Source: Betaproteobacteria bacterium (GTDB taxonomy: Bacteria > Pseudomonadota > Gammaproteobacteria > Burkholderiales > Usitatibacteraceae). Taken from it: 64,000 nucleotides of DNA. The notes beneath the pieces were generated by a model. The model worked only from the letters and a program-made list of their open reading frames with translations, did not search any database and was not told where the DNA came from. The stretch covers positions 249,636-313,635 of the forward strand of contig JADKJU010000005.1 of the NCBI GenBank assembly GCA_016720855.1, written 5' to 3'. How positions within the stretch are numbered: the stretch's first letter is position 1; each line of letters opens with the position of its first letter. Positions 1-64,000 of the stretch are shown piece by piece. The translations under genes were made by a program, and so were the position numbers.

Positions 1-268
1 GGAGCACTTCCGGGAAGACGTCACGGGGCTCGACACGCAGGAGCAGGGGATCGTATTCGCCGAACGCATCCTCCGGCAGGAGGTTCAGCGCGACTTCATG
101 GCCGGCGCCGTTGCCCTCGAGGGCCGCTTCCACCTTGGGGAAGATGCCGCCATACCCGCCGTGAAGATAGGCGACCGTCGTTCCGGGCTCGTCGAGCAAC
201 TGACTGTCGGCATCGCGAAGCTCGTAGGAAATGGTGACAATGCTGCCCGCTTCAATTTGCCCGGCCAT
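1..268 (-). CDS. slyD: FKBP-type peptidyl-prolyl cis-trans isomerase, SlyD-like (N-terminal part; gene continues beyond window edge)
   Basis: Own translation of minus strand from ATG (complement of 266-268): MAGQIEAGSIVTISYELRDADSQLLDEPGTTVAYLHGGYGGIFPKVEAALEGNGAGHEVALNLLPEDAFGEYDPLLLRVEPRDVF. This is collinear with the SlyD FKBP core (..YLHG....L..ALEG...G......A..AYG.YD..L...V....F). It is absent from the ORF track because it is open at the edge. It overlaps the bcp stop by 17 nt. Confidence 0.7.
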   Translation of the reverse strand, partial: MAGQIEAGSIVTISYELRDADSQLLDEPGTTVAYLHGGYGGIFPKVEAALEGNGAGHEVALNLLPEDAFGEYDPLLLRVEPRDVFPEVL

Positions 269-731
269 TGAGCGCCTTCAACGCCTCCAGCACCTCGTCG
301 GCATGGTCTTTCGGGTTCACGTCGCGAAGGATGTGCCGCAGGATCCCCTTCTTGTCGATGATGAAGGTCGAGCGCGTAAGGCTCTCCCTGGGCCGCCCGT
401 CCACCACCTTCTTCTCGAGCACGTCGTATTTGCGGCACACCACGGAATCGTTGTCCGAGAGGAGTTGCACCGAGAGCCCCTGCGCGTCGCGAAACGCCGC
501 GTGCGACAGGACGTCGTCACGCGAGACCCCGAAGACGATGGTGTCGAGCTTCACGAATTCCTGCTCGAGGTCGCTGAAATCGGTCGCCTGCATGGTGCAG
601 CCGGGCGTCCCGTCCCTCGGGTAGAAGAAGAGGACGACGTTCAATTTCCCGCGGAAGCTGGAGAGATGCATCATCTCCATGCTGGCGTCGGGCAGCGAAA
701 AGGACGGGGCCGGATGTCCAACCTGTAACAT
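252..731 (-). CDS. bcp: thiol peroxidase / peroxiredoxin Bcp (AhpC/TSA family)
   Basis: 159-aa ORF with peroxidatic Cys motif FFYPRDGTPGCT. Full-length collinearity with the Bcp/PrxQ family. Confidence 0.9.
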   Translation of the reverse strand: MLQVGHPAPSFSLPDASMEMMHLSSFRGKLNVVLFFYPRDGTPGCTMQATDFSDLEQEFVKLDTIVFGVSRDDVLSHAAFRDAQGLSVQLLSDNDSVVCRKYDVLEKKVVDGRPRESLTRSTFIIDKKGILRHILRDVNPKDHADEVLEALKALNGRAN

Positions 732-835
732 GGGTATCCTCAGGACTCGAATCGATTCTAGCGGATTTCATGGCGCGCAAGGGTGGGCCCGGCGGCGGGC
801 GACAGGATGCGGCAAGGGGGAGCTTTCCGGGCCCG

Positions 836-1945
836 ATGCCGGCCGCGCGATTCCTTCGCGAATACTGGCAGAAGCGCCCGTTGCTGGTGCGCGGCGCCTT
901 CCCCGGTTTCGCCGACCCTCTCGGCGTCCGGGAGGTGCTCGCGCTTGCGCAATCGCCCGATGCCGAATCGCGAATCGTGAAGCGCGCCGGTCCCTGGTGG
1001 TCGCTCGAGCACGGTCCGTTCACGCGCAAGGTGCTCGAACGGCGGCCGCGCAAGGACTGGACCGTCCTCGTGCAGGACACCAACCATTTCAGCGCCGCCG
1101 CCGCGGCGCTGCTCGCGCGCTTCTCGTTCATCCCGCACGCGCGCGTGGACGACCTGATGGTCAGCTACGCGGTCCCGGGCGGAACCGTCGGGCCGCACGT
1201 GGATTCGTACGACGTCTTTCTCATCCAGGGCACGGGCCGGCGCCACTGGCAGGTCTCGGGGCAGCGGGATCTCGATTTCGTCCCGGGGCTGGACCTGAAG
1301 ATCCTCGCGCGCTTCGAGCCCGAGGAGGAATGGGTGCTCGAGGCCGGCGACATGCTCTACCTGCCCCCCGACGTCGCGCACTACGGGATTGCGCAGAGCG
1401 AATGCCTGACCTGGTCCGTGGGCTTTCGTGCGCCCTCGGACGCGGAGATAGCCGCCGGCTTCCTCGACTATCTCGGCGAGCGCCTCGATCTCGCCGGACG
1501 CCACGCCGACCCGGACCTGAAACCTGCGCGCGGAGCAGGGCGCATTCCCGCGGAACTCGTCGAGCACGTCGCGCAAACGCTCGACCGCATCCGCTGGAGC
1601 GGGCGCGACGCACTCGAATTCGCGGGCCGGTTCCTGTCCGAGCCCAAGGGGCATGTGTACTTCACGCCACGGGCGCGTCCCCTGCCCCGGGCGCGGTTCG
1701 AGGCGGCCGCCGCGCGCCGCGGGCTGGTGCTGGACAGGCGCGCGCGCCTGCTCTACGCCGGGGGCATGTTCTTCCTCAATGGCGAGGCAGTGTCCGCGCG
1801 CGGGCCATGTGCGGCGTGGTTGCGCAAGCTCGCGGACTCGCGCACGCTTGAAACGACGGCGCGCGCGCCATCGGCGTTCCGGGAACTGGCCCACGAATGG
1901 CACTCCCGGGGCGTCCTTCACCTGGGCGAGGAGAAGACACCATGA
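836..1945 (+). CDS. roxA: JmjC/cupin ribosomal protein oxygenase (YcfD/RoxA-like)
   Basis: ORF 770-1945. I prefer ATG 836 because MPAARFLREYWQKRPLLVRGAF matches the YcfD N-terminus (..HWQKRP..). The Fe(II) facial triad context GPHVDSYDVF is present. Confidence 0.8.
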   Translation: MPAARFLREYWQKRPLLVRGAFPGFADPLGVREVLALAQSPDAESRIVKRAGPWWSLEHGPFTRKVLERRPRKDWTVLVQDTNHFSAAAAALLARFSFIPHARVDDLMVSYAVPGGTVGPHVDSYDVFLIQGTGRRHWQVSGQRDLDFVPGLDLKILARFEPEEEWVLEAGDMLYLPPDVAHYGIAQSECLTWSVGFRAPSDAEIAAGFLDYLGERLDLAGRHADPDLKPARGAGRIPAELVEHVAQTLDRIRWSGRDALEFAGRFLSEPKGHVYFTPRARPLPRARFEAAAARRGLVLDRRARLLYAGGMFFLNGEAVSARGPCAAWLRKLADSRTLETTARAPSAFRELAHEWHSRGVLHLGEEKTP

Positions 1946-2448
1946 GCACGCTCGGCAAGCCCGAACCCCACCCCGCCTACCGGCAGATTGCAGGCATGGC
2001 GGAATCGAGACAGGCCATCGACGAGGTCATTTCCGTCGCGCAGAAATCCCTCTGCATTTTCGACTACACCCTTGACCAGCGCGGATTCGGCAGCCCGGCG
2101 CGCATGGAGACGCTGCGCCAATTCCTGCTCGCCGGCCGGGCGCACCGCCTGAGGATCGCGCTGCATGAGCCCGAACTGCTCGAGCGCCACGAGCCGCGCC
2201 TGATGATGCTGCTGCGCCAGCTCCCCGCCTCCATAGCGATCCACCGGACGGTCGGCCAGGCGCGCAACGCCTGCGATCCCTTCGTGCTGGCCGACGACCA
2301 CAGCGTCTGGCACCAGCAGCACCATGACCAGTTGCGCGCCATTGTTGCACTGCACTCTCCGGCCGACGCTTCCCCCCTCAAGGACCGCTTCGAGGAAATC
2401 TGGGAGCTGTCCGAGCCCGCGGTCAGCTCGACCACCACTGGCCTTTGA
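1942..2448 (+). CDS. conserved hypothetical protein, translationally coupled to roxA
   Basis: ATG 1942 overlaps the roxA stop (ATGA). 168 aa with GC3-rich coding signal. I recognise no catalytic motif. Confidence 0.55.
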   Translation: MSTLGKPEPHPAYRQIAGMAESRQAIDEVISVAQKSLCIFDYTLDQRGFGSPARMETLRQFLLAGRAHRLRIALHEPELLERHEPRLMMLLRQLPASIAIHRTVGQARNACDPFVLADDHSVWHQQHHDQLRAIVALHSPADASPLKDRFEEIWELSEPAVSSTTTGL

Positions 2449-2613
2449 AGCGACAGGGTTTTTTCGCTTAAACGGGCTATTCAAGGGATCCGGGCGATGG
2501 TATGATTTTGCGCTGGCCTTGGGCAGCGGCTATGGCATTCTGCATTGCAGCATTCGCCGATGTCCGGCCCAAGAACTCACCCCATAGACACCCATCCCCA
2601 AGGATCCGACCTC

Positions 2614-2852
2614 ATGAAAGCTTCCTACCTCCTCGCCATCCTCCTGGCTGCCGGCGTCGTCGCCTGCGGCAAGACCGAAGCCCCCGCCCCGCGCCCGCCC
2701 CCAAGGTCGAGGCGCCGAAGCCCGCCGAAGCGCCGAAGCCCGCTGAAGCGCCCGTCGCCGCGCCCGCCGCCGGCGCTCCGGCCGCAGACGCTGCCAAACC
2801 CGCCGAAGCCCCCAAGGCCGACGCGAAGCCCGCCGAAGCCCCGAAGAAGTAA
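2614..2852 (+). pseudogene. small lipoprotein with (K/A)PAEAP low-complexity tail, apparent -1 frameshift in a C-run
   Basis: ATG 2614 (AAGGA 10 nt upstream) encodes the signal plus lipobox MKASYLLAILLAAGVVAC. After the C-rich tract 2680-2702 the clean repeat tail APKPAEAPKPAEAP...KPAEAPKK-stop (2850-2852) lies in another frame. The starting frame runs on through the terminator into the IS. Confidence 0.6.
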
Positions 2853-2869
2853 ACGGGCTTCACGGCAGG

Positions 2870-2899
2870 AAAAAGCCGGCCCTCGGGCCGGCTTTTTTT
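2870..2899. terminator. bidirectional rho-independent terminator
   Basis: AAAAA-GCCGGCC-ctcg-GGCCGGC-TTTTTTT: a perfect 7-bp GC stem with a 4-nt loop, a T7 run downstream and an A5 run upstream. It starts 18 nt after the TAA at 2852. Confidence 0.85.
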
Positions 2900-2923
2900 C
2901 GCCTGGGGAAAGGGATGGAAAAG

Positions 2924-2934
2924 GGGTCTGTCCC
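2924..2934. repeat. left target-site duplication of the IS (gggtctgtccc)
   Basis: The identical 11-mer recurs at 4258-4268, immediately outside the inverted repeats. The exact length is ambiguous (9-11 bp) because the adjacent base also pairs as inverted repeat. Confidence 0.8.
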
Positions 2935-4257
2935 ACTACTGTCCGGTTAACGTGACGGGGTGAGACAAAAATGTCTTATCTGACGAGACGTTACGGATGA
3001 TTCAGCTTGGTGCCGACTTGAATGTGATTGCCGGTTTCGGCGATGTTCTCGGGTATCACAAGCCCGGGGACGCTCATGTACGTCGGCAAGACGCTGTTCG
3101 CGCAGATCATGGACTTCGTGCCCTGGACGAGTTTCCGGCGCATCGTGACTCGCTACGGTGGCGACCAACGCGTGCGCACACTCAATTGCGCCGAGCAGTT
3201 CCGCGTCTTGGCGTTTGCACAGCTGACGTGGCGGGAGAGCCTTCGCGACATCGAAGCGTGCCTGTCGGCGCAAGCCGGCAAGCTCTATCACATGGGTTTG
3301 CGCGAAGCGGTAGCGCGCTCCACGCTGGCCGATGCCAACGAGTCGCGCGACTGGCGAATCTGGGCCGATTTCGCGCAAGTGCTGATTCGCCGGGCGCGCC
3401 ACTTGTACGCCTCGGACAGCCTTGCCGTGGATCTGGCCAACACGGTATACGCGCTGGATTCGACCACCATCGACCTGTGCCTGTCGGTGTTTCCTTGGGC
3501 GCACTTCTGCTCGACCAAAGCCGCGGTGAAGATGCACACCCTGCTCGATCTGCGCGGCAACATCCCGAGCTTCATCCACGTCAGCGACGGCAAGCTGCAC
3601 GACGTCAATGTGCTCGATCTTCTGGTGCCCGAGTCCGGCGCCTTCTACGTCATGGATCGCGGCTACACCGACTACGCTCGACTCTACGTCCTGCACCAGG
3701 CGGCGGCGTTCTTCGTCACCCGCGCCCGATCGAACATGGATGCCAGGCGCCTGTACTCCGCCCCCAGCGACCGCAGCACCGGCGTGATCTGCGACCAAAC
3801 CATCGCCCTCAACGGCTTCTATGCGAGAAACGACTACCCCGAGCAGTTGCGTCGCATCCGCTTCAAGGTGCCCGAATCGGGCAAGACCCTGGTGTTCCTG
3901 ACCAACAATACGACCCTGCCGGCATTGACGATCGCCGCGCTCTACAAGAGCCGTTGGCAGGTCGAGCTGTTCTTCAAGTGGATCAAGCAGCATCTGCGGA
4001 TCAAGCGCTTCTATGGCACCACGGAGAACGCCGTCAAGACACAAATCTGGACGGCCGTATCCGTCTACGTGCTGGTGGCCATCGTGAAAAAGGAGTTGCA
4101 TCTCGAAGCCTCGCTCTACACGCTGCTACAGATTCTCTCGGTCACCGTATTCGAAAAAATGCCGCTGCAACAAGCCCTTGTCGACGATGCGCGACTCTTG
4201 ACCAACCCCCTCAACCCCAACCAACTGACTCTTCTCGGTTTTTAACCGGACAGTAGT
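2935..4257 (+). mobile_element. IS4-family insertion sequence, 1323 bp, apparently intact
   Basis: Perfect 16-bp terminal inverted repeats: ACTACTGTCCGGTTAA (2935-2950) and TTAACCGGACAGTAGT (4242-4257). It has a single DDE transposase ORF and flanking direct repeats. GC content is visibly lower than the neighbours. Confidence 0.9.
3076..4245 (+). CDS. IS4-family DDE transposase
   Basis: ORF 3028-4245. I prefer ATG 3076 (MYVGKTLFAQIMDFVPWTSFRRIVTRYGGDQRVRTL, the typical N-terminus of this transposase group). The C-terminal YKSRWQVELFFKWIKQHLRIK motif is the Y-(2)-R-(3)-E-(6)-K signature of IS4/IS5 DDE enzymes. Confidence 0.9.
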   Translation: MYVGKTLFAQIMDFVPWTSFRRIVTRYGGDQRVRTLNCAEQFRVLAFAQLTWRESLRDIEACLSAQAGKLYHMGLREAVARSTLADANESRDWRIWADFAQVLIRRARHLYASDSLAVDLANTVYALDSTTIDLCLSVFPWAHFCSTKAAVKMHTLLDLRGNIPSFIHVSDGKLHDVNVLDLLVPESGAFYVMDRGYTDYARLYVLHQAAAFFVTRARSNMDARRLYSAPSDRSTGVICDQTIALNGFYARNDYPEQLRRIRFKVPESGKTLVFLTNNTTLPALTIAALYKSRWQVELFFKWIKQHLRIKRFYGTTENAVKTQIWTAVSVYVLVAIVKKELHLEASLYTLLQILSVTVFEKMPLQQALVDDARLLTNPLNPNQLTLLGF

Positions 4258-4268
4258 GGGTCTGTCCC
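4258..4268. repeat. right target-site duplication of the IS (gggtctgtccc)
   Basis: Direct repeat of 2924-2934. Confidence 0.8.
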
Positions 4269-4309
4269 CTTTTTCATCCCGTCCCATTTTTCACCCCTTT
4301 CCCTATTCC

Positions 4310-5077
4310 CTAGACTTCCCGCCAGGCAAAGCCCTCGTCCTGCGTCGCCACGCCCACCCAGGACTCCTCGCAACCCAGGGCACCGGCCAGGGCGGCCGTG
4401 GCGAGCTCCGGCCGGTTGTTTTCCCTGGAGAGGTGGGCAGCGAGGATGTGCTTCAGGCGCGAACAGTCGATGCGCGACACGATCGCCGCGGACGCCGCGT
4501 TTTCAAGGTGGCCGAAACGCCCCGCGATGCGTTCCTTGAGGACCTTCGGATAGGATCCGCCCGCGAGCATTTCCGCGTCGTGGTTGCACTCCAGCACCAA
4601 CGCGTCGCACCCCGAGAGTTTTTCCTCGACGTGCAGCGTGGACATTCCCAGGTCCGTCACCACCGCCAGCCGCGCCGCGCCGTCGGAGAAGACGTACTGC
4701 ACCGGTTCCCTCGCGTCATGGGGCACCGGGAACGGATCCACGAGCAGGTCCCCCACATCGAACGTCGCGTGCGGATCGATGAAGCGCACGAGGGTGGCGG
4801 GAAAATCCAGTGGCAGGGAAAGGGCGGTACCGCGCGTGAGGTGCACGGGAATCGCATGGCGTTTCGCGAACCGCGCCACGCCTCCGAGATGATCGGTGTG
4901 CTCGTGGGTCACGACGATCGCCGCAAGGTTGGCCGGCGCAAGGCCCAGCTTCCCGAGCCGGAATGCGGTGTCGCCCAGCCCGAACCCGCAGTCCATGAGG
5001 ATGCGGGTCGCTCCCCGCTCGACCACCAGCCCGTTGCCGGAACTTCCGCTCCCGAGGGAGGCGAAACGCAGCGCCAT
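4310..5077 (-). CDS. MBL-fold metallo-hydrolase
   Basis: 255 aa with the metallo-beta-lactamase motif THEHTDHLGG. It sits downstream of bamC-dapA, as in many proteobacteria. Confidence 0.85.
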   Translation of the reverse strand: MALRFASLGSGSSGNGLVVERGATRILMDCGFGLGDTAFRLGKLGLAPANLAAIVVTHEHTDHLGGVARFAKRHAIPVHLTRGTALSLPLDFPATLVRFIDPHATFDVGDLLVDPFPVPHDAREPVQYVFSDGAARLAVVTDLGMSTLHVEEKLSGCDALVLECNHDAEMLAGGSYPKVLKERIAGRFGHLENAASAAIVSRIDCSRLKHILAAHLSRENNRPELATAALAGALGCEESWVGVATQDEGFAWREV

Positions 5078-5093
5078 CGGCGCGCCCGCCCCG

Positions 5094-6266
5094 CTACTTC
5101 AGCTGCTCGAGGAGGAGCGCCAGGATCCGCTTGGACGTGGGGGAAGCCTCCGCCTCGCCCTTCGCGTTCTGCACCACCACCTGCGAAGACGTGCTGTTGG
5201 ACTCGGTGACCTGCACGCGATACTGCGGCAGCGCGGGCTTCGCCGCCGGCCGCCAGAACGCCAGCTTGTCGAGGAAGCCCTCGTTGGAGGTCGCACCGGC
5301 CGCATCCGGGTCGAAATAGCGGACGAAGTAGGTGCCCTTGGAACGGTCGCGATCCTCGACAGTGAAGCCCGTCCGGTCCAGGGCGAGGCCAACCCGGCGC
5401 CACGCGCGATCGAAGCCGTCATTCACGACCAGGGGTCCGGCGCCATTGTTCTGGACGGTGGCATTGGGCGCGATGATCGTGGCGGCGGTGACCACCGAAG
5501 GAACCGTTCCCGGCTTGCCCGGCGAAGCGGGCGCAACCGGTTTCGCCGGGTCGGCCAGCTTCAGCAGCAGACGCGCGAGCATCTCGCCCTCCAGATCCCG
5601 GTCGCTGCCCGTGCCGCGGGGCTGCCAGACGGTCGTGTCCTGCATCTGCGAGGGGTACACCTCTTCCAGGCCACGATGGCTCACGTAGATCTCGGTCGTT
5701 CCCGGTTCCAGTCCGCGCTCGAGGCGGGTACGGAAGCGGTCCCGTTCACCCGTGGAATACATGCCTGGCAGGACGCGCTCCATGACGCCACGGATTCCGG
5801 TGGTCTCGATCTTCGGTCGCGTCTCCTGCCAGTTGGTTTCCAGGAACGCGGCCTCGACGGATTCGCGCGCGATCGAGAAGCCCATGTCCTGCCAGAAGGC
5901 GCGGACGATGGGCCAGACCTCGGCGGGCTCGGCTTTCGCGACGATCCAGCGCTGGTTCCCCTCGCGCTCGATGCGCGCGTTCGGCACCGCCGGCAGGACG
6001 CCCGACGGGGTCGCGGCGCGAGCGGCCGGCGTCCCCTGCGGGGCGCCCGCGCGGTCCTTGTTGTACTGCGAGTAGCTCGTGGATGCCTTCGGATCCGGCA
6101 CCGCAAAGCGCTCGTCCACGGCGGGCGTGGTCAGGTCCGGCGGCACTTCGAGGGGCCGTTCGCGCGTGCGCGCCTCGCGCTGCTGCTGCTCCGTCTTGAA
6201 GATTCCGCATCCGGATGCGAGGACGAGCGGAGCGAGAACGAATGCAAGCGTGCGAATGCGTGTCAT
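5094..6266 (-). CDS. bamC: outer membrane protein assembly factor BamC (lipoprotein)
   Basis: 390 aa with lipoprotein signal LVLASGC. It lies immediately downstream of dapA (classic dapA-bamC synteny). Confidence 0.8.
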   Translation of the reverse strand: MTRIRTLAFVLAPLVLASGCGIFKTEQQQREARTRERPLEVPPDLTTPAVDERFAVPDPKASTSYSQYNKDRAGAPQGTPAARAATPSGVLPAVPNARIEREGNQRWIVAKAEPAEVWPIVRAFWQDMGFSIARESVEAAFLETNWQETRPKIETTGIRGVMERVLPGMYSTGERDRFRTRLERGLEPGTTEIYVSHRGLEEVYPSQMQDTTVWQPRGTGSDRDLEGEMLARLLLKLADPAKPVAPASPGKPGTVPSVVTAATIIAPNATVQNNGAGPLVVNDGFDRAWRRVGLALDRTGFTVEDRDRSKGTYFVRYFDPDAAGATSNEGFLDKLAFWRPAAKPALPQYRVQVTESNSTSSQVVVQNAKGEAEASPTSKRILALLLEQLK

Positions 6267-6282
6267 GGAGGGGGATTCCGGT

Positions 6283-7161
6283 TCAGGAGAGGCAACCCGC
6301 GTCGCGCAGCGCGCCGGTCACGGTTTCGTGGAAGGCAGGGGCGAGCGGGGTGAGCGGCAGGCGGATTCCCTCGCCGATGCGGCCCATGCGGGCAAGCGCC
6401 CATTTCACGGGGATGGGATTGGCTTCGACGAAGAGCTTCTGGTGCAACGGAAGCAGCCGCTGATTCAACGTGATCGCCCGCTTCGTGTCGCCGGCGACTG
6501 CCGCCGCGCACATCTCGTGCATCGCGCGAGGCGCCACGTTGGCGGTGACGGAGATGTCGCCATGGGCGCCGAGCAGCATGTACGCGAGCGCGGTGCCGTC
6601 GTCGCCGGAAAAGACGAGGAACGGCCCGGGCTTGCGCTTGAGCAGATCGGAGCCGCGCTCCAGATTGCCGGTCGCGTCCTTGATGCCCACGATGCCGGGC
6701 ACCTGCGCGAGACGAAGCGTGGTATCCGTCGCCATGTCCGCCACTGTCCGGCCGGGGACGTTGTAGAGGATCATCGGCAGGTCCACCGCCTCGGCGATGG
6801 CCTTGAAGTGCCGGTACAGCCCCTCCTGGGAAGGCTTGTTGTAGTACGGGACGACGGAGAGGGAATAATCCGCCCCGACTTCCTTCGCGAATTTCGCGAG
6901 CTCGATCGCCTCGCTCGTGGAGTTGGCCCCGGTACCCGCGATGATCGGGATGCGGCCCTTGGCGTGCTCCACCGCCGTCCTGATGAGCAGGCAGTGCTCG
7001 TCCACGTCCACGGTGGGCGACTCTCCCGTCGTGCCGACGACGACGACGCCGTCCGTGCCTTCGGCGATGTGCCAGTCGAGCAGGGCCTTGAAACTTGGGG
7101 TGTCGAGCGCACCGTCCGCCAGCATGGGCGTGACGATCGCGACGAGGCTTCCGGTGAGCAT
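6283..7161 (-). CDS. dapA: 4-hydroxy-tetrahydrodipicolinate synthase
   Basis: 292 aa. [13 protein letters not shown]..., GTTGESPT and full-length DapA collinearity. Confidence 0.95.
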
Positions 7162-7227
7162 GGTTTACAGGGCCCGAGGAGGTCCAAAGACCGCGATTTT
7201 ACCGCATTCGCCCGCGCCAACGGCGGC

Positions 7228-7758
7228 CTATGCGCCGGAACCCTCCCGGCGGGCGCATAGGCGCTGGATGGCGGCCGGCCGAGGGTCGGTGACAACGATG
7301 TCCTCGTAGGCCACCACGCGCAGCTTTCCCCGGAACGCTTCGAGGAGCTCTCCCGGAGTCAGGAGGAAGTCGGGATTGGAGGGCTTGCCGAACCGCTCGT
7401 TGCCGCGGGCGAAGGTCTCGTAGACCAGCACGCCGTCCGGCTCGAGCGATCCGGCGAGAATCGGAAGCAGCGGCCGGTGCAGGTAGTGGGTCACCACGAT
7501 CGCGTCGAATCGCCGGCCCTCGAAGGGCCACGCGCCCGCCTCGAGATCAGCGCCCAGGAGCTCGACGCCCGCGGGCGGGTCGATGAAGAGCCCTGGGGCG
7601 CGATCGACGGCCACGACCTCGAAGCCCTGCATCGCGAGCAAGCGCGCATGGCGGCCGGATCCGCAGGCGAGATCGAGCACCTGCCCACCGGGGTGGATCA
7701 GGCTCGCCCACCGGACGACCCACGATGACGGGGAAAGGTTCGCCAGGTGCGCAGCCAT
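7228..7758 (-). CDS. class I SAM-dependent methyltransferase
   Basis: Only the C-terminal 176 codons of track ORF 7228-8679 look coding. ATG is at complement 7756-7758. SAM motif I is VLDLACGSGRHA. It lies 5 nt downstream of the FAD oxidoreductase stop. Confidence 0.75.
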   Translation of the reverse strand: MAAHLANLSPSSWVVRWASLIHPGGQVLDLACGSGRHARLLAMQGFEVVAVDRAPGLFIDPPAGVELLGADLEAGAWPFEGRRFDAIVVTHYLHRPLLPILAGSLEPDGVLVYETFARGNERFGKPSNPDFLLTPGELLEAFRGKLRVVAYEDIVVTDPRPAAIQRLCARREGSGA

Positions 7759-7763
7759 GCTCC

Positions 7764-8888
7764 CTACCCGAACAGTTCCGCGACCGTCTCCTCGCCGATA
7801 GCGAAGGCGGTGCTCATGCCGGTTCCGCTGGTGACCACCACGACGCGAATGCGATCGGCCACCGCCTCCCGCAGCAGCGGCGCAACGTCCGCCACGGGAT
7901 AGACCCCCATCCACCGCTCTGCCACTCCCGGACGCGGCAGGTCGAGCACCGCGTCCAACTCGTCGAGGATGAGCGCGTCCACGGACTCCAGGGAAAACGG
8001 CTCCGCGACCTGCGCGTAATCGTGCGAATCGCCCACGACCAGGGCGCCGTCGGCCCCTTGTGCCACGATGAGGTGCACACCGCGCGCCAGCGACTCGCCC
8101 GCGTCCGCCTCGAGCCTCGCCCTGAGCGCCGCCGCCGGGCGCAGGGCCGCGAAGCCCTCGTACCGGACGAGGCTCAGGTCGGACATCAACACGGAATCGA
8201 GACGGAACGCCGGCGGCTGCGGGACGGTCCGCAGCATCTGCAGCCGGCACTCGCGCAAGCCCGCTCGGCGTGAAACCCCCGGGAAAAGGGCGCGCAGTCC
8301 GGCACCGGGCGCCGCAATGACCGAACCCGCCGCGATCGTACCCTCGGCGTGGTGCACGCCACGCGAATCGATGCCGGTGACCGCCATGCCGCGATGGAAC
8401 GCGACGCCGTGCGCCTCCTCCAGCCAGCGCGCGAGCCGCGGCAGGGCCTCGCGCGGCTCCACCCGCAACTCGTGCGGGCTCCAGAGCGCTCCGGAAAGCC
8501 CCGGGGCGAGCATCGGCCAGCGACGGCGCGCGTGGATCGCGTCGTGCAGCTCGCAGCCCTCGCCGTGCGGACCGGCCGCATAGGCTGCGAGCAGCTCGCG
8601 CGCCTCGGGGCGGCGGGCCACGATGAGCGCGCCGCGCTGCAGCACCGCGATCCCGGCCTGCGGCGCCACCTGCGCCCACACGTCACGCGAACGCAGGGCG
8701 CGCCTGCGCGTGTCGCCCTCGGCCTGGCCCGTGACGGTGACGAAGCCGAAGTTCTGGATCGAGGCCCCGCGGACCTGCGGATCGCGATCGAGAACCGCCA
8801 CCTTCAGCCCGCGCTTAGCCGCCGCAAGCGCGTGGGCAAGGCCGACGATCCCCGCGCCGACGATGGCGAGATCCGGCGCAGAGGTCAT
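7764..8888 (-). CDS. FAD-dependent oxidoreductase (DAO family) of the phosphonate-cluster-associated type
   Basis: 374 aa with N-terminal dinucleotide fold DLAIVGAGIVGLAHA. It is co-directional and tightly packed with ald-phnX-phnW. The subfamily assignment is from memory of the clade annotated as associated with AEP catabolism. Confidence 0.75.
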   Translation of the reverse strand: MTSAPDLAIVGAGIVGLAHALAAAKRGLKVAVLDRDPQVRGASIQNFGFVTVTGQAEGDTRRRALRSRDVWAQVAPQAGIAVLQRGALIVARRPEARELLAAYAAGPHGEGCELHDAIHARRRWPMLAPGLSGALWSPHELRVEPREALPRLARWLEEAHGVAFHRGMAVTGIDSRGVHHAEGTIAAGSVIAAPGAGLRALFPGVSRRAGLRECRLQMLRTVPQPPAFRLDSVLMSDLSLVRYEGFAALRPAAALRARLEADAGESLARGVHLIVAQGADGALVVGDSHDYAQVAEPFSLESVDALILDELDAVLDLPRPGVAERWMGVYPVADVAPLLREAVADRIRVVVVTSGTGMSTAFAIGEETVAELFG

Positions 8889-8901
8889 GACCTTGTCCTG
8901 C

Positions 8902-10020
8902 TCAGGCCGCGACGAGCGGCTCCGGGTCGCTGAAGGCGTAGCCCAGCGCCTGCGCCACCTCGCGGTACGTGACCTTCCCTTCGCACACGTTCAGGCCGGA
9001 CATCAGATGCGGGTTGGCCGCGAGCGCCTTCTTCCAGCCGAGCGCCGCCAGTTGCTGCGTGAAGGGAAGCGTCGCGTTATTGAGCGCATACGTGGACGTG
9101 CGCGGCACCGCCCCGGGCATATTGGCCACGCAGTAGTGCACCACGCTGTCGACCACGTACGTGGGGTCGGTATGCGTGGTCGCGCGCGACGTCTCGAAAC
9201 AGCCGCCCTGGTCGATCGCCACGTCCACCACCACCGAGCCGGGCTTCATGCGCGCCACGTGCTCTCGCGTGACGAGTTTCGGCGCAGCCGCGCCCGGAAC
9301 CAGCACGCCCCCGATCACCAGGTCGGCCGACAGCAGGTGCGACTCGATGTTGTCGCGGTTTGAAAAGATGGTGATCGCCCGCGCGCCCAGCAGGCGTTCG
9401 ATGCGGCGAAGCGCGTCGATGCTGCGATCGATCACGACCACGATCGCGCCGGTGCCCACGGCGATCTGGGCGGCGTTCGATCCCACCACCCCCGCGCCGA
9501 GGATCACGATCTTGGTCGGCGCCACGCCCGCCACCCCTCCCAGCAGCACGCCCATCCCGCCGTGCGCCTTCTCCAGCGAATGCGCTCCCGCCTGGACGGC
9601 CATGCGCCCGGCGACCTCCGACATCGGCGCGAGCAGCGGCAACCCGCCGCCCTGTTGCGTCACGGTCTCGTAGGCGATGCACACGGCCCCGCTCGCCACG
9701 AGACCCTTGCACTGCTCGGGGTCCGGCGCCAGGTGAAGGTAGGTAAAGAGGACCTGCCCCGGCCGCAGCCGCCCGATCTCGACCGGTTGCGGCTCCTTCA
9801 CCTTCACGATCAGGTCGGCGGCGGCGAACACCTCGTCCGCCCCCGGCAATATCGTGGCGCCCGCCTTCTCGTAGACCGCGTCCGTCGCGCTGATGCCCGC
9901 GCCGGCGCCGCGCTCGACCACCACCTGGTGTCCTTGCGCCACGAGCTCGCGCACCGCGGAAGGCGTGAGGCCCACGCGGTATTCGTGGTCCTTGATTTCC
10001 TTCGGTACGCCGATGCGCAT
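8902..10020 (-). CDS. ald: alanine dehydrogenase
   Basis: I prefer the start MRIGVPKEIKDHEYRVGLTP (canonical Ald N-terminus). NAD fold ILGAGVVGSNAA. 372 aa. Confidence 0.9.
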   Translation of the reverse strand: MRIGVPKEIKDHEYRVGLTPSAVRELVAQGHQVVVERGAGAGISATDAVYEKAGATILPGADEVFAAADLIVKVKEPQPVEIGRLRPGQVLFTYLHLAPDPEQCKGLVASGAVCIAYETVTQQGGGLPLLAPMSEVAGRMAVQAGAHSLEKAHGGMGVLLGGVAGVAPTKIVILGAGVVGSNAAQIAVGTGAIVVVIDRSIDALRRIERLLGARAITIFSNRDNIESHLLSADLVIGGVLVPGAAAPKLVTREHVARMKPGSVVVDVAIDQGGCFETSRATTHTDPTYVVDSVVHYCVANMPGAVPRTSTYALNNATLPFTQQLAALGWKKALAANPHLMSGLNVCEGKVTYREVAQALGYAFSDPEPLVAA

Positions 10021-10100
10021 GGCGGCTCCGCTGTAGTGGCCGTCATCGGGCCGTTGCAAGGACCTGCGGCGTTCCTATCGACCCGGGCGCTTCGGGGCCG

Positions 10101-10931
10101 TCACGGCCGCTCGCCACGCGCAAGCCGTGCCTCGATGTCGTCCAGGCACGGGATCAGATCGGCAATCGAGTCGATCACGTAGTGCGCACCGCGCTGGTAC
10201 ATGGTCGGATAGATGCGGTCGCGATGCGCCTGCTTCACGCTCTCGGACATGGCGTTCCATTCGGCGAGCGGCACGCCCACCTCGTTGCCGGAGATCGCCA
10301 GGCCGATGGACCACGAGCCCGCGTTGATGCCCTCCTCGATGCCGGTGAGCGTGTCATCGACCTTCACGAGGGATTCGACCGGCGAGACCTGCAGCTCGAT
10401 CATGTTCTTGAGGACCATGTACGGGTACGGGCGGCCGGCAGGCACGTCGCCCGCGCCGCAGGTGTAGTCGGGGACGTAACCCTGCTTCTTCGCATCGGCC
10501 TGGTTGATGGCGAGCATGCCGGGCAGGTAGCCGGAGGTGGAGCCGATCCTGTAGCCCCGCCGGCGGCACTCCGCGATCACGTCGAGCGTGCCCGGAATGA
10601 GCGTCGAGTAATCGGAGAGGCACGCCTCCTGCATCGGCACGAAGTCGGCGAACATCCGGTCCACGTCGGCCGCGGTGGGTTCCTTGCCGTGCTTCTCGAC
10701 CCAGCGCTCCCGCACCGTCGGGATTTCCGAGATTCTCTGGATGTGGACCTTCTTGTGCGCCCCCATCGGCAGGCGGGCTTCGGCCATCGAGATCGGAACG
10801 CCCGCCTTCTCGTAGACCTTGATGAAGACCACCGCGGGCGCCATGCATCCGAAATCCATCGTCGTGCCTGCCCAGTCCAGGACAACGGCCTTCAGCTTGC
10901 CTCGGTACTGCCTCCGATACGTGAACGTCAT
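10101..10931 (-). CDS. phnX: phosphonoacetaldehyde hydrolase (phosphonatase)
   Basis: HAD motif I is VVLDWAGTT (Asp nucleophile). The Schiff-base Lys region is PMGAHKK. I prefer ATG 10931 (GGAG 12 nt upstream) over 10949 or 11036. Confidence 0.85.
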   Translation of the reverse strand: MTFTYRRQYRGKLKAVVLDWAGTTMDFGCMAPAVVFIKVYEKAGVPISMAEARLPMGAHKKVHIQRISEIPTVRERWVEKHGKEPTAADVDRMFADFVPMQEACLSDYSTLIPGTLDVIAECRRRGYRIGSTSGYLPGMLAINQADAKKQGYVPDYTCGAGDVPAGRPYPYMVLKNMIELQVSPVESLVKVDDTLTGIEEGINAGSWSIGLAISGNEVGVPLAEWNAMSESVKQAHRDRIYPTMYQRGAHYVIDSIADLIPCLDDIEARLARGERP

Positions 10932-11154
10932 TTTCGTCTTCTCCGTCATCTGGGAACGGGCCGGTCGCCCATTCGGGTTCGTTGCCTGGCACCACGCCAG
11001 TGTATTGCTTCGTGCTTCATGGAACCAATTCGGCATCGGGCGCGGTTGGGTTGGGAGGCGGCGGGGATGGTTGATCGCAATCCCCCATCCCCGGCCTCCT
11101 CCATTCGCCGCCCATCACCCTTCAATGCCATCGGCCGTCCGCCAAGGCGACGCA

Positions 11155-12288
11155 CTAGGCCGCAGCCCGCAGGGGCGCCATCTTGCTCACCCCCATGTCC
11201 CTGAGCGTCTCGGCCACCGCCCCGACCACGTTACGCATCTCGTTCGCGTCGATCGCGCCGATGCAGCCGACACGGAACGTCTCCACCTTCGTGAGCTTGC
11301 CGGGATAGAGGATGTAGCCGCGCGCCTTCACCTTCTCGTAGAAGGGCTTGAACGCGTAGTTGGGGTCGCCCGGCGCGTGGAAGGTGACGATGACCGGCGC
11401 CTGGATCGCGCGCGGCAGGAACGAGTTGAAGCCCACGCCGGCCATCCCCTCGATGAGGGTCTCGCAGTTCTTCGCGTAGCGCGCGCCGCGCGCCTTCGTC
11501 CCGCCCTCGGCCAGGAACTGATCCAGCGCCGCGCGAAAGGCCGCGACCACGTGCGTCGGCGGCGTGAAGCGCCATTGCGTCGTCTTCTGCATGTACGTCC
11601 ACTGGTCGAAGAGGTCCATGGCGAGCGAGTGCGAGTTGCCCTGGCTCTTCTCCAGGACCGCCTGCTTCACCATCACGAAGCCCATCCCCGGCACCCCCTC
11701 GATGCACTTGCCCGAGGCGGCGATCACCGCATCGATCGGGTATCGGGAAACATCGATGTCGATGGCGCCGAACGAGCTCATCGCGTCCACGATGAGCCCC
11801 TTGCCGTGGCGTGCGCACGCTTCCGCGATTTCCGGCAGCGGGTTCAGGATGCCGGTGCCCGTCTCGCAGTGCACCTGCGCGACGTGCGTGATCTCCGGGT
11901 CGGCCCTCAGCGCGCCGTCGATCATGGCGCCGGTCGGATGCTCGTCCTCCGGCATGTCTAGCGCAACGTGGTCGCGCCCGAGGTACGTGAGGATCTTCAG
12001 GATCCGCTGGCAGTAGGCGCCGTTCTGCGGGACGAGCACCTTGCCGCCTCGCGGCACCACGTTCGCCAGCGCCGCCTCCACCGAGAAGGTGCCGCTTCCC
12101 TGCAGCGGCACGCACACGTGCGAGCCGGCGCCGTGGATCACGTCCACGAGGTCCCTGCAGATGCTGGCGGTGATGGCGTTGAAGCCGGCGTCCCACGAGC
12201 CCCAGTCGCGCAGCATCGCCTGCTTGGTCGCGAGCGACGTGGTGAGCGGGCCGGGGGTGAGGAGGATGGGGTCGTTGCCGAGGATCAT
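11155..12288 (-). CDS. phnW: 2-aminoethylphosphonate--pyruvate transaminase
   Basis: 377 aa class-V aminotransferase. [18 protein letters not shown] and the PLP-Lys context ASGKCIEG. It is adjacent to phnX. Confidence 0.9.
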
Positions 12289-12303
12289 GAGCGTCTCCTG
12301 GAA

Positions 12304-14043
12304 TCAGGCGCGCCAGCGCTGGGTACGCCGGTCGAGCCACACTTGCAGCACATAGTAGACTCCGCAAACCGCCGCCGAGGTGAAGACGATGAGCGTGGCC
12401 ATCGCCGCCGCCGCGCCAATGTCGCCGGCCTCGTCGAGGTTCACGATCGCGACGGAGGCCACGACCGTCCTGGGCGAGTAGAGGAACATCACCGCCGAGA
12501 CCGTCGTCATCGCATTCACGAACAGATAGCGGCTGATTTCCAGGACGGCGGGCAGGCATACCGGCACCGTCACCCTGAAGAAGGTGCGCCAGAACGGCAC
12601 GCGCAGCGACGCCGACACCGCCTCGAACTCGCTGTCGATCTGCTTGAGCGCCGTGAGCGCCGTGAGATGCGACGACGTGTAGTAGTGCACCGTCGTGCAG
12701 ATGACGAGGATGGTCATGCTGCCGTAGAGCGCGTGCAGGGGATTGCCCTCCTCCACGAAGAAGAAGATGTAGCCCAGCCCCAGCACCATCCCCGGCACGC
12801 CCATGGGCAGCACGGCGAGAAGGCGCACGAAAGGCCGCCAGGCATCCATGCCGCGGGTCTTCTCGAGAAGATAGGCGGTGAGGAAGATGAACGCCGCGCC
12901 GGCCGTCGCGCACCAGAAGCCCATCCGGATGCTGTTCAGGTACGAATCGAACATCCCGGCCTCGACCAGGCCCATGCGGTAGTGGTCGAGCGACATGGCG
13001 AAATCGTACGGCCAGAACTTGATGAAGGAGGCGTACATCGCCATGCAGAGCACGGAGAGCATCACGATCGCGCCGAACCAGCAATAGGCGGACATGGCCA
13101 GGTCGAAGCCGCGCGCCGGCTTGGGCACATAGGGGACGGAGCGCGCCGTGAGGAGCGCCGACTGGCGCTTCTGCACGTAGCCGTCCACCAGGTAGGTGAC
13201 CGCCACGGGCACGAGCAGGATGATCGACACCACGGCGCCCTTGGCGAAGTCCTGCTGGCCGATCACGAGCTTGAAGATGTCGGTGGCGAGCATGTTGAAG
13301 TTGCCGCCGATCACCTTCGGGATGCCGAAGTCGCTCAGGGCGTACGTGAAGACCACCATGCAGGCGCTGATGAGGCCGTACTTTGCCCCCGGCAGGGTGA
13401 TGGTGAAGAACTTGCGCAGGGTGGGGGTGCCGAGCGAGTCGGCCGCCTCGTAAAGGCGCGCGTCCGTGAGCGAGAGCGCCGTCACCAGGATCATGAGCGC
13501 GTGCGGGAAGGTGGCAAACACGAGCGACAGGACGATGCCGGGCGCGCCGTAGATCTGCGTGTCGCCGAGCAGGAACTTCAGGACCCCCTGGTTCCCGAAC
13601 CAGAAGATGAAGGAGATCGCGGCAAGGAGCGAGGGCGCCAGGATCGGCACGAGCGCCACGCTGCGCAGGAGCGCCTTGAGCGGCATGCAGCTGCGCGTGA
13701 GCCCGTAGGCGTACGCGAACGCGAGCGGGATCGTGACGCCGGTCACCAGGGCGGATATCCACACGCTGTTCCAGATCGAGCGCAGGAGCGCAGGCGTCTG
13801 GAAATAGGCGCTGAAGTTCGCGAAGGCGACGAACTCCCCCGCGCGGTCCTGCATGCTCTTCACGAGAATCGTCGCGAGAGGGGCCAGCAGGAAGACGGCG
13901 AGCCCGATCCCGGCCGCGAGCAGGATCGCGTGCGCGATGCGGTCGCTCCAGTGGACGCGCAGGCGCGGCTGGTAGATGCCGCCGAAGAGTTGCGGCGCGC
14001 CCGGCGCGGCCGGGCTGCAGGCGGGATCCGGCGCCGCGCTCAC
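12304..14043 (-). CDS. phnU: 2-AEP ABC transporter, fused double permease
   Basis: 579 aa polytopic membrane protein of iron(III)/AEP-type fused permease architecture. It lies between the ATPase gene and phnW. Confidence 0.8.
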   Translation of the reverse strand: MSAAPDPACSPAAPGAPQLFGGIYQPRLRVHWSDRIAHAILLAAGIGLAVFLLAPLATILVKSMQDRAGEFVAFANFSAYFQTPALLRSIWNSVWISALVTGVTIPLAFAYAYGLTRSCMPLKALLRSVALVPILAPSLLAAISFIFWFGNQGVLKFLLGDTQIYGAPGIVLSLVFATFPHALMILVTALSLTDARLYEAADSLGTPTLRKFFTITLPGAKYGLISACMVVFTYALSDFGIPKVIGGNFNMLATDIFKLVIGQQDFAKGAVVSIILLVPVAVTYLVDGYVQKRQSALLTARSVPYVPKPARGFDLAMSAYCWFGAIVMLSVLCMAMYASFIKFWPYDFAMSLDHYRMGLVEAGMFDSYLNSIRMGFWCATAGAAFIFLTAYLLEKTRGMDAWRPFVRLLAVLPMGVPGMVLGLGYIFFFVEEGNPLHALYGSMTILVICTTVHYYTSSHLTALTALKQIDSEFEAVSASLRVPFWRTFFRVTVPVCLPAVLEISRYLFVNAMTTVSAVMFLYSPRTVVASVAIVNLDEAGDIGAAAAMATLIVFTSAAVCGVYYVLQVWLDRRTQRWRA

Positions 14044-14053
14044 GGGGTCACCA

Positions 14054-15142
14054 TCAGGCGGCGGGCGCTCCGAAGACGCGGATGCGGTCTGCCGGGACGG
14101 CGACCCGCAGCGTGTCGCCGGGTTTCACGCGGAATTCCGCGAGGTCGTTCACGGAAAGGTCGGCGATGAGCGGCTGTGCGATGCCGTTCACGCGCACCGT
14201 GAGCCGCGAGTAGGCGCCCAGGAACTCGATCTTCTCGACCACGGCGGACGCCGAGTTGGCCGTGGCGCCGTTCACGCCGCGCACCAGGACGTCCTCCGGC
14301 CTGAAGAAGACGCGCAGCGCACCGTCCTCGCCGGCCGTGGGGCCCACCACGCATTCGAATCGCTGCTCGCCCACGAGGATGCGGTTGCCGCCGGCGCGCG
14401 ACGCCGGCAGCAGGTTCGTCTTGCCCACGAAATCCGCAGCGAAGGGCGTGGCCGGGTCGCGGTAGATCTCCTCCGGGGTCCCGATCTGCTCGATCGCGCC
14501 ATGATTCATGACCACGATCCGGTCGGCCATCGAAAGCGCCTCCTCCTGGTCGTGGGTGACGAGGATGGTGGTGATGCCCAGCCGCTGCTGCAGCCCGCGG
14601 ATCTCGCCACGCAGGCGAACGCGCACGCGCGCATCGAGGGCCGAAAGCGGCTCGTCGAGGAGCATCAGCCCCGGCGACGTGGCGAGCGCGCGCGCGACCG
14701 CGATGCGTTGCTGCTGCCCGCCGGAGAGCTGGCTCGGGTACTTCGGCCCGCTGTCGGGCAGCCCCACGAGTGCCAGCAGCTCGGCGACGCGCGCCTCCCG
14801 CTCCGCGCGCCTGACACGCCGGTTGACCAGTCCGTAGGCGACGTTTTCCGCGATCGTGAGGTTGGGAAACAGCGCGTACGACTGGAAGACGATGCCGTAG
14901 TCGCGCTTCATCGGCGGCAGGAGGGAAATGTCGCGGCCGGCCTGCACGATCGTGCCGGAGGTCTGGACTTCCAGCCCCGCGATGATCCTGAGCAGCGTCG
15001 TCTTGCCGCATCCCGAGGGCCCGAGGAAGCAGAGCAGCTCGCCGGGCCGCACCGACAGGCTCACGTCCTTCAAGGCGACGAAGGAACCGAACTCCTTGCG
15101 GATGTTTCGCAGGATGAGGAAGTCGGGGGGCGGGGCGGACAT
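14054..15142 (-). CDS. phnT: 2-AEP ABC transporter ATP-binding protein
   Basis: I prefer the start MSAPPPDFLILRNIRKEF. Walker A GPSGCGKTT, signature LSGGQQQR, Walker B MLLDEP. Confidence 0.85.
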   Translation of the reverse strand: MSAPPPDFLILRNIRKEFGSFVALKDVSLSVRPGELLCFLGPSGCGKTTLLRIIAGLEVQTSGTIVQAGRDISLLPPMKRDYGIVFQSYALFPNLTIAENVAYGLVNRRVRRAEREARVAELLALVGLPDSGPKYPSQLSGGQQQRIAVARALATSPGLMLLDEPLSALDARVRVRLRGEIRGLQQRLGITTILVTHDQEEALSMADRIVVMNHGAIEQIGTPEEIYRDPATPFAADFVGKTNLLPASRAGGNRILVGEQRFECVVGPTAGEDGALRVFFRPEDVLVRGVNGATANSASAVVEKIEFLGAYSRLTVRVNGIAQPLIADLSVNDLAEFRVKPGDTLRVAVPADRIRVFGAPAA

Positions 15143-15212
15143 GGTGCTTTTGGAAGCGGACGGGGCCGGAGGGGCGAAGCACGCCCGCCCGGTCCCGGGG
15201 GTCATGCGCGCA

Positions 15213-16238
15213 TCACTTCTCCGACTTCGAGGCGTAGCGCTTCTGCCATTCCGCGAGGATCTTGTCGCGGTTCTTCGCGGCAAAGGCGAAGTCGTTCTTG
15301 ATGAGCTTCTTGTCGAGGTCCGCGGGCAGGTACGGCAGCGCGGGCTTCACGTCGGGGTGGGCGACGATCGCGAAGTTCTTCGAGTAGGCCTGGTTCGCCT
15401 CCTTGGTGACGGTCCAGTCCATGAGCTTCTTCGCGGCGTCCATCTTCTTCGAAGTCTTCACGATGCCGGAGGCCTCGATGTCCCAGCCCAGGCCTTCCTT
15501 CGGGAAGACGAGCTCGACCGGCGCGCCCTTCTGCTTCACGTCGTTGCCGCGGAAGTCGAAGGAGATGCCGACCACGAACTCGCCCGCACCGGACTGGCGG
15601 CAGGGCTTGGAGCCGGAGTGGGTGTACTGCGCGATGTTCTCGTGCAGCTGGTCCATGTACTTCCAGCCGCCTGCTTCGCCCATCGTCTGCAGCCAGGCCG
15701 TCACGTCGAAGTAGCCCGTGCCGGAAGAGGCGGGGTTGGGCATGGTGATCTGGCCCTTGTACACGGGCTTCACGAGGTCGGCCCACGACTCGGGCTTCGG
15801 GATGCCCTTCTTCTTGCCTTCCACCGTGTTGTAGCAGACCACCGCGGCGAATACGTCCATGCCCACCCAGGCCGGCGGGCGCGCCTTGTCGCTGAAGGTG
15901 GCGTTGAGCTTGCCGAAGCCCACCGGCGCGTAGGGTGCCAGCATGCCCTCGGCCTTGAAGATCTCCATCGACGAGGCCGCCACGCCGAAAATCACGTCGG
16001 CCTGCGGATTCGCCTTCTCGGCCAGGAGCTTTGCCGTGACGACGCCCGTGGAATCGCGCACGAACTTGAGCTCGATGTTCGGGTTGGTCTTGTTGAACGA
16101 CTCGCTGTAGGCCTTGAGCTGGTCGGTCTCGAGGGCGGTGTAGACGAGCAGTTCGGTCTTCTGGGCCCAGGCGGCGCCGGCCGTGAAGGCGAGGGCGACG
16201 GATGCGGCAAGGGCGAGCGGACGTAAGACGTGGCGCAT
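15213..16238 (-). CDS. phnS: 2-AEP ABC transporter periplasmic substrate-binding protein
   Basis: 341 aa with a Sec signal (AFTAGAAWA-QK). ...KFVRDSTGVVTAKLLAEKANPQADV... is typical of the AEP-binding protein family as I remember it. Confidence 0.8.
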   Translation of the reverse strand: MRHVLRPLALAASVALAFTAGAAWAQKTELLVYTALETDQLKAYSESFNKTNPNIELKFVRDSTGVVTAKLLAEKANPQADVIFGVAASSMEIFKAEGMLAPYAPVGFGKLNATFSDKARPPAWVGMDVFAAVVCYNTVEGKKKGIPKPESWADLVKPVYKGQITMPNPASSGTGYFDVTAWLQTMGEAGGWKYMDQLHENIAQYTHSGSKPCRQSGAGEFVVGISFDFRGNDVKQKGAPVELVFPKEGLGWDIEASGIVKTSKKMDAAKKLMDWTVTKEANQAYSKNFAIVAHPDVKPALPYLPADLDKKLIKNDFAFAAKNRDKILAEWQKRYASKSEK

Positions 16239-16341
16239 GGGATTCTCCTTCTGGTGGGAACGGTTGCGCGCGGGGCGTCAGGATGGCGCGCCGAGCCCGG
16301 ATTATCGCCGGATTGGCCGCAATCGCAATAGCTCGCCCGTA

Positions 16342-17625
16342 TCAGGGCGCCGGACGGGCCGCGGGCGTGATAGGGAACCCGCGGGGCAACGCCGTTCCCT
16401 CGATCCCGCCGGTCGGAAGGCCAAGGTGACGAAGCATCGTGGGCGCAAGGTCGATGAGGCTCGCTGTGCCTGGCATTGCGCCCCCACGATATCCCCCGCC
16501 CCTCAGCACGAGAAAGGGGCGCTGCTCGTAGGGGCCGAGGCCGCCATGCTGTCCGTTGCCCGGCCGCGATTCGCCGCCGAGGGCATTCTCGGCCACGTCA
16601 CTGCGGCCGCGCACCCCGTAGTCGTTTGGCTCGTCGTCACCGGCAAGGTTCACGGCTACGGCGAGCGTGCCGCCGTTCGGCAGGCCCAGCCCGGAGAGCG
16701 CTTCCCCCGCGAAGACGCGGCCGGCGAAATCCTGCGCCTCCAGCCAACTCACGAGGTCCGGAAGCCTCGCCCTCCCCTCGTCCGCGACATGGATGATGAC
16801 CGCCGTTCCCTGCGGCGCGACAACGACGTCGCGCGAATCGAGCGCGGACTTCAGCCCGGCCTCAACCAGCCTCGCGTCCACGTCAACGCGCCGGCGTATC
16901 GTCTGCATCCCGTGGTCGGAGCACACCACGAGCAGGATGCGCTCGCCGGCGGGATCGAGGCGCTCCACTCGCTCGAGCACGCTTGCAACATTGCGGTCTG
17001 CCTCGCCAATCGCGCCCCGGTGCAGGGGTGAACCCAGGGGCGCATGGTGCCCGGTGTGGTCGGGTTCGGAGAGCCAGAGCACAGCGAGGGGCGGCCGGCG
17101 TCGCTCGATCACCTCGTCGCAGAAGCGCTGCGTCATCACCCGGTCTCCATCGGCACCCACTTCGATGGCAAGGCCATCGTCGAGTCGCGTGCGTCCCGGT
17201 CCGAAGGAGCCAGACCGGTGGTAGACGTAGCCGGCGCCTTCCGGATCGAGGACGTAGGCGGCGCCCGGCGAGACGTTGGACATCGCGACGGCGTGACCGA
17301 GGGGAGCAACGCGTTCGTGCATCGTCGGGCAACCGAGTGCCCGCCCGGTTGCGCGGCGAAGCCGATCGAGGAAATCGGGGCGGCCAACGGAAAAACATTC
17401 GAGCCCGCCCCCCTCGTCGAGCACCATGGTGTTGCCGAGCAGGCCATGGGCGGCGGGCAGGCAACCGGTGGCGATCGAGGCGGCGCTGGTGCGCGTGGTC
17501 GACGGGAACACACCGCGAAACTCGACGAAGTGCGCGCCCTCCTCGCCCAGGCGCGCGAGCGTCGGCGCCGTCTCGCGATCGACGAGATCCGCGCGCAGGC
17601 TGTCGCAGACCACGAGCACGGCCAT
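16342..17625 (-). CDS. alkaline-phosphatase-superfamily phosphodiesterase/pyrophosphatase-like enzyme (NPP/PhnA-like fold)
   Basis: 427 aa. The metal and nucleophile motifs of the AP superfamily are VVCDSLRAD, FPSTTRTS (Thr nucleophile context), EPDHTGHH and CSDHGM. Confidence 0.75.
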   Translation of the reverse strand: MAVLVVCDSLRADLVDRETAPTLARLGEEGAHFVEFRGVFPSTTRTSAASIATGCLPAAHGLLGNTMVLDEGGGLECFSVGRPDFLDRLRRATGRALGCPTMHERVAPLGHAVAMSNVSPGAAYVLDPEGAGYVYHRSGSFGPGRTRLDDGLAIEVGADGDRVMTQRFCDEVIERRRPPLAVLWLSEPDHTGHHAPLGSPLHRGAIGEADRNVASVLERVERLDPAGERILLVVCSDHGMQTIRRRVDVDARLVEAGLKSALDSRDVVVAPQGTAVIIHVADEGRARLPDLVSWLEAQDFAGRVFAGEALSGLGLPNGGTLAVAVNLAGDDEPNDYGVRGRSDVAENALGGESRPGNGQHGGLGPYEQRPFLVLRGGGYRGGAMPGTASLIDLAPTMLRHLGLPTGGIEGTALPRGFPITPAARPAP

Positions 17626-17637
17626 CCGTGCCGTCGT

Positions 17638-18444
17638 TCAAGGGGCGTACCCGTAGTGGTCCCCGGACTTCACCAGCGTGCGCCGGTCGAGGTAGTCGTG
17701 GAAGTGCACCGTCACCTGGTCGGGGTCGATGAGGACGACCGCATAGGCCGGGGGCTCATGGCTCTTCGGCACATCCGTCTCGGTCACGAAGTCGAAAGGC
17801 ACCTGGTGGTTGAGGCCGCGCATCGTCGAGACGGGAATGCGGCGCCAGCTCCCGCACACCGGACGATGCACGTGACCGTAGAACAGGTGCCGGATATTTT
17901 CGCGTCCCTCGACCAGCCGCGCGAAGCGCTCCGGGTCCACGAGCGAGATCCGGTCCAGGCAGGGGATGCCGATGGGAAACGGAGGATGGTGCATGAAGAG
18001 GTACACGGGGCGGCCCGCCGACTCGTCGAGCCGGCGCGTGAGCCACGCGGCGCGCGCATCGCAGTAGCGGCCGCCGTTGACCCCCTCGTCGAGCGTGTCG
18101 AGGAACAGGAAGTCGCCTTCCGGGAGCCGCAACGCGGACTGCACGAATCCGCCTTCGTCGCAGGCGACGTCGGGAAAGACCGCGGCGAACGGCGCGCGCG
18201 CGTCATGGTTGCCGAGGAGCGGATACCAGGGCATCGGCAGCCGCTCGAGCTGGGTGCGAAGGCCGCGGTAGGCCGCCTCCTCGCCCTTGTGCGCCAGGTC
18301 GCCGGTGACCACGCAGAAGCGGGCGTCGGCGTGGTTCGCGACGACGTCGTCGATGCAACTGCGCAGGCGCTCGTAGGGGTCGAGATCGTAGAGCTTCACG
18401 CCGGGCGCGACGAGGTGGGTATCGGTGATGTGGATGATCTTCAT
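17638..18444 (-). CDS. calcineurin-like metallophosphoesterase (GpdQ/CpdA-like phosphodiesterase)
   Basis: 268 aa with all signature blocks: HITDTH, GDLAHKG, GNHD, MHHPP and GHVH. Confidence 0.85.
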   Translation of the reverse strand: MKIIHITDTHLVAPGVKLYDLDPYERLRSCIDDVVANHADARFCVVTGDLAHKGEEAAYRGLRTQLERLPMPWYPLLGNHDARAPFAAVFPDVACDEGGFVQSALRLPEGDFLFLDTLDEGVNGGRYCDARAAWLTRRLDESAGRPVYLFMHHPPFPIGIPCLDRISLVDPERFARLVEGRENIRHLFYGHVHRPVCGSWRRIPVSTMRGLNHQVPFDFVTETDVPKSHEPPAYAVVLIDPDQVTVHFHDYLDRRTLVKSGDHYGYAP

Positions 18445-18452
18445 CGGAGGGG

Positions 18453-20108
18453 TCAGGTGGAGACGGCGAGTGCGCCGGGTGCGTCGGGAAGGTTGGCATA
18501 GCCGCGGGTCGCGGCGTCGATGAGCAGGCGCGTGTAGGCGTCGGCGGGCCGGCGGAACACCGCCTGCGTGTCGCCCGCCTCGCGGATCGTGCCGTCGCGC
18601 AGGACCACGACGCGGGCGGCGACCTGCGCGATCACGCCGAGATCGTGGCTGATGAACAGGCAGGCAGTCCCGGATTTCTGCTGGAGCGCCTTGAGCAGGG
18701 AAAGGACCTGGGCCTGCACGGAAACGTCGAGGGCCGACGTGATCTCGTCGCAGATGATGAGGTCGGGCGTGGCGGCGAACGCGCGCGCGATGGCAACCCG
18801 CTGCTGCTGGCCGCCGGAGAGCTGCCGCGGATAGCAGTCCAGGAAGGAGGGGTCGAGCTGCAGCTGCTCGAGGAGCTCGACCGACCTCCGCCGCGCCTGC
18901 TCCCCGGCAAGGCCATGGAAGAGCGCCAGCGGCCGCGCGAGGATCGCCTCGATGCGGTGGCGGGGATTGAGCGAGGACAACGGGTCCTGGAAAATGATCT
19001 GGATGCGCCGGCGCATCCCGACGCTGCGCTCGCCGGCGAGGGCGGGCAGGTCCCGGCCATCGAACCGTACCGATCCCGAGTCAGGCGCGAGCAGGCCAGC
19101 GATGACGGCGGCCGCGGTGCTCTTGCCGCTTCCCGACTCCCCCACCAGCCCGAGCGTCTCTCCCGGGGCGATCTCGAAAGAGACATCCGACAGTGCGGGC
19201 CTCGCGCCGGCCGCGGCCTTGCCAAAGGGCCAGCGCCGTCGCACCCCGTAGCTGTAGCCGAGGCCGGAAACGCGCAGGAGCGCCTCTGCCGGGGACGCCG
19301 CCGCGGTGACGGCCGGTGCCCGGTCGATGCGGGGCACCGCGGCGATGAGTCGGCGCGTGTATTCGTGGGCCGGGTTGCGGTAGACCTGCCCGGTCGGCCC
19401 ATCCTCGACCACGCGGCCCTCGAGCATCACGAGTACGCGGTCGCACATCTCCGAGATCACGTTGAGATCGTGGCTCACGTACACCAGCGTGGCGCCGAAG
19501 CGCTCGCGCAGCCGCTGCACGAGCTCGAGCACCTGGATTTCCGTGGTCTTGTCGAGCGCGGTGGTGGGTTCGTCGAGGACGACCAGGCGCGCGTTGCCGG
19601 CGAGCGCCGCGGAGATGACGACGCGCTGCCGCTGGCCGCCGGAGAGCTCGTGCGGGAAGCGGTCGTAGAGGGTTTGCGGATCGGGCAGGTTGACGGCGAC
19701 GAACAGCTCCAGCGTCGCCTCGCGCGCCTCGCGCGCACCGCAGGCGCGGTGCAGGCGTACGGCCTCGGCGACCTGGCTGCCCACGCGAAGATGCGGCGTG
19801 AGCGAGCTCAGCGGATTCTGCGGAACGAAGGCCACGCGCCCGCCGCGCAACCGGGCGATGCCGGCGCGGTCGAGCTTCCGGATGTCCTTGCCTTCGAGGA
19901 GGATCTCGCCCGACGTGATGACGCCGCCGGGCCGGCAGTAGCCGAGGAGCGCGCGCGCGAGAGTCGATTTCCCCGAGCCGCTCTCGCCGACGATGCCGAG
20001 GCTTTCCCCTTCGTCCAGGGAGAAGGCCACGTCGATCACGGCCGCGCCGAGGGCGCCGTCGGGCCGTCGGTAGCTCAGGTTCAGCCCGCGCACGTCGAGG
20101 AAGCTCAC
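18453..20108 (-). CDS. ABC transporter ATP-binding protein with duplicated ATPase domains (DppD/DppF-type fusion)
   Basis: Two Walker A motifs (GESGSGKST twice) and two signatures (LSGGQRQR, LSGGQQQR). I propose a GTG start at 20108, which overlaps the stop of the upstream permease (GTGA). Confidence 0.85.
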   Translation of the reverse strand: MSFLDVRGLNLSYRRPDGALGAAVIDVAFSLDEGESLGIVGESGSGKSTLARALLGYCRPGGVITSGEILLEGKDIRKLDRAGIARLRGGRVAFVPQNPLSSLTPHLRVGSQVAEAVRLHRACGAREAREATLELFVAVNLPDPQTLYDRFPHELSGGQRQRVVISAALAGNARLVVLDEPTTALDKTTEIQVLELVQRLRERFGATLVYVSHDLNVISEMCDRVLVMLEGRVVEDGPTGQVYRNPAHEYTRRLIAAVPRIDRAPAVTAAASPAEALLRVSGLGYSYGVRRRWPFGKAAAGARPALSDVSFEIAPGETLGLVGESGSGKSTAAAVIAGLLAPDSGSVRFDGRDLPALAGERSVGMRRRIQIIFQDPLSSLNPRHRIEAILARPLALFHGLAGEQARRRSVELLEQLQLDPSFLDCYPRQLSGGQQQRVAIARAFAATPDLIICDEITSALDVSVQAQVLSLLKALQQKSGTACLFISHDLGVIAQVAARVVVLRDGTIREAGDTQAVFRRPADAYTRLLIDAATRGYANLPDAPGALAVST

Positions 20109-20998
20109 GTGCCCCCCACGTGGCCGCGCGCCGCATCCATGCCGAGCGCGCCTGCGAGCGCTTCCGCGCCGAAGTTGAGGCCGATGACCAGCGTGCTGAT
20201 GAAGACCGCCGGGAAGAGCACGAGCCACGGCGCGAAGGAGAGCTGGCCGACTCCTTCAGACACCATGAGGCCCCAGTCGGGGGTCGGCGGCGAGAGCCCC
20301 AGCCCGAGGTAGGACATCGTCGAGAGCAGCAGCACCGCGTGCGACATGCGGATCGCGAACTCGACGTACACCACGTCGAGCGTGTTGGGCAGGATCTCGC
20401 GGACGATGATCGAGGCGGCGCTCTCCCCGCGCAGCTGCGCGGCCTTCACGTACCCCAGGTTCACCTGGGTCAGGGCCTGCGCGCGCACGATGCGGACCAC
20501 GCCCGGGAAGTAGACCAGCCCGATGAGGCCCACCAGCACGCCCAGCGACTCCCCGAACCCGGTGATGAAGAGCGAGACGAAGAGGATTCCCGGGAGTGCC
20601 AGCTTGATGTCGCACAGGCGCATGAGGACGTCGTCGAGGACGCCACCGGACCACGCGGCAGCCACCCCCAGCAGGCTTCCCAGCACCACCGCGACCACCA
20701 CGCCCGTGAACGTGACGAGCAGCGCCATGCGCCCGCCGTGCAGCAGGCGGGAGAGATAGTCGCGGCCCAGCGCGTCCGTGCCGAGCAGGAACTCGCCGCC
20801 GGGCAACTCGACCCGTCCACCCACGAGCTCGGTGGGGTCGAAGGGCGCGATCCACGGGGAGAACAGCGCGAGAATGAGGTGGATCGCGACGAGCGAGAGG
20901 CCGAGAATCGCGGCGGGCCTGCGCAGTGCGAAGGTATCGATCCTCACGGCGCGATCACCGGCTGCGCGCGCGCGGATCGAGCGCCATGACGGCGGCAT
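20105..20998 (-). CDS. ABC transporter permease (DppC/OppC-like)
   Basis: 297-aa membrane ORF. The start is uncertain (ATG 20998 or GTG 20947), and either overlaps the upstream permease gene. Confidence 0.8.
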   Translation of the reverse strand: MPPSWRSIRARAAGDRAVRIDTFALRRPAAILGLSLVAIHLILALFSPWIAPFDPTELVGGRVELPGGEFLLGTDALGRDYLSRLLHGGRMALLVTFTGVVVAVVLGSLLGVAAAWSGGVLDDVLMRLCDIKLALPGILFVSLFITGFGESLGVLVGLIGLVYFPGVVRIVRAQALTQVNLGYVKAAQLRGESAASIIVREILPNTLDVVYVEFAIRMSHAVLLLSTMSYLGLGLSPPTPDWGLMVSEGVGQLSFAPWLVLFPAVFISTLVIGLNFGAEALAGALGMDAARGHVGGT

Positions 20999-21911
20999 CC
21001 GCGAGCAGGTTCATGGTGACCACGATCACCGCGGCGATGAGGCTGATCGCCTGCACGACCGCCACCTCGCGCTTCTCGACGGCGTTGATGAGGACGAGAC
21101 CCAGGCCGGGGTAGCCGAAGACCTTTTCCACGACGATGATGCCGCTGAGCAGGCCCGCCACATAGAGCGCGGCCGAGTTGAGCGCGGGGATGACGGAAGC
21201 CGGAAGCGCGTGGCGCAGCACGATGCGCAGGCGCGAGGCGCCGGCGAGGCGGGCTCGCTCGACGTAGTCGCTGTTGAGCGACTCGATGAACCCGGCGCGC
21301 ACGAGCCGCACCAGGTGCGCGATCGAGCCGATCACCACGGTGAGCACCGGCAGGAACGCAGCCCCGATGAGTGCCGACGGCGGATCGTTCGTGAACGCGG
21401 TGATGACGGCCGGGAAAACCGGGATCCAGATCGCGAAGCAGAGTATGAGGAAGTTGCCGGACGCGAACTCGGGGATCGAGTAACCCAGGATCGCGCCGGA
21501 GGACGCGGCGAAATCCGGCGCTCGCCCGCGCCAGAATGCCGCCGCGATGCCGATGGCGAGGGCGGCCGGGATCGCGACCAGCGCGGTGACCAGCCCCAGC
21601 AGCAGCGAGTTGCGCAGCGGGTAGGCGATCACCTCGGTCACGTTCGCCCTGCCGATGATGGTCGTGCCGAAATTGCCCCCGACGGCGCCGGAGAGCCACT
21701 CGACGTAACGAACGGCGGCCGGCCGGTCCAGGCCGAGCTCCGCGCGCTTTCGCGCGAAGTCGGCCTCGGTCATTTCCGCCGCCTCGTCCGCGGTGAGGCT
21801 AACCTGAAGGGCGTCCCCGGGCAGGATCTCCGTGGACACGAATACCAGCACCGTCACCAGCCAGATCACGAGTAACGACAGCGCGAGCCGCCGCCCGATC
21901 GCCTTCAGCAT
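20955..21911 (-). CDS. ABC transporter permease (DppB/OppB-like)
   Basis: 318 aa with typical N-terminus MLKAIGRRLALSLLVIWLVTVLVF. Confidence 0.85.
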   Translation of the reverse strand: MLKAIGRRLALSLLVIWLVTVLVFVSTEILPGDALQVSLTADEAAEMTEADFARKRAELGLDRPAAVRYVEWLSGAVGGNFGTTIIGRANVTEVIAYPLRNSLLLGLVTALVAIPAALAIGIAAAFWRGRAPDFAASSGAILGYSIPEFASGNFLILCFAIWIPVFPAVITAFTNDPPSALIGAAFLPVLTVVIGSIAHLVRLVRAGFIESLNSDYVERARLAGASRLRIVLRHALPASVIPALNSAALYVAGLLSGIIVVEKVFGYPGLGLVLINAVEKREVAVVQAISLIAAVIVVTMNLLADAAVMALDPRARSR

Positions 21912-21912
21912 C

Positions 21913-23460
21913 TCAGGCCTTCCACACCTCGTCGAAGCGGATCGACCAGAACTGCGAGTGGTTCGCGAGCCCGTGGACGTTCGACTTGTGCAGCAGCATG
22001 TTGCGGCGCCCCACGGGGTGGATGGCCGGAACCTCGTCGGCGAGAATCTGCTGCATGCGCACGTACAGGAACTTGCGCTTCGCCATGTCCGGTTCCGCGA
22101 CCGCCTCCGCGTAGAGCCTCATGTACTCGTCGCAGCCCGGGCCGCTCCAGTAGCCGCTCTCGTTGTTGTCGGGGCGCATGCGGTAGAGGCTCACGCCGGG
22201 ATTGCGCACGCCCGAAGGGCCGTAGGCGAAGCGGTGCTTGCGGGTCTTCGCCTTGTCCTCGACTCGCCAGTCGCGGTAGCCGTCGGAAGGACGCTGCTCG
22301 ATGGGGAGCGTGATGCCGGCGTCCTTCACCGTTTGAGAGACGACCTGGAAGACGCGCGGGATCTCGGGCCACGAGGCCGTGAAGTAGAAGGTGGGCAGCG
22401 TGATGCCGTTGGGATGGCCGGCTTCGGCGAGCAGCCTCTTCGCCTTCGCGACGTCGCGCTTGAAGGTGATCGGGAGGAACTCCGGATTGGCCGGCGTGAG
22501 GTGCGAGTCGTTGCCCACCCAGCCGGTCTTCGCGCCGTAGACGATCCGCATCACCTTCTCGCGGTCGATGGCGAGCGCGAACGCCTGCCGGATGCGCTTG
22601 TCGTTGAAGACCGAACCCTCGTACTTCGGCAGGATCATGAGGGCCTGGTCGCCCGCAAGCGCCGTATTGAGGACCGCGCCGGGAAGGCGCTCGAGCTCGG
22701 GAAGCAGGCCGGGGTCGACGCCGAGCACCGCGTCGAAGAGCCCGCCGCGAAAACCGTTCAGGGCGCTTTCCATGCGCCCCGGCGAACTCGCAATCTCGAG
22801 CCGGTCGACGTAGGGAAACCCCTTTCGCCAGTAGTTGGCGTTGCGTTCCATGACGAGCCGGCGCTTCGGATCGAGGTCGACTATCCGGAAGGGGCCGGTG
22901 CCGATGCCGTCCAGCCCGATCGTCGCGATGGGCGCGGCCGGCATGATCATCAGCTGGTACTCGCCCAAGATGAACGGAAACTCGCTGTTGGGCTTGTCGA
23001 GGTGAATGCGCACCTTGTGCGTTCCGGTCTTCTCCACCTTCCTGATCTGCCGCGCGAAGGAGGTCTTCTCCTGGTGGAAGGCGAAGGAGGAGACCACGTC
23101 GTCGGCGGTCATGTCCCTGCCGTTGTGGAACACCACCCCCTCGCGCAGCTGGATGTCCCAGACCTTGACGTCGGTGCTGGGCGTCCATGACGTGGCGAGC
23201 TCGGGCTCCACCTGCAGCCGGTCGTTCACGTAGGCGAGCCCGTTGAAAGCGCTGCGCGTATTGATGTCGAGCAGGTAATAGGGGTGGCGGCCGTTGTTCG
23301 CGTCCCCCATGCGGTTGTTGGGATAGAGGTTGGTGTAGACGAACTTCCCGCCGGCCCTGGGCTTGGGCTGCGCCAGCGCCTCGGCAGGCCCGAGAATGTC
23401 CTTCAGGCCCAGGCCGGCGAGCGCGGCACCGCCAGCGACGAACAGTTCACGACGATTCAT
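21913..23460 (-). CDS. ABC transporter substrate-binding protein, family 5 (peptide/opine/nickel type), Tat-exported
   Basis: 515 aa with twin-arginine signal MNRRELFVAGGAALAGLG...ALA. Family-5 SBP length and composition. Confidence 0.8.
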   Translation of the reverse strand: MNRRELFVAGGAALAGLGLKDILGPAEALAQPKPRAGGKFVYTNLYPNNRMGDANNGRHPYYLLDINTRSAFNGLAYVNDRLQVEPELATSWTPSTDVKVWDIQLREGVVFHNGRDMTADDVVSSFAFHQEKTSFARQIRKVEKTGTHKVRIHLDKPNSEFPFILGEYQLMIMPAAPIATIGLDGIGTGPFRIVDLDPKRRLVMERNANYWRKGFPYVDRLEIASSPGRMESALNGFRGGLFDAVLGVDPGLLPELERLPGAVLNTALAGDQALMILPKYEGSVFNDKRIRQAFALAIDREKVMRIVYGAKTGWVGNDSHLTPANPEFLPITFKRDVAKAKRLLAEAGHPNGITLPTFYFTASWPEIPRVFQVVSQTVKDAGITLPIEQRPSDGYRDWRVEDKAKTRKHRFAYGPSGVRNPGVSLYRMRPDNNESGYWSGPGCDEYMRLYAEAVAEPDMAKRKFLYVRMQQILADEVPAIHPVGRRNMLLHKSNVHGLANHSQFWSIRFDEVWKA

Positions 23461-23513
23461 GCGTTACTCCTCCAGTGGCCATGTCGCGGCGATATCGATC
23501 CCCGGCCGGCGGC

Positions 23514-23533
23514 GGGGCCCGAATGCGGGCCCC
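23514..23533 (-). terminator. GC-rich hairpin between dctP and the downstream ABC operon (possible terminator)
   Basis: GGGGCCC-gaatgc-GGGCCCC, a 7-bp stem 14 nt after the dctP stop. There is no U-run, so function is uncertain. Confidence 0.3.
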
Positions 23534-23546
23534 CTTTCGCGGCTGT

Positions 23547-24659
23547 TCAGATCTCGGCCGCCCCGGCGATGAGCGTCGAGAGCTTCGCCGTCTGGCTCGT
23601 GTAGGGCACCACGACCGCCGCGAAAGCGCGCTGCGAGTCGAGCACCTTCTTGAAGAACGGGTCCTTGGCCTCGAGGGCTCCCAGCACCTTCTTCGCCGAC
23701 TTGATGAAGGCCGGCGCATAGTCCGGCGGCGCGTCGAAGACCGTGACGCCCTTCTTCTTGATCTCCACGAGCGCCTTGGCGTTCTCGACCTGGAAGTACA
23801 TGATCGAGTCGAAGAGCGAGGTGTTGATCGCGACCTCGACGATCGCCTTCAGGTCCGGCGGGAGCGCCTTCCACTTCGCGCCGTTGATCACGATGTCGGC
23901 GATGTCGATGGCCTGGTGGATGCCCTGGATCGAGTAGAACTTGAAGACGTCCTGCAGGCCCACCTTGATGTCGCTCGCGGGGTTGATCCACTCCACCCCG
24001 TCGATCACGCCGCGCTCGGCCGCGGGGATGAGCTCGGCGCCGGAGAGGTTCACCGGGATGCCGCCCATGTCCTTGAGCACGTCGCTCGGCAGCCCCGAGG
24101 AGATGCGGAAGCGCATCTTCGTGAACTCGGCAACCGTCTTCGGCGGCTTCTTGAACCAGCCGAAGCACTCGGGTCCGTCCGCCGCGTAGAGAAACGCCAT
24201 CACGTCCGTCTTGAGCATCTTCTGGTAGTACTCGAGGTAGAGCTCACGGCCCCCGCCCTGCAGGTACCACGCGAGCTGGCCCATCTGGTCGAGGCCGCTG
24301 CCGGAGCCGCCGAGGGGCGAGCTGAAAAGGCCGCCTGCCGGATGCTTGCCCGTGGCGTAGTGCGTCCACCACTGGCCTGAGTCGATCACGCCCTTGTTCA
24401 CGGCATCGAGGATCTCGTTGGGCTTCACGATGGCGCCGCTCGTGAGGACCTCGATCTGCAGGCGCCCAGCCGACATCTTGTTGATGTTGGCGGAGAACCT
24501 GCCCAGCAGGTCCATGTGCGGCGTGCCCGAGGGATTGGCGCTCTGCAACTTCCACTTGATGGGCTGGCCCTGGGCCTGCGCTGCGGCCGGGATCAACGCC
24601 GCACCGGCCGCGAGGCCCACACCGGCGGTTTTCAGGAACTTTCTGCGTTGCATGGTCAT
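23547..24659 (-). CDS. dctP: TRAP transporter substrate-binding protein (DctP family), Tat signal
   Basis: 370 aa. MTMQRRKFLKTAGVGLAAGAA...AQA. It follows dctQ and dctM on the same strand. Confidence 0.85.
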   Translation of the reverse strand: MTMQRRKFLKTAGVGLAAGAALIPAAAQAQGQPIKWKLQSANPSGTPHMDLLGRFSANINKMSAGRLQIEVLTSGAIVKPNEILDAVNKGVIDSGQWWTHYATGKHPAGGLFSSPLGGSGSGLDQMGQLAWYLQGGGRELYLEYYQKMLKTDVMAFLYAADGPECFGWFKKPPKTVAEFTKMRFRISSGLPSDVLKDMGGIPVNLSGAELIPAAERGVIDGVEWINPASDIKVGLQDVFKFYSIQGIHQAIDIADIVINGAKWKALPPDLKAIVEVAINTSLFDSIMYFQVENAKALVEIKKKGVTVFDAPPDYAPAFIKSAKKVLGALEAKDPFFKKVLDSQRAFAAVVVPYTSQTAKLSTLIAGAAEI

Positions 24660-24686
24660 CTCCTCCTTGCTTGGGGTGGGTGGAGC

Positions 24687-26009
24687 CTACTTCGGACCGA
24701 ACACGAGGTTCGGGACATACAGGATGATCTGCGGGAAGAAGTAGAGGATCAGGACGGCAATCCATTGCAGGGCCATGAACGGCAGCATGCCCTTGTAGAT
24801 GTCCGCCAGATCCCATTGCGGCATGATGCCCTTCAGGTAGTAGGCCGACAACGCGACCGGCGGCGAGAGCCAGCAGGTCTGCAGCGTCACGGCGAGCAGG
24901 ATGCTGAACCACACCATGTCGACATTGAGGGCGGTGAGCAGGGGCAGGAAGATCGGCACGATGATGACGACGATCGGCACCCACTCCAGCGGCCATCCCA
25001 GGATGAAGCACAGCACCAGGATCGACAGGATGAGCAACTCGGGCGAGATATTCCACGCGACCATCACGTTGGCGATGTAGGTCGGCGTGCCGAGCGCGGA
25101 GAAGACGGACCCCAGGAACGTGGAGGCGACGAGCAGGACCATCACCATGCTCGCGGTCTGCGCCGTCCGGAACACCGAGTCCTTGAACACCGCCCACGTG
25201 AGGCAGCGATGGGCCGCCGCGGCCACCAGGGCGCCGATGCAGCCGAGGGCTGCGCCCTCGGTCGGCGTGGCCCAGCCCGAGACGATCGCCCCCAGCGTCG
25301 AGAGGATCAGCAGCGTTGGCGGCATCATGCCCAGCAGCAGCTCGCGGGCGATGTAGCTCTTCGGCACGTCGAGTTCCTTCGCCGAGAGCGGCGGCCCCAG
25401 GCTCGGGTTTCTCCACACACGCACGGCGGTGTAGGTGAAATAGAGCGCCGCGAGGAGGATGCCCGGCAGCAGCGCAGCACCATAGAGCCGGGCGACCGAC
25501 ACGGAGAGCACCGGGCCCATCACGACCAGCATCACGCTCGGGGGGATGAGAATGCCGAGCGTGCCGCCGGCGCAGATCGTCCCCGCGGACAGCCTCACGT
25601 CGTAGCCCGAGCGCATCATCACCGGCGCGGCCATGAGCGCGATGATCGTCACCGAGGCGCCGACGATGCCCGTGGCGGCCGCGAAGAGCGCCGCCGTGAA
25701 GATGGTCGCGAGGTAGAGCGAGCCGTGCACGCGCCCGAAGGCGAGCTGTACCGCGTGGAACAGGCGGTTCATGATTCCCGCGCTCTCCAGGACGTAGCCC
25801 ATGAAGGTGAAGAGCGCGACGGCGGCGAGCACCGTCTCCATCATCGAGTCGATGACCTGGTAGGTCATCAGGTAGAACACGCGATCGCCCAGGCCGATGT
25901 AGCCGAACACCATCCCCAGGAAGACCAGCGTGAAGGAGATCGGGAAGCCGCCGAGGATGACGACGAACATCATCCCCAGCAGAACGAGGCCCAGGACTTC
26001 GTTGCTCAT
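24687..26009 (-). CDS. dctM: TRAP transporter large permease
   Basis: 440 aa polytopic membrane protein with a typical DctM sequence. Confidence 0.9.
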   Translation of the reverse strand: MSNEVLGLVLLGMMFVVILGGFPISFTLVFLGMVFGYIGLGDRVFYLMTYQVIDSMMETVLAAVALFTFMGYVLESAGIMNRLFHAVQLAFGRVHGSLYLATIFTAALFAAATGIVGASVTIIALMAAPVMMRSGYDVRLSAGTICAGGTLGILIPPSVMLVVMGPVLSVSVARLYGAALLPGILLAALYFTYTAVRVWRNPSLGPPLSAKELDVPKSYIARELLLGMMPPTLLILSTLGAIVSGWATPTEGAALGCIGALVAAAAHRCLTWAVFKDSVFRTAQTASMVMVLLVASTFLGSVFSALGTPTYIANVMVAWNISPELLILSILVLCFILGWPLEWVPIVVIIVPIFLPLLTALNVDMVWFSILLAVTLQTCWLSPPVALSAYYLKGIMPQWDLADIYKGMLPFMALQWIAVLILYFFPQIILYVPNLVFGPK

Positions 26010-26039
26010 GCGTGCTCCCCGGGGCGTCCGAAGGCGGGA

Positions 26040-26579
26040 TCAGACGAGTTCACTGGGCGCCCCCTGGTTGCGGTAGTCGACGCCCGTGCGCAGCGTCTTG
26101 AAGCACTTGATCACCTCAGCGACGCCCTGCACCAGAAGCAGGGCGGACGAGAGCGGAATCACCGACTTGTACCAGTAGGCCGGCGGGCGCCAGGTGGTCA
26201 TGAGGGCCTCCTTGAGATCCCAGGACTCGCGGGCGAAGTCGAAACTGACCCAGGTGAACATCGCCATGCCGGGCAGGAAGAAGAGCAGGTACTGCGCGAT
26301 GTCCATGCGCACCTGCGTCTTGAGCGACCAGTCCTTGGAGAAGAAGTCCGTGCGGATGTGCTTCTGCAGGTGCAGCGTGTACGCCGCGGCCAGGAAAAAG
26401 TGCGCGCCGTAGCACATCGTCGCGATGTCGTTCGCCCAGATGGTCGGCGTGAAGAACTTGCGCACCATGACTTCGTAGGCGAGGACGAGGAACATCGGCA
26501 CGATGAGCCAGGAGCTCAGCTTGCCCGCCCCGATGCTCACGCGGTCGATGAAATCGGCGATCTTGTCCAGTGTGTCCAT
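26040..26579 (-). CDS. dctQ: TRAP transporter small permease
   Basis: Only the last 179 codons of track ORF 26040-27008 are coding. ATG is at complement 26577-26579 (MDTLDKIADFIDRVSIGAGKLSSWLIVPMF). Four predicted TM segments. Confidence 0.8.
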   Translation of the reverse strand: MDTLDKIADFIDRVSIGAGKLSSWLIVPMFLVLAYEVMVRKFFTPTIWANDIATMCYGAHFFLAAAYTLHLQKHIRTDFFSKDWSLKTQVRMDIAQYLLFFLPGMAMFTWVSFDFARESWDLKEALMTTWRPPAYWYKSVIPLSSALLLVQGVAEVIKCFKTLRTGVDYRNQGAPSELV

Positions 26580-26656
26580 TGCGGCGGCGTTCCTCCTCGT
26601 TGTTCTTCTTCCGAATCCGGTCCCGTCGCTGCGCAGCGGCGCGCGCGGGTTGCCGC

Positions 26657-26911
26657 CTATCGCGCCTCGGTGAGCCTCCCGGCGCCGATTCCGTACCCCG
26701 TGAGCGTGCGGTCCGCGTGCCGCAGCCGCCATGAGAGCATGCGCCTCGCGTAGCGCAGCGACGCCTCGCGGTGCGCCGGGTCCTCCGCCACGTTCCGCAG
26801 CCGGTGCGGGTCGCACTGCAGGTCGAACGGGAGCGGCTCGAGGCCGGCGAACGCGGGAAGCGGTCGTCGTCCTCGCGACCCGGCCCGGGACACCTGGTTC
26901 CGGAAATTCAT
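26657..26911 (-). pseudogene. 84-codon ORF resembling only the extreme C-terminus of a sulfatase/AP-superfamily enzyme (probable gene remnant)
   Basis: MNFRNQ...LEPLPFDLQCDPHRLRNVAEDPAHREASLRYARRMLSWRL resembles the sulfatase C-terminal motif (L.DL..DP.E..N.A.DP........L...L). It has a strong GGAGGAG Shine-Dalgarno 6 nt before the ATG. It sits in the 440-bp gap between the ALDH gene and dctQ. Confidence 0.4.
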
Positions 26912-27021
26912 TTGGGTTCTCCTCCCGTCGGTGGGGGCGGTCCCGGCAAACGCCGGGCCGCCCCTCATGATGGAGCCGCGGTGCTTCTCCTTCGCGACGG
27001 CCCGGCACGGGCCGCCACGTC

Positions 27022-28491
27022 CTACCACCTCATGTGAATGTTCTTCACCTGCGTATAGCTCACCATTTCCTCGAACGTCTCCTCGACGCCCAGGCCGCTC
27101 TGCTTCCATCCACCGTACGGCGCACCGAGGTAGCGGCCGCTGCCGTTGATCCAGACGTAACCCGCGTCCACCCGCTCCGCCGTCTCCATGGCGAGATCCA
27201 GCCGGTTGGTCACGATGGCCGCCGTGAGGCCGTACTGCGTGCCATTCGCCATCGCGATCATCTCTTCCATGTCCGTCCACGCGAGGACGGACATCACCGG
27301 CCCGAAGATCTCCTCCGAAGCGATACGCATGTCCTGGCTCACGCCGTCGAACACCGTGGGCGCGAGAAAGAGGCCGTCGGCGAGCTTCGGGTCCGCCGGT
27401 CGCCCGCCCCCCGTGAGCAGTTTCGCCCCCTGCGCCTTGCCCGCCTCGATGAAGCCCGTGATGCGGTCGTACTGCTTGCGCGAGACGATGGGCCCGAACT
27501 CGTTCGACTCGATCCACGGGAAGCCCACGGGCAGAGCTTCGGCGAGCTTCACGATCTCGTCCACGACGGCGCGGTGCAGCGACCCGTGCACGAACACGCG
27601 CGAGGTCGAGCTGCAGGACTGGCCCTGCCGGTTCATGTTCATCCCCTTGATCGCGGCGGCCGCGGCCTGCTTCGGATCCGCGTCGGGGAAGATGATGATG
27701 GGATTCTTGCCGCCCAGCTCCAGCGTGCAGCGCTTGAGTCCCTCGGCGGCGCCCCGGGCGACGAGGCGCCCGGTCTCCACCGAGCCCACGAATCCGATGC
27801 GCGAGACAAGCGGGTGCGCAACGAGCGCCGCGCCCGTGCGGCCGTCGCCCGCGACCACGTTCACGACGCCCGGCGGGAAGATCCCGTCGGCCAGTTCCGC
27901 CAGGCGGAAGCTGGAAATGGGCGCCTGCTCCGAACTCTTGATCACCACGCAGTTGCCGGCCGCGAGCGGCGCCGCGGCCTTCTCGCCGCAGAAGCGGAAC
28001 GGGTGGTTGAAGGGATTGAGCTTCGCGACGACACCGTAGGGTTGCCGGCGGGTCAGGTTGAGGTGGCGCGGCCCCTGCGAGCTCGTCTCGCCTTTCACCT
28101 CGGTGATGAGGCCGGCGAAGTAATCGAGGCTGTCCGCGGTCCAGTGCATGTCGCCTTCCATGCCCTTCACCGCATTGCCCGCGTCCACGGCGTCGATGAT
28201 CGCCAGCGCCTTCGCCTCGTCGCGGATGCGCCTGGCGAACGCCTCGAGGCACTTCGCGCGCTCCTTGAGGCCCACCTTGCGCCAGGTCTCGAAGCCCTTC
28301 GCCGCCGCCTTCACGGCCAGGTCGACGTCCGTTTCGTCCGCGTACGGCACCGTGGCGAGCACGCGCCCCGTCGAGGGGCTCGTGGAATCGAAGGTCCTGC
28401 CGCTAGCCGCCGCGTGCCAGGCGCCGCCGTAGTAGTGGCCCCGGTTGGTGAACGGCAGGTCCGGCTCGCCGTGCGGATTGGCGCCGCTCAC
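27022..28491 (-). CDS. NAD(P)-dependent aldehyde dehydrogenase (operonic with phnA)
   Basis: I propose a GTG start at 28491, which overlaps the ADH stop (GTGA). Catalytic motifs ELGGKNP and QGQSCSS. 489 aa. Confidence 0.85.
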   Translation of the reverse strand: MSGANPHGEPDLPFTNRGHYYGGAWHAAASGRTFDSTSPSTGRVLATVPYADETDVDLAVKAAAKGFETWRKVGLKERAKCLEAFARRIRDEAKALAIIDAVDAGNAVKGMEGDMHWTADSLDYFAGLITEVKGETSSQGPRHLNLTRRQPYGVVAKLNPFNHPFRFCGEKAAAPLAAGNCVVIKSSEQAPISSFRLAELADGIFPPGVVNVVAGDGRTGAALVAHPLVSRIGFVGSVETGRLVARGAAEGLKRCTLELGGKNPIIIFPDADPKQAAAAAIKGMNMNRQGQSCSSTSRVFVHGSLHRAVVDEIVKLAEALPVGFPWIESNEFGPIVSRKQYDRITGFIEAGKAQGAKLLTGGGRPADPKLADGLFLAPTVFDGVSQDMRIASEEIFGPVMSVLAWTDMEEMIAMANGTQYGLTAAIVTNRLDLAMETAERVDAGYVWINGSGRYLGAPYGGWKQSGLGVEETFEEMVSYTQVKNIHMRW

Positions 28492-29594
28492 GGGACGATC
28501 GCCGCGCGCAGCACCTTGCGGTCCTCGGCGTCCTTCATGGCCTGGCCGACCTGGTCGAGACTGTACTTTCCGTCCACCAGCGCGTGGAAGGGGAAGCGCT
28601 TGCGGTTGCCGTGCACGAAATCGAGCGCCTCGATGAGGTGCCTGGGGTGGTAGTTGTGCACGCCGCGGATGGTGAGGAGCTTGCGCAGGATCATGTTGGC
28701 GTCGATCGTGACGTTCGAGCCCGGGTTCACGGTGCCGCCGAACACGAAGCGCCCGCCCGTGCGCAGGAACTGCAGGCCGGGGATCGCCACCTCGGGGTAG
28801 CCGCACACCTCGATCACCGCGTCGGCGCCTTCGGGGCGGCAGAGCGCGCGCACCTGCTCCACGAGCCCCGCTTCGGGCATCGACGAGGGATCGAACACGT
28901 GGTCGCAGCCGAACGCCAGGCCCAGTTCGCGCCGCGAGGCGACGTTGTCCAGGCCGATCACCAGGCGCGCTCCGCGACCCTTGGCGAGCGCGGCGCCATA
29001 GAGGCCGAGGAGCCCCAGGCCGAAGATGACGACGGCATCGCCCAGCTTCACCTGCGCCTGCTCCGTGACGGACACCATCGTCGCCACGCCGCAGTTGACC
29101 GGGGTCGCCTCCTCATCCGTGAGGTCGTCCGGGAGCTTCAGGATCCAGGACCTCGGCAGCACGTAGCAGTACTCGCCGAACCCGCCGTGGTGGTGGGGTT
29201 CCGTCGTCACCGCCATGTGGCCGTACTTGTCCACACCCGGGGACTTCTGCGGGAGGTCCAGCACCTCGGTGTAGTAGTTGTTGCCCGGGATGAAGTACTC
29301 GCTCCAGGTGATGCGGTCGCCGGACTGTAGCGGTGCCCCGCGCATGTCATGAGTGATGCCCTCGCCCAGTTCGAGGATCGTGCCGATGATCTCGTGACCC
29401 AGCAGGCCGGGGCACGGATTCGGCCGGTGGCCCAGGTAGGAGTGGATGTCCGACCGGCAGATGGTGGACATGCGGATCTTCACGAGGACCTCGTCCCGGC
29501 GCGGCGCGCGCACCGGGAAGAGGCGGATCTCGAAGGGCTTGTTGGGCGCGTCGTAGATCGCGAGGCGGCCCATCAGGTCGGCGGCGATCGCCAT
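28488..29594 (-). CDS. zinc-dependent (MDR) alcohol dehydrogenase of the phosphonate-catabolism-associated type
   Basis: 368 aa. Zn ligand contexts CRSDIH and GHEIIG, NAD fold VIFGLGLLGL. It is wedged between phnA and the ALDH gene with 1-nt and 4-nt junctions. Confidence 0.85.
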   Translation of the reverse strand: MAIAADLMGRLAIYDAPNKPFEIRLFPVRAPRRDEVLVKIRMSTICRSDIHSYLGHRPNPCPGLLGHEIIGTILELGEGITHDMRGAPLQSGDRITWSEYFIPGNNYYTEVLDLPQKSPGVDKYGHMAVTTEPHHHGGFGEYCYVLPRSWILKLPDDLTDEEATPVNCGVATMVSVTEQAQVKLGDAVVIFGLGLLGLYGAALAKGRGARLVIGLDNVASRRELGLAFGCDHVFDPSSMPEAGLVEQVRALCRPEGADAVIEVCGYPEVAIPGLQFLRTGGRFVFGGTVNPGSNVTIDANMILRKLLTIRGVHNYHPRHLIEALDFVHGNRKRFPFHALVDGKYSLDQVGQAMKDAEDRKVLRAAIVP

Positions 29595-29595
29595 G

Positions 29596-30867
29596 TCAGT
29601 GCGCGGGGCCGTTGAGGGCGAACTCGAAGAGCTGCCAGCTCTTGAGCACCTGCACGCCGCCCTTGATCCGGTAGTCGTCGTTGAGGGGCCGGTTGATGAT
29701 GAACGGCACCTTGGCCTCCGAGACCCCGCCGTGGGTGCGCAGGCGATGGCCCTCGAGACCCTTGAGGTCGTGGTCCTTCTCCGAGGCGCCGATGCACACG
29801 TCGTGCGTGGAAATCACCACCACGTCGGCCTCGCGGTCCTCCGGCAGGCTGTGCACCTCGCAGGCGTCCTTCTTGCCGAGGACCGACTCGATGCCCCGGA
29901 TCGGCCGGATCACTTCCATCACCTGCTCCGGGGTCACCTTGCCCGCCCCGCCGGTGATCCACACGCGCACGAAGCCGCCGAGCGCGCCGTGGTGGGCGAC
30001 GAAGGCGTCCGTGATCGGGCAGATCACCTGCACGGCGCCCTTGCCGAGCTTCGCGTCGAGGATGTCCTGCAACCAGATGACGTTGGGCTTGCCCTCGGCG
30101 TTCGACTTGTCGTTCATGCCGTGGTCGGCCGTGAGCGCCACCGTGGCGCCCAGCTCCGCCAGGCGCCCGAAGCGCCAGTCGAGCTCCTGGTAGAAGCGGC
30201 GGGCCTCGGACTCGGTCGGCGCGTACTTGTGCTGGATGTAGTCCGTGAGCGAGAGGAACAGGATGTCGCGGTGTGACTGCTCGAGCAGCTTGATACCGGC
30301 GTCCAGCACGAATAGCGAAAGTTCCATCGAGTACATGTCGGGCTGCGGGTGGCCCAGCCAGGCGGCCGCGTTGTCGATGCCGTGCTCGGCCAGCGTGGTC
30401 GAGGCGGACTTCTCCGAGGAAAAGCACACGTTGCCCTTCGTGACGTCGAGGCCCTTGCCGAGCTGCGTCCTCAGCTTGTCCTTGGCCGTGATCGCGACCA
30501 CCTTCGCGCCGGCATCGGCGAAGCCCTTGAGCACGGTGTCGCCGCGCAGCAACTCCGGGCCCGTCATCACGACCGCCTTGCCCGTCTTCACGTCCAGGTA
30601 GTAGTTGCCCGAGATGCCGTGCTTCGAGGCCGGCGTGCCGGTCACCACCGACATGTTGTTGGGGCAGGTGAACGACGGCACGGTGCCTTCGGCCACGACG
30701 GCGAAGCCTTCTTTCATGAACCGGGCGATGTTCGGGACGGCGCCTTCCGCGATGAACTGCTGCAGGTAGGCCGGGTCGCCGCCGTCGATGATCACGACGG
30801 CGACGGGCCGGTCCGGCCAGCGGTAGCTCGTGCCGTTCACCACGACGGGGGGTCTTGCGTTCGCCAT
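29596..30867 (-). CDS. phnA: phosphonoacetate hydrolase
   Basis: I prefer the start MANARPPVVVNG. AP-superfamily motifs are VIIDGGDP, PSFTCPNNMS (Thr nucleophile), LTDYIQHK and TADHGMN. Length and order match PhnA. Confidence 0.85.
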   Translation of the reverse strand: MANARPPVVVNGTSYRWPDRPVAVVIIDGGDPAYLQQFIAEGAVPNIARFMKEGFAVVAEGTVPSFTCPNNMSVVTGTPASKHGISGNYYLDVKTGKAVVMTGPELLRGDTVLKGFADAGAKVVAITAKDKLRTQLGKGLDVTKGNVCFSSEKSASTTLAEHGIDNAAAWLGHPQPDMYSMELSLFVLDAGIKLLEQSHRDILFLSLTDYIQHKYAPTESEARRFYQELDWRFGRLAELGATVALTADHGMNDKSNAEGKPNVIWLQDILDAKLGKGAVQVICPITDAFVAHHGALGGFVRVWITGGAGKVTPEQVMEVIRPIRGIESVLGKKDACEVHSLPEDREADVVVISTHDVCIGASEKDHDLKGLEGHRLRTHGGVSEAKVPFIINRPLNDDYRIKGGVQVLKSWQLFEFALNGPAH

Positions 30868-30967
30868 GAATCCACTCCTTCCCATGGGGCCGCCAGTCGG
30901 GCCTGGCAAGGCCGGGGCAGCGGGGTTTCCGATTGCGTTTGCCGAAAGCTAGCAGCTTCGCCTAATA

Positions 30968-30980
30968 TCGCATAAATCGA
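30968..30980. promoter_or_regulatory. candidate LysR-type T-N11-A box in the phnA / lysR divergent region
   Basis: TCG-CATAAAT-CGA (T-N11-A with a 3-bp dyad). It lies about 100 bp upstream of the phnA ATG and 30 bp upstream of the LysR ATG. Pattern match only. Confidence 0.3.
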
Positions 30981-31009
30981 AAATTCATCCAGACTCATCG
31001 TTTGAATCA

Positions 31010-31882
31010 ATGTATGAAAAGTGGCTCAAGGCGTTCCACATGGTGGCTTCCCACGGCGGCGTGGGAAGGGCCGCCAAGGCGCTGAACGTCGGCCAGCCCA
31101 CCATCTCGGCCCACCTCAAGACCCTCGAGGACTACTTCCGCGTGGAGCTCTTCTACCGCCAGGGACGGCGAGTGGAGCTCACCGAAGTGGGGCGATCCCT
31201 GCACGAGATCACCCGGAGCCTCTACGGCCACGAGTCCGAGGCCGTCGCTTTCCTGCGCTCCGCGGGCCGCAGCGAGCACGGGCGGCTGCGCGCCGGCGCG
31301 GTGGGGCCCTTCGACGTGATGGAGATGGTTCACGCGTTCCACGCAAAGCACCGGTGGGTGGACTTGTCCGTCGATGTCCTCCCGCGCCGGGAGTTGGTGA
31401 CCCGCCTGCGGGCCTTCGATCTGGACGTGGGGGTCTTCGCCGACGCACCGGAGGAAGCCGACTTCCACTCGTTCGTCTACGACCGCCACCCCGTGCGCAT
31501 CATCGTCCCGGCCCTGCACCGCCTGGCGCGAAGGAAGCGAATCCAGATCAATGACCTCGAGGGCGAACCCTTCGTCCTGCGCGACCCCTCGTCAGTCACC
31601 CGGCGGGCCTTCGAGCAGGCCCTGCAGCGCGCCGCCGTGAAGGTCCGCCCCGTCATCCAGACCAACAGCCGGGAAGCCGTCCGCGAGGCGGTCGCCCGGG
31701 GGATGGGGCTCGGCGTGATCTCGGAGCGGGAACACGCCCCGCACCCGAACATCCATGTCCTCACGGTCGAGGACGCCGACATGAGCACGGGCGCCTGGGT
31801 GGCCTGCCTCGCCGCCCGCCGCGGCCGCCCCCTCATCGACACGTTCATGAAGCTGGTCCAGCAGAACCGCCCGGCCGGATGA
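31010..31882 (+). CDS. LysR-family transcriptional regulator (divergent from the phnA operon)
   Basis: 290 aa with N-terminal wHTH FHMVASHGGVGRAAKALNVGQPTISAHLKTLE. Confidence 0.9.
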   Translation: MYEKWLKAFHMVASHGGVGRAAKALNVGQPTISAHLKTLEDYFRVELFYRQGRRVELTEVGRSLHEITRSLYGHESEAVAFLRSAGRSEHGRLRAGAVGPFDVMEMVHAFHAKHRWVDLSVDVLPRRELVTRLRAFDLDVGVFADAPEEADFHSFVYDRHPVRIIVPALHRLARRKRIQINDLEGEPFVLRDPSSVTRRAFEQALQRAAVKVRPVIQTNSREAVREAVARGMGLGVISEREHAPHPNIHVLTVEDADMSTGAWVACLAARRGRPLIDTFMKLVQQNRPAG

Positions 31883-31907
31883 CGGCGGCGGCCGTCATTT
31901 CGGTTTG

Positions 31908-31935
31908 TTGACAATCGAACCTCGCCCTGTAGATT
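31908..31935 (+). promoter_or_regulatory. sigma70-like promoter with overlapping dyad (candidate GntR operator)
   Basis: TTGACA (31908-31913), 16-nt spacer, TAGATT (31930-35). The inverted repeat GACAATC (31910-16) / GATTGTC (31932-38) brackets it. Confidence 0.4.
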
Positions 31936-32662
31936 GTCGCCATATCAACTTCACCTGCCCCGCCCCGTGCCCCAATCCACCGCCAAGCCCACGGAAGACC
32001 CGCCGCTCGCCGCCCGTGTGCACGCCGATATCGAGAGGCAGATCCTCTCGGGCAAGGTGCTGCCAGGAGCAAAGTTGGTCGAGGAGGACGTGGCCGACCG
32101 GCTGCGGGTGAGCCGCGGTCCGGTGCGCGAGGCCTTCCGCGCCCTCGAGCAGGCGGGCCTCGTCCGCATGGAGAAGAACCGCGGCGTCTTCGTGCGCGAG
32201 GTTTCCCTGCGGGAAGCCGACGAGATCTACGAAGTGCGCGCCGGGCTCGACGAGCTCATCGGCCGGCTGGTCGCCGCGCGGCTCACCGCCGCGCGCCTCG
32301 CCGAGCTGCGCCGCCTGCTCACCCGCATGGAGCTTGCCGCCCGCACCGAGGACGTGGACAGCTATTACCCCCTCAACGTGGCGTTCCACGATCACCTCGC
32401 ACTCGCCGCGGGCAACGGGACGCTCCTTGCCTCCTATCGCATCCTCGTGAACCAGCTGCACCTGTATCGGCGCGAGACGCTCGCGCGCGGCGCGGGCAGC
32501 TTCGACATCTCCACCAGCGAGCACCAGCGCATCGTCGACCTGCTCGCCGAAGGCGACGGCGTGAAGGCCGGCCAGCTCCTCTTCGAGCACGCGATGGAAA
32601 GCCGCGAGCGCCTGCACGCGACCCTCCAGACCCCGATCCGGAAAGACGCAGGAACCCCATGA
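31934..32662 (+). CDS. GntR-family (FadR/FCD subfamily) transcriptional regulator, phosphonate-utilisation associated
   Basis: wHTH LVEEDVADRLRVSRGPVREAFRALEQAGLV plus a helical FCD domain. The stop overlaps the next gene start (ATGA at 32659). The track start, TTG 31934, sits inside the putative -10 element, so the true start is probably downstream (for example GTG 31967). Confidence 0.8.
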   Translation: MSPYQLHLPRPVPQSTAKPTEDPPLAARVHADIERQILSGKVLPGAKLVEEDVADRLRVSRGPVREAFRALEQAGLVRMEKNRGVFVREVSLREADEIYEVRAGLDELIGRLVAARLTAARLAELRRLLTRMELAARTEDVDSYYPLNVAFHDHLALAAGNGTLLASYRILVNQLHLYRRETLARGAGSFDISTSEHQRIVDLLAEGDGVKAGQLLFEHAMESRERLHATLQTPIRKDAGTP

Positions 32663-34116
32663 ACGCCGCCGTGAGGCCCCCCAGCCGCCCCAGGTTCCGC
32701 GCCGAGGCCCTGCGCATCGGCGGCGAGCGCGTCGCACGCGATCGCGTGATCGAGGTGAGGAACCCGTACACCGGCGAGGTCGTGGGCACCGTCCCCAGGG
32801 CCTCCGTCGAGGACGTGCGCCGCGCCTTCGCGATCGCGCGCGCGTACCGCGCCACGCTCTCGCGCCACGAGCGCTCCAGCCTCCTCCTCAGGGCCGCCGC
32901 CCTTCTTCGTGCCCGGGTCGACGAGGCTTCGGACCTGATCACGCTCGAGTCGGGCCTGTGCAAGAAGGACACGGTCTACGAAGTGGGTCGCGTGTGCGAT
33001 GTGCTGACCTTCGCCGCGATGGAAGCGCTCAGGGACGACGGCCAGTCGTTCTCCTGCGACCTCACGCCGCACGGCAGGAAGCGCCGCGTCTTCACGCGAC
33101 GCGATCCGCTGATAGGCGTCATCTCGGCCATCACGCCGTTCAACCACCCGATGAACCAGGTGGCGCACAAGGTCGCGCCGTCGGTGGCGACCAACAACCG
33201 GATCGTGCTCAAGCCCACCGAGAAGACGCCACTGTCGGCGCTGTATCTCGCGGACCTGCTCTACGAGGCCGGCCTGCCGCCCGAGATGCTCCAGGTCGTG
33301 ACGGGCGACCCGCGCGAGATCGCGGACGAGCTCATCACCAACGAGCACGCCGACATGGTCACCTTCACCGGCGGCGTCGCCATCGGCAAGCACATCGCCC
33401 GGACGGCCGGTTACCGCCGCGTGTGCCTCGAACTGGGCGGCAACGACCCGGTCATCGTCATGGAGGACGCCGACATCGAGGAGGCCGCCGCGCTCGCTGC
33501 GCAGGGCTCCTACAAGAACAGCGGACAGCGCTGCACCGCCGTGAAACGCATGCTCGTCCACGAGAAGGTGGCCGACCGATTCGTCGAGCTCCTCGTCGAG
33601 AAGACGAAGGCCTGGACGTACGGCGACCCCTCCGATCCCGCCGTGGATATGGGTACGGTCATCGACGAAGCGGCGGCGAGGACCTTCGAGGCACGCGTGA
33701 ACGAGGCCATCGCGCAAGGCGCGCGGCTGCTCGCCGGCAACGAGCGCCGCGGCGCGCTCTATTCCCCCACCGTGATCGACCGCGTCATGCCGGAAATGAC
33801 CGTCGTCCGCGAGGAGACCTTCGGCCCCGTCTCCCCCGTGATGCGCTTCTCGTCGATCGACGAAGCGATCGCTCTTTCAAACGCGACGGCCTTCGGGCTC
33901 TCTTCGGGCGTGTTCACCAACCGCCTGGACTACATCGCGCGCTTCATCGCGGAGCTCAACGTGGGCTCGGTCAACGTGCGCGAGGTGCCCGGCTACCGGC
34001 TCGAGCTCACGCCCTTCGGCGGCATCAAGGACTCGGGCCTGGGCTACAAGGAAGGCGTGCAGGAGGCGATGAAGAGCTTCACGAACCTGAAGACATTCAG
34101 CCTCCCGGCGTTCTGA
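32659..34116 (+). CDS. phnY: aldehyde dehydrogenase, putative phosphonoacetaldehyde dehydrogenase
   Basis: 485 aa. ELGGNDP and GQRCTAV catalytic motifs. Coupled to the GntR phosphonate-type regulator. The PhnY subfamily assignment is from memory and context only. Confidence 0.6.
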   Translation: MNAAVRPPSRPRFRAEALRIGGERVARDRVIEVRNPYTGEVVGTVPRASVEDVRRAFAIARAYRATLSRHERSSLLLRAAALLRARVDEASDLITLESGLCKKDTVYEVGRVCDVLTFAAMEALRDDGQSFSCDLTPHGRKRRVFTRRDPLIGVISAITPFNHPMNQVAHKVAPSVATNNRIVLKPTEKTPLSALYLADLLYEAGLPPEMLQVVTGDPREIADELITNEHADMVTFTGGVAIGKHIARTAGYRRVCLELGGNDPVIVMEDADIEEAAALAAQGSYKNSGQRCTAVKRMLVHEKVADRFVELLVEKTKAWTYGDPSDPAVDMGTVIDEAAARTFEARVNEAIAQGARLLAGNERRGALYSPTVIDRVMPEMTVVREETFGPVSPVMRFSSIDEAIALSNATAFGLSSGVFTNRLDYIARFIAELNVGSVNVREVPGYRLELTPFGGIKDSGLGYKEGVQEAMKSFTNLKTFSLPAF

Positions 34117-34236
34117 ATGCTTCCGGACCGGCGTCAAAGTGTCATAATCGGCGACTCGAGCCCGACCGCAAGCTCGCCAAAGTGAGGTGATCCTTTCCGA
34201 GGGACAGTCGTCCCGACGAAGTCGCAAGCGACCGCA

Positions 34237-35943
34237 GTGCAGACACTCCTCAATCTTCTCGCCAGCGTGGCCCTGCTCGTCTGGGGCACGCACATCGTGC
34301 GCACGGGCATCCTGCGCGTCTACGGCGCCGACCTGCGGCGCGTGCTGTCGAAGAGCGTCTCCAGCCGCGGCTCGGCCTTCCTCGCGGGGCTCGGCGTCAC
34401 CAGCCTCGTGCAGTCCTCGAGCGCAACCGCGCTCATCACCAGCGGCTTCGTCTCGCAGGAACTCATCGCGCTCGCCCCGGCTCTTGCCATCATGCTGGGC
34501 GCCGACGTGGGCACCTCGCTCATGGCGCAGGTGTTTTCGCTGGATCTCTCGTGGCTTTCGCCGCTCGCCATCTTCTTCGGCGTGATCTTCTTCCTCACGC
34601 GCAGGAACACCAAGGCCGGGCAGATCGGCCGCGTGTCGATAGGGCTCGGTCTCATCATCCTCGCCCTGCAGCTCATCCAGGCGGCCGCGAAGCCCATCGT
34701 GTCGGCCGCGGGAACGAAGGTGCTGTTCGACTCCCTGACGGGCGACCCGATGCTCGACATGCTGATCGGCGCGCTGTTCGCCCTGTTCTCGTGGTCGAGC
34801 CTGGCGGTGGTGCTGCTCTCGGCCACGCTCGCCGCCACGAGCGTCATCTCGGTGCCCGTCGCGATGTGCCTCGTGCTGGGCGCAAACCTGGGCAGTGGCG
34901 CGCTCACGGTCTTCGCGACGATGGGCACGCCGGGCGGAGGGCGGCGGGTCGCCTTCGGCAACCTGCTCTTCAAGCTGGTCGGCTGCCTGGTGTTCTCGTT
35001 GGCCCTGCCGCTGGCGCTGCAGGCCATCGCGCATTTCGACGCCGACCCGCGCCGGCAGGTGCTGCACTTCCACGTGATGTTCAACGTGATCCTGGCCGGC
35101 GGCTTCATCTTCTTCACCGACTCCATCGCGCGCCTGCTGGAGAAGTGGCTCCCGGAAACCGCCGGCAGCGGCACCGTCACCGCCGAGCCCCGCCACCTCG
35201 ACGGCGGCGCGCTCGATACGCCGACGCTGGCCCTTGCCAATGCCGCGCGCGAGACGCTCAGGATCGGCGACATCGTCGAGCAGATGCTCAACGGCATGCT
35301 GGAAGTGCTGCGCACCAACGACGAGAAGCGGGTCGACGAGCTGATCCGCCTCGACGACGACGTCGACCGCCTCTACACCGCGGTGAAGCTCTACCTCACC
35401 CAGATCAGCCGCGAGGCGCTGGACGAAAAGGACGGCCGGCGCTGGGCCGAGATCATCTCGCTCACCATCAACCTGGAGCACGTGGGCGACGTGATCGAGC
35501 GCATCCTCGTCGACATCAAGGACAAGAAGATCGCGCACCGGCTCTCGTTCTCGGAAGCGGGGATGCAGGAACTCGCCGACCTGCATGCGAAGCTGGTGGC
35601 GAACCTGCGCCTGGGACTGTCGGTCTTCCTCACCGGGGACGTGAGGAGCGCGCAGATGCTCCTCGAGGAAAAGGAGAAGTTCCGCGACCTCGAGCGCTCC
35701 TACGCGAGCCAGCACCTCGACCGCCTCTCGGTCCAGTCGGTGCAGTCCATCGAGACGAGCTCGCTGCACCTGGACATCATCAGCGACATGCGCCGCATCA
35801 ATTCCTTCTTCTGCTCGACCGCCTACCCGATCCTCGAGCAGGCGGGGCAGCTGAGGAAGAGTCGGCTCAGGCCCGCCACAGCGGCCGGCGACGCCACGGG
35901 CGCCTTTACCGCCAAGACCGACCTGGCTCGCGGGGCCAAGTAA
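34237..35943 (+). CDS. Na/Pi cotransporter family protein with C-terminal PhoU-like domain (YjbB/NptA type)
   Basis: 568 aa with a GTG start. LLASVALLVWGTHIVRTGILRVYGADLR is the hallmark N-terminus. The C-terminal half has paired PhoU-like helical repeats. Confidence 0.85.
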   Translation: MQTLLNLLASVALLVWGTHIVRTGILRVYGADLRRVLSKSVSSRGSAFLAGLGVTSLVQSSSATALITSGFVSQELIALAPALAIMLGADVGTSLMAQVFSLDLSWLSPLAIFFGVIFFLTRRNTKAGQIGRVSIGLGLIILALQLIQAAAKPIVSAAGTKVLFDSLTGDPMLDMLIGALFALFSWSSLAVVLLSATLAATSVISVPVAMCLVLGANLGSGALTVFATMGTPGGGRRVAFGNLLFKLVGCLVFSLALPLALQAIAHFDADPRRQVLHFHVMFNVILAGGFIFFTDSIARLLEKWLPETAGSGTVTAEPRHLDGGALDTPTLALANAARETLRIGDIVEQMLNGMLEVLRTNDEKRVDELIRLDDDVDRLYTAVKLYLTQISREALDEKDGRRWAEIISLTINLEHVGDVIERILVDIKDKKIAHRLSFSEAGMQELADLHAKLVANLRLGLSVFLTGDVRSAQMLLEEKEKFRDLERSYASQHLDRLSVQSVQSIETSSLHLDIISDMRRINSFFCSTAYPILEQAGQLRKSRLRPATAAGDATGAFTAKTDLARGAK

Positions 35944-35978
35944 CACCGCGGCCGGCGCTATCCGGGCCGGGACCCTCC

Positions 35979-37832
35979 TCAGGCCCGGTCGGGAACAGCC
36001 CGCCGCAGCGCACCCCATTGCAGCGCCGCCACCAGCCCGAGCAGGCCCAGGCCGGCGGCATCGGTGACGAGGCCCGGCTTGATGAGCAGGAACGCCGCCG
36101 CCGCGAGGAGGAATCGCTGCCACAGGACGAGATGCCCGAGCAGGTAGCCGTAGAGGGAGGCGGCCAGCGCCATGACGCCCAGGACGGCGGTGCCGGTGGC
36201 GAGCGCGATGGTCCCCCAGTCGCCGATGGCCAGGAGCGCCGGCTCGTAGACGAACATGAAGGGCACGATGAAGCCGGCGGCCGCGATGCGCACCGACTCG
36301 AATCCCGCGCGCCACATGTTGGCCTTCGCAAGCGCCGCCGCCGCGAAGACGGCCAGCGCCACCGGCGGGGTGATCGCGGAAAGCACCGCGAAGTAGAGCG
36401 CGAACATATGCGCCGCGGGTGTGACCACGCCCAGCTTGACCAGCGCCGGCACGAGGAGCGACACCATCACGATGTAGGCCGGGGTCGTGGGCATGCCCAT
36501 GCCCAGCACGATTCCGGCCATCGCGGTGAGGACCAGCGCGAGGATGAGGCTGTTCTGCGCCAGCGCGATGACGATCTGCGTGAAGGTGATGCCGAGCCCG
36601 GTGAGGGAGATGACGCCGATCACGATACCGGCGCAGGCGCAGGCCATCGCGACCGAGAGCGCGTCCCGGGAGCCGCCTTCTAGCGCCTCCAGGACCGTGC
36701 GCCAGGAGATGCCCTCGCGTGTGCTCCTGCGCATGAGGGCGACCGGAATGGTCGCGACCGTGCCGACGAGCGCGCAAAGCGGCGCGCTGTACGACATCGA
36801 CATGCCGGCAAGAACCAGCAGGATGGGGATGAAGAGGTGGCCGCGCTCCTTCATCACCGCGACGAAGCGCGGAAGCTCGGCACGCGGCACGCCCACGAGG
36901 CCGACGCGCTTCGCCTCGAAGTGGACCGCGAAGAAGAGCGCCACGTAGAAGAGCAGTGCCGGGATCCACGCCCAGACGGTGACCTGGAAGTAGCTCACCG
37001 CGAGATATTCGGCCATGACGAAGGCCGCGGCACCCATGATCGGGGGCATGATCTGCCCGCCCGTGGAGGCGCTCGCCTCCACCGCCGCGGCGAACGGCGC
37101 CCGGAAGCCGGTCTTCTTCATGAGCGGGATGGTGATCGGCCCGTCCACCATCACGTTCGCGACGGCGCTGCCGGAGATGGTGCCGAACAGGCTCGAGCTC
37201 ACGATCGCGACCTTGCCCGGCCCGCCCGCCGTGTGCCCGGTGAGCGAGAGCGCGAAGTCCATGAATAGCCTGCCCGTGCCGCTCTTCTCCATGAAGGCGC
37301 CGAAGAGCACGAAGACGATCACGTACGAGGCGGATACGCCCAGCGTCGAGCCGAAAATGCCGTCGGTGGACAGGTACATCTGCTCGAGCAGCACCTGCAT
37401 CTTGATGCCCGAGTAGAAGACGGCGTAGGCGAGGAACACGAGCGCGGTGAGGGGCAGGGACCACCCGATCACCCGCCGCGTCGCATCGAGCACCAGGATG
37501 ACCGTGAGCACCGCCATCGCCTTGTCCCAGGCGCTCAGGTCGTCGATGTAGATGATGCGATTGACGATGTACTGGTAGTTGACGAAGAGGTAGCCGACCA
37601 CCAGTGCCGCGGCGGCGATCAGAGCCAGGTCCAGCCCGAGGAGACGACGCGGGCCCCCGCGCTTTCCGCCGGCCGGGAAGAGCAGGAAGACGAGGACGAG
37701 CGCGAACAGGAGGTGCGTGCCGCGGAAGATCATCGCCTCGGGAGGCGCGGAGGCCGCGAACCACATGTGGTAGAGCGACATCGCGACCGCGATGCCGCCC
37801 GTGGCCCAGCGCAGCGCTGCCGTCATCGACAC
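35979..37832 (-). CDS. TAXI-type TRAP transporter fused permease (4TM/12TM)
   Basis: 617 aa. ...SLYHMWFAASAPPEAMIFRGTHLLFAL... is typical of the TAXI-associated fused permease. Confidence 0.85.
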   Translation of the reverse strand: MSMTAALRWATGGIAVAMSLYHMWFAASAPPEAMIFRGTHLLFALVLVFLLFPAGGKRGGPRRLLGLDLALIAAAALVVGYLFVNYQYIVNRIIYIDDLSAWDKAMAVLTVILVLDATRRVIGWSLPLTALVFLAYAVFYSGIKMQVLLEQMYLSTDGIFGSTLGVSASYVIVFVLFGAFMEKSGTGRLFMDFALSLTGHTAGGPGKVAIVSSSLFGTISGSAVANVMVDGPITIPLMKKTGFRAPFAAAVEASASTGGQIMPPIMGAAAFVMAEYLAVSYFQVTVWAWIPALLFYVALFFAVHFEAKRVGLVGVPRAELPRFVAVMKERGHLFIPILLVLAGMSMSYSAPLCALVGTVATIPVALMRRSTREGISWRTVLEALEGGSRDALSVAMACACAGIVIGVISLTGLGITFTQIVIALAQNSLILALVLTAMAGIVLGMGMPTTPAYIVMVSLLVPALVKLGVVTPAAHMFALYFAVLSAITPPVALAVFAAAALAKANMWRAGFESVRIAAAGFIVPFMFVYEPALLAIGDWGTIALATGTAVLGVMALAASLYGYLLGHLVLWQRFLLAAAAFLLIKPGLVTDAAGLGLLGLVAALQWGALRRAVPDRA

Positions 37833-37847
37833 GGCCGCACTCCTGCG

Positions 37848-38786
37848 CTACATCGCCCCGACTTCCTTGTAGTACTTCACCGCGCCGGGGTGGAACGGGA
37901 CGCCGATGTCCTCCGCCATCATCTTCGGGGTGAGGCCGGTCATGGCCTTGTTGATCGCGGCCATGTCGGCCACGTTGGCGGCCATGGCCTTCACCATCGC
38001 GTACACCTGCTGCTCGGGAAGGCTGCAGGCGACGACGAGGTGCGCGGAATAGACGATCGCGGGCACGTCCTGGTCCTGCTTCGGGTATGTGCCGCCCTTG
38101 ATGACGCCCTTCACGTAGCCGGGGTTCATTCTGCGCATCGCCGCGACGATCTCGTCCGTCACCGGCACCATCCTGATGTCGCGCCCCGAGGCGACGTCCA
38201 TCACCGAGGAGGCGGGAATCGTCGTGCCGAGCGTGAACACCTGCGCGTGGCCGTCCTTCATGAGCGCCGCCGCGTCCGTGTAGCTGTTGACGAAGCTCAC
38301 CTTTGCGCTCTGGTAGGAGAGCCCGACGGACTGCAGGATCTGCTGCGAGATGAGCTCCGCGGTGTTGCCCTTCGGCTGCACCGCGATCGACTTCCCCTTG
38401 AGGTCGGCGATGCCCTTGACGCCGCTGTCCGCGAGCGCCACCACCTGGAAGTACTGCGGGTAGAGGTTCGCGAGCTGGCAGGCCTTGGTGACCTTCTGCG
38501 GGTACGGCGGGCGCCCGTGGACGCCGTCGACCGAGGTGATGCTGTTGCCGAAGCCCACGTCGGCCTTGCCCTCGTCCACGCCGCGGATGTTGGCGATGCC
38601 GGCGCCGGGGCTGGTCTGGACCTGGAGGCCGGGGATCGCCTTCTCCCACATGCTCTTGAGCTGGCCGCCGAGCGGCACCCAGACTCCGCCCTGCGGGCCT
38701 GTCATCAGGCGGATCGTCTGCGCCTGCGAGGCGCCGGCGGTGAATGCGGCGGCGACAGCCACCGCGAGGGAAAGCCTGCGGATCAT
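37848..38786 (-). CDS. TAXI-family TRAP transporter solute-binding protein
   Basis: 312 aa. Signal peptide, then IRLMTGPQGGVWVPLGGQL and GVDEGKADVGFG, the TAXI hallmarks. Confidence 0.85.
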   Translation of the reverse strand: MIRRLSLAVAVAAAFTAGASQAQTIRLMTGPQGGVWVPLGGQLKSMWEKAIPGLQVQTSPGAGIANIRGVDEGKADVGFGNSITSVDGVHGRPPYPQKVTKACQLANLYPQYFQVVALADSGVKGIADLKGKSIAVQPKGNTAELISQQILQSVGLSYQSAKVSFVNSYTDAAALMKDGHAQVFTLGTTIPASSVMDVASGRDIRMVPVTDEIVAAMRRMNPGYVKGVIKGGTYPKQDQDVPAIVYSAHLVVACSLPEQQVYAMVKAMAANVADMAAINKAMTGLTPKMMAEDIGVPFHPGAVKYYKEVGAM

Positions 38787-38967
38787 GATGTGCTCCTCCG
38801 TATTGTCGGTTGTCGTTCCGTGTAGGCCCTAGACTTGACCGCGCGAGTATCGCACAGGGTCCGGGGCGGCCGCATTGCGCCAGGCGGCCCCGTCGCGTTC
38901 CGCCCGGGACGCCATCGGCAGCGATCCCGGGGACCGCTACACTGTCTCCTTTCGCCAGGAGCCGCCC

Positions 38968-40347
38968 ATGAAGAAGCTCGCAGGTTCGCCTCGCGACGCC
39001 GCAGCCATCGTCGAGGCCATCCGCAAGTCGCCGCTCGGCAAGGTGAAGGTCGCCGTGTCGGACATCGACGGCATCCTGCGCGGCAAGCTCCTGCACAAGG
39101 ACAAATTCCTCGCCGCCGTCGAGGGCGGCTTCGGCTTCTGCGACGTGGTGTTCGGCTGGGACTCGGGCGACCAGTGCTACGACAACACGAAGCTCACCGG
39201 CTGGCACCACGGCTTTCCCGATGCGATGGTGAGGCTGGACCTCAACACCTACCGCACCGTGCCCTGGGACGGCGGCATCCCCTTCTTCCTCGGGCACTTT
39301 GTGAAGGCGGACGGCTCTCCTCTCCCGATCTGCCCGCGCCAGGTGCTACGCCGCGTGCTTGCGCGTGCGGAAAAGATGGGCTTCGCCGCAATGGTCGGCT
39401 CCGAGTACGAGTTCTTCAACTTCGCCGAGACGCCGCAGAGCTGGGCCGCCAAGAAGGGCGTGGGGCCGGAGCCGATCACGCAAGGCATGTTCGGCTATTC
39501 GCTGCTGCGCACCAACGCCAATCGCGAGTACTTCAATGCCCTCATGGACGACCTGGGCACCTTCGGCATCCCCATCGAGGGCCTGCACACGGAAACCGGC
39601 CCGGGCGTGTACGAGGCGGCGATCATGTTCTCGGAAGCGCTGGAGGCGGCGGACCGCGCGCTCCTCTTCAAGACGGGAGCCAAGGAGATCGGCGCGCGCT
39701 TCGGCATCATGCCGTCCTTCATGGCCAAGTGGAGCCAGCAGTATCCGGGTTGCTCCGGTCACCTGCACCAGAGCCTTTCCGACGGGAAGAAAAACCTCTT
39801 CTCCGACGCGAAGGGCCGCCACGGCGGCATGTCGAAGCTCTTCGAGAGCTACCTCGCGGGCCAGATTGCCGCACTCATGGAAATGGCACCGATGTACTGG
39901 CCGACCGTGAATTCCTACAAGCGCCTCGTTGATGGCTTCTGGGCGCCGGTGAAGCCGACCTGGGGCGTGGACAACCGCACCGCCAGCTTCCGCGTCATTT
40001 CCGGCAGCCCCAAGGCGACGCGCCTGGAGACGCGCTGCCCCGGCGCCGACATGAACCCCTACCTCGCCACGGCCGCGGTGATCGCCGCCGGGCTGCACGG
40101 CGTGGAGAAGGGCTTGAAGCTCACCGCGAAACCCGTCCACGGCACCAACGAAGGCGCGGAGAACATCCCGCGCGCACCGCGCACGCTCATCGAGACCACG
40201 CGCATCTTCCGCGACTCCAAGGTCGCCCGCGACTGGTTCGGCGACGACTTCGTGGACCACTTCGCCGCCACGCGCGAATGGGAATGGCGCCAGTGGCTGG
40301 ACGCCGTGACCGACTGGGAATTGAAGCGCTACTTCGAGATCATCTAG
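38968..40347 (+). CDS. glutamine synthetase family protein (gamma-glutamyl-amine synthetase, PuuA/GlnA4-like)
   Basis: I prefer ATG 38968 (AGGAG 7 nt upstream). 459 aa with GS catalytic-domain collinearity (..GPGVYEAAI.. , ..NRTASFRV..). Confidence 0.8.
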   Translation: MKKLAGSPRDAAAIVEAIRKSPLGKVKVAVSDIDGILRGKLLHKDKFLAAVEGGFGFCDVVFGWDSGDQCYDNTKLTGWHHGFPDAMVRLDLNTYRTVPWDGGIPFFLGHFVKADGSPLPICPRQVLRRVLARAEKMGFAAMVGSEYEFFNFAETPQSWAAKKGVGPEPITQGMFGYSLLRTNANREYFNALMDDLGTFGIPIEGLHTETGPGVYEAAIMFSEALEAADRALLFKTGAKEIGARFGIMPSFMAKWSQQYPGCSGHLHQSLSDGKKNLFSDAKGRHGGMSKLFESYLAGQIAALMEMAPMYWPTVNSYKRLVDGFWAPVKPTWGVDNRTASFRVISGSPKATRLETRCPGADMNPYLATAAVIAAGLHGVEKGLKLTAKPVHGTNEGAENIPRAPRTLIETTRIFRDSKVARDWFGDDFVDHFAATREWEWRQWLDAVTDWELKRYFEII

Positions 40348-40368
40348 CGCGGTTGCGATGCGACGCGC

Positions 40369-41979
40369 CTAGCGGTACTCCGCCCGCCATTTCGCAACCT
40401 CCGAGAGCAGGCCCTCGGGTCGCTCGACGATCACCTCGGGCTCCCCGTCGAGCACGCGGCCGCGCTCCGCATCGAGGCAGATCGTCTCCCCTTCACGAAG
40501 CGTGCGCGTGCCCAGCATGATCGCGCGCGCCTTCTCGTCGATGCGCAGGGTGGTACAGCCCACCAGGCAGACCTTGCCCATCTGCCGCGCGACCACCGCG
40601 GCGTGGGACGTGCGCCCTCCCCGCGCGGTCAGCACGCCGGCGGCCAACGCGATGCCGGCGATGTCCTCCGTACTGGTGTCGTTTCTCACGAGAATGACCG
40701 GCCCGCCGGCGGCAAGCCTCTCGCACGCCTTCGTGTCGAGCGCGATGGCGCCCACCGCGAGCCCGATGCTGGCGGGCTGCGCGAACGCGAGGGCCGCCTC
40801 GCCTTCGTCCGCGACGCGGCGGCGCTCGATCGCCGCCAGGTCGATGCCGTCGAGCCGGGCGAGCGCCTGCGCAGGCGTGCAAAGGCCCTCGCGCACCTGC
40901 TCGACCGCCATGCGCAGCGCCGCCCACGGCGTGCGCTTGGCCGTGCGCGACTGCAGCAGGTAGAGGCGTCCGTCTTGCACGGTGAACTCGAATTCCTGCG
41001 CATCGCCGAAGGTCGCCTCCAGCGTGTGGCGCAATTCGTCCAGCCGCTGCGCAACCTCGGGCAGCGCCACCGGAAGACGACCGGTGTCATTGACGGGATG
41101 CCGCCCCGACACCACATCCTCGCCCTGGGCGTTGAACAGGAAATCGAGATAGAGGCGGTTCTCGCCCGTGGAAGGGTCGCGCGTGAAGCCCACGCCGGAG
41201 CCCGATGTGCCCCCCGCGTTTCCGAACACCATGCGCTGAACCGTGACCGCGGTGCCGATCGCATGGTCGAGCCCGTGCAGCCGGCGGTACTCCTGCGCGC
41301 GCGCCGAATGCCACGAATCGAACACCGCGATCGTGGCCGCCTCGAGCTGCTCGCGCGGATCCTGCGGGAAGGCCGCCCCCGTCGTCTCCGCGAAGAGCTC
41401 CAGGTTCTCCGCCGTGAGCCGGGTGAGGCTCTCGAAATCGAGCTCGCGCGGGCCGGCCACGCCCGCCTGGGCGACTGCCGTCGCGGCCAGCTCGTCGAAG
41501 GCGGCACTATCGGCGCCATGGACGATCTGCGCGTACTGCTGCACGAGGCGCCGGTAGGAATCCCAAACCAGGCGCGGGTTCCCGGTGAGCCGCAGGAGCC
41601 CGCGCACGGTGCGGTCGCACAGCCCGATGTTGAGCACCGTGTCCATCATGCCGGGCATCGAAACCGGCGCTCCGGAGCGCACGGAAACGAGCAGGGGCCT
41701 TCTTTCGCCGCCGAACGACAGCCCGCAGGCCTGCTCCAGGCGACGCGACCACTCGCCGAGCGCGGCGTGAAGCGGCGCCCGGGCCTCCTCGGGATTGCGC
41801 TCGTGGAGCCGGCACCAGTCCGTTCCGAGCACGAAGGCATGCGGGACCGGCATCCCAGCCGCCGCCATCCGCTGCAGGTTGCAGGCCTTGAATCCCATCG
41901 CGTTTGCATTGCCCGGCACCGCACCGGCGTGGGGGATTCCGATGCCGAACACCGTGCAGGCGCTGTCGGGGGCGGTCAT
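40369..41979 (-). CDS. pyruvate-phosphate-dikinase-like protein: ATP-grasp nucleotide domain plus phosphohistidine swivel domain, no PEP/pyruvate TIM barrel
   Basis: 536 aa. The N-terminal two thirds are collinear with the PPDK N-domain (SVRSGAPVSMPGMMDTVLNIGL, FEFTVQDGRLYLLQSR). The swivel motif is TARGGRTSHAAVVARQMGKVCLVG. The ORF ends about 60 aa after it. Confidence 0.8.
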   Translation of the reverse strand: MTAPDSACTVFGIGIPHAGAVPGNANAMGFKACNLQRMAAAGMPVPHAFVLGTDWCRLHERNPEEARAPLHAALGEWSRRLEQACGLSFGGERRPLLVSVRSGAPVSMPGMMDTVLNIGLCDRTVRGLLRLTGNPRLVWDSYRRLVQQYAQIVHGADSAAFDELAATAVAQAGVAGPRELDFESLTRLTAENLELFAETTGAAFPQDPREQLEAATIAVFDSWHSARAQEYRRLHGLDHAIGTAVTVQRMVFGNAGGTSGSGVGFTRDPSTGENRLYLDFLFNAQGEDVVSGRHPVNDTGRLPVALPEVAQRLDELRHTLEATFGDAQEFEFTVQDGRLYLLQSRTAKRTPWAALRMAVEQVREGLCTPAQALARLDGIDLAAIERRRVADEGEAALAFAQPASIGLAVGAIALDTKACERLAAGGPVILVRNDTSTEDIAGIALAAGVLTARGGRTSHAAVVARQMGKVCLVGCTTLRIDEKARAIMLGTRTLREGETICLDAERGRVLDGEPEVIVERPEGLLSEVAKWRAEYR

Positions 41980-43913
41980 TGGACCACCAGCTCGCCAAGG
42001 ACCGCATCGCGAAGCTGCAGCGCCGTGTGCATCAGCGCGTCCGTCGCTGCCTCGAGGTTACGCGCGCACTCGACGAACCCGTAGAGACTGCCAAAGTCGC
42101 CCGGCTGCGCCGGGACAAGGATCTTGGCGGCCCGGTGGACCTCGTCGCTGCGCCGCTCGAGGGTCATGATGCGATGGATGGCTTCCAGGAAATCCTGCGT
42201 GTCCTCGCGCGGGCTTCCGCGGTGCAGCGTGCGCGCGGTCTCCACGGCCTTGAGGTACTCCTGCACGCTCTCGACCGAAATGGCGGCCAGGGGGCGAAGC
42301 GCCGCGTACAGCGGCTCGCCGCGCAAGTCATGGGGCATGAGCGCCAGGTGGAACGCGGCCTCCTCGAGTTCATCCACGATGTCGTCGGCCACCTCGATCA
42401 GGTCGCGGTAGGACTGCGCGCGCTCGGAATGGCGCGCCTGCGCGCGCGCGGTGTTCACGAATTCGTCGGCGCGGTGTTCCCAGGCCTTGGCGCGGCGGGC
42501 GTTTCGCGCGAACTCCTCGGCCGCGTCCGCAGCACCCGCATTCAGGAGCGCGTCGCGGATCCCGCTCGCGATCTCGAGGGCGAAGGCGGCGTGCTCGGCG
42601 GCGATGTCGAGGACGCTTTCCTGCGCCGACCGGAAGTAGCTCACCAGCTCCGCGCGCACCTCGTCGCGCACGAGGCCCTCGGGACGCCCGCCCTGAAGGC
42701 CCTGCGCGCAGGTGCGCATGACGTAGCGCATGAACTTCACGGCGGCGTCGCGGCCCAGCACGTCGTCCAGCCGCGCGCCGAAGGAAGACGGCGTCCGGGA
42801 GACGAACGCCAGCGAATCGAAGATCATCTGCTCCCCGCCGGCACGCAGGAAAGCCATGTGCCCGTGGTCGTTGTCGGCCGCCCACTTGAGCAGCTCCGCC
42901 ACCTCCTTCCTGGGCAGCAGCAGCCGCAGGCGCTTCCTCGCGCGGTTCCAGTCGATGAGGAAGACGAGCCGCGAGCCCATGAAGGCGAGGTAGTCCTCGA
43001 TCTCCGCGGCGCTCCCGGCCGTGTAGGTGCCGATGCACAGGTGGTACACGCCGTCCTTCATGCTCCGGTCGTTGCGCGAGAGCGTGTCCTCCCAGCGGAC
43101 ACGGCGCGCGTCGAAGAGCCCCTGGAAGAACATGAGCCGCTGCATGTGCACGTCGGTGTAGGTGAGCGTGACGCGATTGGCCTCGACGTGCACCACGAGG
43201 ACGTGCGCATCCGTCGTGCCGATGTCGTTCTGAAGCACCAGCCGATCGCCCGAGCGCGTGGCCGTGGTGCCCAGGCCCGGGTGGTCGAACTTGACGGATG
43301 CCGTGCGGTTCACGCCGCGCATGAAGGCCGCCACCAGCGGCCGGTCGCCCGGCGCGATCCCGTAGGCATGGGCGCCGTCGATGATCTCGGACGAGACGCG
43401 CACCTGCAGCCCGTTCAGGGCCTTGTGCATGTCCATCACCAGGCGATGGACGCTGTCGGTGCCGTCCTGTCCGCCCGAGGTGAGCGCAACGATCTGGTCG
43501 CTGGTGATCTGCTCGTCCGTGCCGCACCAGGGCAGTCCGGACAGGCGCTGGCGGCGCTCGTCGAATGCAGCCACGTCGTCGCCGGAGGCCTTCAGCGGCG
43601 CGAGCATCGCATCGACCTCGGCCAGCAGGCGCGTGCAAAGGCGATCCACGCCCGGCATGAAGTAGCGGCCATCCCCGATCCGCGTTGCGCAGGCCGCGAC
43701 CTCGTCGAACCCCGCCGCGGCCAGCCCCGCCGCCTCGCGCTCGGCGCGCAATTCAGGCGCGGCGCTGCCCGGATGGTCCGCATGGCCCTGCGCGACCTGC
43801 AGGACGGTAAACAGGTACTTCGCGCGGTCGTTGGCCGACAGCGCCTCGTTCAGCAACGCAGGCAGGCGCAAGCCTTCCTCACCCAGCGCTTCGACGATCC
43901 GCGATTTTTCCAT
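41976..43913 (-). CDS. 645-aa protein of unknown function with C-terminal DUF47/PhoU-like helical domain; translationally coupled to the PPDK-like gene
   Basis: The stop overlaps the downstream ATG (ATGA at 41976-41979). The last ~200 aa show two DUF47-type repeats (WEHRADEFV...LIEVADDIVDELEEAAFHLAL and LERRSDEVHR...LEAATDALMHTALQL). I do not recognise the N-terminal ~430 aa. Confidence 0.7.
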   Translation of the reverse strand: MEKSRIVEALGEEGLRLPALLNEALSANDRAKYLFTVLQVAQGHADHPGSAAPELRAEREAAGLAAAGFDEVAACATRIGDGRYFMPGVDRLCTRLLAEVDAMLAPLKASGDDVAAFDERRQRLSGLPWCGTDEQITSDQIVALTSGGQDGTDSVHRLVMDMHKALNGLQVRVSSEIIDGAHAYGIAPGDRPLVAAFMRGVNRTASVKFDHPGLGTTATRSGDRLVLQNDIGTTDAHVLVVHVEANRVTLTYTDVHMQRLMFFQGLFDARRVRWEDTLSRNDRSMKDGVYHLCIGTYTAGSAAEIEDYLAFMGSRLVFLIDWNRARKRLRLLLPRKEVAELLKWAADNDHGHMAFLRAGGEQMIFDSLAFVSRTPSSFGARLDDVLGRDAAVKFMRYVMRTCAQGLQGGRPEGLVRDEVRAELVSYFRSAQESVLDIAAEHAAFALEIASGIRDALLNAGAADAAEEFARNARRAKAWEHRADEFVNTARAQARHSERAQSYRDLIEVADDIVDELEEAAFHLALMPHDLRGEPLYAALRPLAAISVESVQEYLKAVETARTLHRGSPREDTQDFLEAIHRIMTLERRSDEVHRAAKILVPAQPGDFGSLYGFVECARNLEAATDALMHTALQLRDAVLGELVVQ

Positions 43914-44085
43914 CGCTTCGGGTTTCCGGGAGTCCTCACTGGAATCTACCGGGACGCCGTGTATGCCTCATGTCATAGGTCAACAGGTCGCCAATCGGCG
44001 CGGTTCCAGTGCATCATTCGCCGTACCCGCCGGACGATTCCGGCGTTTCACCCGCCCGCAAACCCCCTTTCCAGTCCCTTCCGCC

Positions 44086-45220
44086 ATGGCACTTTCCCGC
44101 TTCGCGTTTCCCACGACCATCCATTTCGGCCCCGGTGCGCGCCGCCTGGTCGATGACCACCTCAAGAGCCAGGGCATCGCTCGCCCGCTCATCGTCACCG
44201 ACCGCGGGCTTGCCGCGCTGCCGATCCTCGCGGAGTTGCGCGCGCTCCTGCCCGGGCTCGCGGTGCAGACCTATTCCGGCGTGCACGGCAACCCGACGAA
44301 GTCGCAGGTGGACGCGGGAGTCGCCGCCTTCAAGGCGCACCGCGCCGATTGCGTGATCGGCTTCGGCGGGGGCGCGGCGCTCGACGTCGCCAAGGCCGTG
44401 GCGCTCATGGCCGTGCACGAGGGCGACATCCTCGAATACGCGTGGGACCACCCGGACGTGCGCCCGATCGTGAACGCGCTGCCGCACTTCGTGGCACTGC
44501 CGACGACCAGCGGGACCGGAAGCGAGGTGGGGCGCTCCTCGGTCATCTCGCACGACACGACGCACGTGAAGAAGATCGTCTTCTCGCCGGCGCTCCTGGC
44601 GAAGGCGGTGTTCGCGGATCCGGAACTCACCCTGGCGCTGCCCCCTCCCATCACCGCGGCGACCGGCCTGGATGCCCTCACGCACAATGTGGAGAGCTAC
44701 CTCTCGCCCGCCTATCACCCGCTTTGCGACGGCATTGCGCTCGAAGGCACCCGCATCGCTGCCCGCGCGCTCGCGCTGGCGGTGCGCGAGCCGGCGAACC
44801 TGCAGGCCCGCTCCGACATGATGATGTCCTCGATGATGGGCGCGATCGCCTTCCAGAAGGACCTGGGCGCTGTGCATTCCTGCGCCCACGCGCTGGGCAC
44901 GGTGGTGGACATGCACCACGGGCTCGCCAACGGCATCATGATCGACCACGTGATGCGCTTCAATGCCGATGCGGCCGCGCAGAAGATGGGCGAGCTCGCG
45001 CGCGTCTGCGGCGCGGGGCGCCTCGGCAAGCGACTTCGTGGCCTGGCTCGGCCGGCTGAAGCAGGAAGTCGGAGTCCCCGCGAAGCTCGGATCGAAAGGC
45101 GTCACCGCCGCGCACATTCCCGCGCTTGTCGAGGTGGCCGTGAAGGACACCTGCCACCAGACCAACCCGAAACCGTGCACCGCCGACGATTTTCGCCGGA
45201 TCTTCGAAGGCGCGATATAG
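44086..45220 (+). pseudogene. iron-containing (group III) alcohol dehydrogenase with an apparent 1-nt frameshift near 45012-45020
   Basis: ATG 44086 gives MALSRFAFPTTIHFGPGA..., GGGAALDVAKA and HSCAHALG. After ..MGELARVCG the frame turns into Arg-rich junk. The +1 frame carries the expected C-terminus ..DFVAWLGRLKQEVGVPAKL...FRRIFEGAI-stop (45220). The combined length of 378 codons is normal for the family. Confidence 0.75.
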
Positions 45221-45240
45221 TGATGCCTCCCTCACCCCGC

Positions 45241-45261
45241 CCCTCTCCCGGAGGGAGAGGG
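45241..45261. repeat. perfect 9-bp GC hairpin CCCTCTCCC-gga-GGGAGAGGG preceded by CCCTCACCCC (boxC-like intergenic element)
   Basis: Seen directly in the sequence. It lies between the Fe-ADH stop and the next ATG (45270). The right arm contains the only purine-rich Shine-Dalgarno candidate for that gene. Confidence 0.5.
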
Positions 45262-45269
45262 AGAAAAGC

Positions 45270-46088
45270 ATGCATCCACTGAAAATCGGGATTTCCGCCC
45301 GGCTCCTCTACCCGGATCCGCAGCGCACCTTCCTGCCCACGAAGACGGTGCAGTACCTCGAGCAATCCGTCGCCAGCTGGGTGATGTCGGGCCAGGTGCT
45401 GGCCTTCATGGTGCCGGAGATGAGCCTTTCGTCTCCGCACCTGCCGGCCAACGTCACGGTGAAGGACTACGTCGATGCGCTCGACGGCCTGGTCCTGCAG
45501 GGAGGAGCGGACATAGCGCCGGAATCCTATGGCGAGACGCCCCTCAATCCGGCGTGGTCCGGGGACCGCGTCCGCGACCGCTACGAGATCGAACTCTTCG
45601 AGGAGACGGTCCGCCAGGGCAAGCCCGTGTTCGGCATCTGCCGCGGCTGCCAGCTCATCAACGTGGCCCTGGGGGGCACGCTCTACCAGGACATCAACAC
45701 GCAGGTGCCGGAGACGCTCCTGCACCGCTGCGACAAGCGCTACGAGGACAACTTCCACGCCATGCGCGTCATCGAAGGAAGCTGGCTCTCCGCGGTGTAC
45801 CCGGGCGCCGCGATCACGCGCGTCAACACCATCCACCACCAGTCGGTGAAGGCCCTCGGCCGGGGCCTCGTCGTCGAGGCCGTCAGCGAGCCCGACGGCA
45901 TCGTGGAGGCCATGCGCTGGGAGGGCCCGAGCTTCGTGCTGGGCGTGCAATGGCACCCCGAATTCATGGATCCGTCCGACGCGGCGCTGCTCGACGGCAA
46001 GCCGCTGCAGGCCGCGTTCCTGGCCGCCTGCCGCAGCCGCAAGACGACCGGCAATCCCTCGCCCGTGACTGCCGTCATGGCTGCCTGA
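45270..46088 (+). CDS. gamma-glutamyl-gamma-aminobutyrate hydrolase family protein (peptidase C26, PuuD-like)
   Basis: 272 aa with nucleophile elbow GICRGCQLIN and His context VQWHPE. Confidence 0.85.
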   Translation: MHPLKIGISARLLYPDPQRTFLPTKTVQYLEQSVASWVMSGQVLAFMVPEMSLSSPHLPANVTVKDYVDALDGLVLQGGADIAPESYGETPLNPAWSGDRVRDRYEIELFEETVRQGKPVFGICRGCQLINVALGGTLYQDINTQVPETLLHRCDKRYEDNFHAMRVIEGSWLSAVYPGAAITRVNTIHHQSVKALGRGLVVEAVSEPDGIVEAMRWEGPSFVLGVQWHPEFMDPSDAALLDGKPLQAAFLAACRSRKTTGNPSPVTAVMAA

Positions 46089-46194
46089 AGTGGCGTCCGA
46101 TCGACCAACCCCCGGGAGCACCCGACGGGGAATCCGTCCGGCCTGCGAATCCCCTTTGCATCCACCCGCGGTTCCACCTGCTGCGATCGCCTCC

Positions 46195-47574
46195 ATGCCC
46201 ACGCTGAGAATCACCAACCCCGCCAACGGCAAGCCCGTCGCCTCCCTCCCCGCCGACGACGCCGCGAGCGTCAAGGCGAAATTCGCCGCCGCGCGCGCCG
46301 CGCAGCCCGCGTGGGCGAGGACGCCGCTGAAGAAGCGGCTCGCGGCAATCGCGAAGTTCCGCGCCCTCGTCATCGCGCAGACCGAAGAACTCGCCGCCAT
46401 CCTCACCACCGAGGTCGGCAAGCCCATCTCGCAGTCCAGGAACGAGCTGAAGGGCCTCATCGGCCGCCTCGATTTCTTCCTGGAGGAAACCGCCCGCACG
46501 CTCAGGCCCCGCAAGGTGGCCGGCGCGAAGGGCGGCGCGATGCAGGAAGTGATCGGCCACGAGCCGCTCGGCGTCGTCGCCAATGTCTCGGCCTGGAACT
46601 ACCCGTACTACGTCGGCGCCAACGTGTTCGTCCCCGCGCTCGCCACGGGCAACGCGGTTCTCTACAAGCCGTCCGAATTCGCGACCCTCACCGGCCTCGC
46701 CATCGCGCGGATGCTGCACGAGAGCGGAATTCCCGACGACGTCTTCATCCCCGTCATCGGCACGGGCGAGGTCGGCGCGGCGCTCGTGAAGCAGCCCGTG
46801 GACGGCGTCTTCTTCACCGGCTCCTACGGGACCGGCAAGCGCATCGCCCAGGCCGTGCGCGGGCGCATGATCCGCCTGCAGCTCGAGCTCGGCGGCAAGG
46901 ACCCGGTGTACGTCTGCGAGGACGTGGACGTGGCGGCCGCCGCGGCGGGAATCGCCGATGGCGCGTTCTACAACACCGGCCAGAGCTGCTGCTCGGTCGA
47001 GCGCATCTACGTTCACGAGGCCGTCTTCGAGGCCTTCCTCGCCGCCTTCGTGAAAGAGGTGAAGGGATTCAAGTCGGGCGACCCGCAGGCGGAGGCGACG
47101 TACATCGGCCCGCTCACCCGCGCGCCGCAGCTGAAGGTGCTCGAGCAGCAGGTGGCGGATGCGAAGCGCAAGGGCGCGAAGATACTCGCCGGCGGCCGGC
47201 GCGTGAAGGCGAAGGGCCACTGGTTCGAGCCCACCGTGATGGTGAACGTGGATCACTCGATGAGCGTGATGCGCGAGGAGAGTTTCGGCCCGATCATCGG
47301 CCTCATGCCGGTCAAGGACGACGCCGAGGCCGTTCGCCTCATGAACGACACGGACTACGGCCTGACTGCCGGCGTCTACACGAGGGACCGCAAGCGGGCG
47401 CAGCGGGTCCTTGCGCAGGTGCACGCGGGAAGCGTGTACTGGAACTGCTGCGACCGCGTGAGCCCGCGCCTGCCCTGGTCCGGCGTCGGGCATTCCGGCA
47501 TCGGGCTCACCCTTTCCACCCATGGCATCGAGGCCTTCACGCGCACCAAGGCGTGGCATCTCAAGACCCCCTGA
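46195..47574 (+). CDS. NAD(P)-dependent aldehyde dehydrogenase
   Basis: I prefer the start MPTLRITNPANGK. ELGGKDP and TGQSCCSVER. 459 aa. Confidence 0.85.
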   Translation: MPTLRITNPANGKPVASLPADDAASVKAKFAAARAAQPAWARTPLKKRLAAIAKFRALVIAQTEELAAILTTEVGKPISQSRNELKGLIGRLDFFLEETARTLRPRKVAGAKGGAMQEVIGHEPLGVVANVSAWNYPYYVGANVFVPALATGNAVLYKPSEFATLTGLAIARMLHESGIPDDVFIPVIGTGEVGAALVKQPVDGVFFTGSYGTGKRIAQAVRGRMIRLQLELGGKDPVYVCEDVDVAAAAAGIADGAFYNTGQSCCSVERIYVHEAVFEAFLAAFVKEVKGFKSGDPQAEATYIGPLTRAPQLKVLEQQVADAKRKGAKILAGGRRVKAKGHWFEPTVMVNVDHSMSVMREESFGPIIGLMPVKDDAEAVRLMNDTDYGLTAGVYTRDRKRAQRVLAQVHAGSVYWNCCDRVSPRLPWSGVGHSGIGLTLSTHGIEAFTRTKAWHLKTP

Positions 47575-47588
47575 ACCCGGAGAATTCC

Positions 47589-48041
47589 ATGCGCATCGCC
47601 TGGCTGGTCTCAATCCTGCTCGCGGCACCGCTTGCCGTCCTGGCCCAGAACAAGAACTCCAACGACTATCGCGAAGGCTACCGGAGCGGCTACGACGACG
47701 GCTTCGCGAGCGGCTATCGCAAGGGCCTCGACGAAGCTTCCCGGGGCGCGCCGCCGGCAGCCGCTCCTCCGATGGCCGTCCCGCCACCGCCACGGACGGG
47801 TCCCATCACCGTCTCGACGGCCCACTACGGCACCTCCGCGAGGAGTTGCGACGCCACGCGCTGGGTCGCGCGCAAGGTGAATGGCCGGCGCACCGCGTCG
47901 TTCGAAGTGACCAACGACATGTGCGGCGACCCGGCCAAGGGCGACCGCAAGGAGCTCGAGATCACCTACTTCTGCGGCTCGATCGCGAAGACCGCGTCCG
48001 CCTACGAGCACCGCACCGTTTCCCTCGACTGCACGTACTGA
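47589..48041 (+). CDS. secreted hypothetical protein (150 aa)
   Basis: Only the tail of track ORF 46311-48041 is coding. Signal peptide MRIAWLVSILLAAPLAVLA-QN, a Gly/Tyr-rich stretch (YREGYRSGYDDGFASGYRKG), a Pro-rich linker and a 4-Cys C-terminal domain. Confidence 0.6.
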   Translation: MRIAWLVSILLAAPLAVLAQNKNSNDYREGYRSGYDDGFASGYRKGLDEASRGAPPAAAPPMAVPPPPRTGPITVSTAHYGTSARSCDATRWVARKVNGRRTASFEVTNDMCGDPAKGDRKELEITYFCGSIAKTASAYEHRTVSLDCTY

Positions 48042-48050
48042 GGCCCGCGT

Positions 48051-48731
48051 TTGGAAACGGAACTCGCCGCCCTGCTCCGGACCGCATTCGTGGCGCTGGC
48101 CGCGCTGCTGCCGATCACGAATCCGCCGGGCAACGCGCCCATCTTCCTGTCGCTCACGCGCGCCATGGACGAACCGGGACGCCGGGCCATGGCCAGGCGC
48201 GTGGGGCTGAACTGCCTCGTGCTGCTCGTTGCCGCCGCGTATGTCGGCAACTACGTGCTCGCGTTCTTCGACATTTCCCTGGCCGTGGTGCGCGTAGGCG
48301 GCGGGCTCCTCGTGGCGGCGACGGCATGGCGTCTGCTCGCAGCCGAAGGCGAGGCGAGCGGCGACGCGCCCGGCTCGACCCGCGAGGCCTCCCCCGAGGA
48401 AGTGGCGGGCCGCGCGTTCTATCCCCTGTCCTTCCCGATCACCGTGGGCCCGGGCTCGATCTCGATTGCGATCACGCTGGGCGCAAGCCTGCCCGCGCGT
48501 GGCGCTGCACGCCTTTCCTCCTCCCTGGGACTGCTCGCAGGCATCTGGGTGGCCTCACTGGCAATCTGGCTCGCCTACCGCTACGCCTCGCACCTCGTGC
48601 GGCTGCTGGGCACGTCGGGGACGGCCGTGTTCCTGCGGCTCTCGGCTTTCATCCTGCTCTGCATCGGCGTGCAGATCTGCTGGGATGGCATCGCGGAACT
48701 GCTCGCGCCCTGGCGTCCGGCGATGCGGTGA
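48051..48731 (+). CDS. MarC-family (UPF0056) integral membrane protein
   Basis: 226 aa with the hallmark LLPITNPPGNAPIFLSL. The start is TTG and uncertain. Confidence 0.8.
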   Translation: METELAALLRTAFVALAALLPITNPPGNAPIFLSLTRAMDEPGRRAMARRVGLNCLVLLVAAAYVGNYVLAFFDISLAVVRVGGGLLVAATAWRLLAAEGEASGDAPGSTREASPEEVAGRAFYPLSFPITVGPGSISIAITLGASLPARGAARLSSSLGLLAGIWVASLAIWLAYRYASHLVRLLGTSGTAVFLRLSAFILLCIGVQICWDGIAELLAPWRPAMR

Positions 48732-48747
48732 GGAAGAAGACGCGACC

Positions 48748-49485
48748 ATGACCCAGCTTCAAGGCAAGGTGGCCGTGGTGACCGGGGGTGCGGGGAGCCT
48801 CGGGCTTGCAGCCGTGCGCGCGCTCCTCGAGGACGGCGCCCGTGTGGCGCTCGTGGACCTGGATGCCCTGCGCCTCGATACGCTGTCGAGGTTCCTGCGC
48901 GGCGACCGGATCGTCGTGGCCGCCGACGTCACGGATGCGTTCGCCGTTCGCGCAGCCCACGAGCGCGTTCGCGCCGAGTTCGGTCCCGTGGACATTCTGG
49001 TGAATGCCGCCGGCGCCACCTCCGAGGCTGTCGTCGCGGCCATCGACGAGGCCGCCTGGCGGCGCACCCTCGGCGCGCGCCTGGACGGCACCTTCCTATG
49101 GGCGCGCGCCGTGCTCCCGGAAATGGCCGCGCGCGGCTGGGGGCGCATCGTGAACGTGGGGGGGCAGGGCTCGGCCGCGACCCCACGCGGGCCGGCCGAT
49201 GCGGCCGCTTCGGGCGGGGTCGCCTCGTTCACCCTGGCACTCGCCCGCGAAGGCGCGCCGCGCGGCGTCACGGTGAACGCCATCGCACCCGCCTTCGTTC
49301 GCTCCGCGTCCATCACGGAAAACCTCTCCGAGGCGCAGCGCCGGCAGGCGCTTGCCAGGATTCCGGCCGGGCGCTTTGGCGAGCCCGAGGAGTTCGCGCA
49401 TGCCGTGCGCTACCTCGTCTCGCCCCTCGCGGGCTTCGTGACCGGGGAAATCCTGGGCCTGGACGGCGGGCTGCACCTCACCTGA
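48748..49485 (+). CDS. short-chain dehydrogenase/reductase-fold protein lacking the catalytic Ser-Tyr-Lys
   Basis: Rossmann motif VTGGAGSLG is present. Aligned by eye to FabG (NVGS...NYAAAKAG..LARE), the window protein reads NVGG...ADAAASGG..LARE, so Ser to Gly, Tyr to Asp and Lys to Ser. Confidence 0.75.
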   Translation: MTQLQGKVAVVTGGAGSLGLAAVRALLEDGARVALVDLDALRLDTLSRFLRGDRIVVAADVTDAFAVRAAHERVRAEFGPVDILVNAAGATSEAVVAAIDEAAWRRTLGARLDGTFLWARAVLPEMAARGWGRIVNVGGQGSAATPRGPADAAASGGVASFTLALAREGAPRGVTVNAIAPAFVRSASITENLSEAQRRQALARIPAGRFGEPEEFAHAVRYLVSPLAGFVTGEILGLDGGLHLT

Positions 49486-49517
49486 CCCTGCGCCGGGCCG
49501 GGCGCGATGCCGATTTC

Positions 49518-49531
49518 TTGATCTCCCTTAA
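49518..49531 (+). promoter_or_regulatory. degenerate FNR/Dnr-type box upstream of the hemerythrin gene
   Basis: TTGATCTCCCTTAA (TTGA-N6-TTAA). TAGTCT at 49554-49559 lies where a -10 element falls if the box is centred at -41.5. Confidence 0.35.
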
Positions 49532-49582
49532 ATTTCCGCGGGACGCACCCCGGTAGTCTGGCTCCTCCATTCTGGAGGGTCG

Positions 49583-50155
49583 ATGCCCGCTTCGCCGACC
49601 GAACAGTCCGGCGCCCCGTCCCCGGGGGACGCCCTCGGCACCTGCTACCGCTGCATGGCGCGAATGCTCGATCGCCTGGAGCGGCTCGCCGCCGAGTTCG
49701 ATTCCTCCTTGCACGAAGCGCCGCCCGCGGATGCTGCGGACCGCGCCGGCGCGCTGGTTGCCGACATCGACGAGGCGCTCGCCGTGCACATGGGGGACGA
49801 GGAAAAGGACATCTTCCCGGCCCTGCTCGCGGCGGCCGATTCCCCCGCCCGCCGGGCCCAGGCCTTCGAACTGGTCTCCTCGCTGCTGGTCGAGCACCAT
49901 GAACTGGCGGAGCTGTGGCACGCGCTTCGCATCCCGCTCCTCGCGCTGGGCAGCGGGGTCGCCGTCAGCCTGCCCGGCGGCACGGCCGCGGACTTCCTCC
50001 AATTCGCGCGGCGCCACCTGGAACGCGGGGAACTCGAGCTCGCCGACCTGATGCGCGTAATCGGCCCGCAAAGGTCACGCGAGATCGGCGTCGCCATGGC
50101 GCAGCGCCACGACGATACGCACCTGCGAATCAAGGACTGCCCGCTGAAGCCCTGA
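49583..50155 (+). CDS. hemerythrin (HHE cation-binding) domain protein
   Basis: 190 aa. HMGDEEKDIFPAL and EHHELAE motifs. GGAGGG Shine-Dalgarno upstream. Confidence 0.75.
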   Translation: MPASPTEQSGAPSPGDALGTCYRCMARMLDRLERLAAEFDSSLHEAPPADAADRAGALVADIDEALAVHMGDEEKDIFPALLAAADSPARRAQAFELVSSLLVEHHELAELWHALRIPLLALGSGVAVSLPGGTAADFLQFARRHLERGELELADLMRVIGPQRSREIGVAMAQRHDDTHLRIKDCPLKP

Positions 50156-50170
50156 ACCGGGGTCGGGCAA

Positions 50171-50193
50171 CTTCCGGTGCCTGGCACCGGAAG
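50171..50193. terminator. 10-bp perfect hairpin between convergent hemerythrin and ctaA genes
   Basis: CTTCCGGTGC-ctg-GCACCGGAAG. There is no U-run. It lies 16 nt after one stop and 5 nt before the other. Confidence 0.45.
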
Positions 50194-50197
50194 GTCG

Positions 50198-51265
50198 TCA
50201 GCGCAGGGTTCTTGCGAGCCAGACGGCCGCAGTGAGGACGACGACCGCGCCGCCCTGGTGGGCGGTGGCGATGCCGACCGGCACGGCCATCAGCAGCGTC
50301 GTGATGCCGAGCACGACCTGGAGCAGCGTGGCACCGGCCAGCGTGCCGGCGGCAAGACGCGATTCCTTGCTTGCGGTGCGCGAGGCGAACACCCGCCACG
50401 CGAGGATCCACGCACCCGCGAGGACGACGAGCGCGAGCGTGCGGTGCACGAACTGCACGGTGGCCATGTTGTAGGCGAAATTGCGCCACCACGGCTCGAT
50501 CAGCAGGATCTCGGGCGGAACCCAGTGGCCGTTCATGAGTGGCCAGGTGTTGTAGGCGAAGCCGGCGCGGATGCCGGCCACGAACCCGCCAGTGAGCGCC
50601 ATCGCGAACACGACGACAGCGAAGGCGAGACCGGCGCGCCGCAGTGCGTCGGTCGCGCCCGACCGCGCCGGGCGCAGGATGCCATGCGCCACCCAGAACA
50701 TGCACGCGTATATGAGCAGCGCCAGGCCCAGGTGTGCCGTGAGCCGGAACTGGCTCACCTGCGGATCGTCCACCAGACCGCTCTTCACCATGTACCACCC
50801 CATCCCGCCCTGCAGCCCGCCCAGCAGCAGGATGCCCGCGAGCTTCCAGCCCAGGGGCCGGTCCAGCCGCCCGCGCAGCCAGAAGTAGAGGAAAGGCACG
50901 AAGAAGGCCACGCCGATGAGTCGCCCGAGCAGCCGATGGAAATACTCCCACCAGAAGATCGACTTGAACCCCTCGAGGCCCATGTCGTGGTTGCGCAGCC
51001 TGAACTCGGGCGTGAGCTTGTACTTGTCGAAGGTCTCGGCCCACTGCGCCTCGTTCAGGGGCGGGAGCGCGCCCACCAGGGGCTTCCACTCGACGATGGA
51101 CAGGCCGGAATGGGTGAGGCGGGTCGCCCCGCCCACCACGACCATCGCAAAGACCAGGGCGCAGCAGGCCAGCAGCCAGAAAGCCACAGCCCGGCGGCCC
51201 TTGCCCGGGGTCGCGTAAGGGGAGGCCGCCGCCGCGGCGATCGGGAGGGCGTTCACGGGGTCCAT
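50198..51265 (-). CDS. ctaA: heme A synthase (COX15/CtaA family, proteobacterial type)
   Basis: I prefer ATG at complement 51263-51265. GGATRLTHSGLSIVEWKP, WWEYFHRLLGR and FVHRTLA are conserved His-bearing helices. Confidence 0.85.
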   Translation of the reverse strand: MDPVNALPIAAAAASPYATPGKGRRAVAFWLLACCALVFAMVVVGGATRLTHSGLSIVEWKPLVGALPPLNEAQWAETFDKYKLTPEFRLRNHDMGLEGFKSIFWWEYFHRLLGRLIGVAFFVPFLYFWLRGRLDRPLGWKLAGILLLGGLQGGMGWYMVKSGLVDDPQVSQFRLTAHLGLALLIYACMFWVAHGILRPARSGATDALRRAGLAFAVVVFAMALTGGFVAGIRAGFAYNTWPLMNGHWVPPEILLIEPWWRNFAYNMATVQFVHRTLALVVLAGAWILAWRVFASRTASKESRLAAGTLAGATLLQVVLGITTLLMAVPVGIATAHQGGAVVVLTAAVWLARTLR

Positions 51266-51319
51266 TTTAGGTGCCGGCTCCACTTCCGGCCATGTCCCGA
51301 AGGCCCAAAAAGGCTTTTC

Positions 51320-51333
51320 TTGAACCCGTTCAA
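51320..51333. promoter_or_regulatory. FNR/Dnr-type box (perfect palindrome) in the ctaA / oxidase divergent region
   Basis: TTGAACCCGTTCAA = TTGA-N6-TCAA. TAGCAT at 51356-51361 has class-II spacing (box centre to predicted start site about 41.5 nt). The first downstream start codon with a Shine-Dalgarno is 51417. Confidence 0.6.
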
Positions 51334-51416
51334 GTTTTTCCGGCGCCCGGCTGCCTAGCATACCCCCGGTGACGTGCCGAACCTCGCGGCCCGCGCCCAT
51401 TCCAGGAGAAGTCCCC

Positions 51417-51602
51417 ATGAGCCAGGTACCCGCCACGCCCGGTGCGGCCGACGATGCCGACGTGCACGACGAACCGATTCCGATGATGCAGCAACTCATC
51501 GACAACCCGTTCCTGCTCCTGTTCCTCGGGGTCGCGATGCCCACCGTCCTCTACATCGTCTGGGGCGTGATGGAAATCGTGGGCATCCCGCTCACCAAGT
51601 GA
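51417..51602 (+). CDS. small single-TM membrane protein heading the oxidase operon
   Basis: 61 aa with AGGAGA Shine-Dalgarno and one hydrophobic helix (FLLLFLGVAMPTVLYIVWGVMEIV). It may be analogous to small accessory subunits of B-type oxidases. Confidence 0.5.
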   Translation: MSQVPATPGAADDADVHDEPIPMMQQLIDNPFLLLFLGVAMPTVLYIVWGVMEIVGIPLTK

Positions 51603-51630
51603 CCGCCGCGACCACCCCGGAGAAGACCCC

Positions 51631-52185
51631 ATGAGCGCCATCCAATCCCCGCCCCAGAGAGTCTGGTGGAAGCAACCCCTCGACCGAGTCGAAGGCACCT
51701 GGATCGTCATCGCCTTCGTGTGGTGCATGGTCATGTTCTTCATGATGCCGTACTGGCACGTCTACGGTAAGCAGAACCTCTCCAACGAGGCCTACCGCTC
51801 CACGCCCGAGGCGTTCCTCGCCAAGGCGCAGGCGATGGTGGACAAGCACACCGTGCGCACCGTCACGGAGCAGAACATTCCCGTCGTGCACCCCGTGCCG
51901 GGCGCCGACGTCTATCTCGTGGCGCGCCTGTGGCAGTGGTGGCCGGTGCTGGAACTCGAGGAAGGCCAGACCTACCGCCTGCACATCATGTCCACCGACT
52001 GGCTGCACGGCTTCTCCCTGCAGCCCGAGAACATCAACATCCAGGTGCATCCCGGCTACGAGCACGTCGTGACCATGACGCCCACCAAGGAAGGCACCTA
52101 CTCGATCATCTGCAACGAGTACTGCGGCATCAACCACCACACGATGGCGAGCAAGCTCTACGTCGTCAAACCGAAGAAGCAGTAG
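51631..52185 (+). CDS. heme-copper oxidase subunit II, single-TM, CuA cupredoxin domain (B-family/ba3-like)
   Basis: 184 aa. The CuA ligands are intact: DWLHGF ... CNEYCGINHHTM (C-x3-C-x3-H-x2-M). Collinear with ba3 subunit II (..DVIHGF....ICNQYCGLGHQNM). Confidence 0.85.
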   Translation: MSAIQSPPQRVWWKQPLDRVEGTWIVIAFVWCMVMFFMMPYWHVYGKQNLSNEAYRSTPEAFLAKAQAMVDKHTVRTVTEQNIPVVHPVPGADVYLVARLWQWWPVLELEEGQTYRLHIMSTDWLHGFSLQPENINIQVHPGYEHVVTMTPTKEGTYSIICNEYCGINHHTMASKLYVVKPKKQ

Positions 52186-52195
52186 GGAGATCGCC

Positions 52196-53926
52196 ATGGC
52201 CGTCAATCGCAATTTCCGCACCTGCCCGTCCACCGGACTCGTCTACCACGAGCCCGCCGAGGCGCTCATCCGCTGGAACGCCGTCGCCGGCGTCGTCTCG
52301 CTCCTCGTGGGCGGCGTCCTGGCCCTGCTGGTCACGCTCACGCGCTGGCCGGCGGTGAGGCTCCTGCCGCCCGACTGGTTCTACCTCGTGCTCACCGCGC
52401 ATGGCCTGGACATGCTGGTGTTCTGGATCATCTTCTTCGAGATCGCGGTGCTCTACTTCGCCGCCTCGACGCTGCTCAAGTGCCGCCTGGCGACGCCGAA
52501 GGTGGCCTGGGTGGCCTTCTGGCTGATGATCGTGGGCGCGATCACGAACAACGTCGCCGTGTTCAAGGGCGATTCCAGCGTCATGTTCACGTCCTACGTG
52601 CCGATGGGGGCTCACCCGCTCTTCTACCTCGGGCTCATCCTCTTCGCCGTGGGCGCGCTCGTCGCCTGCTTCGTGTTCTTCGGCACGCTCGTCGTGGGCA
52701 AGTCGGAGAAGACCTACAACGGCTCGATCCCGCTGGTGACCTTCGGCGCCGTGACCGCGGCGATCATCGCGGTATTCACCATCGCCGCGGGCGCCATCAT
52801 CCTGATACCGACCTTCATGTGGTCCGTGGGGCTGGTCTCGCACATCGACTCCCTCATGTACCGCACGGTCTGGTGGGCGTTCGGGCACTCCTCGCAGCAG
52901 ATCAACGTCGCCGCGCACGTGTCCGTGTGGTACGCGATCGCCGCCATCGTCTTCGGCGCCAAGCCGATGAGCGAGAAGGTGAGCCGCACGGCCTTCGTGC
53001 TCTACATCCTGTTCCTGCAGCTCGCGAGCGCGCACCACCTGCTCGCCGACCCGGGCCTCACCTCCAACTGGAAGATCTTCAACACCAGCTACGCGATGTA
53101 CCTCGCCGTGCTCGCCTCCATGGTGCACGGCCTCACGGTGCCGGGCGCGATCGAGGTGGCGCAGCGCGAGAAGGGCTTCAACAAGGGCCTTTTCGAGTGG
53201 CTGAGGAAGGCCCCGTGGGGCAATCCCAGCTTCTCGGGCATGTTCATGTCGCTCGTGGGCTTCGGCTTCCTGGGCGGGATCTCGGGCGTCATGATGGGCA
53301 CCGAGCAGTTGAACCTCATCATCCACAACACGATCTACGTGCCGGGCCACTTCCACGCGACGGTGGTCGTGGGAACCACGCTCGCCTTCATGGCGCTCAC
53401 GTACTTCCTGATCCCGACCCTTTTCCGGCGCGAACTGATGTTCCCGGCGATGGCCAAGTGGCAGACCTACGTCTATGGCCTGGGCATGATGGGATTCTCG
53501 GTCTTCATGATGGGCGCCGGAACGCTCGGCGTGCCGCGCCGCCATTGGGACATGGCCTTTTCCGGCGCGGTCCTGCCGCACGAGTTCCCCGGCACGGCCT
53601 ATCTCATGATGGGCCTCATGGCGGTCTCGGGCATCCTCGCGACCGTGGGCGGCGCGATGTTCCTCATCAACACGGTGGGGTCGGTGTTCCTCGGCAAGAA
53701 GATCCAGACGCCGGGCTTCGCCCGCGTGTCGGTGAAGGATGGCATGGCCCCGGCGCCGACGCCGGAATTCGCGGCGCCCGCAGTCCCCGCGGTGCACGGC
53801 TCCATCGGCATCGGCGGTTTCGTGGCGCCGGGCACCTTCGTGCTGGCGATGGTGTTCCTCACGTCTTTCATCCTCTACTACTTCGTGAACTGGAAGTACC
53901 TGTCGACCGTCTGGCCGCTGAAGTAG
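52196..53926 (+). CDS. heme-copper oxidase superfamily subunit I, B-family-like but lacking the cross-linked Tyr (NOR-like active site)
   Basis: 576 aa. The His ligands are LTAHG (helix II), WWAFGH (VI), SAHH (VII) and GHFHATV (X). Aligned by eye with Thermus ba3 RTLFWWTGHPIVY, it reads RTVWWAFGHSSQQ, so Gln occupies the Tyr237 position. Confidence 0.85.
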   Translation: MAVNRNFRTCPSTGLVYHEPAEALIRWNAVAGVVSLLVGGVLALLVTLTRWPAVRLLPPDWFYLVLTAHGLDMLVFWIIFFEIAVLYFAASTLLKCRLATPKVAWVAFWLMIVGAITNNVAVFKGDSSVMFTSYVPMGAHPLFYLGLILFAVGALVACFVFFGTLVVGKSEKTYNGSIPLVTFGAVTAAIIAVFTIAAGAIILIPTFMWSVGLVSHIDSLMYRTVWWAFGHSSQQINVAAHVSVWYAIAAIVFGAKPMSEKVSRTAFVLYILFLQLASAHHLLADPGLTSNWKIFNTSYAMYLAVLASMVHGLTVPGAIEVAQREKGFNKGLFEWLRKAPWGNPSFSGMFMSLVGFGFLGGISGVMMGTEQLNLIIHNTIYVPGHFHATVVVGTTLAFMALTYFLIPTLFRRELMFPAMAKWQTYVYGLGMMGFSVFMMGAGTLGVPRRHWDMAFSGAVLPHEFPGTAYLMMGLMAVSGILATVGGAMFLINTVGSVFLGKKIQTPGFARVSVKDGMAPAPTPEFAAPAVPAVHGSIGIGGFVAPGTFVLAMVFLTSFILYYFVNWKYLSTVWPLK

Positions 53927-53949
53927 GCTCGGGCGATCGGGAGACCTCC

Positions 53950-54819
53950 ATGAACAGCCGCGTGAAACTCTTCTTCGACCTGTTCAAGCTCCGCATCGGC
54001 TTCGCGATCGGGCTCACCGCCCTGGCGGGGGCCCTCGCGGTCCCCGGCCGGCAGGCAGGCGCTTGGCAGGTGGCGCTCCTGGTCGCGTGCGTCATCGCCG
54101 CTTCGGCGGCGGCAGGCGCGTTCAACCAGTACGTCGAGCGCGACCTCGATGCGCGCATGGGACGCACGCGCGGCCGCGCCTTCGTCACCGGCCAGCTCAA
54201 GCACGGGCCGTTCTGGCTCGGCGTGATCGGCCTCATGCTGGCGCTTGCCGTGTGCGCTGCGGCGGTCGCCGTGAATGCCGTCGCCGCCCTGTTCGTGTTC
54301 CTGGGCGCCTTCTTCTACGGCGTCGTCTATACGGTCATCCTCAAGCGGCGCACGTGGATGAACATCGTGATCGGGGGCCTCGCCGGCAGCTTCGCGGTGC
54401 TCGCCGGGGCGACCGCCGTCACCCCGGGCGAGATCGGCCCCGTGGCCGCCTCGCTCGCCTGGGTGCTGTTCCTCTGGACGCCGCCGCACTTCTGGAGCCT
54501 CGCCATCGCCTTCCAGGACGACTACCGCGCCGCGGGCGTGCCGATGCTTCCGGTGGTCGTGGGCGAGGCCCGCGCGGCCCGGGTCGTGCTCGGCGGCACC
54601 GTCGTGCTCGTCGCCTCATCCTTCCTGCCGCTCCTCTTCGGCCTGGGCACCCTCTATGCGGCCGGCGCGATCGCCGGCGGACTCCTGTTCCTGCGCGGGG
54701 CCGCGCGCCTTGCGGCCGATCCTTCCCGCACCACGGCGATGGGGAGCTTCCATGCCTCCCTCGCCCAGCTCTCGCTCCTGCTCATCGGCGTGATCGCGGA
54801 CGCGGCCTGGCGGGCCTAG
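53950..54819 (+). CDS. ctaB: protoheme IX farnesyltransferase (heme O synthase)
   Basis: 289 aa UbiA-family protein. NQYVERDLDARMGRTRGR and WTPPHFWSLA motifs. Confidence 0.9.
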   Translation: MNSRVKLFFDLFKLRIGFAIGLTALAGALAVPGRQAGAWQVALLVACVIAASAAAGAFNQYVERDLDARMGRTRGRAFVTGQLKHGPFWLGVIGLMLALAVCAAAVAVNAVAALFVFLGAFFYGVVYTVILKRRTWMNIVIGGLAGSFAVLAGATAVTPGEIGPVAASLAWVLFLWTPPHFWSLAIAFQDDYRAAGVPMLPVVVGEARAARVVLGGTVVLVASSFLPLLFGLGTLYAAGAIAGGLLFLRGAARLAADPSRTTAMGSFHASLAQLSLLLIGVIADAAWRA

Positions 54820-54824
54820 CCCGC

Positions 54825-55658
54825 ATGGGTACCGGTTGCCGAACGCGCTGGCTGCAGACGGCGGCCGCGTTCGCCTTCGGGGTCGTCCTCGGGACCGCGC
54901 AGGCGCGTGCGGAATCCGGGGGCGCCGCCCTGGATGCGAACGCGACCCTCGAACGCAGCCAGCGCGCCCTCGGCAACCCGGTGGGCGACTACGCGTTCAA
55001 GGCGGCCGACGGCAAGCCGGTGCGGCTTTCGCAGTTCCGCGGCCGCCCGCTCCTCGTCAACTTCGTGTACACGGCCTGCTCGCAGGTCTGCCCGACCACC
55101 ACGCGATTTCTCGCGGGTGCGGTCGCCGAAGCCGATCGCATGCTCGGCCCCGGCCGCTATGCCGTGGCCACGATCGGCTTCAACTATCCCTATGACACGC
55201 CGGAGGCGATGCGCGCCTTCGCCCGCGCGCAGGGCATCGATCGCCGCGACTGGGTCTTCCTGAGCCCCGAGGCCGGGGTGGTGGAAAGCATCACCCGCGA
55301 CCTCGGGTTCAGCTTTGCCGCTTCCTCCGGCGGCTTCGACCATCTCACGCAAGTCACGCTCATCGACGAGGAAGGCCGCGTGGCCGCGCAGGTGTATGGC
55401 GAGAGCTTCGAGGTGCCGATGCTCGTGGGCCCGCTCAAGGCCCTGCTCACCAATGCTCCCCTGCCGCAATTCTCCGTCGCCAATCTCCTCGAGCGCGTTC
55501 GATTGCTGTGCACCGTGTATGATCCTCGAAGCGGGCGCTATCGCCTGGACTACAGCATCGTGCTCGAGATTCTCATCGGCGCGTCCATCGTGCTCGCCAC
55601 GTTCTTCTTCCTGTTCCGCGAATGGCAACGGCACCGGCGCCGGTTGCGCGCGGGCTGA
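54825..55658 (+). CDS. SCO1/SenC copper chaperone with C-terminal membrane-anchor extension
   Basis: 277 aa. Thioredoxin-fold CxxxC is FVYTACSQVCP. There is an extra ~70-aa tail ending in a TM helix (ILIGASIVLATFFFLF). Confidence 0.85.
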   Translation: MGTGCRTRWLQTAAAFAFGVVLGTAQARAESGGAALDANATLERSQRALGNPVGDYAFKAADGKPVRLSQFRGRPLLVNFVYTACSQVCPTTTRFLAGAVAEADRMLGPGRYAVATIGFNYPYDTPEAMRAFARAQGIDRRDWVFLSPEAGVVESITRDLGFSFAASSGGFDHLTQVTLIDEEGRVAAQVYGESFEVPMLVGPLKALLTNAPLPQFSVANLLERVRLLCTVYDPRSGRYRLDYSIVLEILIGASIVLATFFFLFREWQRHRRRLRAG

Positions 55659-55662
55659 TGCC

Positions 55663-57600
55663 ATGCTCGCCCTCCTGCAAAGGCTCCTGCAGCGGCTCTT
55701 CCTCGGCGCGGAAAGGATCGCCAACGCCATCTTCGGGGAACGCCTCAATCCGCTCTACCACCTCGGGGCGATCAGCTACTACCTGTTCTGGGTCGTGCTC
55801 GCGAGCGGGCTCTACCTCTACGCCTTCTTCGACACGAGCGTGACCGGCGCCTACGCTTCCGTCGAGCGCCTCACCCACGACCAGCGATGGATCGGCGGGA
55901 TCCTCAGGAGCCTGCACCGCTACGCCTCCGACGGCATGGTGCTCACCATGGTGCTGCACCTGACGCGCCACTTCGCCTTCGACCGGCACCGCGGCTTCCG
56001 CTGGTTCTCGTGGGTGAGCGGCGTGATCCTGCTCTGGCTCGTGTACGCCTCGGGCATCAACGGCTACATGCTGCCCTGGGACCAGCTCGCGCAGTTCACC
56101 GTGACCGCCACCGCCGAGTGGTTCGACGCGCTGCCGGTGTTCAACGGCCTGCTCATGCGCAATTTCCTGAGCGCCGACAGCGTGAACGACCGGTTCTTCT
56201 CCCTGCTCTCGTTCCTGCACATCGGCCTGCCGCTGGGCGTGCTGGCGCTCCTGTGGATCCACACGCACCGCGTGCCGCAGGCGAAGACGCTGCCGCCCAA
56301 CCCGCTCATGGTCGCGCTCGGCGCGGCGATGATCGCGCTCTCCGTCGTGAAGCCGGCGCTGAGCCAGCTGCCCGCCGACCTCGCGACGACGGCGTCCTCG
56401 ATCGAGTTCGACTGGTTCTACCTGCCTACCTACGCCCTCATCTACCGCTGGACGCCCGGCGCCGTCTGGGCGCTCGTCGTCCCCCTCACGATTCTCGCCG
56501 TGCTGGCACCGTGGCTGCCGCCGAAGTTCGGGCGGCGCGCCATTCGCGCGTTCCACGTGCTGGCCCATCCCGACAATCGCATCGTCCCGGTGAAGGAGGA
56601 CGAGTCGATCCTCGACGCCTGCCTGCGCGAAGGGCTTCCCATGCCCTTCGATTGCCGCAACGGCGGCTGCGGCGTTTGCAAGTGCACGGTGCTGCACGGG
56701 GAGGTGGAATTGGGCGCCTACCAGGAAAGTGCCCTGTCCACCGCGGACCGCGAGGCCGGCCGCGTGCTCTCCTGCGTGGCGAAGCCCCTTTCCGATGTCG
56801 AGATCGAATACGAACCCACGGACGAATCCGCGCGTCCCGTCACCCTGCATGACGCGCGAGTGGTCTCCATGGACCTGCTCGCGCCGGACGTCATGCGCGT
56901 TCGCCTCGAGGTCGAAGGGGGAGCGAGGATCCCCTTCTACGCCGGCCAGTACATCAACATCCTGCTGGACGACGGCCAGAAGCGCGCCTTCTCGTTCGCC
57001 ACCCCTCCGCACGAGCCCGGCCCGATCGAGCTGCACATCCGCCGCATCGAAGGCGGGCGATTCACCACGCACGTCTTCACCGCCATGAAGGTCGGCGATC
57101 ATATTCGCTTCGAGGGACCGGTGGGCTCCTTCTTCCTGCGCGAGGACGGGGACAAGCCCGTCATCTTCGTGGCCGGGGCCACCGGATTCGCACCCGTGAA
57201 GAGCATGGTGGAGCACGCGCTGCATGCCGGCGTGACCCGGCCCATGGTGCTCTACTGGGGCACGCGCAACCTCGCCGACATGTACCTTCGCGAACTTCCC
57301 GAGCGCTGGGCGAAGGAGCATGCGAACTTCCGCTTCGTTCCCGTGCTCTCCGATGCGGTGCCCGGCGACGGCTGGGAGGGCAGGAAGGGCCTTGTCCACG
57401 AGGCGATCCTCGCCGACTATCCCGACCTCGGGGGGCATCGCATCTACGCCTGCGGCTCGGTGAAGATGGTCGAGGCCGCGCAACCTGCGTTCGCCAAGCA
57501 GGGGCTCTCGCCCGACGACTGCTTTTCCGATGCGTTCAAGCTCGCACCGCGCATCCATTCGAAGGACGCCGATCTCGTGCGCCTGGGGGGGCGCCCATGA
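55663..57600 (+). CDS. fusion protein: di-heme cytochrome b (bc1/b6-type N-domain) + plant-type [2Fe-2S] ferredoxin + FAD/NAD(P)H ferredoxin-reductase domain
   Basis: 645 aa. Two His pairs are each spaced 14 residues apart (SLHRYASDGMVLTMVLH and FLHIGLPLGVLALLWIH). The 2Fe-2S motif is CRNGGCGVCKC...SCVA. FNR motifs are RAFSFA, FVAGATGFAP and YACGS. Confidence 0.85.
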   Translation: MLALLQRLLQRLFLGAERIANAIFGERLNPLYHLGAISYYLFWVVLASGLYLYAFFDTSVTGAYASVERLTHDQRWIGGILRSLHRYASDGMVLTMVLHLTRHFAFDRHRGFRWFSWVSGVILLWLVYASGINGYMLPWDQLAQFTVTATAEWFDALPVFNGLLMRNFLSADSVNDRFFSLLSFLHIGLPLGVLALLWIHTHRVPQAKTLPPNPLMVALGAAMIALSVVKPALSQLPADLATTASSIEFDWFYLPTYALIYRWTPGAVWALVVPLTILAVLAPWLPPKFGRRAIRAFHVLAHPDNRIVPVKEDESILDACLREGLPMPFDCRNGGCGVCKCTVLHGEVELGAYQESALSTADREAGRVLSCVAKPLSDVEIEYEPTDESARPVTLHDARVVSMDLLAPDVMRVRLEVEGGARIPFYAGQYINILLDDGQKRAFSFATPPHEPGPIELHIRRIEGGRFTTHVFTAMKVGDHIRFEGPVGSFFLREDGDKPVIFVAGATGFAPVKSMVEHALHAGVTRPMVLYWGTRNLADMYLRELPERWAKEHANFRFVPVLSDAVPGDGWEGRKGLVHEAILADYPDLGGHRIYACGSVKMVEAAQPAFAKQGLSPDDCFSDAFKLAPRIHSKDADLVRLGGRP

Positions 57601-58097
57601 ACCGCCCGCTGCGCTACCTCCTGCAGGGCCTCCTCTATGGCGCCTTCGCGGCCACCCTGGGCTATTTCTCGACCTCGCCGGCGTTCGAGCCGCTTCCCCC
57701 GGGCCACGCGCTCATCCGCCTGTCGCTCAACCACGCCGGACAACGCAAGGTGGCCTGCCGCACGCGCACGCCCGAGGAACTCGCGAAACTGGCGCCCAAC
57801 ATGCGGGCAGCGGAAGACTGCTCGCGCGAGCGCGCGCCCGTGCTGGTGAAAGTGGAGCTCAATGGCAAGTCCGTGGCCGACATCGTCGCGGCGCCGACGG
57901 GCCTGTCGCGCGACGGCGCGTCGGTGGCCTACCGGCGCATACCCGTCGTCGCGGGCACGTACCTCGTGAAGGTGAGCATCGCGGACAACGCGGCGGGACT
58001 TTTCGACCGCGTGCGTGAGGAGGAAGTGCGTCTCGAGCCGGGCCGCGTGCTGGTGATCGACTTCGAACCCGGCAAGGGCGGGATCGTGTTGCGCTAG
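57597..58097 (+). CDS. 166-aa membrane-anchored hypothetical protein
   Basis: ATGA overlap with the preceding gene and 2 nt from the next. One N-terminal TM (YLLQGLLYGAFAATLGYF). Strong GC3 coding signal. No motif recognised. Confidence 0.6.
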   Translation: MNRPLRYLLQGLLYGAFAATLGYFSTSPAFEPLPPGHALIRLSLNHAGQRKVACRTRTPEELAKLAPNMRAAEDCSRERAPVLVKVELNGKSVADIVAAPTGLSRDGASVAYRRIPVVAGTYLVKVSIADNAAGLFDRVREEEVRLEPGRVLVIDFEPGKGGIVLR

Positions 58098-58099
58098 CC

Positions 58100-59677
58100 A
58101 TGAAAGCCGCCTCCCTGTCGCTTCCCCGCCCCGGCCGTGCCGCGCTCGTCGTGGAGCGGGTGGACGCGCTCTTCGACCGCGCCTTCGGCCAGCGCCTGAA
58201 CCCGTGGCGGCATCTCGGCGCGCTCGGCTTCCTGTTCTTCTGGATCTGCTGCGCCTCGGGCATCTGGATCTACGTCGGCTACGACACCAGCACCCTCGGC
58301 GCGCACGAGAGCCTGGCCGCGATGGACCGCAACGAGTGGCCGCTTGGCGCGCTGGCGCGCGCGCTGCACCGCTACAGCGCCGACGCCCTCGTGGTGGTGA
58401 CCGCGCTTCACCTCGCGCGGGAACTGGCGCGCCGGCACTACGCGGCGTTCCGCCTCTACGCGTGGCTCACCGGGCTCGTCGTCCTGGTGCTGATGTTCGC
58501 CGCCGGCATCGGCGGCTACTGGCTGCCCTGGGACCAGCTCGCGCAGTGGAGCCTCACGGCCACCACGGAATGGTTCGACGCGCTGCCGGTCTTCGACGGC
58601 GCCCTGTCGCGCAACGTCATCGCCGGCAGCCAGGTGAACGACCGCTTCTTCTCCCTCCTCATCTTCCTGCACATCGGCCTGCCGCTCGCCATGCTCGGCG
58701 CGATGTGGGCGCACGTGCAGCGCGTGAGCCCCGCACGCACCAATCCGCCGGGCGCGCTGGGGTGGGGATCCCTCGCCATGCTGGCGGCGCTTTGCCTCGC
58801 CAAGCCCGTCTCGCTGATGCCTGCGGCCGACCTGGCTTTCCTGCCCGCCAGGATCCCCGTCGACTGGTTCTATCTCTTCCCGCACCCGCTCATGGCCTGG
58901 CTCGGACCCGACGGGCTGTGGTGGGCGACGGCCGCCTTTCTCGCGGGCCTCGCAACCCTGCCGTGGGCCACGCGCGTCGCGCGCGCACCGGCGGCCCGCG
59001 TGAGCCTGGCCAACTGCAACGGCTGTGCGCGCTGCTTCGCGGACTGCCCGTACGACGCGGTGGTGATGGTGGCGCGCACCGACGCGCGTCCGCATCCGCG
59101 TCAGGCACAGGTGAACCCTGACCTGTGCGCGGGCTGCGGCATCTGCACCGGCGCCTGCCCATCGTCCACGCCGTTCCGCCGGGACGAGGCGCTGGTCACC
59201 GGCATCGACATGCCCTCCATGGCCATCGGCGAAATGCGCGACCGGCTGGAGGCGCGCACGGCTGCCCTCGTGGGCCGCCCGCGCATCGTGGTCTTCGGTT
59301 GCCGCTGGGGAGCGGATAGCGAAAGCCTCGCAGGGCCCTCCACCGCCGCGATCGAATTCGTCTGCGGCGCGATGCTGCCCCCCTCGTTCGTGGAATACGC
59401 GCTGCGCGCAGGGGCCGACGGCGTGCTCGTCGCCAGTTGCCGCGAAGGCGACTGCGAGTTCCGCACCGGCGACCAGCTCATCGCTGCGCGGCTGGGCGCC
59501 GAGCGCAAGCCTGCATTGCGATCGAGCGTGGCGCGTGAGCGCGTCCGGCTGGTCCCCGCCGGGCGCACCGATACCGGATTCCTGCGCACGCAGCTCGATG
59601 CCTTCCGCGCGGACCTCGAACGACTCGAATCCCGCCATGCCTCACCCCCCAAACGCCAGGAGAAGCACCATGGCTAG
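58100..59677 (+). CDS. fusion protein: di-heme cytochrome b + 2x[4Fe-4S] ferredoxin + MvhD/FlpD-like (hydrogenase iron-sulfur subunit) domain
   Basis: 525 aa. The cytochrome b part is paralogous to 55663-56500 (ALHRYSADALVVVTALH and FLHIGLPLAMLGAMWAH). Cluster motifs are CNGCARCFADCP and CAGCGICTGACP. The MvhD-like segment is IVVFGCRWGA...FVCGAMLPPSFVEYALRAGADGVLVASCREGDCEF. Confidence 0.8.
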   Translation: MKAASLSLPRPGRAALVVERVDALFDRAFGQRLNPWRHLGALGFLFFWICCASGIWIYVGYDTSTLGAHESLAAMDRNEWPLGALARALHRYSADALVVVTALHLARELARRHYAAFRLYAWLTGLVVLVLMFAAGIGGYWLPWDQLAQWSLTATTEWFDALPVFDGALSRNVIAGSQVNDRFFSLLIFLHIGLPLAMLGAMWAHVQRVSPARTNPPGALGWGSLAMLAALCLAKPVSLMPAADLAFLPARIPVDWFYLFPHPLMAWLGPDGLWWATAAFLAGLATLPWATRVARAPAARVSLANCNGCARCFADCPYDAVVMVARTDARPHPRQAQVNPDLCAGCGICTGACPSSTPFRRDEALVTGIDMPSMAIGEMRDRLEARTAALVGRPRIVVFGCRWGADSESLAGPSTAAIEFVCGAMLPPSFVEYALRAGADGVLVASCREGDCEFRTGDQLIAARLGAERKPALRSSVARERVRLVPAGRTDTGFLRTQLDAFRADLERLESRHASPPKRQEKHHG

Positions 59678-61097
59678 CCTTCACTCCGCCCATGCCCACT
59701 CCCTCGCTTCGGCTGCCGACCAATCGGCGAGCGGCACCACATTCGGGATCACCGTGGGGCGCGACGCCTCCGCGCGCCTCGCGACCGGCTGGCTCGCGCT
59801 CGGCATCGCCGCGCTCGTCGGATCCGGCGTGTTCTCGCTCCTGCTCGTGCTCGCGCGCACGCCGGGGCTCAAGGAAATCTTCCCCGTCGCCGATTTCTTC
59901 CAGGTGGCGCTCGTCGCGCACGTGGACCTGTCGGTCCTCGTCTGGTTCCTTGCCTTCGCGGGCGTGCTGTGGAGCCTTGCGTGCGATGCCCGCGGCATCG
60001 CCGTGGGCTGGGTCGCCCTGGCGCTGTGCGCCGCCGGGACGCTGGCGCTTTGCGTGGCCCCGCTCGCGGGGAACGCGGTGCCGGTGCTGGCCAACTACAT
60101 CCCCGTCATCGACAACGCCGCGTTCCTGGGCGGTCTTGCCGCCATCGGCGCCGGCGTCGCGCTTGCGGCGACGCGCACGTTCTGGGCGGCTCGCGCCTTT
60201 GCCCCGACCCTCGACGGCGAGTCGGCGCTACGCTGGGGAATCCTCGGATCGGCCGTCGCGACGGCCATTGCCCTGGCCGCCTTCGGCTGGTCGTGGATGG
60301 AGCTCTCGCCGCACCTCGAGCGCAAGGCCTACTACGAGCTGCTCTTCTGGGGCGGCGGCCACGTGCTGCAGTTCACGTGGACCCTGCTCATGCTCGCCGG
60401 CTGGCTGTGGCTTGCGAGCGCTCTGGGGCTGCGCCCGGCACTTTCGCCTCGCGTGACGCTTCTCGTCTTCACGATCGCGCTGGCCTGCGTGTTCGTCACC
60501 CCCGTCATCTACATCGCCCACCCGGTCGCCTCGGTGGAGCACCACAAGCTGCAAACCTGGCTCATGCGTTTCGGCGGCGGGCTCGCGATCCCGCCGGTTC
60601 TCCTCGCGCTCCTGTGGGCGATGCGCAGCCTGCCATCCCTCGACGCGCAGAAGCGCCCGATCTTCGGGGCGCTCGCGGCCTCCATCGGGCTCTTCGCGGC
60701 CGGCGGCCTCATCGGCTTTGCCATCAGCGGGGCCAACGTGAAGATCCCGGCGCACTATCACGGCTGCATCGTCGGGGTGACGCTCGCGTTCATGGGACTG
60801 GCCTACCACCTCCTGCCGCAGCTCGGTTTCGCCGCGCCGCGCTCGCGTCTGGCCGCGTGGCAGCCCTGGCTCTACGGCGGAGGGCAGCTCGCGCACATCG
60901 TGGGCCTGGTGTGGTCGGGCGGATACGGCGTTGAACGCAAGGTGGCGGGCGCCGCGCAGGTGCTGCGCACGCCGCAGGAGGTGGCGGGCATGGGGCTCAT
61001 GGGCCTGGGCGGCCTGGTAGCGATCCTGGGCGGCCTCGCGTTCGTGATCGTCGTGATCGGCGCCCTGCGTCGTCCCGCCGGCGCCGAGACCGCCTGA
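59670..61097 (+). CDS. highly divergent heme-copper-oxidase subunit-I homologue (12 TM) retaining all six canonical His ligands
   Basis: I prefer ATG 59670 (AGGAGA Shine-Dalgarno). 475 aa. His84 (LVAHVD), His231 (LLFWGGGH), His291/292 (VEHH) and His362/364 (AHYHG) sit at nearly the same positions as ba3 H72, H233, H282/283 and H384/386. There is no Tyr at His+4 (HVLQF). Confidence 0.65.
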   Translation: MASLHSAHAHSLASAADQSASGTTFGITVGRDASARLATGWLALGIAALVGSGVFSLLLVLARTPGLKEIFPVADFFQVALVAHVDLSVLVWFLAFAGVLWSLACDARGIAVGWVALALCAAGTLALCVAPLAGNAVPVLANYIPVIDNAAFLGGLAAIGAGVALAATRTFWAARAFAPTLDGESALRWGILGSAVATAIALAAFGWSWMELSPHLERKAYYELLFWGGGHVLQFTWTLLMLAGWLWLASALGLRPALSPRVTLLVFTIALACVFVTPVIYIAHPVASVEHHKLQTWLMRFGGGLAIPPVLLALLWAMRSLPSLDAQKRPIFGALAASIGLFAAGGLIGFAISGANVKIPAHYHGCIVGVTLAFMGLAYHLLPQLGFAAPRSRLAAWQPWLYGGGQLAHIVGLVWSGGYGVERKVAGAAQVLRTPQEVAGMGLMGLGGLVAILGGLAFVIVVIGALRRPAGAETA

Positions 61098-61108
61098 GCG
61101 CACCGGTC

Positions 61109-61909
61109 ATGACGCGCGAAGAGCGCATGCTTTCCGCGACCGCGGCCGCATGCGCGGCGCTGGTCTTCATCATCGTCGCTGCCAGCGCCTGGCTGAGGCT
61201 CGTGGCCGTGCCCTGTCCGCCGGCAGGGTGCGAGGGATTCACGCTCACCGATGCCGTGCGCCTCGCGCACCGCGTGGCCGCCATGGGCGTGACGGTCCTG
61301 GCCCTCGTCATCATCGCGCTGGCGTGGAAGGCGCCCCGGCGCTGGGGCCTGCGCATCGCCGCGGCCATCCTCTTCGGCCTCGTGGCCGCGCTCGCCGTCA
61401 TCGGCCGCCGGTCGGCGGGAGCCGCCCCGCCCGAGGTGATGCTCGCCAACCTGCTGGGGGGCCTCACGCTTCTTGCGGTCTCCGTGGCCCTGGCCGTCGC
61501 CCCGCGCCAGCCGCGGGGACGGATCGCACTCCCCTTCGCTGCCGCAGCGTTGCTGTTCGCCGTGTCCACAGGGACGGGGGGCCTGCTGGTCATGGCACCG
61601 CCGGCCGACACCGCGTCGCTGGGCCTCGCCCATCGCGCCCTTTCCTGGGCCACCCTGGCGGGCTGGGGGCTGCTGGCGTTCGCAAGCGCACCCCCGGCCG
61701 GTGTACGTGCGGCAACGCGCCTCGCCGCCGCGCTCATGGCGCTTCAGGTCCTGCTCGCGCTGTCGTTGCCCGCCGGGCCACTGGCGCGTTGGCTTCACAA
61801 CCTGCTCACGTCCGCGGCGCTTCTCCCCGTCATTGCTGCAGCGCTGTCCTGCCGGGCCCCCTTGCGCCCCGATCCCGCGCACCCCGAACGCCTGCCTGCC
61901 GGATCCTGA
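61109..61909 (+). CDS. polytopic membrane protein, CtaA/COX15-like (putative)
   Basis: 266 aa with about 8 hydrophobic segments. A Cys pair lies in the first loop (CPPAGC), followed by AHRVAAMG. Later helices carry His (LAHRAL, WLHNLL). The family call is by pattern only. Confidence 0.4.
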   Translation: MTREERMLSATAAACAALVFIIVAASAWLRLVAVPCPPAGCEGFTLTDAVRLAHRVAAMGVTVLALVIIALAWKAPRRWGLRIAAAILFGLVAALAVIGRRSAGAAPPEVMLANLLGGLTLLAVSVALAVAPRQPRGRIALPFAAAALLFAVSTGTGGLLVMAPPADTASLGLAHRALSWATLAGWGLLAFASAPPAGVRAATRLAAALMALQVLLALSLPAGPLARWLHNLLTSAALLPVIAAALSCRAPLRPDPAHPERLPAGS

Positions 61910-61960
61910 GCGGCAGCCGGGTTATCATGGGCGCTCCCAACGCCCTGTGCCCATCCCTTC

Positions 61961-62674
61961 ATGCAGCCCGGAGAACCGCGCTCACGCGGGCCCGACATCC
62001 CGGTCGAGCAATTCCTCGTCAACCTGCCGCTCTTCAGCGATCTCACGCCCGAGGAGATCCAGCGCGTCGCGGGCGGCACTCGCCGCATCTACGCGACCAA
62101 GGGCGAGACGCTTTTCACGCGAGGCGACCGTTGCGAGGGCTTCCACGTCGTCCTCTACGGGCAGGTGAAGCTCTTCGTCACTTCACCCCAGGGCTCCGAG
62201 AAGGTGATCGAGATCATGGGCCCGGGCATCTCGTTCGGCGAGGCGGTCCTCTTCATGGACATCCCCTACCCCGTCTCGGCGCAGGCGCTCAAGGATTCGC
62301 TCCTGCTGCACGTCTCCAAGAGCCTCGTCTCGGAGGAGATCGTGCGCGATCCCCGCTTCGCGAGGCGGCTGCTGGCCGGCATGTCGAAGAAGCTTCACCA
62401 GCTCATCCACGACGTGGAGGCCTACTCGCTTCGCTCGGGGCTGGAGCGCGTGATCGGCTACCTGCTGCGCGACGACGCCATTTCCGACGGCTCCGCGCGC
62501 TCGACGAGCGTGACGCTGCCCGCCAACAAGATGATCGTGGCCTCGCGCCTCAATCTCACGCCGGAGTACTTCTCGCGCATCCTGCACGAGCTGGCCGGCG
62601 CGGGGCTGATCGTGATGGAGGGCCGTTCGGTTTCGGTCCCCGACATCGAGCGCCTGCGTACCTACACCGGCTGA
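61961..62674 (+). CDS. Crp/Fnr-family transcriptional regulator, Dnr/NnrR type (no FNR Cys cluster)
   Basis: 237 aa with a cNMP-like beta-barrel and a C-terminal HTH carrying the E--SR recognition motif (TPEYFSRIL), which reads TTGA-N6-TCAA boxes. The N-terminus lacks the Cys-x2-Cys-x5-Cys of FNR. Confidence 0.8.
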   Translation: MQPGEPRSRGPDIPVEQFLVNLPLFSDLTPEEIQRVAGGTRRIYATKGETLFTRGDRCEGFHVVLYGQVKLFVTSPQGSEKVIEIMGPGISFGEAVLFMDIPYPVSAQALKDSLLLHVSKSLVSEEIVRDPRFARRLLAGMSKKLHQLIHDVEAYSLRSGLERVIGYLLRDDAISDGSARSTSVTLPANKMIVASRLNLTPEYFSRILHELAGAGLIVMEGRSVSVPDIERLRTYTG

Positions 62675-62684
62675 ACGCGCAACC

Positions 62685-63854
62685 ATGGCCGCCCGCACCT
62701 CATCCAAGCCGAAATGCGGACCGCCGGCCGCCGCAAACCTCCTCGCCCCCCAGGTCGAGGAGTGGCTCAAGGCCGCCGCCCTCGACGTGGCCGACGACGG
62801 GATCGTCATCTCCGATGCGTCGACCCCCGATGCGCCGATCGTCTATGTGAGCCCGTCGTTCGAGCGGCTCGTGGGTTACTGCGCCGCCGAAATCATCGGC
62901 ACCAACTGCCGCATGGTGCAGGGGCCGGGCACCGATCACGAGACCGTGAAGGGCATCGCGATCGCGCTGCAGAAGGGCAAGGTCTTCCAGGGCGAGATCC
63001 TCAACTATCGCAAGGACGGCACGCCCTTCTGGAATTTCCTGCGCATCGCGCCCATCCGCGACGCCGCCGGGAAAGTCACCCACCATGTGGGCACCCAGTC
63101 GGACGTGACCGAGCTGCACCACGCGCGCGAGCGCGAGCACGACTTGCAGGACACGGTCGCCCACGCCTCGCGCGTGCGCACGGTGGCCGCGCTGGGCGCG
63201 TCGCTCGCGCACGAAGTGAATCAGCCGCTCGCGGCCATCATCACCAACGCCGAGGCGGCGCTGCGCTTCCTCGACGCCGGCAACCCGGCGGAAGTGCGCG
63301 AGGCCCTGGTGGCCATCGCCGGCGATGCGCGGCGCGCCGGCGAGATCATCCATCGCGCGCACCGACTCGTTCGCAAGCAGCCCGCGGCAGCCGAGGCCGT
63401 CGATCCCGCGCGCACCGCCTCCGAGGTTCTCGACTTCGCGCGTGCACGGCTTCGCCATGCCGGCGTCAAGGCGCGTCTCGAGGCGGCCGGAACGCTGCCG
63501 CGCGTAATGGCCGATCCCATCCAGCTCCACCAGGTGCTCCTCAATCTCGTGGTGAATGCGATCGAGGCGATGGAGGGCGCGGCGCCCGGCACCGAGCGCA
63601 CGCTGGTCGTGGCGATCGAGCGCGAAACGGGCGGCGTGCGCCTTCGCGTGCAGGACACCGGTCCAGGCGCCGACGACGAATCCCTGGCCCGCATGTTCCG
63701 GACATTCCATACGACGAAGGCCCGCGGCACCGGCCTGGGACTGCTCGTCACGCGCTCCCTCGTGGAGGCGCACGGGGGGCGGCTGGAAGTTGCGCGCAAC
63801 CCCGGCCGCGGCCTCGTCTTCACGATCCACCTGCCCGGAGAAGAGCCGAAATGA
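62685..63854 (+). CDS. LOV-domain sensor histidine kinase
   Basis: 389 aa. The LOV core is GIVISDAS.PDAPIVYVSPSFERLVGY...GTNCRMVQGPGTD...EILNYRKDGTPFWN...THHVGTQSDVT (photoactive Cys in NCR). HisKA motif SLAHEVNQPL. HATPase motifs DTGPG and GTGLGL. Confidence 0.85.
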   Translation: MAARTSSKPKCGPPAAANLLAPQVEEWLKAAALDVADDGIVISDASTPDAPIVYVSPSFERLVGYCAAEIIGTNCRMVQGPGTDHETVKGIAIALQKGKVFQGEILNYRKDGTPFWNFLRIAPIRDAAGKVTHHVGTQSDVTELHHAREREHDLQDTVAHASRVRTVAALGASLAHEVNQPLAAIITNAEAALRFLDAGNPAEVREALVAIAGDARRAGEIIHRAHRLVRKQPAAAEAVDPARTASEVLDFARARLRHAGVKARLEAAGTLPRVMADPIQLHQVLLNLVVNAIEAMEGAAPGTERTLVVAIERETGGVRLRVQDTGPGADDESLARMFRTFHTTKARGTGLGLLVTRSLVEAHGGRLEVARNPGRGLVFTIHLPGEEPK

Positions 63855-64000
63855 TCGCCGCCGAAGGCGTAAGCCTCTACATCATCGACGACGACCCGTC
63901 CGTGCGCGCCTCCCTCACTCGCCTGCTGCGCGCCGAGGGCGCGAATCCAGAGACGTTCGCCACGGCAGAGGACTTTCTCGACTTCCTCCCCAGTGTCGCC
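63851..64000 (+). CDS. response regulator receiver domain (FixJ/NarL-like), N-terminal part only
   Basis: ATGA overlap with the kinase stop. MIAAEGVSLYIIDDDPSVRASLTRLLRAEG... It is truncated by the window end. Confidence 0.75.
   Translation, partial: MIAAEGVSLYIIDDDPSVRASLTRLLRAEGANPETFATAEDFLDFLPSVA

Follow-up and report, generated by a model that had tools for sequence, protein, structure and literature searches.

A candidate operon for 2-hydroxyethylphosphonate catabolism with a putative phosphonate TRAP transporter and an aldehyde dehydrogenase distinct from PhnY

Results

Gene organization of the locus

The window, that is, the whole 64,000-nucleotide stretch of contig JADKJU010000005.1 that was analysed, carries the following features:

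10101-11114, PhnX
23547-24659, minus strand, DctP, TRAP periplasmic binding protein, TakP/lactate-binder subgroup (PF03480, 115.5 bits)
24687-26009, minus strand, DctM, TRAP large membrane subunit (PF06808, 230 bits; TIGR00786, 253.5 bits)
26040-26579, minus strand, DctQ, TRAP small membrane subunit (PF04290, 80.6 bits)
26657-26911, minus strand, C-terminal remnant of a sulfatase-family gene, 84 codons (tblastx)
27022-28491, minus strand, aldehyde dehydrogenase, ALDH (PF00171)
28488-29594, minus strand, MDR Zn-dependent alcohol dehydrogenase, ADH (best match TIGR03366)
29596-30867, minus strand, PhnA (TIGR02335 equivalog)
30868-31009, no strand, phnA/lysR divergent control region, 142 nt, AT-rich (read from the sequence)
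31010-31882, plus strand, LysR-family regulator (Pfam HTH_1 and LysR_substrate)
31934-32662, plus strand, GntR regulator (TIGR03338, 259 bits; cutoff 271.5)
32659-34116, plus strand, true PhnY, phosphonoacetaldehyde dehydrogenase (TIGR03250, 880 bits; cutoff 636)
34237-35943, plus strand, Na/Pi-cotransporter-PhoU fusion (TIGR00704 and PF01895)

An earlier note on this DNA had described phnA, Zn-ADH, ALDH and dctQMP genes with a divergent lysR, and all of these are present at the positions and on the strands that it reported. Direct reading of the sequence also bears out the two tight junctions it had proposed, since the phnA TGA is followed by a single c and then by the ADH ATG (a 1-nt gap), and the end of the ADH gene (...CCG TGA) shares letters with the GTG start of the ALDH gene in a GTGA overlap. 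The phnA ATG at 30867 has AAGGAG upstream and the dctQ ATG at 26579 has GAGGAGGA upstream. Absent from that note is the phosphonate island of about 28 kb within which the operon sits, and it also missed the true PhnY, encoded just outside its coordinates in a GntR operon 4 kb away and matching S. meliloti PhnY (4i3t) with E = 3e-175. The GntR-PhnY-Na/Pi unit (31934-35943) is functionally linked to the operon and lies outside the finding proper; between it and lysR lie a hairpin resembling a terminator (31877-31900) and a site resembling a promoter (31908-31935).

PhnA and its pairing with the alcohol dehydrogenase

PhnA scores 513.3 bits against TIGR02335 (cutoff 407.55), and its gene is single-copy, giving one tblastn match in the whole window. 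By this family match PhnA is a phosphonoacetate hydrolase, predicted to cleave the C-P bond to yield acetate and Pi. Among 80 species-level genomes with a relative of the ADH (59-90% identity), phnA is found in 68, and in nearly all of these it lies on the same strand immediately 5' of the ADH gene. Because this order recurs across related genomes, the pairing is not a matter of chance. Together with the biochemistry of PbfG and the residues kept in the ADH, both described below, it favours the route that had been proposed for the operon, from 2-hydroxyethylphosphonate (HEP) through phosphonoacetaldehyde and phosphonoacetate to acetate and Pi. Gene identities, junctions, conservation and co-occurrence are direct observations, whereas substrates throughout the cluster are assigned here from sequence and gene context, with published biochemistry of a homologue as a further basis for the ADH and with gene neighbourhood and residue patterns as the basis for the ALDH, DctP and LysR.

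The TRAP transporter and the DctP pocket

DctP carries a twin-arginine signal (RRKFLK). Among solved structures, TakP (2hzk/2hzl, E = 1e-40), the 2-oxoacid TRAP binding protein of R. sphaeroides (2HZL, PMC1839085), comes closest to it, followed by the lactate binder TTHA0766 (2ZZV, 2e-34). Thirteen pocket residues (N42, H48, W98, H100, Y101, D161, E164, R185, E223, W224, H248, Q249 and D252) are conserved in at least 120 of 121 sequences. Mapping onto TakP reveals that the two proteins have in common the Tat signal, the anion-binding arginine (R177 to R185), a tyrosine (Y100 to Y101) and the four-ligand cation site, the last with a Q/E swap, whereas the hydrophobic pocket of TakP has turned polar. 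TakP pocket or neighbouring residues F40, T46, Y99, T153, W239 and P243 correspond to N42, H48, H100, D161, H248 and D252 in DctP, and these six positions, all polar and made up of three His, two Asp and one Asn, are invariant in 121/121 sequences. This pocket suggests that DctP may be a HEP-binding protein, in which Arg185, the three clade-specific histidines and the retained cation site would hold the ligand.

The genomic context of this DctP clade points in the same direction. A gene of HEP-dehydrogenase type lies beside it in all 22 complete metagenome loci and in 6/6 long-contig contexts examined; in the 22 loci the dehydrogenase is an Fe-ADH of the TIGR03405/PhpC type in 11 (445-537 bits in those scanned, cutoff 424), a member of the window's MDR clade in nine and a 4-Cys MDR enzyme (41% identity) in two. 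The architecture LysR | phnA-ADH-ALDH-dctPQM, with gaps of 15-47 nt, recurs in loci L094/L126, L145 and L165. Across the 80 loci with an ADH relative, the transporter slot is filled by a PhnCDE-type ABC system in 62 and by this TRAP in four, and ABC importers in the same operon slot suggest the same role, phosphonate uptake. In locus L001, which is syntenic with the window on both flanks (ALDH 79%, downstream SBP5 85%), the transporter cassette has been swapped. The proposal of the earlier note that the TRAP system imports a phosphonate is therefore strongly backed by gene context. No description of a phosphonate TRAP transporter was found in the literature, and this one would be the first.

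DctP-type binding proteins canonically bind carboxylates. It counts against HEP as the DctP ligand that phosphonoacetate has a carboxylate and HEP has none, and the two invariant pocket aspartates would suit an amine such as AEP as well as a hydroxyl.

The transporter might thus import phosphonoacetate, AEP or an unrelated small carboxylate, with HEP, if used, entering otherwise. Members of the DctP family usually salt-bridge the carboxylate to the conserved arginine, which is R185 here, and pyruvate, 2-oxoacids or lactate are the ligands of the nearest relatives with solved structures. Phosphonoacetate is the direct substrate of PhnA, and the ammonium of AEP could find partners in D161 and D252. 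Nevertheless, we regard this as unlikely, since the DctP clade follows the HEP-dehydrogenase genes (22/22) and not phnA (13/22) or phnW (1/22), minimal LysR | Fe-ADH-dctQMP modules occur without phnA inside 7-10 kb, a dedicated AEP ABC transporter is already present in the window and in several relatives, and the pocket that in TakP is hydrophobic for the 2-oxoacid side chain is polar here.

An aldehyde dehydrogenase clade distinct from PhnY

The in-operon ALDH reaches 243 bits against the PhnY model (cutoff 636) and 427 bits against the BADH model (cutoff 593), so that both assignments were rejected and the enzyme was placed in a distinct clade; it shares 32% identity with the window's PhnY and 79% with the ALDH of L001. 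In 29 orthologues, H163, R166, R288 and R453 are invariant and the betaine-aldehyde (BADH) aromatic box is lost. Two of these residues, H163 and R453, align with conserved PhnY residues, namely His163 and the third arginine of the PhnY triad, and of the three phosphonate-binding arginines of PhnY the ALDH keeps only this one. Across the 80 related genomes, the ADH is found with this ALDH clade downstream in 29 loci and with PhnY in 26, never with both (Fisher p 6e-7, a value that is inflated because the exclusivity reflects about four independent switches on the ADH tree). In 28 of the 29 ALDH loci phnA is present and both PhnY and PhnX are missing within 10 kb, which leaves the ALDH as the sole candidate source of the PhnA substrate. 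We infer that the ALDH is a phosphonoacetaldehyde dehydrogenase; its clade, which has a basic substrate tunnel and looks new, appears to stand in for PhnY.

Since the window holds the ALDH, a true PhnY and a PhnX 16 kb off, the ALDH is not strictly needed here. It could instead oxidise acetaldehyde, or aldehydes in general, acting on the PhnX product or in detoxification, while PhnY makes phosphonoacetate. In addition to the PhnY and PhnX genes of the window, PhnX adjoins the ALDH in two other TRAP and ALDH loci (L016 and L093), and the ExaC acetaldehyde dehydrogenase model gives 345 bits, though far under its cutoff of 900. This role is rather improbable, because it does not fit the 28 loci that have phnA and lack PhnY and PhnX nearby, because acetate and Pi from PhnA require no ALDH, because the GTGA coupling to the ADH suits removal of the ADH product, and because the invariant basic tunnel would be unexpected for acetaldehyde.

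The alcohol dehydrogenase and its relation to PbfG

The best family match of the ADH, TIGR03366, gives 268.5 bits, under the cutoff of 328.1, and identity to family members is 33-43%; relatives at 35-41% identity pass this cutoff with 330-413 bits. The ADH keeps the family residues C46, S48, R57, H67, E68, H126, C168 and N314, of which C46, H67 and C168 are the catalytic Zn ligands, whereas alignment with the family shows that it has no 4-Cys structural Zn loop. Matched by published residue numbers (PMC13576164) rather than by the C. protaetiae sequence, the Zn ligands C46, H67 and C168 and the substrate-site residues R57, S48, H126 and N314 are in register with C45, H66, C166, R56, S47, H124 and N298 of PbfG, and both enzymes have the NAD-type GxGxxG motif and Asp216. 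By sequence the ADH is a member of a divergent proteobacterial sister clade of PbfG. The sub-cutoff TIGR03366 score and the lack of a PbfG-type structural Zn site count against its functional assignment.

PbfG is a pf00107 dehydrogenase biochemically proven to convert HEP to phosphonoacetaldehyde (Piazza et al., Protein Sci, Sept 2026, PMC13576164), with high specificity, a kcat/KM on HEP of 8.9e4 M-1 s-1 and only trace activity on isethionate. Its equilibrium lies toward HEP, phosphonoacetaldehyde reduction is faster than HEP oxidation, and its genes occur in phnX or phnY-phnA clusters (PMC13576164). The remark in the earlier note that no substrate had been proven for this ADH clade is therefore outdated since September 2026, although the characterised enzyme sits in a different, 4-Cys branch. 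By analogy with PbfG, the ADH is a putative HEP dehydrogenase that would convert HEP and NAD+ to phosphonoacetaldehyde.

It is very improbable that the ADH instead works reductively, buffering toxic phosphonoacetaldehyde derived from AEP, or acts on another hydroxy-phosphonate or hydroxy-sulfonate. The direction of the PbfG equilibrium and its faster reduction would agree with such a role, as would the divergence of the clade and the presence of phnW in 31 of 51 ALDH-less loci, often as the next gene after the ADH. However, phnW is rare in ALDH-type loci (3/29), stand-alone transporter and ADH modules are sensible only for an imported alcohol, and PbfG is barely active on isethionate. PhnA is specific for the C2 phosphonocarboxylate, and this suggests that an alcohol feeding PhnA must be HEP.

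The ALDH-dctQ gap and the control region

The operon stands in gene order and strand, but 442 nt separate the ALDH stop (27022) from the dctQ ATG (26579), a gap with a gene remnant that had been missed earlier, and at this distance the two genes are not tightly coupled. The gap ORF (26657-26911) has 60-71% identity over 55 aa (tblastx) to the 3' end of a sulfatase gene (510 aa, Sulfatase/SGSH_C) in loci L029, L031 and L022, and to judge from this match it is a rearrangement scar. No terminator-like or promoter-like site is found on the minus strand within the gap, and co-transcription of ALDH and dctQMP across the scar is plausible. The remnant and a short GC palindrome upstream of dctQ (26614-26651) might indicate that dctQMP is a separately expressed neighbour moved beside the ALDH by the rearrangement, but this is scarcely credible given the common strand, the gap free of such sites and the tight packing of close DctP relatives with phnA-ADH-ALDH elsewhere (47 nt in L094), and the functional link would hold even under separate transcription.

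The LysR protein best matches the NCBIfam model TIGR03339, 'AEP-catabolism-associated LysR' (264 bits, cutoff 341), and other genomes have orthologues (51-60% identity) placed divergently to phnA-ADH-ALDH or PhnCDE-ADH genes, so it is probably a substrate-responsive activator of the operon. In the 142-nt phnA/lysR region there is no match to the sigma-70 consensus and no conserved LysR box was established; no Pho box is recognisable by eye in the promoter region, which suggests substrate induction.

Discussion

We lean towards the reading that the cluster is a self-contained module for HEP uptake and degradation, and hold it with fair confidence. Tat-exported DctP would capture HEP in the periplasm, and ion-coupled symport through DctQM would bring it into the cell, where the PbfG-like Zn-ADH and NAD+ would carry out the thermodynamically unfavourable conversion to phosphonoacetaldehyde. 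The translationally coupled ALDH would then oxidise the aldehyde irreversibly to phosphonoacetate and so drive the ADH step forward, and PhnA would hydrolyse the C-P bond to release acetate and phosphate. The divergent LysR probably switches the operon on when HEP or an intermediate of the route is present. The chemistry from HEP to acetate and phosphate was already published in 2026; the new parts, the TRAP importer and the ALDH clade, look like undescribed variants.

Several known systems resemble this module in part. The PhnW-PhnY-PhnA pathway of S. meliloti enters from the amine AEP, whereas the window pathway would enter from the alcohol HEP. Both would take phosphonoacetaldehyde through phosphonoacetate to acetate and Pi by means of an NAD-dependent ALDH and then PhnA; the S. 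meliloti pathway is reviewed in PMC10574752, and PhnY structures are available (4I3T-4I3X). As that review presents it, phnR-phnA of Pseudomonas fluorescens 23F is a LysR-type, phosphonoacetate-inducible system (PMC99623 and PMC3815843, cited in PMC10574752), in which a divergent LysR gene adjoins phnA as in the window; this shared layout does not imply orthology of the regulators, and the 23F locus as described there has no ADH, ALDH or TRAP genes.

In PbfG clusters, too, phnA has an MDR Zn-dehydrogenase of pf00107 as its neighbour, with the same proposed HEP chemistry. They differ in that PbfG has the 4-Cys structural Zn site that the window ADH lacks, in that PbfG is found in five other phyla according to the main text of the paper (PMC13576164) while the host of the window belongs to Pseudomonadota, and in that the window uses a non-PhnY ALDH for the aldehyde step and a TRAP importer. 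Usitatibacter palustris (CP053073, locus L006) carries the same TRAP clade (DctP 83% and DctM 82% identity) beside an Fe-ADH (TIGR03405, PhpC/PsrA-type), with a divergent LysR, an adjoining GntR-phnA-phnY-Na/Pi module and the same inferred substrate. Its dehydrogenase, however, is of the unrelated pf00465 class, in contrast to pf00107 in the window, and its phnA lies in the GntR operon and not with the dehydrogenase. As for transport, the window DctP differs from TakP and TTHA0766 in its genomic context, which is phosphonate catabolism and not keto-acid metabolism. The PhnCDE and AepXVW/PhnSTUV importers are ABC systems powered by ATP, and their binding proteins have an unrelated fold, in contrast to the ion-driven TRAP system of the window.

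Gene organization of the operon

Family scans, together with an ORF listing and a gene map based on GC3, establish a co-directional minus-strand array of phnA, an alcohol dehydrogenase gene (ADH), an aldehyde dehydrogenase gene (ALDH) and dctQMP with a divergent lysR, as the earlier note had described.

Features of the operon and its regulator
29596-30867, minus: PhnA, phosphonoacetate hydrolase (TIGR02335)
28488-29594, minus: MDR zinc alcohol dehydrogenase, ADH (best family TIGR03366)
27022-28491, minus: aldehyde dehydrogenase, ALDH (family scans)
26040-26579, minus: DctQ (PF04290, above gathering score)
24687-26009, minus: DctM (PF06808, above gathering score)
23547-24659, minus: DctP with twin-arginine signal (PF03480, above gathering score)
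31010-31882, plus: LysR regulator, divergent across a 142-nt AT-rich region

PhnA scores 513.3 bits against the TIGR02335 equivalog cutoff of 407.55, with profile positions 2-406 of 408 matched, and by its enzyme identity it almost certainly hydrolyses phosphonoacetate to acetate and Pi. The junction sequences bear out the tight spacing claimed for the first three genes: a single base lies between the phnA TGA and the ADH ATG, and a GTGA holds both the stop codon of the ADH and the start codon of the ALDH. One point is corrected: dctQMP does come next on the same strand, but 442 nt separate the ALDH stop from the dctQ ATG. The three TRAP genes themselves are adjacent on the same strand, with intergenic gaps of 27 and 30 nt. 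Within the 442-nt gap, the minus strand of which yielded no terminator-like or promoter-like site, lies an 84-codon ORF (26657-26911, minus) with a sulfatase-type C-terminal motif (FDLQCDPHRLRNVAEDP) and 60-71% identity to the C-terminal end of a sulfatase-family gene (510 aa) that three related loci carry, L029, L031 and L022. This ORF is probably a pseudogene scar, left when a rearrangement introduced the TRAP cassette; no meaningful repeats were found flanking the cassette, and no Rfam family matched across 7000-41000.

The surrounding phosphonate island

The operon is one part of a phosphonate island that spans about 28 kb (roughly 7764-35943) and has a single phnA. At coordinates below dctP the minus strand encodes an Opp/Nik ABC importer, an alkaline-phosphatase-superfamily protein and genes for 2-aminoethylphosphonate (AEP) use, while a plus-strand unit directly follows lysR.

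Other features of the island and its edge
7764-8990, minus: TIGR03364 FAD oxidoreductase
8902-10074, minus: alanine dehydrogenase
10101-11114, minus: PhnX phosphonatase
11155-12303, minus: PhnW
12304-16277, minus: PhnS2/T2/U2-type AEP ABC importer
31934-35943, plus: GntR regulator (TIGR03338-like), PhnY and Na/Pi-cotransporter-PhoU fusion, one unit directly after lysR
35979-37832, minus: TAXI-type TRAP, fused QM, after the Na/Pi gene
37848-38828, minus: TAXI-type TRAP binding protein
38839-40347, plus: glutamine-synthetase-like gene

The stretch 7764-16277 is a complete AEP module that includes PhnX, and the island therefore encodes two routes for phosphonoacetaldehyde, one through PhnX and one through PhnY-PhnA. 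At 16342-23460 (minus) an alkaline-phosphatase-superfamily protein (PF01663; not PhnA) adjoins the Opp/Nik-type importer, and similar ABC and sulfatase/PhoD genes come after phnA-ADH clusters in other loci (L002-5, L022, L029 and L031); we speculate that they take up phosphonate esters or conjugates and hydrolyse them. The GntR and PhnY genes overlap by 4 nt. This unit lacks phnA, which in Usitatibacter and similar relatives is located between GntR and PhnY. The Na/Pi-PhoU gene adjoins PhnY in many loci and is a candidate for Pi efflux or phosphonate transport. The TAXI-type TRAP system and the glutamine-synthetase-like gene may also belong to the island, because homologues adjoin the Na/Pi gene elsewhere (TAXI QM gene, 83% identity, in L025; glutamine-synthetase-like gene, 84%, in L090). 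Further out are an IS4-family transposase (3028-4245, plus; NF033592, 278 bits) about 3.5 kb from the island edge, a tblastn match at about 44098-44955 (plus), 29% identical to the Fe-ADH that accompanies TRAP genes in Usitatibacter palustris (L006), and after it a third ALDH (46069-47574, plus) with 30-35% identity to the in-operon ALDH and PhnY.

Gene context of ADH relatives

The best relatives of the ADH (59-90% identity) were compared in 80 genome loci. phnA is present in 68 of these, almost always directly before the ADH gene, and a PhnCDE-type ABC importer in 62. An ALDH of the in-operon clade, which resembles betaine-aldehyde dehydrogenase (BADH) and is 62-88% identical to that of the window, occurs in 29 loci and PhnY in 26, with none of the 80 holding both; the window is the sole locus with the two together. 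The Fisher p of 6e-7 for this exclusivity overstates independence if taken literally, because the pattern requires only about four changes on the ADH neighbour-joining tree. The phnW gene accompanies 3 of the 29 ALDH-type loci versus 31 of the remaining 51, and PhnX lies within 10 kb in only one of the 29. Since ALDH-type loci rarely carry PhnX and never PhnY, the ALDH is the sole visible source of PhnA's substrate there. That the window keeps both enzymes raises the possibility of separate regulation of AEP-derived (GntR) and HEP-derived (LysR) flux, where HEP is 2-hydroxyethylphosphonate, with one shared PhnA.

The TRAP genes in ADH-centred loci fill the slot held elsewhere by PhnCDE, and one related locus, L001, shares synteny with the window on either side of the transporter cassette, which has been swapped (ALDH, 79% identity; downstream SBP5, the family-5 binding protein of the Opp/Nik importer, 85% identity to the protein in the same position). 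The closest ADH relative (90%; L035, MAG contig CAWAOC010000008.1) lies in an ADH-ALDH-PhnCDE array with an AEP ABC system and phnW after it, and no phnA was found within 10 kb of this ADH. Minimal modules of a LysR divergent from a transporter and a HEP-dehydrogenase-type gene were also seen (L074, L075 and L078 from Rhodospirillales MAGs; L007-9, L091, L102, L107, L111-113, L146 and L164), with no C-P hydrolase nearby. They come as ABC with MDR-ADH or TRAP with Fe-ADH, and the window itself pairs TRAP with MDR-ADH. This suggests a mobile uptake-and-activation cassette feeding phosphonoacetaldehyde to enzymes encoded elsewhere.

The in-operon aldehyde dehydrogenase

The in-operon ALDH misses the cutoff of every named NCBIfam model. 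Its identity with PhnY can be dismissed: it scores 242.6 bits on the PhnY model TIGR03250 against a cutoff of 635.65, is 32% identical to the PhnY of the window and keeps one of three PhnY arginines. The window PhnY (32659-34116), by comparison, scores 880 bits on that model and matches S. meliloti PhnY (4i3t) with E = 3e-175. BADH is the best model for the ALDH, but at 427 bits against a cutoff of 593 (NF009725/TIGR01804; 416 against 669 on the other model), and the aromatic box that accommodates the trimethylammonium group is lost, its Tyr, Trp and Trp (6wsa, 2wox) being replaced by His163, Glu170 and Ser, and a Glu by Arg453; we therefore reject this assignment as well.

H163, R166, R288 and R453 are invariant across 29 ALDH orthologues. 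In ALDH2 numbering, R288 presumably lies at 297, beside tunnel residue 296, and the other three at positions 170, 173 and 459 of the substrate tunnel. Such a basic tunnel fits an anionic aldehyde, and we infer that it is suited to phosphonoacetaldehyde. The phosphonate-binding triad of PhnY, reportedly described by Agarwal et al. in 2014, we take to be R111, R291 and R447 in window PhnY numbering, which agrees with the 4i3t sequence. His163 and the last arginine (PhnY R447, ALDH R453) are common to both enzymes, whereas the other two triad arginines are Trp117 and Ser292 in the in-operon ALDH. It is likely that the translationally coupled ALDH would oxidise phosphonoacetaldehyde immediately and irreversibly to phosphonoacetate.

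The TRAP binding protein and its partners

Among solved structures, DctP is closest to TakP, a binder of pyruvate and other 2-oxoacids (E = 1e-40), and to the lactate binder TTHA0766. We mapped the DctP binding site from the TakP ligand contacts (PMC1839085) by HMMER alignment, a comparison of sequences only. The anion-binding Arg177 of TakP corresponds to R185 and Tyr100 to Y101, and the cation site is kept, with E164, E223, W224 and Q249 at the positions of Q156, E214, W215 and E240. The positions aligned with the hydrophobic pocket of TakP and their neighbours are N42, H48, W98, H100, D161, H248 and D252. Compared with the TakP-like 2-oxoacid/lactate subgroup, the aligned site thus keeps the Arg, Tyr and cation ligands, but the hydrophobic pocket is now polar or charged. 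All mapped residues are invariant in 121 clade members (73-100% identity), save E223 and W224 (120 of 121 each).

All six long-contig contexts of DctPs with 74-83% identity adjoin a HEP-dehydrogenase-type gene, namely a TIGR03405 Fe-ADH (445-537 bits; cutoff 424) in Usitatibacter palustris, Microvirga, L090 and L091, and the window's MDR clade in L093 and L094. The PhpC/PsrA-type TIGR03405 Fe-ADH is the other class of HEP dehydrogenase (PMC13576164). A metagenome scan for the DctP clade gave 80 further loci, 22 of them complete, with dctP, dctQ and dctM all present and 1.3 kb or more of flanking sequence at each end. A HEP-dehydrogenase-type gene occurs in all 22 (11 Fe-ADH, 9 of the window's MDR clade and 2 four-Cys MDR enzymes of about 41% identity), but phnA in 13 and phnW in one; the ligand therefore tracks the alcohol dehydrogenase, not PhnA or PhnW. 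Several DctP loci are bare modules of a divergent LysR and Fe-ADH-dctQMP with no phnA nearby. This co-occurrence favours HEP as the predicted TRAP ligand over phosphonoacetate or AEP. Loci L094/L126, L145 and L165 repeat the arrangement of the window as a divergent LysR and phnA-ADH-ALDH-dctPQM with gaps of 15-47 nt; this recurring architecture and the slot shared with PhnCDE support a role of the TRAP genes in the same pathway as phnA-ADH-ALDH. HEP import by this TRAP system is thus a reasonably probable assignment.

No described phosphonate TRAP system turned up among the results listed by full-text literature searches. TRAP receives only a brief mention in a 2023 review on phosphonate degradation, the PbfG paper never uses the word (PMC13576164), and the paper on PsrA of B. 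cenocepacia makes no TRAP or phosphonate link. Within the searchable literature, the assignment appears to be undescribed.

The LysR regulator

The window LysR, compared with the phosphonoacetate-responsive LysR (PhnR) type, scores 263.7 bits on TIGR03339, under the family cutoff of 341.1. Its orthologues are also located beside PhnCDE-ADH modules without phnA, a hint that weakly points to HEP rather than phosphonoacetate as the effector. Among the lysR-phnA intergenic regions of 12 loci, no convincing conserved LysR box (palindromes spanning 15 nt with complementary ends of 3-5 nt) was found; ATCG-N7-CGAT is present in four of them and absent from the window.

Discussion

Marine and soil dissolved organic matter contains HEP as a major phosphonate, for which a dedicated catabolism came to be recognised only in 2026. 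In the mechanism we propose, the TRAP system would import HEP, the ADH would make phosphonoacetaldehyde, the coupled ALDH would convert it to phosphonoacetate, and PhnA would release acetate and Pi, with LysR as the activator. The analysis supports this route, which the earlier note had put forward; as chemistry, the pathway has by now been described. The coupling of ADH and ALDH fits the published equilibrium of the ADH reaction, which is on the HEP side and has to be drawn forward by a later step (PMC13576164). On a broader reading, this would be the first phosphonate TRAP, with a DctP that binds the non-carboxylate HEP via the arginine conserved in its family, three clade-specific histidines and a cation and that different lineages have repeatedly paired with one of three HEP-dehydrogenase types, and with a BADH-like ALDH that acquired its basic tunnel by convergence and took over from PhnY; we consider the chances of this reading evenly balanced.

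If true, HEP dehydrogenases have a large proteobacterial branch that has gone unnoticed, phosphonate uptake extends beyond the ABC systems reviewed so far, and the ligand of a TRAP binding protein can be a phosphonate instead of a carboxylate. Metagenome counts of phosphonate users would also be affected, both by TRAP genes annotated as 'mannitol/chloroaromatic' or 'lactate/2-oxoacid' transporters and by a non-orthologous substitute for PhnY that surveys using phnY as a marker gene would miss.

The known system closest to the ADH is PbfG. The earlier statement that this ADH clade has no proven substrate is out of date, since dehydrogenases of the pf00107 family, called PbfG, are found repeatedly in clusters with phnX or phnY-phnA (PMC13576164, 15 September 2026), and that of Cellulosimicrobium protaetiae (WP_154797266) converts HEP to phosphonoacetaldehyde with high specificity and a kcat/KM of 8.9e4 M-1 s-1 (PMC13576164). 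The window ADH clade likewise recurs with phnA and with the ALDH or PhnY. Although TIGR03366 is by far its best family (next best, 108 bits), the window ADH scores 268.5 bits, below the cutoff of 328.1; a relative with 57% identity (P0241) scores 288, and those with 35-41% identity mostly 330-413, save P0261 with 306. In an exhaustive search among 50%-identity cluster representatives, the nearest relative has 57% identity, the next full-length one 43% and most other full-length ones 31-41%. In the window ADH, C46, H67 and C168, the ligands of the catalytic Zn, do not vary among 121 family representatives, and the substrate-site positions are largely conserved (R57 in 101, S48 in 116, H126 in 96 and N314 in 102). 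These are in register with the residues named for PbfG (catalytic Zn C45, H66, C166; substrate site R56, S47, H124, N298; PMC13576164) when mapped by published numbers rather than aligned sequence, with N314 or N300 as the equivalent Asn; among the proteins compared, none is numbered exactly as published.

Unlike PbfG, which has a second, structural Zn site formed by four Cys (PMC13576164), the window ADH has no Cys in the lobe loop and its clade lacks this site; the loop has 4-5 Cys in 107 of the 121 representatives and at most one in 13 others, 12 of which have none. The clade matches at least 589 species-level genomes, and the best 80 of these (59-90% identity) are nearly all Beta-, Alpha- and Gammaproteobacteria, mostly MAGs, a phylum outside the main-text list of PbfG hosts, which names only Actinomycetota, Planctomycetota, Bacteroidota, Gemmatimonadota and Verrucomicrobiota (PMC13576164). 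Searching from a TIGR03366 representative with a high score led to Gemmata proteins (Planctomycetota) rather than to the enzyme from Actinomycetota, and the one Gemmata context examined, aminotransferase-MFS-ADH, gave no further clue. The window ADH is thus related to the PbfG family as an atypical member and, by analogy with PbfG, very likely oxidises HEP to phosphonoacetaldehyde. The HEP pathway chemistry is known; the local variant, which joins a TRAP importer to a non-PhnY ALDH and to a proteobacterial PbfG-like ADH without structural Zn, is undescribed.

Follow-up and report, generated by a model that had tools for sequence, protein, structure and literature searches.

The truncated PPDK-like protein encoded in the window (the whole stretch of 64,000 nucleotides analysed here) and the 645-aa protein encoded immediately upstream of it form an obligately coupled pair found across Bacteria and Archaea, and we tentatively prefer to read the two as subunits of one phosphoryl-transfer enzyme in which the partner may supply the acceptor site. 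We found no published description of the pair. Both genes are where the sequence-only reading of this DNA had placed them, with the partner gene at 41976..43913 (-) (645 aa, supported by the ORF and by homologues) followed by the PPDK-like gene at 40369..41979 (-) (536 aa), and an ATGA overlap between the partner stop and the PPDK-like start, seen in the sequence at 41976..41979 (-), suggests that they are translationally coupled. Both ORFs have a coding-type composition (GC3 0.89–0.90). They presumably form a two-gene operon, the boundary being set from gene orientation only, with a promoter in the intergenic region 5' of the pair (43914..44089 (-)) that is shared divergently with an Fe-ADH gene; a consensus scan of this region gave no sigma-70-like promoter and no element was identified there, and the single terminator-like match in the scan lies inside a coding region. 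The minus-strand pair is flanked by a glutamine-synthetase-like gene on one side (38875–40347 (+)) and by Fe-ADH, peptidase C26 and aldehyde dehydrogenase genes on the other (44.1–47.6 kb (+)), and farther upstream are TAXI-TRAP transporter and phosphoesterase genes and a Na/Pi-cotransporter–PhoU gene (34237–35943) which is 4.4 kb from the pair. This matches the antisense position within a catabolic cluster, near phosphate genes, that had been described earlier, although the placing within this amine-catabolic cluster is probably incidental because the neighbourhoods differ elsewhere, with the exception of the closest relative (L001).

The 536-aa protein had been described as keeping the ATP-grasp and phospho-His swivel domains of PPDK (EC 2.7.9.1) and stopping before the PEP/pyruvate barrel, and this is borne out by Pfam, TIGR01828 and alignment with the Clostridium symbiosum enzyme (1KBL/1DIK). 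Pfam recognises PPDK_N (E 1.3e-35) and PEP-utilizers (E 1.6e-20) in it but not PEP-utilizers_C, and the protein covers positions 15–525 of 865 in TIGR01828. It aligns with C. symbiosum PPDK residues 15–530 of 873 (386 bits) through the ATP-grasp, swivel and linker regions, including GGRTSHAAVVAR with His459, and its C-terminal end coincides with the domain boundary where the TIM barrel would begin. The ATP-grasp nucleotide/Pi domain spans approximately residues 25–390 (40810..41907 (-)) in this alignment, and the swivel or PEP-utilizers mobile domain residues 396–513 (40441..40794 (-)), where it is matched by the isolated PPDK central domain 2fm4 and, at residues 427–507, by Pfam PF00391. The catalytic His459 codon was checked at 40603–40605 (-), within G-G-R-T457-S-H459-A-A-V-V-A-R, so that the TSH motif of PPDK is kept. 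The ATP-site residues are likewise kept, with K31, R101, E331, Q343 and R345 corresponding in the alignment to C. symbiosum K22, R92, E323, Q335 and R337, for which we assume the functional roles given in the PPDK literature; across 71 orthologues the conservation of each of these five residues, and of T457 and H459, is 97% or higher, and all complete, uninterrupted orthologues are 526–575 aa long. Profile scores place the protein much nearer to PPDK (519 bits; cut-off 843) than to PEP synthase (86 bits), and by homology we therefore expect the Pi/PPi-dependent first half-reaction of PPDK, ATP + Pi + His -> AMP + PPi + His~P.

The partner belongs to a large family: over 4,500 homologues have a length near 645 aa, there are 1,237 clusters at 50% identity (E <= 1e-3), and members are named 'DUF47 family protein' or 'phosphate transport regulator' in other records. 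Its sole family match is to PhoU_div/DUF47 at residues 471–595 (E 7.8e-6, 25.8 bits; cut-off 24.4), and the C-terminal DUF47/PhoU-type helical repeats recognised earlier were confirmed by Pfam, a 3l39 PDB profile match, and AlphaFold2 with Foldseek. In the AlphaFold2 model of the whole protein (pLDDT 87.5), six long helices at residues 412–644 (domain residues 412–645; 41979..42680 (-)) superpose on the PhoU/DUF47 structures 3l39, 2olt and 4q25 (Foldseek E 3e-4, target TM 0.72–0.77), with 2iiu also among the matches listed, and form two three-helix repeats carrying E/DxxxD-type acidic motifs that are conserved among homologues (E479/D483, D510/D514/E517, E586/D590 and E621/D625). This two-repeat six-helix fold, with its conserved acidic motifs, is that of the Pit- and Pst-associated PhoU/DUF47 regulators (PF01865, TIGR00153; 3L39, 2OLT, 2IIU and 4Q25), but it is confined to the C-terminal 230 residues of the partner, which scores only 14.6 bits on TIGR00153 (cut-off 104). 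Typical members of the family are stand-alone proteins of about 205–225 aa encoded beside pit or pst genes, whereas the partner is 645 aa long with a 410-aa N-terminal extension and is coupled with a kinase instead of a transporter.

The N-terminal region (residues 1–410; 42684..43913 (-)) is confidently predicted to be alpha/beta (AlphaFold2 pLDDT 87.1, pTM 0.77) and has no known fold or family. It had been called unrecognisable, and in this sense the description stands as we found no match, but its size is about 410 aa rather than the 430 aa or so first estimated. There was no Pfam match to it in 31 homologues, none to these residues when PDB profiles were searched, and nothing at E <= 1e-3 in a Foldseek comparison with the PDB (best E 0.018, TM 0.16–0.20); an hhalign comparison of the partner with Ppx was also negative. 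Foldseek gave only a weak likeness to YbjN-like and chaperone-like folds (TM ~0.4, probability 0.6). Folds of these types bind proteins rather than catalyse, which speaks against an enzymatic role. The truncation exactly at the PPDK domain boundary, together with a partner that is always present, would be expected if the partner provided the PEP/pyruvate barrel in trans and the pair interconverted pyruvate and PEP as a split PPDK or PEP synthase. This is most improbable, since no PEP-utilizers_C match was found by Pfam in the 31 partner homologues, PDB sequence matches of the partner were to PhoU-like proteins only, and the predicted secondary structure of the N-terminal region, with helices and antiparallel beta-hairpins, is not (beta/alpha)8. 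Foldseek gave no barrel, and when a profile of 87 partner sequences was compared by hhalign with one built from 49 C-terminal domains of canonical PPDKs, the probability was 0.1% over 7 columns. The partner does not conceal a TIM barrel, and the split-enzyme explanation is effectively refuted.

Conservation of the pairing, which the sequence-only reading had left to be checked in other genomes, was assessed in 80 genomes recovered with the partner gene as the seed (Proteobacteria, Geobacter, Planctomycetes, Actinobacteria, Gemmatimonadales, Methanomicrobiales and Nitrososphaerales). In all 78 loci testable for pairing the truncated PPDK gene is directly downstream of the partner, mostly with a spacing of -8 to +25 nt, and in eight the two are fused in frame into a single chain of about 1,200 aa, as happens in some Actinobacteria; additional fusions were seen among the partner homologue clusters (P0130 and P0136). 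In contrast, the partner gene was found at none of 78 loci of the canonical PPDK type (66 complete at 781–961 aa, and 12 running off the contig end), and a metagenome scan seeded with PPDK recovered two truncated genes (L083 and L084), both with the partner upstream. Window-type proteins, always encoded with or fused to this unrelated 645-aa protein, separated from canonical PPDKs in 100/100 NJ bootstraps. The two proteins co-evolve, as their pairwise identities are correlated (r = 0.95, Mantel p <= 0.001) and the means of these are equal (47% and 48%), and the pairing is not due to chance. It should be noted that the phyletic distribution is patchy and that two megaplasmids carry the pair, as might be seen for an anti-phage defence or toxin-antitoxin pair. 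Such an origin is highly unlikely, as there were no PADLOC matches and 0 matches in 50,697 phage records, the neighbours are metabolic or housekeeping genes, and both plasmids are large and non-mobilizable; a mobile element of this kind is essentially excluded.

The most conserved part of the partner, residues 205–360 (42834..43301 (-)), looks like a catalytic site and is our candidate for the acceptor or active site. It includes FDH211PGLG, the loop N229-D230-I-G232-T-T-D-A-H237, D254-V-H256-x-x-R259, W274, the basic helix D321-W-N-R-A-R326-K327-R and G351-H352, with R120, D153, H156 and H163 just upstream equally conserved. We verified the core positions in the window sequence. None of them varies among 31 closer homologues, and in a set of 87 homologues whose identity to the window protein is only 32–49% they are conserved to 93% or more, a level that about 25 polar residues reach over residues 120–360. 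By homology, the PPDK-derived subunit would bind ATP in its ATP-grasp domain and pyrophosphorylate His459, after which Pi would take the gamma-phosphate and depart as PPi to leave His459~P and AMP. We infer that the swivel domain would then carry His459~P to the partner instead of a PEP/pyruvate barrel, with H211, N229-D230, H237, D254, H256, R259, D321-W-N, R326-K327 and H352 forming the second active site. More speculatively, an inorganic phosphate species (such as Pi, PPi or polyphosphate), bound together with metal ions by the PhoU-like domain and the basic helix, could serve as acceptor, or as donor if the reaction ran in reverse, and a possible net reaction would be ATP + Pi + polyP(n) <-> AMP + PPi + polyP(n+1).

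The swivel-His enzymes PPDK, PEP synthase and PTS enzyme I all deliver the phosphoryl group of His~P to a substrate carried by a third module, and in phenylphosphate synthase the modules can be separate polypeptides. Against an enzymatic reading, we know of no PhoU/DUF47-domain protein that is an enzyme, the members of this group being known or presumed regulators. Transfer to a substrate on a third module is also seen in rifampin phosphotransferase (PMC4844700) and glucan water dikinase (PMC13553574), which share with the Thauera phenylphosphate synthase and PigC/RedH a modular logic in which the ATP-grasp domain charges a mobile His domain that delivers phosphate to a family-specific acceptor module. 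These dikinases belong to the PEP-synthase branch, use water as the gamma-phosphate acceptor and have acceptor domains of known type, whereas the window pair has a PPDK-type kinase half and its acceptor module would be a new domain with a PhoU-like bundle. The pair also resembles the PTS enzyme I to HPr phosphorelay, where a homologous swivel His domain hands phosphate to a separate protein, but enzyme I is charged by PEP via the barrel that is absent here, and Foldseek showed no HPr-like or EIIA-like fold in the partner.

The earlier statement that there was no characterised equivalent holds for the two-gene phosphotransfer module but not for a stand-alone truncated PPDK, one of which, VadK (Rv1127c) of Mycobacterium tuberculosis, the nearest precedent, has since been characterised and is a PPDK without the barrel in which the ATP-grasp and His domains are kept. 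VadK and the window clade appear from profile scores to be separate truncation lineages, because the window protein and six other clade members, including the actinobacterial fusions, score 396–442 bits on the short-PPDK model NF004531, under its cut-off of 456, while canonical PPDKs score above it at 518–531 bits (we take this model to represent VadK). Since experiments have demonstrated autophosphorylation of VadK on its catalytic His (PMC13400623), truncated PPDKs can be active. The only characterised truncated PPDK is, at the same time, a proposed regulator, with VadK phosphorylated on His422 and thought to regulate methylcitrate-cycle enzymes by binding to them, and its paper mentions no DUF47-tailed partner or fusion (PMC13400623).

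The main rival to the two-subunit enzyme is a phosphate-sensing phosphorelay, in which the truncated PPDK would be a VadK-like autokinase and the pair regulatory rather than metabolic. The level of His459~P would report [ATP][Pi]/[AMP][PPi], the partner would be phosphorylated or bound in a phosphorylation-dependent manner, and its PhoU-like domain would modulate a transporter, histidine kinase or metabolic enzymes, in effect providing a cytoplasmic phosphate and energy-charge sensor. Besides VadK, this would fit the PhoU-family fold of the partner tail, as these proteins are established regulators, several invariant partner His and Asp residues that could take a phosphoryl group, the weak YbjN-like resemblance, and contexts varied enough for a general regulator (amine-catabolic here, a beta-oxidation cluster in Methylocella, and PhoR in L013); kinase–substrate pairs are also frequently operonic or fused. 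We nonetheless regard it as possible but rather unlikely, since Pfam searches of 31 homologues and Foldseek found no output domain, receiver domain, HPr fold or EIIA fold, none of the neighbourhoods compared had a consistently adjacent transporter or histidine kinase, the conservation of the 240-residue partner core is more typical of a catalytic site, and the clade falls under the cut-off of NF004531, the model taken to represent VadK, and scores lower on it than canonical PPDKs. Less probable still, and doubtful in our view, is a partner with a regulatory or scaffolding role only, such as a lid that senses Pi or a metal, on an autokinase that acts on an acceptor encoded elsewhere in the genome. 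The PhoU-like sensor domain and the action of VadK on proteins from other genes (PMC13400623) agree with this, and any target would be unlinked as neighbourhood comparison found no third conserved gene at partner loci, but the neighbourhoods yield no candidate target, and such a role would explain neither why so many polar residues are invariant in the N-terminal core nor the equal evolutionary rate and fusion of partner and kinase. The two leading readings remain those first offered from the sequence, a split kinase or a phosphate-responsive phosphorelay.

Some of the neighbouring genes share a phosphate theme. CHAD genes occur within 6 kb of the pair in L005, L007, L035, L062, L064 and L065, Ppx genes near it in L005, L007, L019 and L020 (with a partial match to Ppx domain III in L035), PhoD in L008 and L009, and PhoR in L013, and in L005 and L007 the order CHAD–Ppx–partner–PPDK-like is found on a single strand. 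With about 0.2–0.5 CHAD genes expected in some 640 kb of flanks, their occurrence in five independent lineages has a Poisson P of ~1e-4 or less, a figure which depends on an assumed per-genome CHAD rate. We note that polyphosphate-related neighbours are present in only about 10% of loci and that most loci have no phosphate genes nearby. For Nitrososphaera evergladensis, both PPK and PPX have been reported (PMC4084955), so that, comparing at the genus level, a polyP kinase is not missing there for the module to replace. Taken with the PhoU-like domain, the recurrence of CHAD, Ppx, PhoD and PhoR genes nearby points towards a chemistry of Pi, PPi or polyphosphate, and the module is probably tied to inorganic phosphate metabolism. 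The recurrence of the pair from bacteria to archaea suggests that this is a real, uncharacterised phosphoryl-transfer machine.

Both ORFs are as the sequence-only reading had reported them, with the PPDK-like protein (536 aa) encoded by 40369–41979 (−) and its partner (645 aa) by 41976–43913 (−), and the overlap CAATGACC holding the stop codon of the partner gene and the start codon of the PPDK-like gene. GC3 is 0.89–0.90 in both, which is the level of real genes (the window has a GC content of 68%). The PPDK-like protein has Pfam matches to PPDK_N (PF01326, E = 1.3e-35) and the PEP-utilizers mobile domain (PF00391, E = 1.6e-20) and to no other family, and it aligns without large gaps to residues 15–530 of the 873-residue C. 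symbiosum PPDK. As the alignment stops at residue 530, the PPDK-like protein ends where the PEP/pyruvate barrel of the canonical, full-length enzyme begins. It spans positions 15–525 of the 865-position TIGR01828 model with a score of 519 bits (cut-off 843), and while it is related to the kinase half of PPDK, it falls outside that family because it has no barrel and scores under the cut-off; the PEP/pyruvate TIM barrel (PF02896) is absent from both the PPDK-like protein and the partner.

The swivel motif GGRTSHAAVVAR contains the catalytic His459 (T-S-H motif, codon 40603–40605), and the catalytic residues are intact, with K31, R101, E331, Q343, R345, T457 and H459 each at least 97% conserved amongst 71 orthologues. 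The C. symbiosum residues aligned with these are known to serve ATP binding and catalysis, and the kinase half is intact. Since the protein is far nearer PPDK than PEP synthase (519 versus 86 bits), a Pi-dependent first half-reaction is expected in which, by homology, the γ-phosphate acceptor should be orthophosphate rather than water, leaving as PPi. The complete and uninterrupted PPDK-like genes which we found at loci in other genomes all encode 526–575 aa. Two apparently longer forms with extra domains, at loci L034 (749 aa) and L039 (983 aa), were rejected as artefacts caused by a missed stop codon and a stretch of N. At L041 (3251–4986, Methanoregula MAG) and L076 (2175–3240, Solemya velesiana gill symbiont) the gene was recovered in two tblastn segments, and these interruptions may be frameshifts or decaying copies.

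The partner had been described as an unrecognisable N-terminal region followed by DUF47/PhoU-type helical repeats, and our analyses bear out both parts of this description. The PhoU_div/DUF47 match (PF01865) at residues 471–595 is marginal in the window protein (25.8 bits against a Pfam gathering score of 24.4, model positions 45–167 of 214), and the family was also matched in 31 of the 31 partner homologues tested (best E = 3e-10). AlphaFold2, run with 31 homologues, gave a confident model (pLDDT 87.5) with six long helices at 412–644 which in Foldseek superpose on the PhoU/DUF47 crystal structures 3l39, 2olt, 2iiu and 4q25 (TM on target of 0.72–0.77 for 3l39 and 2olt), the two three-helix repeats forming a six-helix bundle. 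PhoU/DUF47 proteins are typically small, stand-alone and encoded beside Pit/Pst, whereas the partner, despite a tail of the same fold, is three times as large as usual at 645 aa, carries an additional region of 410 aa, scores below the TIGR00153 cut-off (14.6 versus 104.3 bits) and is not transporter-linked.

As the full-length partner matched only through its PhoU tail in Foldseek, residues 1–410 were re-predicted separately (pLDDT 87.1, pTM 0.77). This region belongs to no Pfam family amongst the 31 homologues, matches no PDB sequence by profile search and, both as part of the full model and when re-predicted alone, matches no PDB structure with a Foldseek E ≤ 1e-3. Matches to ARPC2 and LAGLIDADG were discarded as meaningless (rmsd 14–18 Å), and those to YbjN-like proteins were weak. 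Conservation amongst 87 partner homologues, which are only 32–49% identical to the window protein, is highest in residues 120–360 and not in the PhoU tail, with R120, D153, H156, H163, H211-P-G-L, N229, D230, G232, H237, D254, H256, R259, W274, D321-W-N, R326, K327 and G351-H352 at least 93% conserved; in the tail this degree of conservation is reached by E479, D483, D514, E517 and R594. So many invariant His, Asp, Arg and Asn residues close together would be expected of a catalytic or metal-/phosphate-binding site. We note that the invariant loop N-D-I-G-T-T-D-A-H (residues 229–237, window 43203–43229), which lies between two β strands, resembles the D-x-G-T-T 'phosphate 1' motif of actin-fold (ASKHA) phosphotransferases, a likeness restricted to the level of the motif. 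An ASKHA-like half-domain of the type found in Ppx/GppA and sugar kinases was rejected, with an hhalign probability of 0.1% against Ppx and no actin-fold match in Foldseek.

The sequence-only reading had also allowed that the N-terminal region of the partner might prove to be a PEP/pyruvate barrel, in which case the pair would simply be a split PPDK, and we looked for such a barrel by Pfam, PDB profile, Foldseek and hhalign without finding one. The predicted models are made up of helices and antiparallel hairpins, and alignment of the partner profile with 49 canonical PPDK C-terminal domains gave an hhalign probability of 0.1%. The partner does not conceal a PEP/pyruvate barrel, and a split PPDK is essentially excluded.

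The partner family is large and uniform, with over 4,500 homologues about 645 aa long and representatives in 1,237 clusters at 50% identity (E ≤ 1e-3), the closest homologues coming from Usitatibacteraceae and other Betaproteobacteria. A partner-seeded scan limited to one genome per species produced 80 loci from Beta-/Gammaproteobacteria, Geobacter relatives, Pirellulales, Solirubrobacterales, Gemmatimonadales, Methanomicrobiales and Nitrososphaerales, and a truncated PPDK homologue was located immediately downstream on the same strand in 78 of these, the contigs of the other two ending at the partner gene. The co-occurrence check suggested earlier for the pairing thus finds it conserved in every testable locus (78/78) across Bacteria and Archaea. 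In most loci the two genes are −8 to +25 nt apart, an ATGA overlap occurring in 12, and they are fused in-frame in eight Solirubrobacteraceae loci (about 1,200 aa), with more fusions in the representative search (entries P0130 and P0136). One natural fusion lies at L068, positions 6001–9585. In the reverse test, a scan of metagenomes that took the PPDK-like protein as its seed recovered 78 canonical PPDK-type loci (66 complete, 781–961 aa; 12 running off the contig end) plus two truncated ones, and the partner profile matched upstream of both truncated genes and at none of the 78 canonical loci. By neighbour joining, all 100 of 100 bootstrap replicates split the truncated proteins from the N-terminal halves of the canonical ones, and across 65 loci the pairwise identities of the two proteins were closely correlated (r = 0.95, Mantel p ≤ 0.001) with almost equal means (47% and 48%). 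The two genes are coupled, and the constant adjacency, fusions, reverse test, separate clade and correlated identities together indicate that the pair is a single co-inherited unit.

No third conserved gene was found when 378 neighbours within ±3 genes were clustered and 265 neighbours were scanned with Pfam. Neither protein matched a PADLOC family and there were no phage matches; a mobile element was rejected, and a defence or toxin pair is essentially excluded. Cultured carriers include Methylocella tundrae T4, Aquabacterium olei NBRC 110486 and Plasticicumulans acidivorans DSM 23606 (locus L011), which makes the module directly testable. In the first two it is found on large non-mobilizable megaplasmids (locus L081 on plasmid p1, genes SIN04_RS02020/02025, and L082 on pTB101, genes DEH84_RS18005/18000, respectively), and in Methylocella it lies directly after a β-oxidation cluster on the same strand, with an alkaline-phosphatase-family gene 3.6 kb downstream.

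We compared the PPDK-like protein with NF004531 (PRK05878, short PPDK), which we take to be the VadK family. The window protein scored 407.5 bits and clade members including the actinobacterial fusions 396–442 bits, all below the cut-off of 456, while canonical PPDKs were higher at 518–531 bits; membership of the VadK type was rejected, and these scores indicate that the truncation seen here is independent of it. VadK (Rv1127c) from M. tuberculosis is a truncated PPDK which undergoes ATP- and Mg-dependent autophosphorylation on His422 and is a proposed regulator of methylcitrate-cycle enzymes, and no DUF47 partner is mentioned in its description (PMC13400623). It is the nearest functional precedent, although a VadK-type gene would stand alone whereas here the partner is upstream in 78/78 testable loci and fused in eight. 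Both this precedent and the regulatory nature of known PhoU proteins would suit a regulatory phosphorelay, with phosphorylated His459 reporting [ATP][Pi]/[AMP][PPi] and controlling the partner through the PhoU-like domain as output, but as there is no recognisable receiver or output domain and no consistently linked target, we regard this, the main rival reading, as possible and somewhat unlikely. A variant in which the partner only regulates a kinase whose targets are unlinked to the pair seems to us improbable.

We tentatively favour, at slightly under even chances, a two-subunit swivel-histidine dikinase in which a phosphoryl group would be passed via the partner to an acceptor. His459 would be charged by ATP and Pi with the release of AMP and PPi, and we infer that the swivel domain would then dock onto the partner in place of the barrel and the phosphoryl group be transferred to an acceptor at the conserved His/Asp/Arg core. 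This acceptor would most likely be inorganic (Pi, PPi or polyphosphate), with the PhoU-like bundle and the basic helix D-W-N-R-A-R-K-R binding it together with metals, and in the reverse direction the reaction may regenerate ATP from AMP. As far as genes and fusions go, the division of domains is compatible with the architecture of a split swivel-His dikinase of the phenylphosphate-synthase type. Rifampin phosphotransferase, glucan water dikinase and phenylphosphate synthase belong to the PEP-synthase branch and have known acceptor domains. The same general logic is seen in rifampin phosphotransferase (PMC4844700), glucan water dikinase (PMC13553574) and the multi-subunit phenylphosphate synthase.

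Annotation of the window agrees with the earlier description of a pair lying antisense within a catabolic cluster with phosphate genes close by. The pair is flanked on one side by a glutamine-synthetase-like gene (38875–40347, +) and on the other by Fe-ADH, C26 γ-glutamyl peptidase and aldehyde dehydrogenase genes (about 44.1–47.6 kb, +), and these look like a γ-glutamylation-type amine-catabolic cluster. With the TAXI-TRAP transporter (35979–38786, −), the glutamine-synthetase-like enzyme, the C26 γ-glutamyl hydrolase and the two dehydrogenases would form a puu-like cluster for an amine or amino alcohol (35979–40347 and 44100–47574) broken by the pair. The glutamine-synthetase neighbour is common only to L001, the closest genomic relative, and since the other relatives have unrelated contexts, the insertion into the catabolic cluster is probably incidental. 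A search upstream of the pair for promoters, terminators and Pho boxes found nothing convincing. The adjacent Fe-ADH gene (43831–45282, +) is apparently frameshifted near position 45,000, as the long ORF has the Fe-ADH domain and only positions 1–122 of the 194-position C-terminal domain model, with the rest of the C-terminus (FucO residues 328–380) in another frame in an 85-aa ORF (44963–45220, +); the gene is either a pseudogene or affected by an error in sequencing.

Further upstream there is a Na/Pi cotransporter with a PhoU domain (34237–35943), which is the nearest phosphate transporter in the window, 4.4 kb from the pair and on the opposite strand, as well as two 'Phosphodiest' (alkaline-phosphatase superfamily) genes (16342–17625 and 29596–30909), a metallophosphoesterase (17638–18444) and ABC and TRAP transporters. 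The region 14054–30909, which includes the two 'Phosphodiest' genes and the metallophosphoesterase as well as a second TRAP system and an ABC transporter of the oligopeptide type, is likely to be used for organophosphorus scavenging. Elsewhere in the window, downstream of cytochrome oxidase and COX15 genes, are two unusual multidomain redox proteins, one of 761 aa combining cytochrome b, 2Fe-2S ferredoxin and FAD/NAD reductase (55315–57600, +) and the other of 525 aa combining cytochrome b, 4Fe-4S dicluster and a FlpD-like domain (58100–59677, +).

Phosphate and polyphosphate genes recur within 6 kb of the pair in phylogenetically separate loci, with no universal neighbour. They encode CHAD-domain proteins (L005, L007, L035, L062, L064 and L065, covering bacteria and two archaeal phyla), Ppx/GppA (L005, L007, L019 and L020, with a partial match to Ppx domain III in L035), PhoD phosphatases (L008 and L009) and PhoR (L013). 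The CHAD–Ppx–partner–PPDK-like order of L005 and L007, on one strand with overlapping or near-abutting genes, is the clearest operon-like link between the module and polyphosphate genes. In both (L005 1303–10578, MAG labelled Dongiaceae; L007 1598–11802, MAG labelled Geobacteraceae) this order continues into an APH-type kinase and a CBS/SpoIIE phosphatase, and the Ppx proteins are 94% identical, a likeness that reflects either recent transfer or a mis-binned contig. By chance 0.2–0.5 CHAD genes would be expected in the ~640 kb of flanks if genomes have 1–2 each, and their occurrence in five independent lineages has a Poisson P of ~1e-4 or less, but as this background rate is assumed, the enrichment is a lead and not proof. 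The phosphate theme is seen in only about one-tenth of the loci, and neither Pit/PHO4 nor Pst ranks amongst the commonest families of neighbours. The theme is in line with the PhoU-like domain, with the Pi/PPi half-reaction that is expected and with the Na/Pi–PhoU transporter in the window. Nine archaeal loci (L035, L037, L038, L048, L051, L053, L058, L066 and L074; Methanomicrobiales plus one Nitrososphaerales) have a convergent Pyr_redox_2 gene (~450 aa, pyridine-nucleotide-disulphide oxidoreductase) directly downstream of the pair, and the Aquabacterium FAD oxidoreductase in the equivalent place has no significant sequence similarity to the archaeal one.

A literature search aimed at the pairing of DUF47/PhoU with PPDK found no published description. 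Public annotations name the partner 'DUF47 family protein' or 'phosphate transport regulator', and the PPDK-like protein 'PEP/pyruvate-binding domain-containing protein', 'pyruvate,orthophosphate dikinase' or 'pyruvate, phosphate dikinase'; a PPDK annotation would wrongly add a gluconeogenic step when metabolism is reconstructed from genomes having only the truncated form. The module is widespread and uncharacterised, a putative swivel-histidine phosphotransferase with a candidate new acceptor module and a new domain, although truncated PPDKs themselves are no longer unprecedented. Modular enzyme evolution has a classic example in the swivel-histidine dikinases, and in the present pair a domain of no known fold or family plus a PhoU-like bundle takes the place of the PEP/pyruvate module. 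This exchange is ancient and widely distributed, with over 1,200 clusters at 50% identity, and spans Proteobacteria, Desulfuromonadota, Planctomycetes, Actinobacteria, Gemmatimonadota, methanogens and soil ammonia-oxidising archaea.

More speculatively, and we consider this doubtful, the module could be an unrecognised inorganic-phosphate enzyme whose swivel histidine links ATP, AMP and PPi with Pi, PPi or polyphosphate on a new metal-dependent domain, for example by polyP(n) + AMP + PPi <-> polyP(n-1) + ATP + Pi, or alternatively the long-sought cytoplasmic Pi/energy-charge sensor. Such an enzyme would provide Bacteria and Archaea with a third route, besides PPK1 and PPK2, tying polyphosphate or pyrophosphate to adenylates. 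With Pi, PPi or polyphosphate as the acceptor, phosphate and energy metabolism would gain a new class of enzyme, one relevant to EBPR sludge organisms and PPi-based energetics; a sensor would have a bearing on the way in which intracellular phosphate is read by cells. Either reading would give a large domain of unknown function its first function and the DUF47 domain its first enzymatic or signalling partner.

What the first reader, a model, noticed from the sequence alone, without database searches (positions are those of the whole stretch)
49518..62674. Candidate undescribed respiratory/detoxification system: twin Tyr-less HCO enzymes with self-contained NAD(P)H and ferredoxin-type electron input
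Taken together, the 13-kb block encodes the following components. Catalytic: a hemerythrin and a small TM protein, then a CuA subunit II and a Tyr-less subunit I, and a second divergent HCO. Cofactor and metal maturation: heme O synthase, SCO1, CtaA and a CtaA-like protein. Electron input and unknowns: cytochrome b with [2Fe-2S]-FAD-NAD(P)H domains, an unknown TM protein, and cytochrome b with 2x[4Fe-4S]-MvhD. Control: a Dnr-type regulator with matching boxes. Nearly all junctions on the plus strand are under 30 nt or overlapping. There is no cytochrome c, Rieske/bc1 or quinol-oxidase signature. I hypothesise a membrane complex that draws electrons from cytoplasmic NAD(P)H or a low-potential donor through dedicated di-heme b stems. 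It would reduce NO (or scavenge O2) at NOR-like heme-copper sites, independently of the main respiratory chain. Individual parts belong to known families, but I do not know of this combination being described.
Basis: inference. Interest (0 to 1): 0.85.

Follow-up and report, generated by a model that had tools for sequence, protein, structure and literature searches.

The report
eNOR nitric-oxide reductase operon with accessories
This block is a betaproteobacterial operon for eNOR, a known nitric-oxide reductase that makes the greenhouse gas N2O, and it also carries a widespread, uncharacterised set of membrane redox proteins that probably feed electrons to the enzyme or help build its heme A cofactor.

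Summary
The genes are real and the domain calls hold. One correction: ctaA lies on the minus strand.

- **First oxidase.** The first heme-copper oxidase pair is eNOR. It derives from the B family, has a CuA subunit II, and its active-site Tyr is replaced by an invariant Gln. This family is already shown to reduce NO.
- **Conservation.** The block is conserved as a unit. In 48 complete loci from other species, eNOR I, SCO1 and the 166-aa protein occur in 48, and both cytochrome b fusions in 46. An FNR/Dnr box sits at the promoter. In cultured Usitatibacter palustris the cluster abuts nirS.
- **Second oxidase.** It is not a twin enzyme. Across its family both heme sites are invariant, but two of the three copper-site histidines are not conserved. 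It occurs fused to heme O synthase, CtaA-like proteins, TPR domains or cytochrome b. Where eNOR is absent it sits beside ctaB/ctaA.
- **Prior description.** A May 2026 preprint on Ferrigenium straubiae describes the same operon and proposes a different role.

The NAD(P)H-to-NO idea remains possible but untested. I favour electron supply across the membrane for biogenesis of the heme-A enzyme. This is a known kind of operon with an interesting unknown module.

The parts
49583..50155 (+). Hemerythrin-domain protein (190 aa). Peripheral: not part of the conserved core.
   Evidence: PF01814 E 3e-10. Weak match to the RIC di-iron repair protein. At 40% identity or more it is present in only 1 of 48 full loci. 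Hemerythrin genes recur near the cluster in L003, L071 and L085.
50198..51265 (-). Canonical heme A synthase CtaA/COX15 (355 aa), transcribed divergently from the operon.
   Evidence: PF02628 E 8e-112. GC3 favours the minus-strand frame. The same divergent ctaA is seen in L001, L003-L006 and others.
51320..51333 (.). FNR/Dnr-type palindrome TTGAACCCGTTCAA in the ctaA/operon intergenic region, about 90 nt upstream of the first operon ATG.
   Evidence: 2 matches in the window against 0.13 expected. 23 of 54 related loci have TTGA-N6-TCAA within 500 nt upstream of subunit II. Background is 0.06 per kb.
51417..51602 (+). 61-aa single-TM protein. Probably a small eNOR subunit, in the same position as ba3 subunit IIa (inference).
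   Evidence: Homologue found directly upstream of subunit II in 54 of 54 loci. Motif: MQQLLDNPFLLLFLGV..P.V.Y..WGV.
51631..52185 (+). eNOR subunit II, a CuA cupredoxin (184 aa).
   Evidence: PF00116. CuA ligands H126, C161, C165, H169 and M172 are invariant in 55 of 55.
52196..53926 (+). eNOR subunit I (576 aa), the catalytic NO reductase subunit.
   Evidence: Best solved relatives are T. thermophilus ba3 subunit I, E about 1e-49. ba3 Y237 aligns with Q235. H69, H231, Q235, H280, H281, H385 and H387 are conserved in 55-56 of 56. Motif GHSSQQ is present in 23 of 24 of a distant clade.
53950..54819 (+). Heme O synthase CtaB (289 aa).
   Evidence: TIGR01473 E 4e-71, above cut-off. Present in 45 of 48 loci.
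54825..55658 (+). SCO1/SenC copper chaperone (277 aa).
   Evidence: PF02630. Present in 48 of 48 loci.
55663..57600 (+). cbFNR: six-TM di-heme cytochrome b fused to a [2Fe-2S] ferredoxin and an FAD/NAD(P)H reductase (645 aa).
   Evidence: PF00033, PF00111, PF00970 and PF00175. BenC-like, E 4e-61. H85, H99, H186 and H200 are conserved in 62-63 of 63; C331, C336, C339 and C371 are invariant. The D-W of the PEWY-equivalent is invariant. Present in 46 of 48 loci.
57597..58097 (+). u166: one N-terminal TM helix plus a beta-sandwich domain with two invariant Cys (166 aa). No known family.
   Evidence: No Pfam or NCBIfam hit. AF2 pLDDT 89. No significant PDB fold match. Not related to subunit II. Present in 48 of 48 loci.
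58100..59677 (+). cbFeS: a paralogous di-heme cytochrome b fused to 2x[4Fe-4S] and an MvhD/FlpD domain (525 aa).
   Evidence: PF00033, Fer4 families and PF02662. H90, H104, H191 and H205 are conserved in 72-73 of 73; two CxxCxxCxxxC motifs and four MvhD Cys are invariant. Its membrane domain is 40% identical to that of cbFNR. Present in 46 of 48 loci. Overlaps the next gene by 8 nt.
59670..61097 (+). HCO2: an HCO-fold paralogue with a degenerate CuB site, called 'eNOR scaffold protein' in the F. straubiae preprint (475 aa).
   Evidence: PF00115 E 2e-16. AF2 pLDDT 81; best fold match is ba3 subunit I, TM 0.67-0.72. hhalign to eNOR I gives 99.8% probability. Heme ligands are invariant but helix-VII metal ligands are not. 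Found in at least 591 GTDB species.
61109..61909 (+). Divergent CtaA-like membrane protein (266 aa).
   Evidence: Remote similarity only. A CtaA-family or CtaA-like gene directly follows HCO2, or lies divergently upstream, in most loci. HCO2-CtaA-like fusions exist: P0077 and P0096.
61961..62674 (+). Crp/Fnr-family regulator without an FNR Cys cluster (Dnr/NnrR-like). It carries an E-x-x-S-R recognition motif.
   Evidence: PF00027 and PF13545. Only sub-threshold NCBIfam matches. A homologue lies within the locus in 21 of 48.

Best explanation
The block is the betaproteobacterial form of the eNOR operon.

**Shown**
- An FNR/Dnr-box promoter drives one long plus-strand operon.
- Its catalytic part is eNOR: a small TM subunit, a CuA subunit II, and a B-family-derived subunit I whose cross-linked Tyr is replaced by Gln.
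- Heme O synthase, heme A synthase and SCO1 supply its heme A-type and copper cofactors.
- A conserved accessory set travels with it: two paralogous di-heme cytochrome b proteins, the 166-aa protein, HCO2 and a CtaA-like protein.

**From the literature**
- eNOR reduces 2 NO to N2O. Electrons enter at CuA from the periplasmic side.

**Inferred mechanism of the accessory set**
- cbFNR oxidises cytoplasmic NAD(P)H (FAD, then [2Fe-2S]).
- cbFeS takes electrons from an unknown cytoplasmic donor through its MvhD-type cluster and two [4Fe-4S] clusters.
- Each passes electrons through its N-side and P-side b hemes across the membrane. This works like NOX/FRE-type reductases.
- HCO2 is not a second NO/O2 reductase. 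It is a two-heme HCO paralogue with a degenerate copper site that works with heme O/A synthases.
- I think the most likely sink for the trans-membrane electrons is HCO2 with the CtaA-like protein. That would mean the reductant-requiring heme O to heme A conversion, or heme insertion, needed to build eNOR at low O2.
- Direct reduction of the eNOR CuA site is the second choice.
For: **eNOR identity**
- Tyr to Gln, all six His ligands, and ba3 as the closest solved relative.
- CuA ligands invariant.
- Family definition and demonstrated NO reductase activity.

**Regulation and context**
- FNR/Dnr box.
- nirS, NnrS and Crp/Fnr genes adjacent in U. palustris.

**Co-conservation**
- 46-48 of 48 loci, in two gene orders.
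- 12 of 18 loci in a clade sharing about 45% identity.

**Cofactor ligands and topology of the cytochrome b fusions**
-.

**HCO2 is not catalytic in the usual sense and is tied to heme O/A synthesis**
- Helix-VII metal ligands are not conserved, while H84, H231, H362 and H364 are.
- It is found fused to heme O synthase (P0499), to CtaA-like domains (P0077, P0096), to TPR domains and to cytochrome b (P0361).
- A CtaA-family gene is adjacent in most loci.
- Where eNOR is absent, HCO2 still sits beside ctaB/ctaA or an A-family, heme-A oxidase operon.

**Expression in F. straubiae**
- All accessory proteins were detected under nitrate-reducing growth.
- Their transcripts are 1-2 orders of magnitude below eNOR I/II, similar to the assembly factor Sco1.

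**Established knowledge, not tested here**
- Eukaryotic heme A synthase Cox15 needs ferredoxin and ferredoxin reductase.
- The bacterial electron donor for CtaA is unknown.
Against: - No experiment links any accessory protein to heme A.
- In the distant clade cbFeS tracks eNOR (12 of 12) rather than HCO2 alone (0 of 6). This fits an electron-donor role for the terminal enzyme equally well.
- In the betaproteobacterial clade His231, Glu290 and His291 of HCO2 are 98-100% conserved and could still bind a metal.
- Each fusion architecture rests on one to five cluster representatives. The cytochrome b-HCO2 example comes from a contig edge.
- The units of the proteome values are not stated, and n = 1.
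- The invariant D-W at the Qo-equivalent position suggests a quinone may be involved.
- I could not examine the eNOR operons of R. marinus or Magnetospirillum.
Confidence: 0.55

Rival explanations
1. A self-contained NAD(P)H (and ferredoxin):NO or O2 oxidoreductase. The two cytochrome b fusions carry cytoplasmic electrons to the P side and reduce eNOR (via CuA) and HCO2. Both are catalytic, and the bc1/cytochrome c chain is bypassed.
For: - A complete cofactor chain from NAD(P)H to a P-side heme.
- No cytochrome c, cupredoxin or Rieske gene in the operon or the window.
- Tight, overlapping junctions.
- cbFeS co-occurs with a terminal HCO in every case seen.
- A cytochrome b-HCO2 fusion exists.
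- All the proteins are made during denitrifying growth of F. straubiae.
Against: - HCO2's copper site is not conserved across the family.
- HCO2 is fused or adjacent to heme O/A synthases.
- Accessory transcripts are far below those of eNOR I/II.
- Some genomes lack one or other cytochrome b fusion.
- eNOR was assayed with ascorbate/TMPD as artificial donor, and I recall the purified enzymes having two subunits (not verified here).
- Burning NAD(P)H directly forfeits energy conservation (inference).
Confidence: 0.2
2. Quinol:NAD(P)+ oxidoreductase, or reverse electron flow. The cytochrome b-FNR fusion oxidises quinol and reduces NAD(P)+, perhaps in a supercomplex that uses the energy of NO reduction. 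The F. straubiae preprint proposes this. It echoes the 'novel cytochrome b/b6 quinol reductase' proposed for Accumulibacter.
For: - The proposal is made.
- The cytochrome b modules keep an invariant D-W at the PEWY (Qo) position, and homology extends through helix F.
- The carriers include autotrophs that need reverse electron flow.
Against: - Inference from bioenergetics: moving electrons from a P-side quinol site to the cytoplasmic head runs against both the redox span (about +90 to -320 mV) and the membrane potential.
- No Rieske-type high-potential partner is encoded.
- BenC-type reductases normally run from NAD(P)H to the acceptor.
- Homology of the Accumulibacter protein to this one was not verified.
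Confidence: 0.08
3. Quinone-linked donor module. The cytochrome b fusions act as NAD(P)H:quinone reductases or quinol-oxidising reductases that replace bc1 as the feeder of eNOR. The system would then belong to the ordinary quinone-based chain, not an independent one.
For: - Closest solved relatives are cytochrome b6/b.
- Invariant D-W at the Qo-equivalent position.
- Architecturally like QmoC-type FeS + di-heme b quinone-interacting subunits (my own knowledge).
Against: - There is no evidence for quinone binding.
- There is no Rieske or cytochrome c1 equivalent.
- It does not explain HCO2 or its link to heme O/A synthases.
Confidence: 0.1

Closest known systems
eNOR family of heme-copper NO reductases (Hemp & Gennis 2008; Murali et al. 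2024, PMC11214002), characterised from Rhodothermus marinus
   Same: - B-family-derived subunit I with Gln in place of the cross-linked Tyr.
- CuA subunit II.
- Operon with heme O synthase and a CtaA homologue.
- Denitrification context.
   Different: - Nothing in the catalytic pair differs in the features I could test.
- The accessory cytochrome b fusions, the 166-aa protein and HCO2 are not discussed in the parts of that paper I could read.
eNOR operon of Ferrigenium straubiae (bioRxiv 10.64898/2026.01.22.701106)
   Same: - Same gene set: eNOR II, eNOR I, heme o synthase, Sco1, cytochrome b + FeS + FAD + NADH protein, hypothetical protein, COX1-like 'eNOR scaffold protein', cytochrome b + FeS/F420-hydrogenase-delta protein.
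- The proteins were detected under denitrifying growth.
   Different: - That operon has a PerM gene inserted and no CtaA inside it.
- The authors call the cytochrome b genes 'rather unusual'. Here they are near-universal (46 of 48 loci).
- The authors propose quinol:NAD+ reduction.
Thermus thermophilus cytochrome ba3 (B-family O2 reductase)
   Same: - Closest solved structure for both eNOR I (E about 1e-49) and HCO2 (TM about 0.7).
- Operon order is small subunit, II, I.
   Different: - ba3 has the His-Tyr cofactor and reduces O2.
- eNOR I has Gln at that position.
- HCO2 has Phe and lacks a conserved copper site and a subunit II.
Cox15 with ferredoxin Yah1 and ferredoxin reductase Arh1 (mitochondrial heme A synthesis)
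   Same: - A ferredoxin plus an NAD(P)H-ferredoxin reductase is encoded together with heme O and heme A synthases.
- This is a 'works like' comparison only.
   Different: - Here the ferredoxin and reductase are fused to a di-heme cytochrome b.
- No functional link to CtaA has been shown.
NOX/FRE/STEAP-type transmembrane reductases and QmoC/HdrE-type FeS + di-heme b subunits
   Same: - A cytoplasmic flavin/FeS head is wired to two stacked b hemes that span the membrane.
   Different: - The heme domain here is of the cytochrome b6/bc1 type, not the ferric-reductase or NarI type.
- Not members of those families.
gNOR and NOD (HCO families with altered metal ligands)
   Same: - Like these families, HCO2 departs from the three-His copper/iron site.
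   Different: - gNOR has a defined His-to-Asp change and a cupredoxin subunit.
- NOD is qNOR-derived.
- HCO2 is B-family-like, has no subunit II, and its helix-VII ligands vary freely.

Membership tests
eNOR (subunit I, 52196-53926) | HCO fold with the six canonical His ligands | tested here: met
   H69, H231, H280, H281, H385 and H387 align with the ba3 ligands and are conserved in 55-56 of 56.
eNOR (subunit I) | Active-site Tyr replaced by Gln (PMC8756737 Table A4) | tested here: met
   ba3 Y237 aligns with Q235, which is invariant in 56 of 56. Motif GHSSQQ is present in 23 of 24 of a distant clade.
eNOR | Related to the B family, with a CuA-containing subunit II | tested here: met
   Best PDB relatives are ba3. 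CuA ligands are invariant in 55 of 55.
eNOR | Conserved K-channel-like proton path | not tested
   Residue-level mapping was not done. Dataset S1 of PMC11214002 is not held.
eNOR | Placement in the eNOR clade with R. marinus and M. magnetotacticum sequences | not tested
   No reference sequences could be fetched. Indirect support: the homologous F. straubiae operon was classified as eNOR by its authors.
eNOR | NO reductase activity and heme As cofactor | not testable with these tools
   Requires biochemistry.
O2-reducing HCO (A/B/C families) | Cross-linked His-Tyr cofactor | tested here: not met
   The position holds Gln235 in subunit I and Phe235 in HCO2.
sNOR / bNOR | Asn at the Tyr position | tested here: not met
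   The residue is Gln, not Asn.
cNOR / qNOR | C-family-related subunit, FeB with three His plus Glu, cytochrome c subunit or quinol site | tested here: not met
   B-family affinity. No CxxCH anywhere in the block.
Catalytic heme-copper enzyme (applied to HCO2, 59670-61097) | Three conserved CuB/FeB His ligands | tested here: not met
   H231 is invariant. Among 40 family representatives, positions 290/291/292 are E 45% / H 30% / H 12%. Within the close clade, E290 is 98%, H291 99% and H292 44%.
HCO superfamily fold (HCO2) | 12-TM fold with low-spin and high-spin heme ligands | tested here: met
   AF2 pTM 0.85. Foldseek best match is ba3. H84 and H362 are invariant and H364 is 39 of 40.
Cytochrome b of bc1/b6f (membrane domains of cbFNR and cbFeS) | Four His ligands for two b hemes on helices B and D | tested here: met
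   Conserved in 62-63 of 63 and 72-73 of 73. b6 is the best PDB match, E 9e-23.
bc1/b6f complex | Rieske Fe-S and cytochrome c1/f partners; PEWY Qo motif | tested here: not met
   No Rieske or c-type motif. The PEWY position reads x-D-W-[FY], with D-W invariant.
BenC/FNR-type ferredoxin-NAD(P)H reductase (C-terminus of cbFNR) | Plant-type [2Fe-2S] Cys4, plus FAD_binding_6 and NAD_binding_1 domains | tested here: met
   Pfam domains. BenC E 4e-61, below the equivalog cut-off. The Cys are invariant.
MvhD/FlpD (C-terminus of cbFeS) | FlpD domain with conserved Cys | tested here: met
   PF02662 E 1e-13. C401, C422, C447 and C452 are invariant.
Heme A synthase CtaA/COX15 (applied to 61109-61909) | Significant match to PF02628 | tested here: inconclusive
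   Pfam E 1.4. Transitive similarity to a bona fide CtaA, E 2e-4. The minus-strand gene 50198-51265 is a clear member.
Dnr/NnrR-type Crp/Fnr regulator | cNMP-binding and HTH_Crp_2 domains, no FNR Cys cluster, TTGA-N6-TCAA target | tested here: inconclusive
   The domains and a single Cys are seen, and a box is present. No curated model reaches its cut-off. NO sensing cannot be tested here.

The most novel reading that the evidence does not exclude
HCO2, the CtaA-like protein, the 166-aa protein and the two cytochrome b fusions form a previously unrecognised bacterial machine. It carries NAD(P)H/FeS electrons across the membrane to make or insert heme A(s) into heme-A-dependent HCOs at very low O2. 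That would make it the missing bacterial counterpart of the Cox15-ferredoxin-ferredoxin reductase system. HCO2 would be a copper-less heme-handling descendant of an oxidase. An even bolder version, that HCO2 supplies O2 from NO for heme A synthase, is not excluded but has no direct support.
Probability: 0.3. Interest if true: 0.8.

Novelty: new member of a known kind. Interest (0 to 1): 0.6.

Why it matters
**N2O budgets.** eNOR-type enzymes produce N2O and are routinely mis-annotated as cytochrome oxidases. Here the annotation pipelines call both HCOs 'cbb3-type cytochrome c oxidase subunit I'. Recognising them changes N2O and denitrification budgets for wastewater, soil and groundwater Betaproteobacteria.

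**A widespread unknown.** The accessory module is found in at least 591 species genomes. HCO2 has 769 cluster representatives at the 50% level. Its function is unknown.

**What solving it would tell us.**
- If it feeds NAD(P)H electrons to NO reduction, it is a new, non-energy-conserving route for NO detoxification.
- If it supports heme A formation, it answers two open questions: who reduces bacterial heme A synthase, and how a heme-A enzyme is built under near-anoxic denitrifying conditions.

**Tractability.** Several cultured carriers make the question testable: Usitatibacter palustris, Comamonas granuli, Ramlibacter cellulosilyticus, Quisquiliibacterium transsilvanicum and Noviherbaspirillum sp.

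Tried and rejected
1. **sNOR.** My first guess, from the subunit II / I / senC order. Rejected because the Tyr position holds Gln, not Asn.
2. **Plus-strand ORF 50177-51358.** Rejected by GC3 and Pfam in favour of the minus-strand ctaA.
3. **PDB sequence search with the HCO2 profile.** No hit. Fold search was needed instead.
4. **The 166-aa protein.** No Pfam or NCBIfam hit, no significant fold match, and no profile similarity to subunit II. The idea that it is a degenerate cupredoxin subunit II is unsupported.
5. **Apparent HCO2-CtaA-like 'fusions' in my stop-to-stop ORF scan.** Rejected as open-frame artefacts of high-GC DNA.
6. **Plasmid search for HCO2.** No match.
7. **Verifying the Accumulibacter 'novel cytochrome b/b6'.** I tried to confirm it is a cbFNR homologue lying in an eNOR operon. 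Only secondary citations were found, so this stays unverified.
8. **Contexts of distant HCO2 representatives.** Most came from contigs too short to be informative.
9. **Supplementary data of PMC11214002.** Not held.

Full report
**1. What is in the sequence**

The window is 64-73% G+C, so I chose reading frames by third-position G+C and by family searches.

| Coordinates | Strand | Product |
|---|---|---|
| 49583-50155 | + | hemerythrin |
| 50198-51265 | minus | canonical heme A synthase CtaA |
| 51417-51602 | + | 61-aa single-TM protein |
| 51631-52185 | + | CuA subunit II |
| 52196-53926 | + | HCO subunit I |
| 53950-54819 | + | heme O synthase |
| 54825-55658 | + | SCO1 |
| 55663-57600 | + | cytochrome b-[2Fe-2S]-FAD-NAD(P)H fusion (cbFNR) |
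| 57597-58097 | + | 166-aa protein with no family (u166) |
| 58100-59677 | + | cytochrome b-2x[4Fe-4S]-MvhD fusion (cbFeS) |
| 59670-61097 | + | second HCO (HCO2) |
| 61109-61909 | + | 266-aa membrane protein |
| 61961-62674 | + | Crp/Fnr regulator |

- The plus-strand genes from 51417 to 61909 are separated by -8 to +28 nt.
- No gene in the block, or in the whole window, has a CxxCH or Rieske motif.
- The rest of the window encodes transporters and housekeeping enzymes.
- The u166 protein is 100% identical to a protein of a Betaproteobacteria MAG, locus tag IPP91_19250.

**2. The first HCO is eNOR, a known family**

- Subunit I is most similar among solved structures to T. thermophilus ba3, with E about 1e-49.
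- In that alignment all six metal and heme His ligands are kept, and ba3 Tyr237 aligns with Gln235.
- Gln235 and the six His are conserved in 55-56 of 56 relatives. The motif GHSSQQ recurs in 23 of 24 members of a more distant environmental clade.
- Gln at this position is the published signature of eNOR. It distinguishes eNOR from sNOR/bNOR (Asn), cNOR/qNOR (Glu) and O2 reductases (Tyr).
- eNOR from Rhodothermus marinus reduces NO and not O2. It contains heme As, and many eNOR operons carry a CtaA homologue.
- Subunit II keeps all CuA ligands in 55 of 55.
- The 61-aa ORF is conserved directly upstream of subunit II in 54 of 54 loci. By position it resembles the small subunit IIa of ba3. That is my inference.

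**3. Regulation and context**

- One perfect TTGA-N6-TCAA palindrome lies at 51320-51333, between ctaA and the operon. The window has 2 such sites against 0.13 expected.
- 23 of 54 related loci have such a box within 500 nt upstream of subunit II, against a background of 0.06 per kb.
- The regulator has a single Cys, so it is not an O2-sensing FNR. No curated model names it.
- In the cultured Usitatibacter palustris the cluster lies back-to-back with nirS, a hemerythrin and a cytochrome c. It is followed by a Crp/Fnr regulator gene and then NnrS.

**4. Is the set conserved as a unit?**

Yes.

- I scored 48 loci that had full flanks:

| Component | Loci (of 48) |
|---|---|
| eNOR I | 48 |
| SCO1 | 48 |
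| u166 | 48 |
| eNOR II | 47 |
| cbFNR | 46 |
| cbFeS | 46 |
| CtaB | 45 |
| Crp/Fnr regulator | 21 |

- The hemerythrin and the PAS kinase are present only in the nearest relatives.
- Two gene orders dominate:
  - ...SCO-cbFNR-u166-cbFeS-HCO2 (22 loci, as in this window);
  - ...SCO-cbFeS-u166-HCO2-cbFNR (17 loci).
- A CtaA-family or CtaA-like gene follows HCO2, or lies divergently upstream, in most loci.
- A clade whose HCO2 is only about 45% identical shows the same core in 12 of 18 full loci. cbFeS is present in all 12, u166 in 10 and cbFNR in 4.

**5. The second HCO is not a twin enzyme**

- Its AF2 model (pLDDT 81, pTM 0.85) matches ba3 subunit I best, with TM 0.67-0.72.
- A profile-profile alignment to eNOR I is significant, at 99.8% probability.
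- The low-spin and high-spin heme ligands (H84, H362, H364) and H231 are invariant or nearly so.
- The Tyr position holds Phe.
- The helix-VII pair that supplies two copper ligands aligns with Glu290-His291.
  - In the close betaproteobacterial clade, E290 and H291 are 98-99% conserved. H292 is only 44% conserved.
  - Across 40 representatives of the wider family, none of the three positions is conserved. The wider family has 769 clusters at E 1e-30 or better.
- The six-His appearance in this one copy therefore misled a single-sequence reading.
- Fusions found in the family:
  - heme O synthase (P0499, TIGR01473 E 3e-74);
  - CtaA-like domains (P0077, P0096);
  - TPR domains (five representatives);
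  - cytochrome b (P0361).
- Where eNOR is absent, HCO2 still sits beside ctaB and/or a ctaA-family gene. This holds in 6 of 6 loci of the distant clade.
- In L011 and L096, HCO2 lies next to an ordinary A-family oxidase operon whose subunit I has the HPAVY Tyr.
- The common denominator is heme-A-dependent enzymes and heme O/A synthases.

**6. The cytochrome b fusions**

- Their membrane domains are paralogues, 40% identical, hhalign E 6e-101.
- They are closest to cytochrome b6 and keep all four heme His ligands.
- Two further helices follow helix D, which places the soluble heads in the cytoplasm.
- They retain an invariant D-W at the position of the Qo-site PEWY motif.
- All [2Fe-2S], [4Fe-4S] and MvhD Cys are invariant.
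- The FNR head is most like BenC-type reductases. As far as I know these run from NAD(P)H to the acceptor.
- Thermodynamic inference: electron flow from NAD(P)H outward is favoured by both redox potential and membrane potential. The reverse, quinol to NAD(P)+, is opposed by both.

**7. Prior description**

- A May 2026 preprint on Ferrigenium straubiae reports the same operon. It makes these points:
  - it names HCO2 'eNOR scaffold protein of unknown function';
  - it calls the II-I-heme o synthase-Sco1-scaffold arrangement common;
  - it calls the two cytochrome b genes unusual;
  - it proposes a quinol:NAD+ oxidoreductase;
  - it detects all of these proteins under nitrate-reducing Fe(II)-oxidising growth.
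- In its data the accessory transcripts are about 50-600 TPM, against about 2,000-15,000 for eNOR I/II. The proteome values of the cytochrome b proteins are close to that of Sco1.
- An 'unusual cytochrome b/b6 / quinol reductase' has long been cited for Accumulibacter. From memory it has the cbFNR architecture, but I could not verify homology.

**8. Verdict**

- It is wrong that the system is undescribed, and wrong that it contains two equivalent enzymes.
- I favour, at moderate confidence, a role for HCO2, the CtaA-like protein and the cytochrome b modules in supplying reductant for building the heme-A enzyme.
- Direct NAD(P)H-driven NO reduction is the main rival.
- Neither role has been tested experimentally.

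Noticed in passing
window 62685-63854 (+): The histidine kinase after the Crp/Fnr gene has a LOV-type PAS domain (motif GTNCRMVQGPGTD). It matches blue-light-activated histidine kinase and YtvA models, E about 1e-37. In the close relative L004 it is followed by a response regulator and an HD-domain protein. A light/redox flavin sensor next to an NO reductase operon is unexpected.
   Followed up: partly
L011 420-10043 and L096 9899-16972: In two loci HCO2 sits beside an A-family cytochrome oxidase operon, not eNOR. In L011 cbFeS and a CtaA-like gene accompany it. In that operon subunit I has the canonical HPAVY Tyr.
   Followed up: yes
proteins P0371, P0422, P0439, P0478, P0507: A recurrent architecture fuses an HCO2-like domain to C-terminal TPR repeats resembling the CcmH/CycH cytochrome-biogenesis TPR domain. 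The only contig I looked up for this architecture (P0371, L088) was too short to show neighbours.
   Followed up: partly
L090 10001-11404: A 39%-identical HCO2-like gene stands alone, with no HCO operon. A tetrapyrrole-methylase family gene lies next to it and a CtaA gene about 5 kb away. A prophage-like segment (integrase, Zot, ParE) lies just downstream.
   Followed up: no
L085 (Usitatibacter palustris CP053073) 6208-9137 and L003 12423-12635: DUF2249 / TusA-DUF2249 small proteins and hemerythrins recur at the edges of the cluster, next to nirS or the CtaA-like gene. Their role is unknown.
   Followed up: no
window 3028-4245 (+): DDE transposase (DUF4372 + DDE_Tnp_1), an insertion sequence far from the block.
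   Followed up: no
window 268-281: The only other TTGA-N6-TCAA site in the window (TTGAGCGCCTTCAA). It overlaps the minus-strand ORF 252-767.
   Followed up: no
window 52196-53926 and 59670-61097, and homologues: NCBI's pipeline names both the eNOR subunit I and HCO2 homologues 'cbb3-type cytochrome c oxidase subunit I', and JGI calls them 'cytochrome c oxidase subunit 1'. This is a systematic mis-annotation that hides NO reductases.
   Followed up: partly
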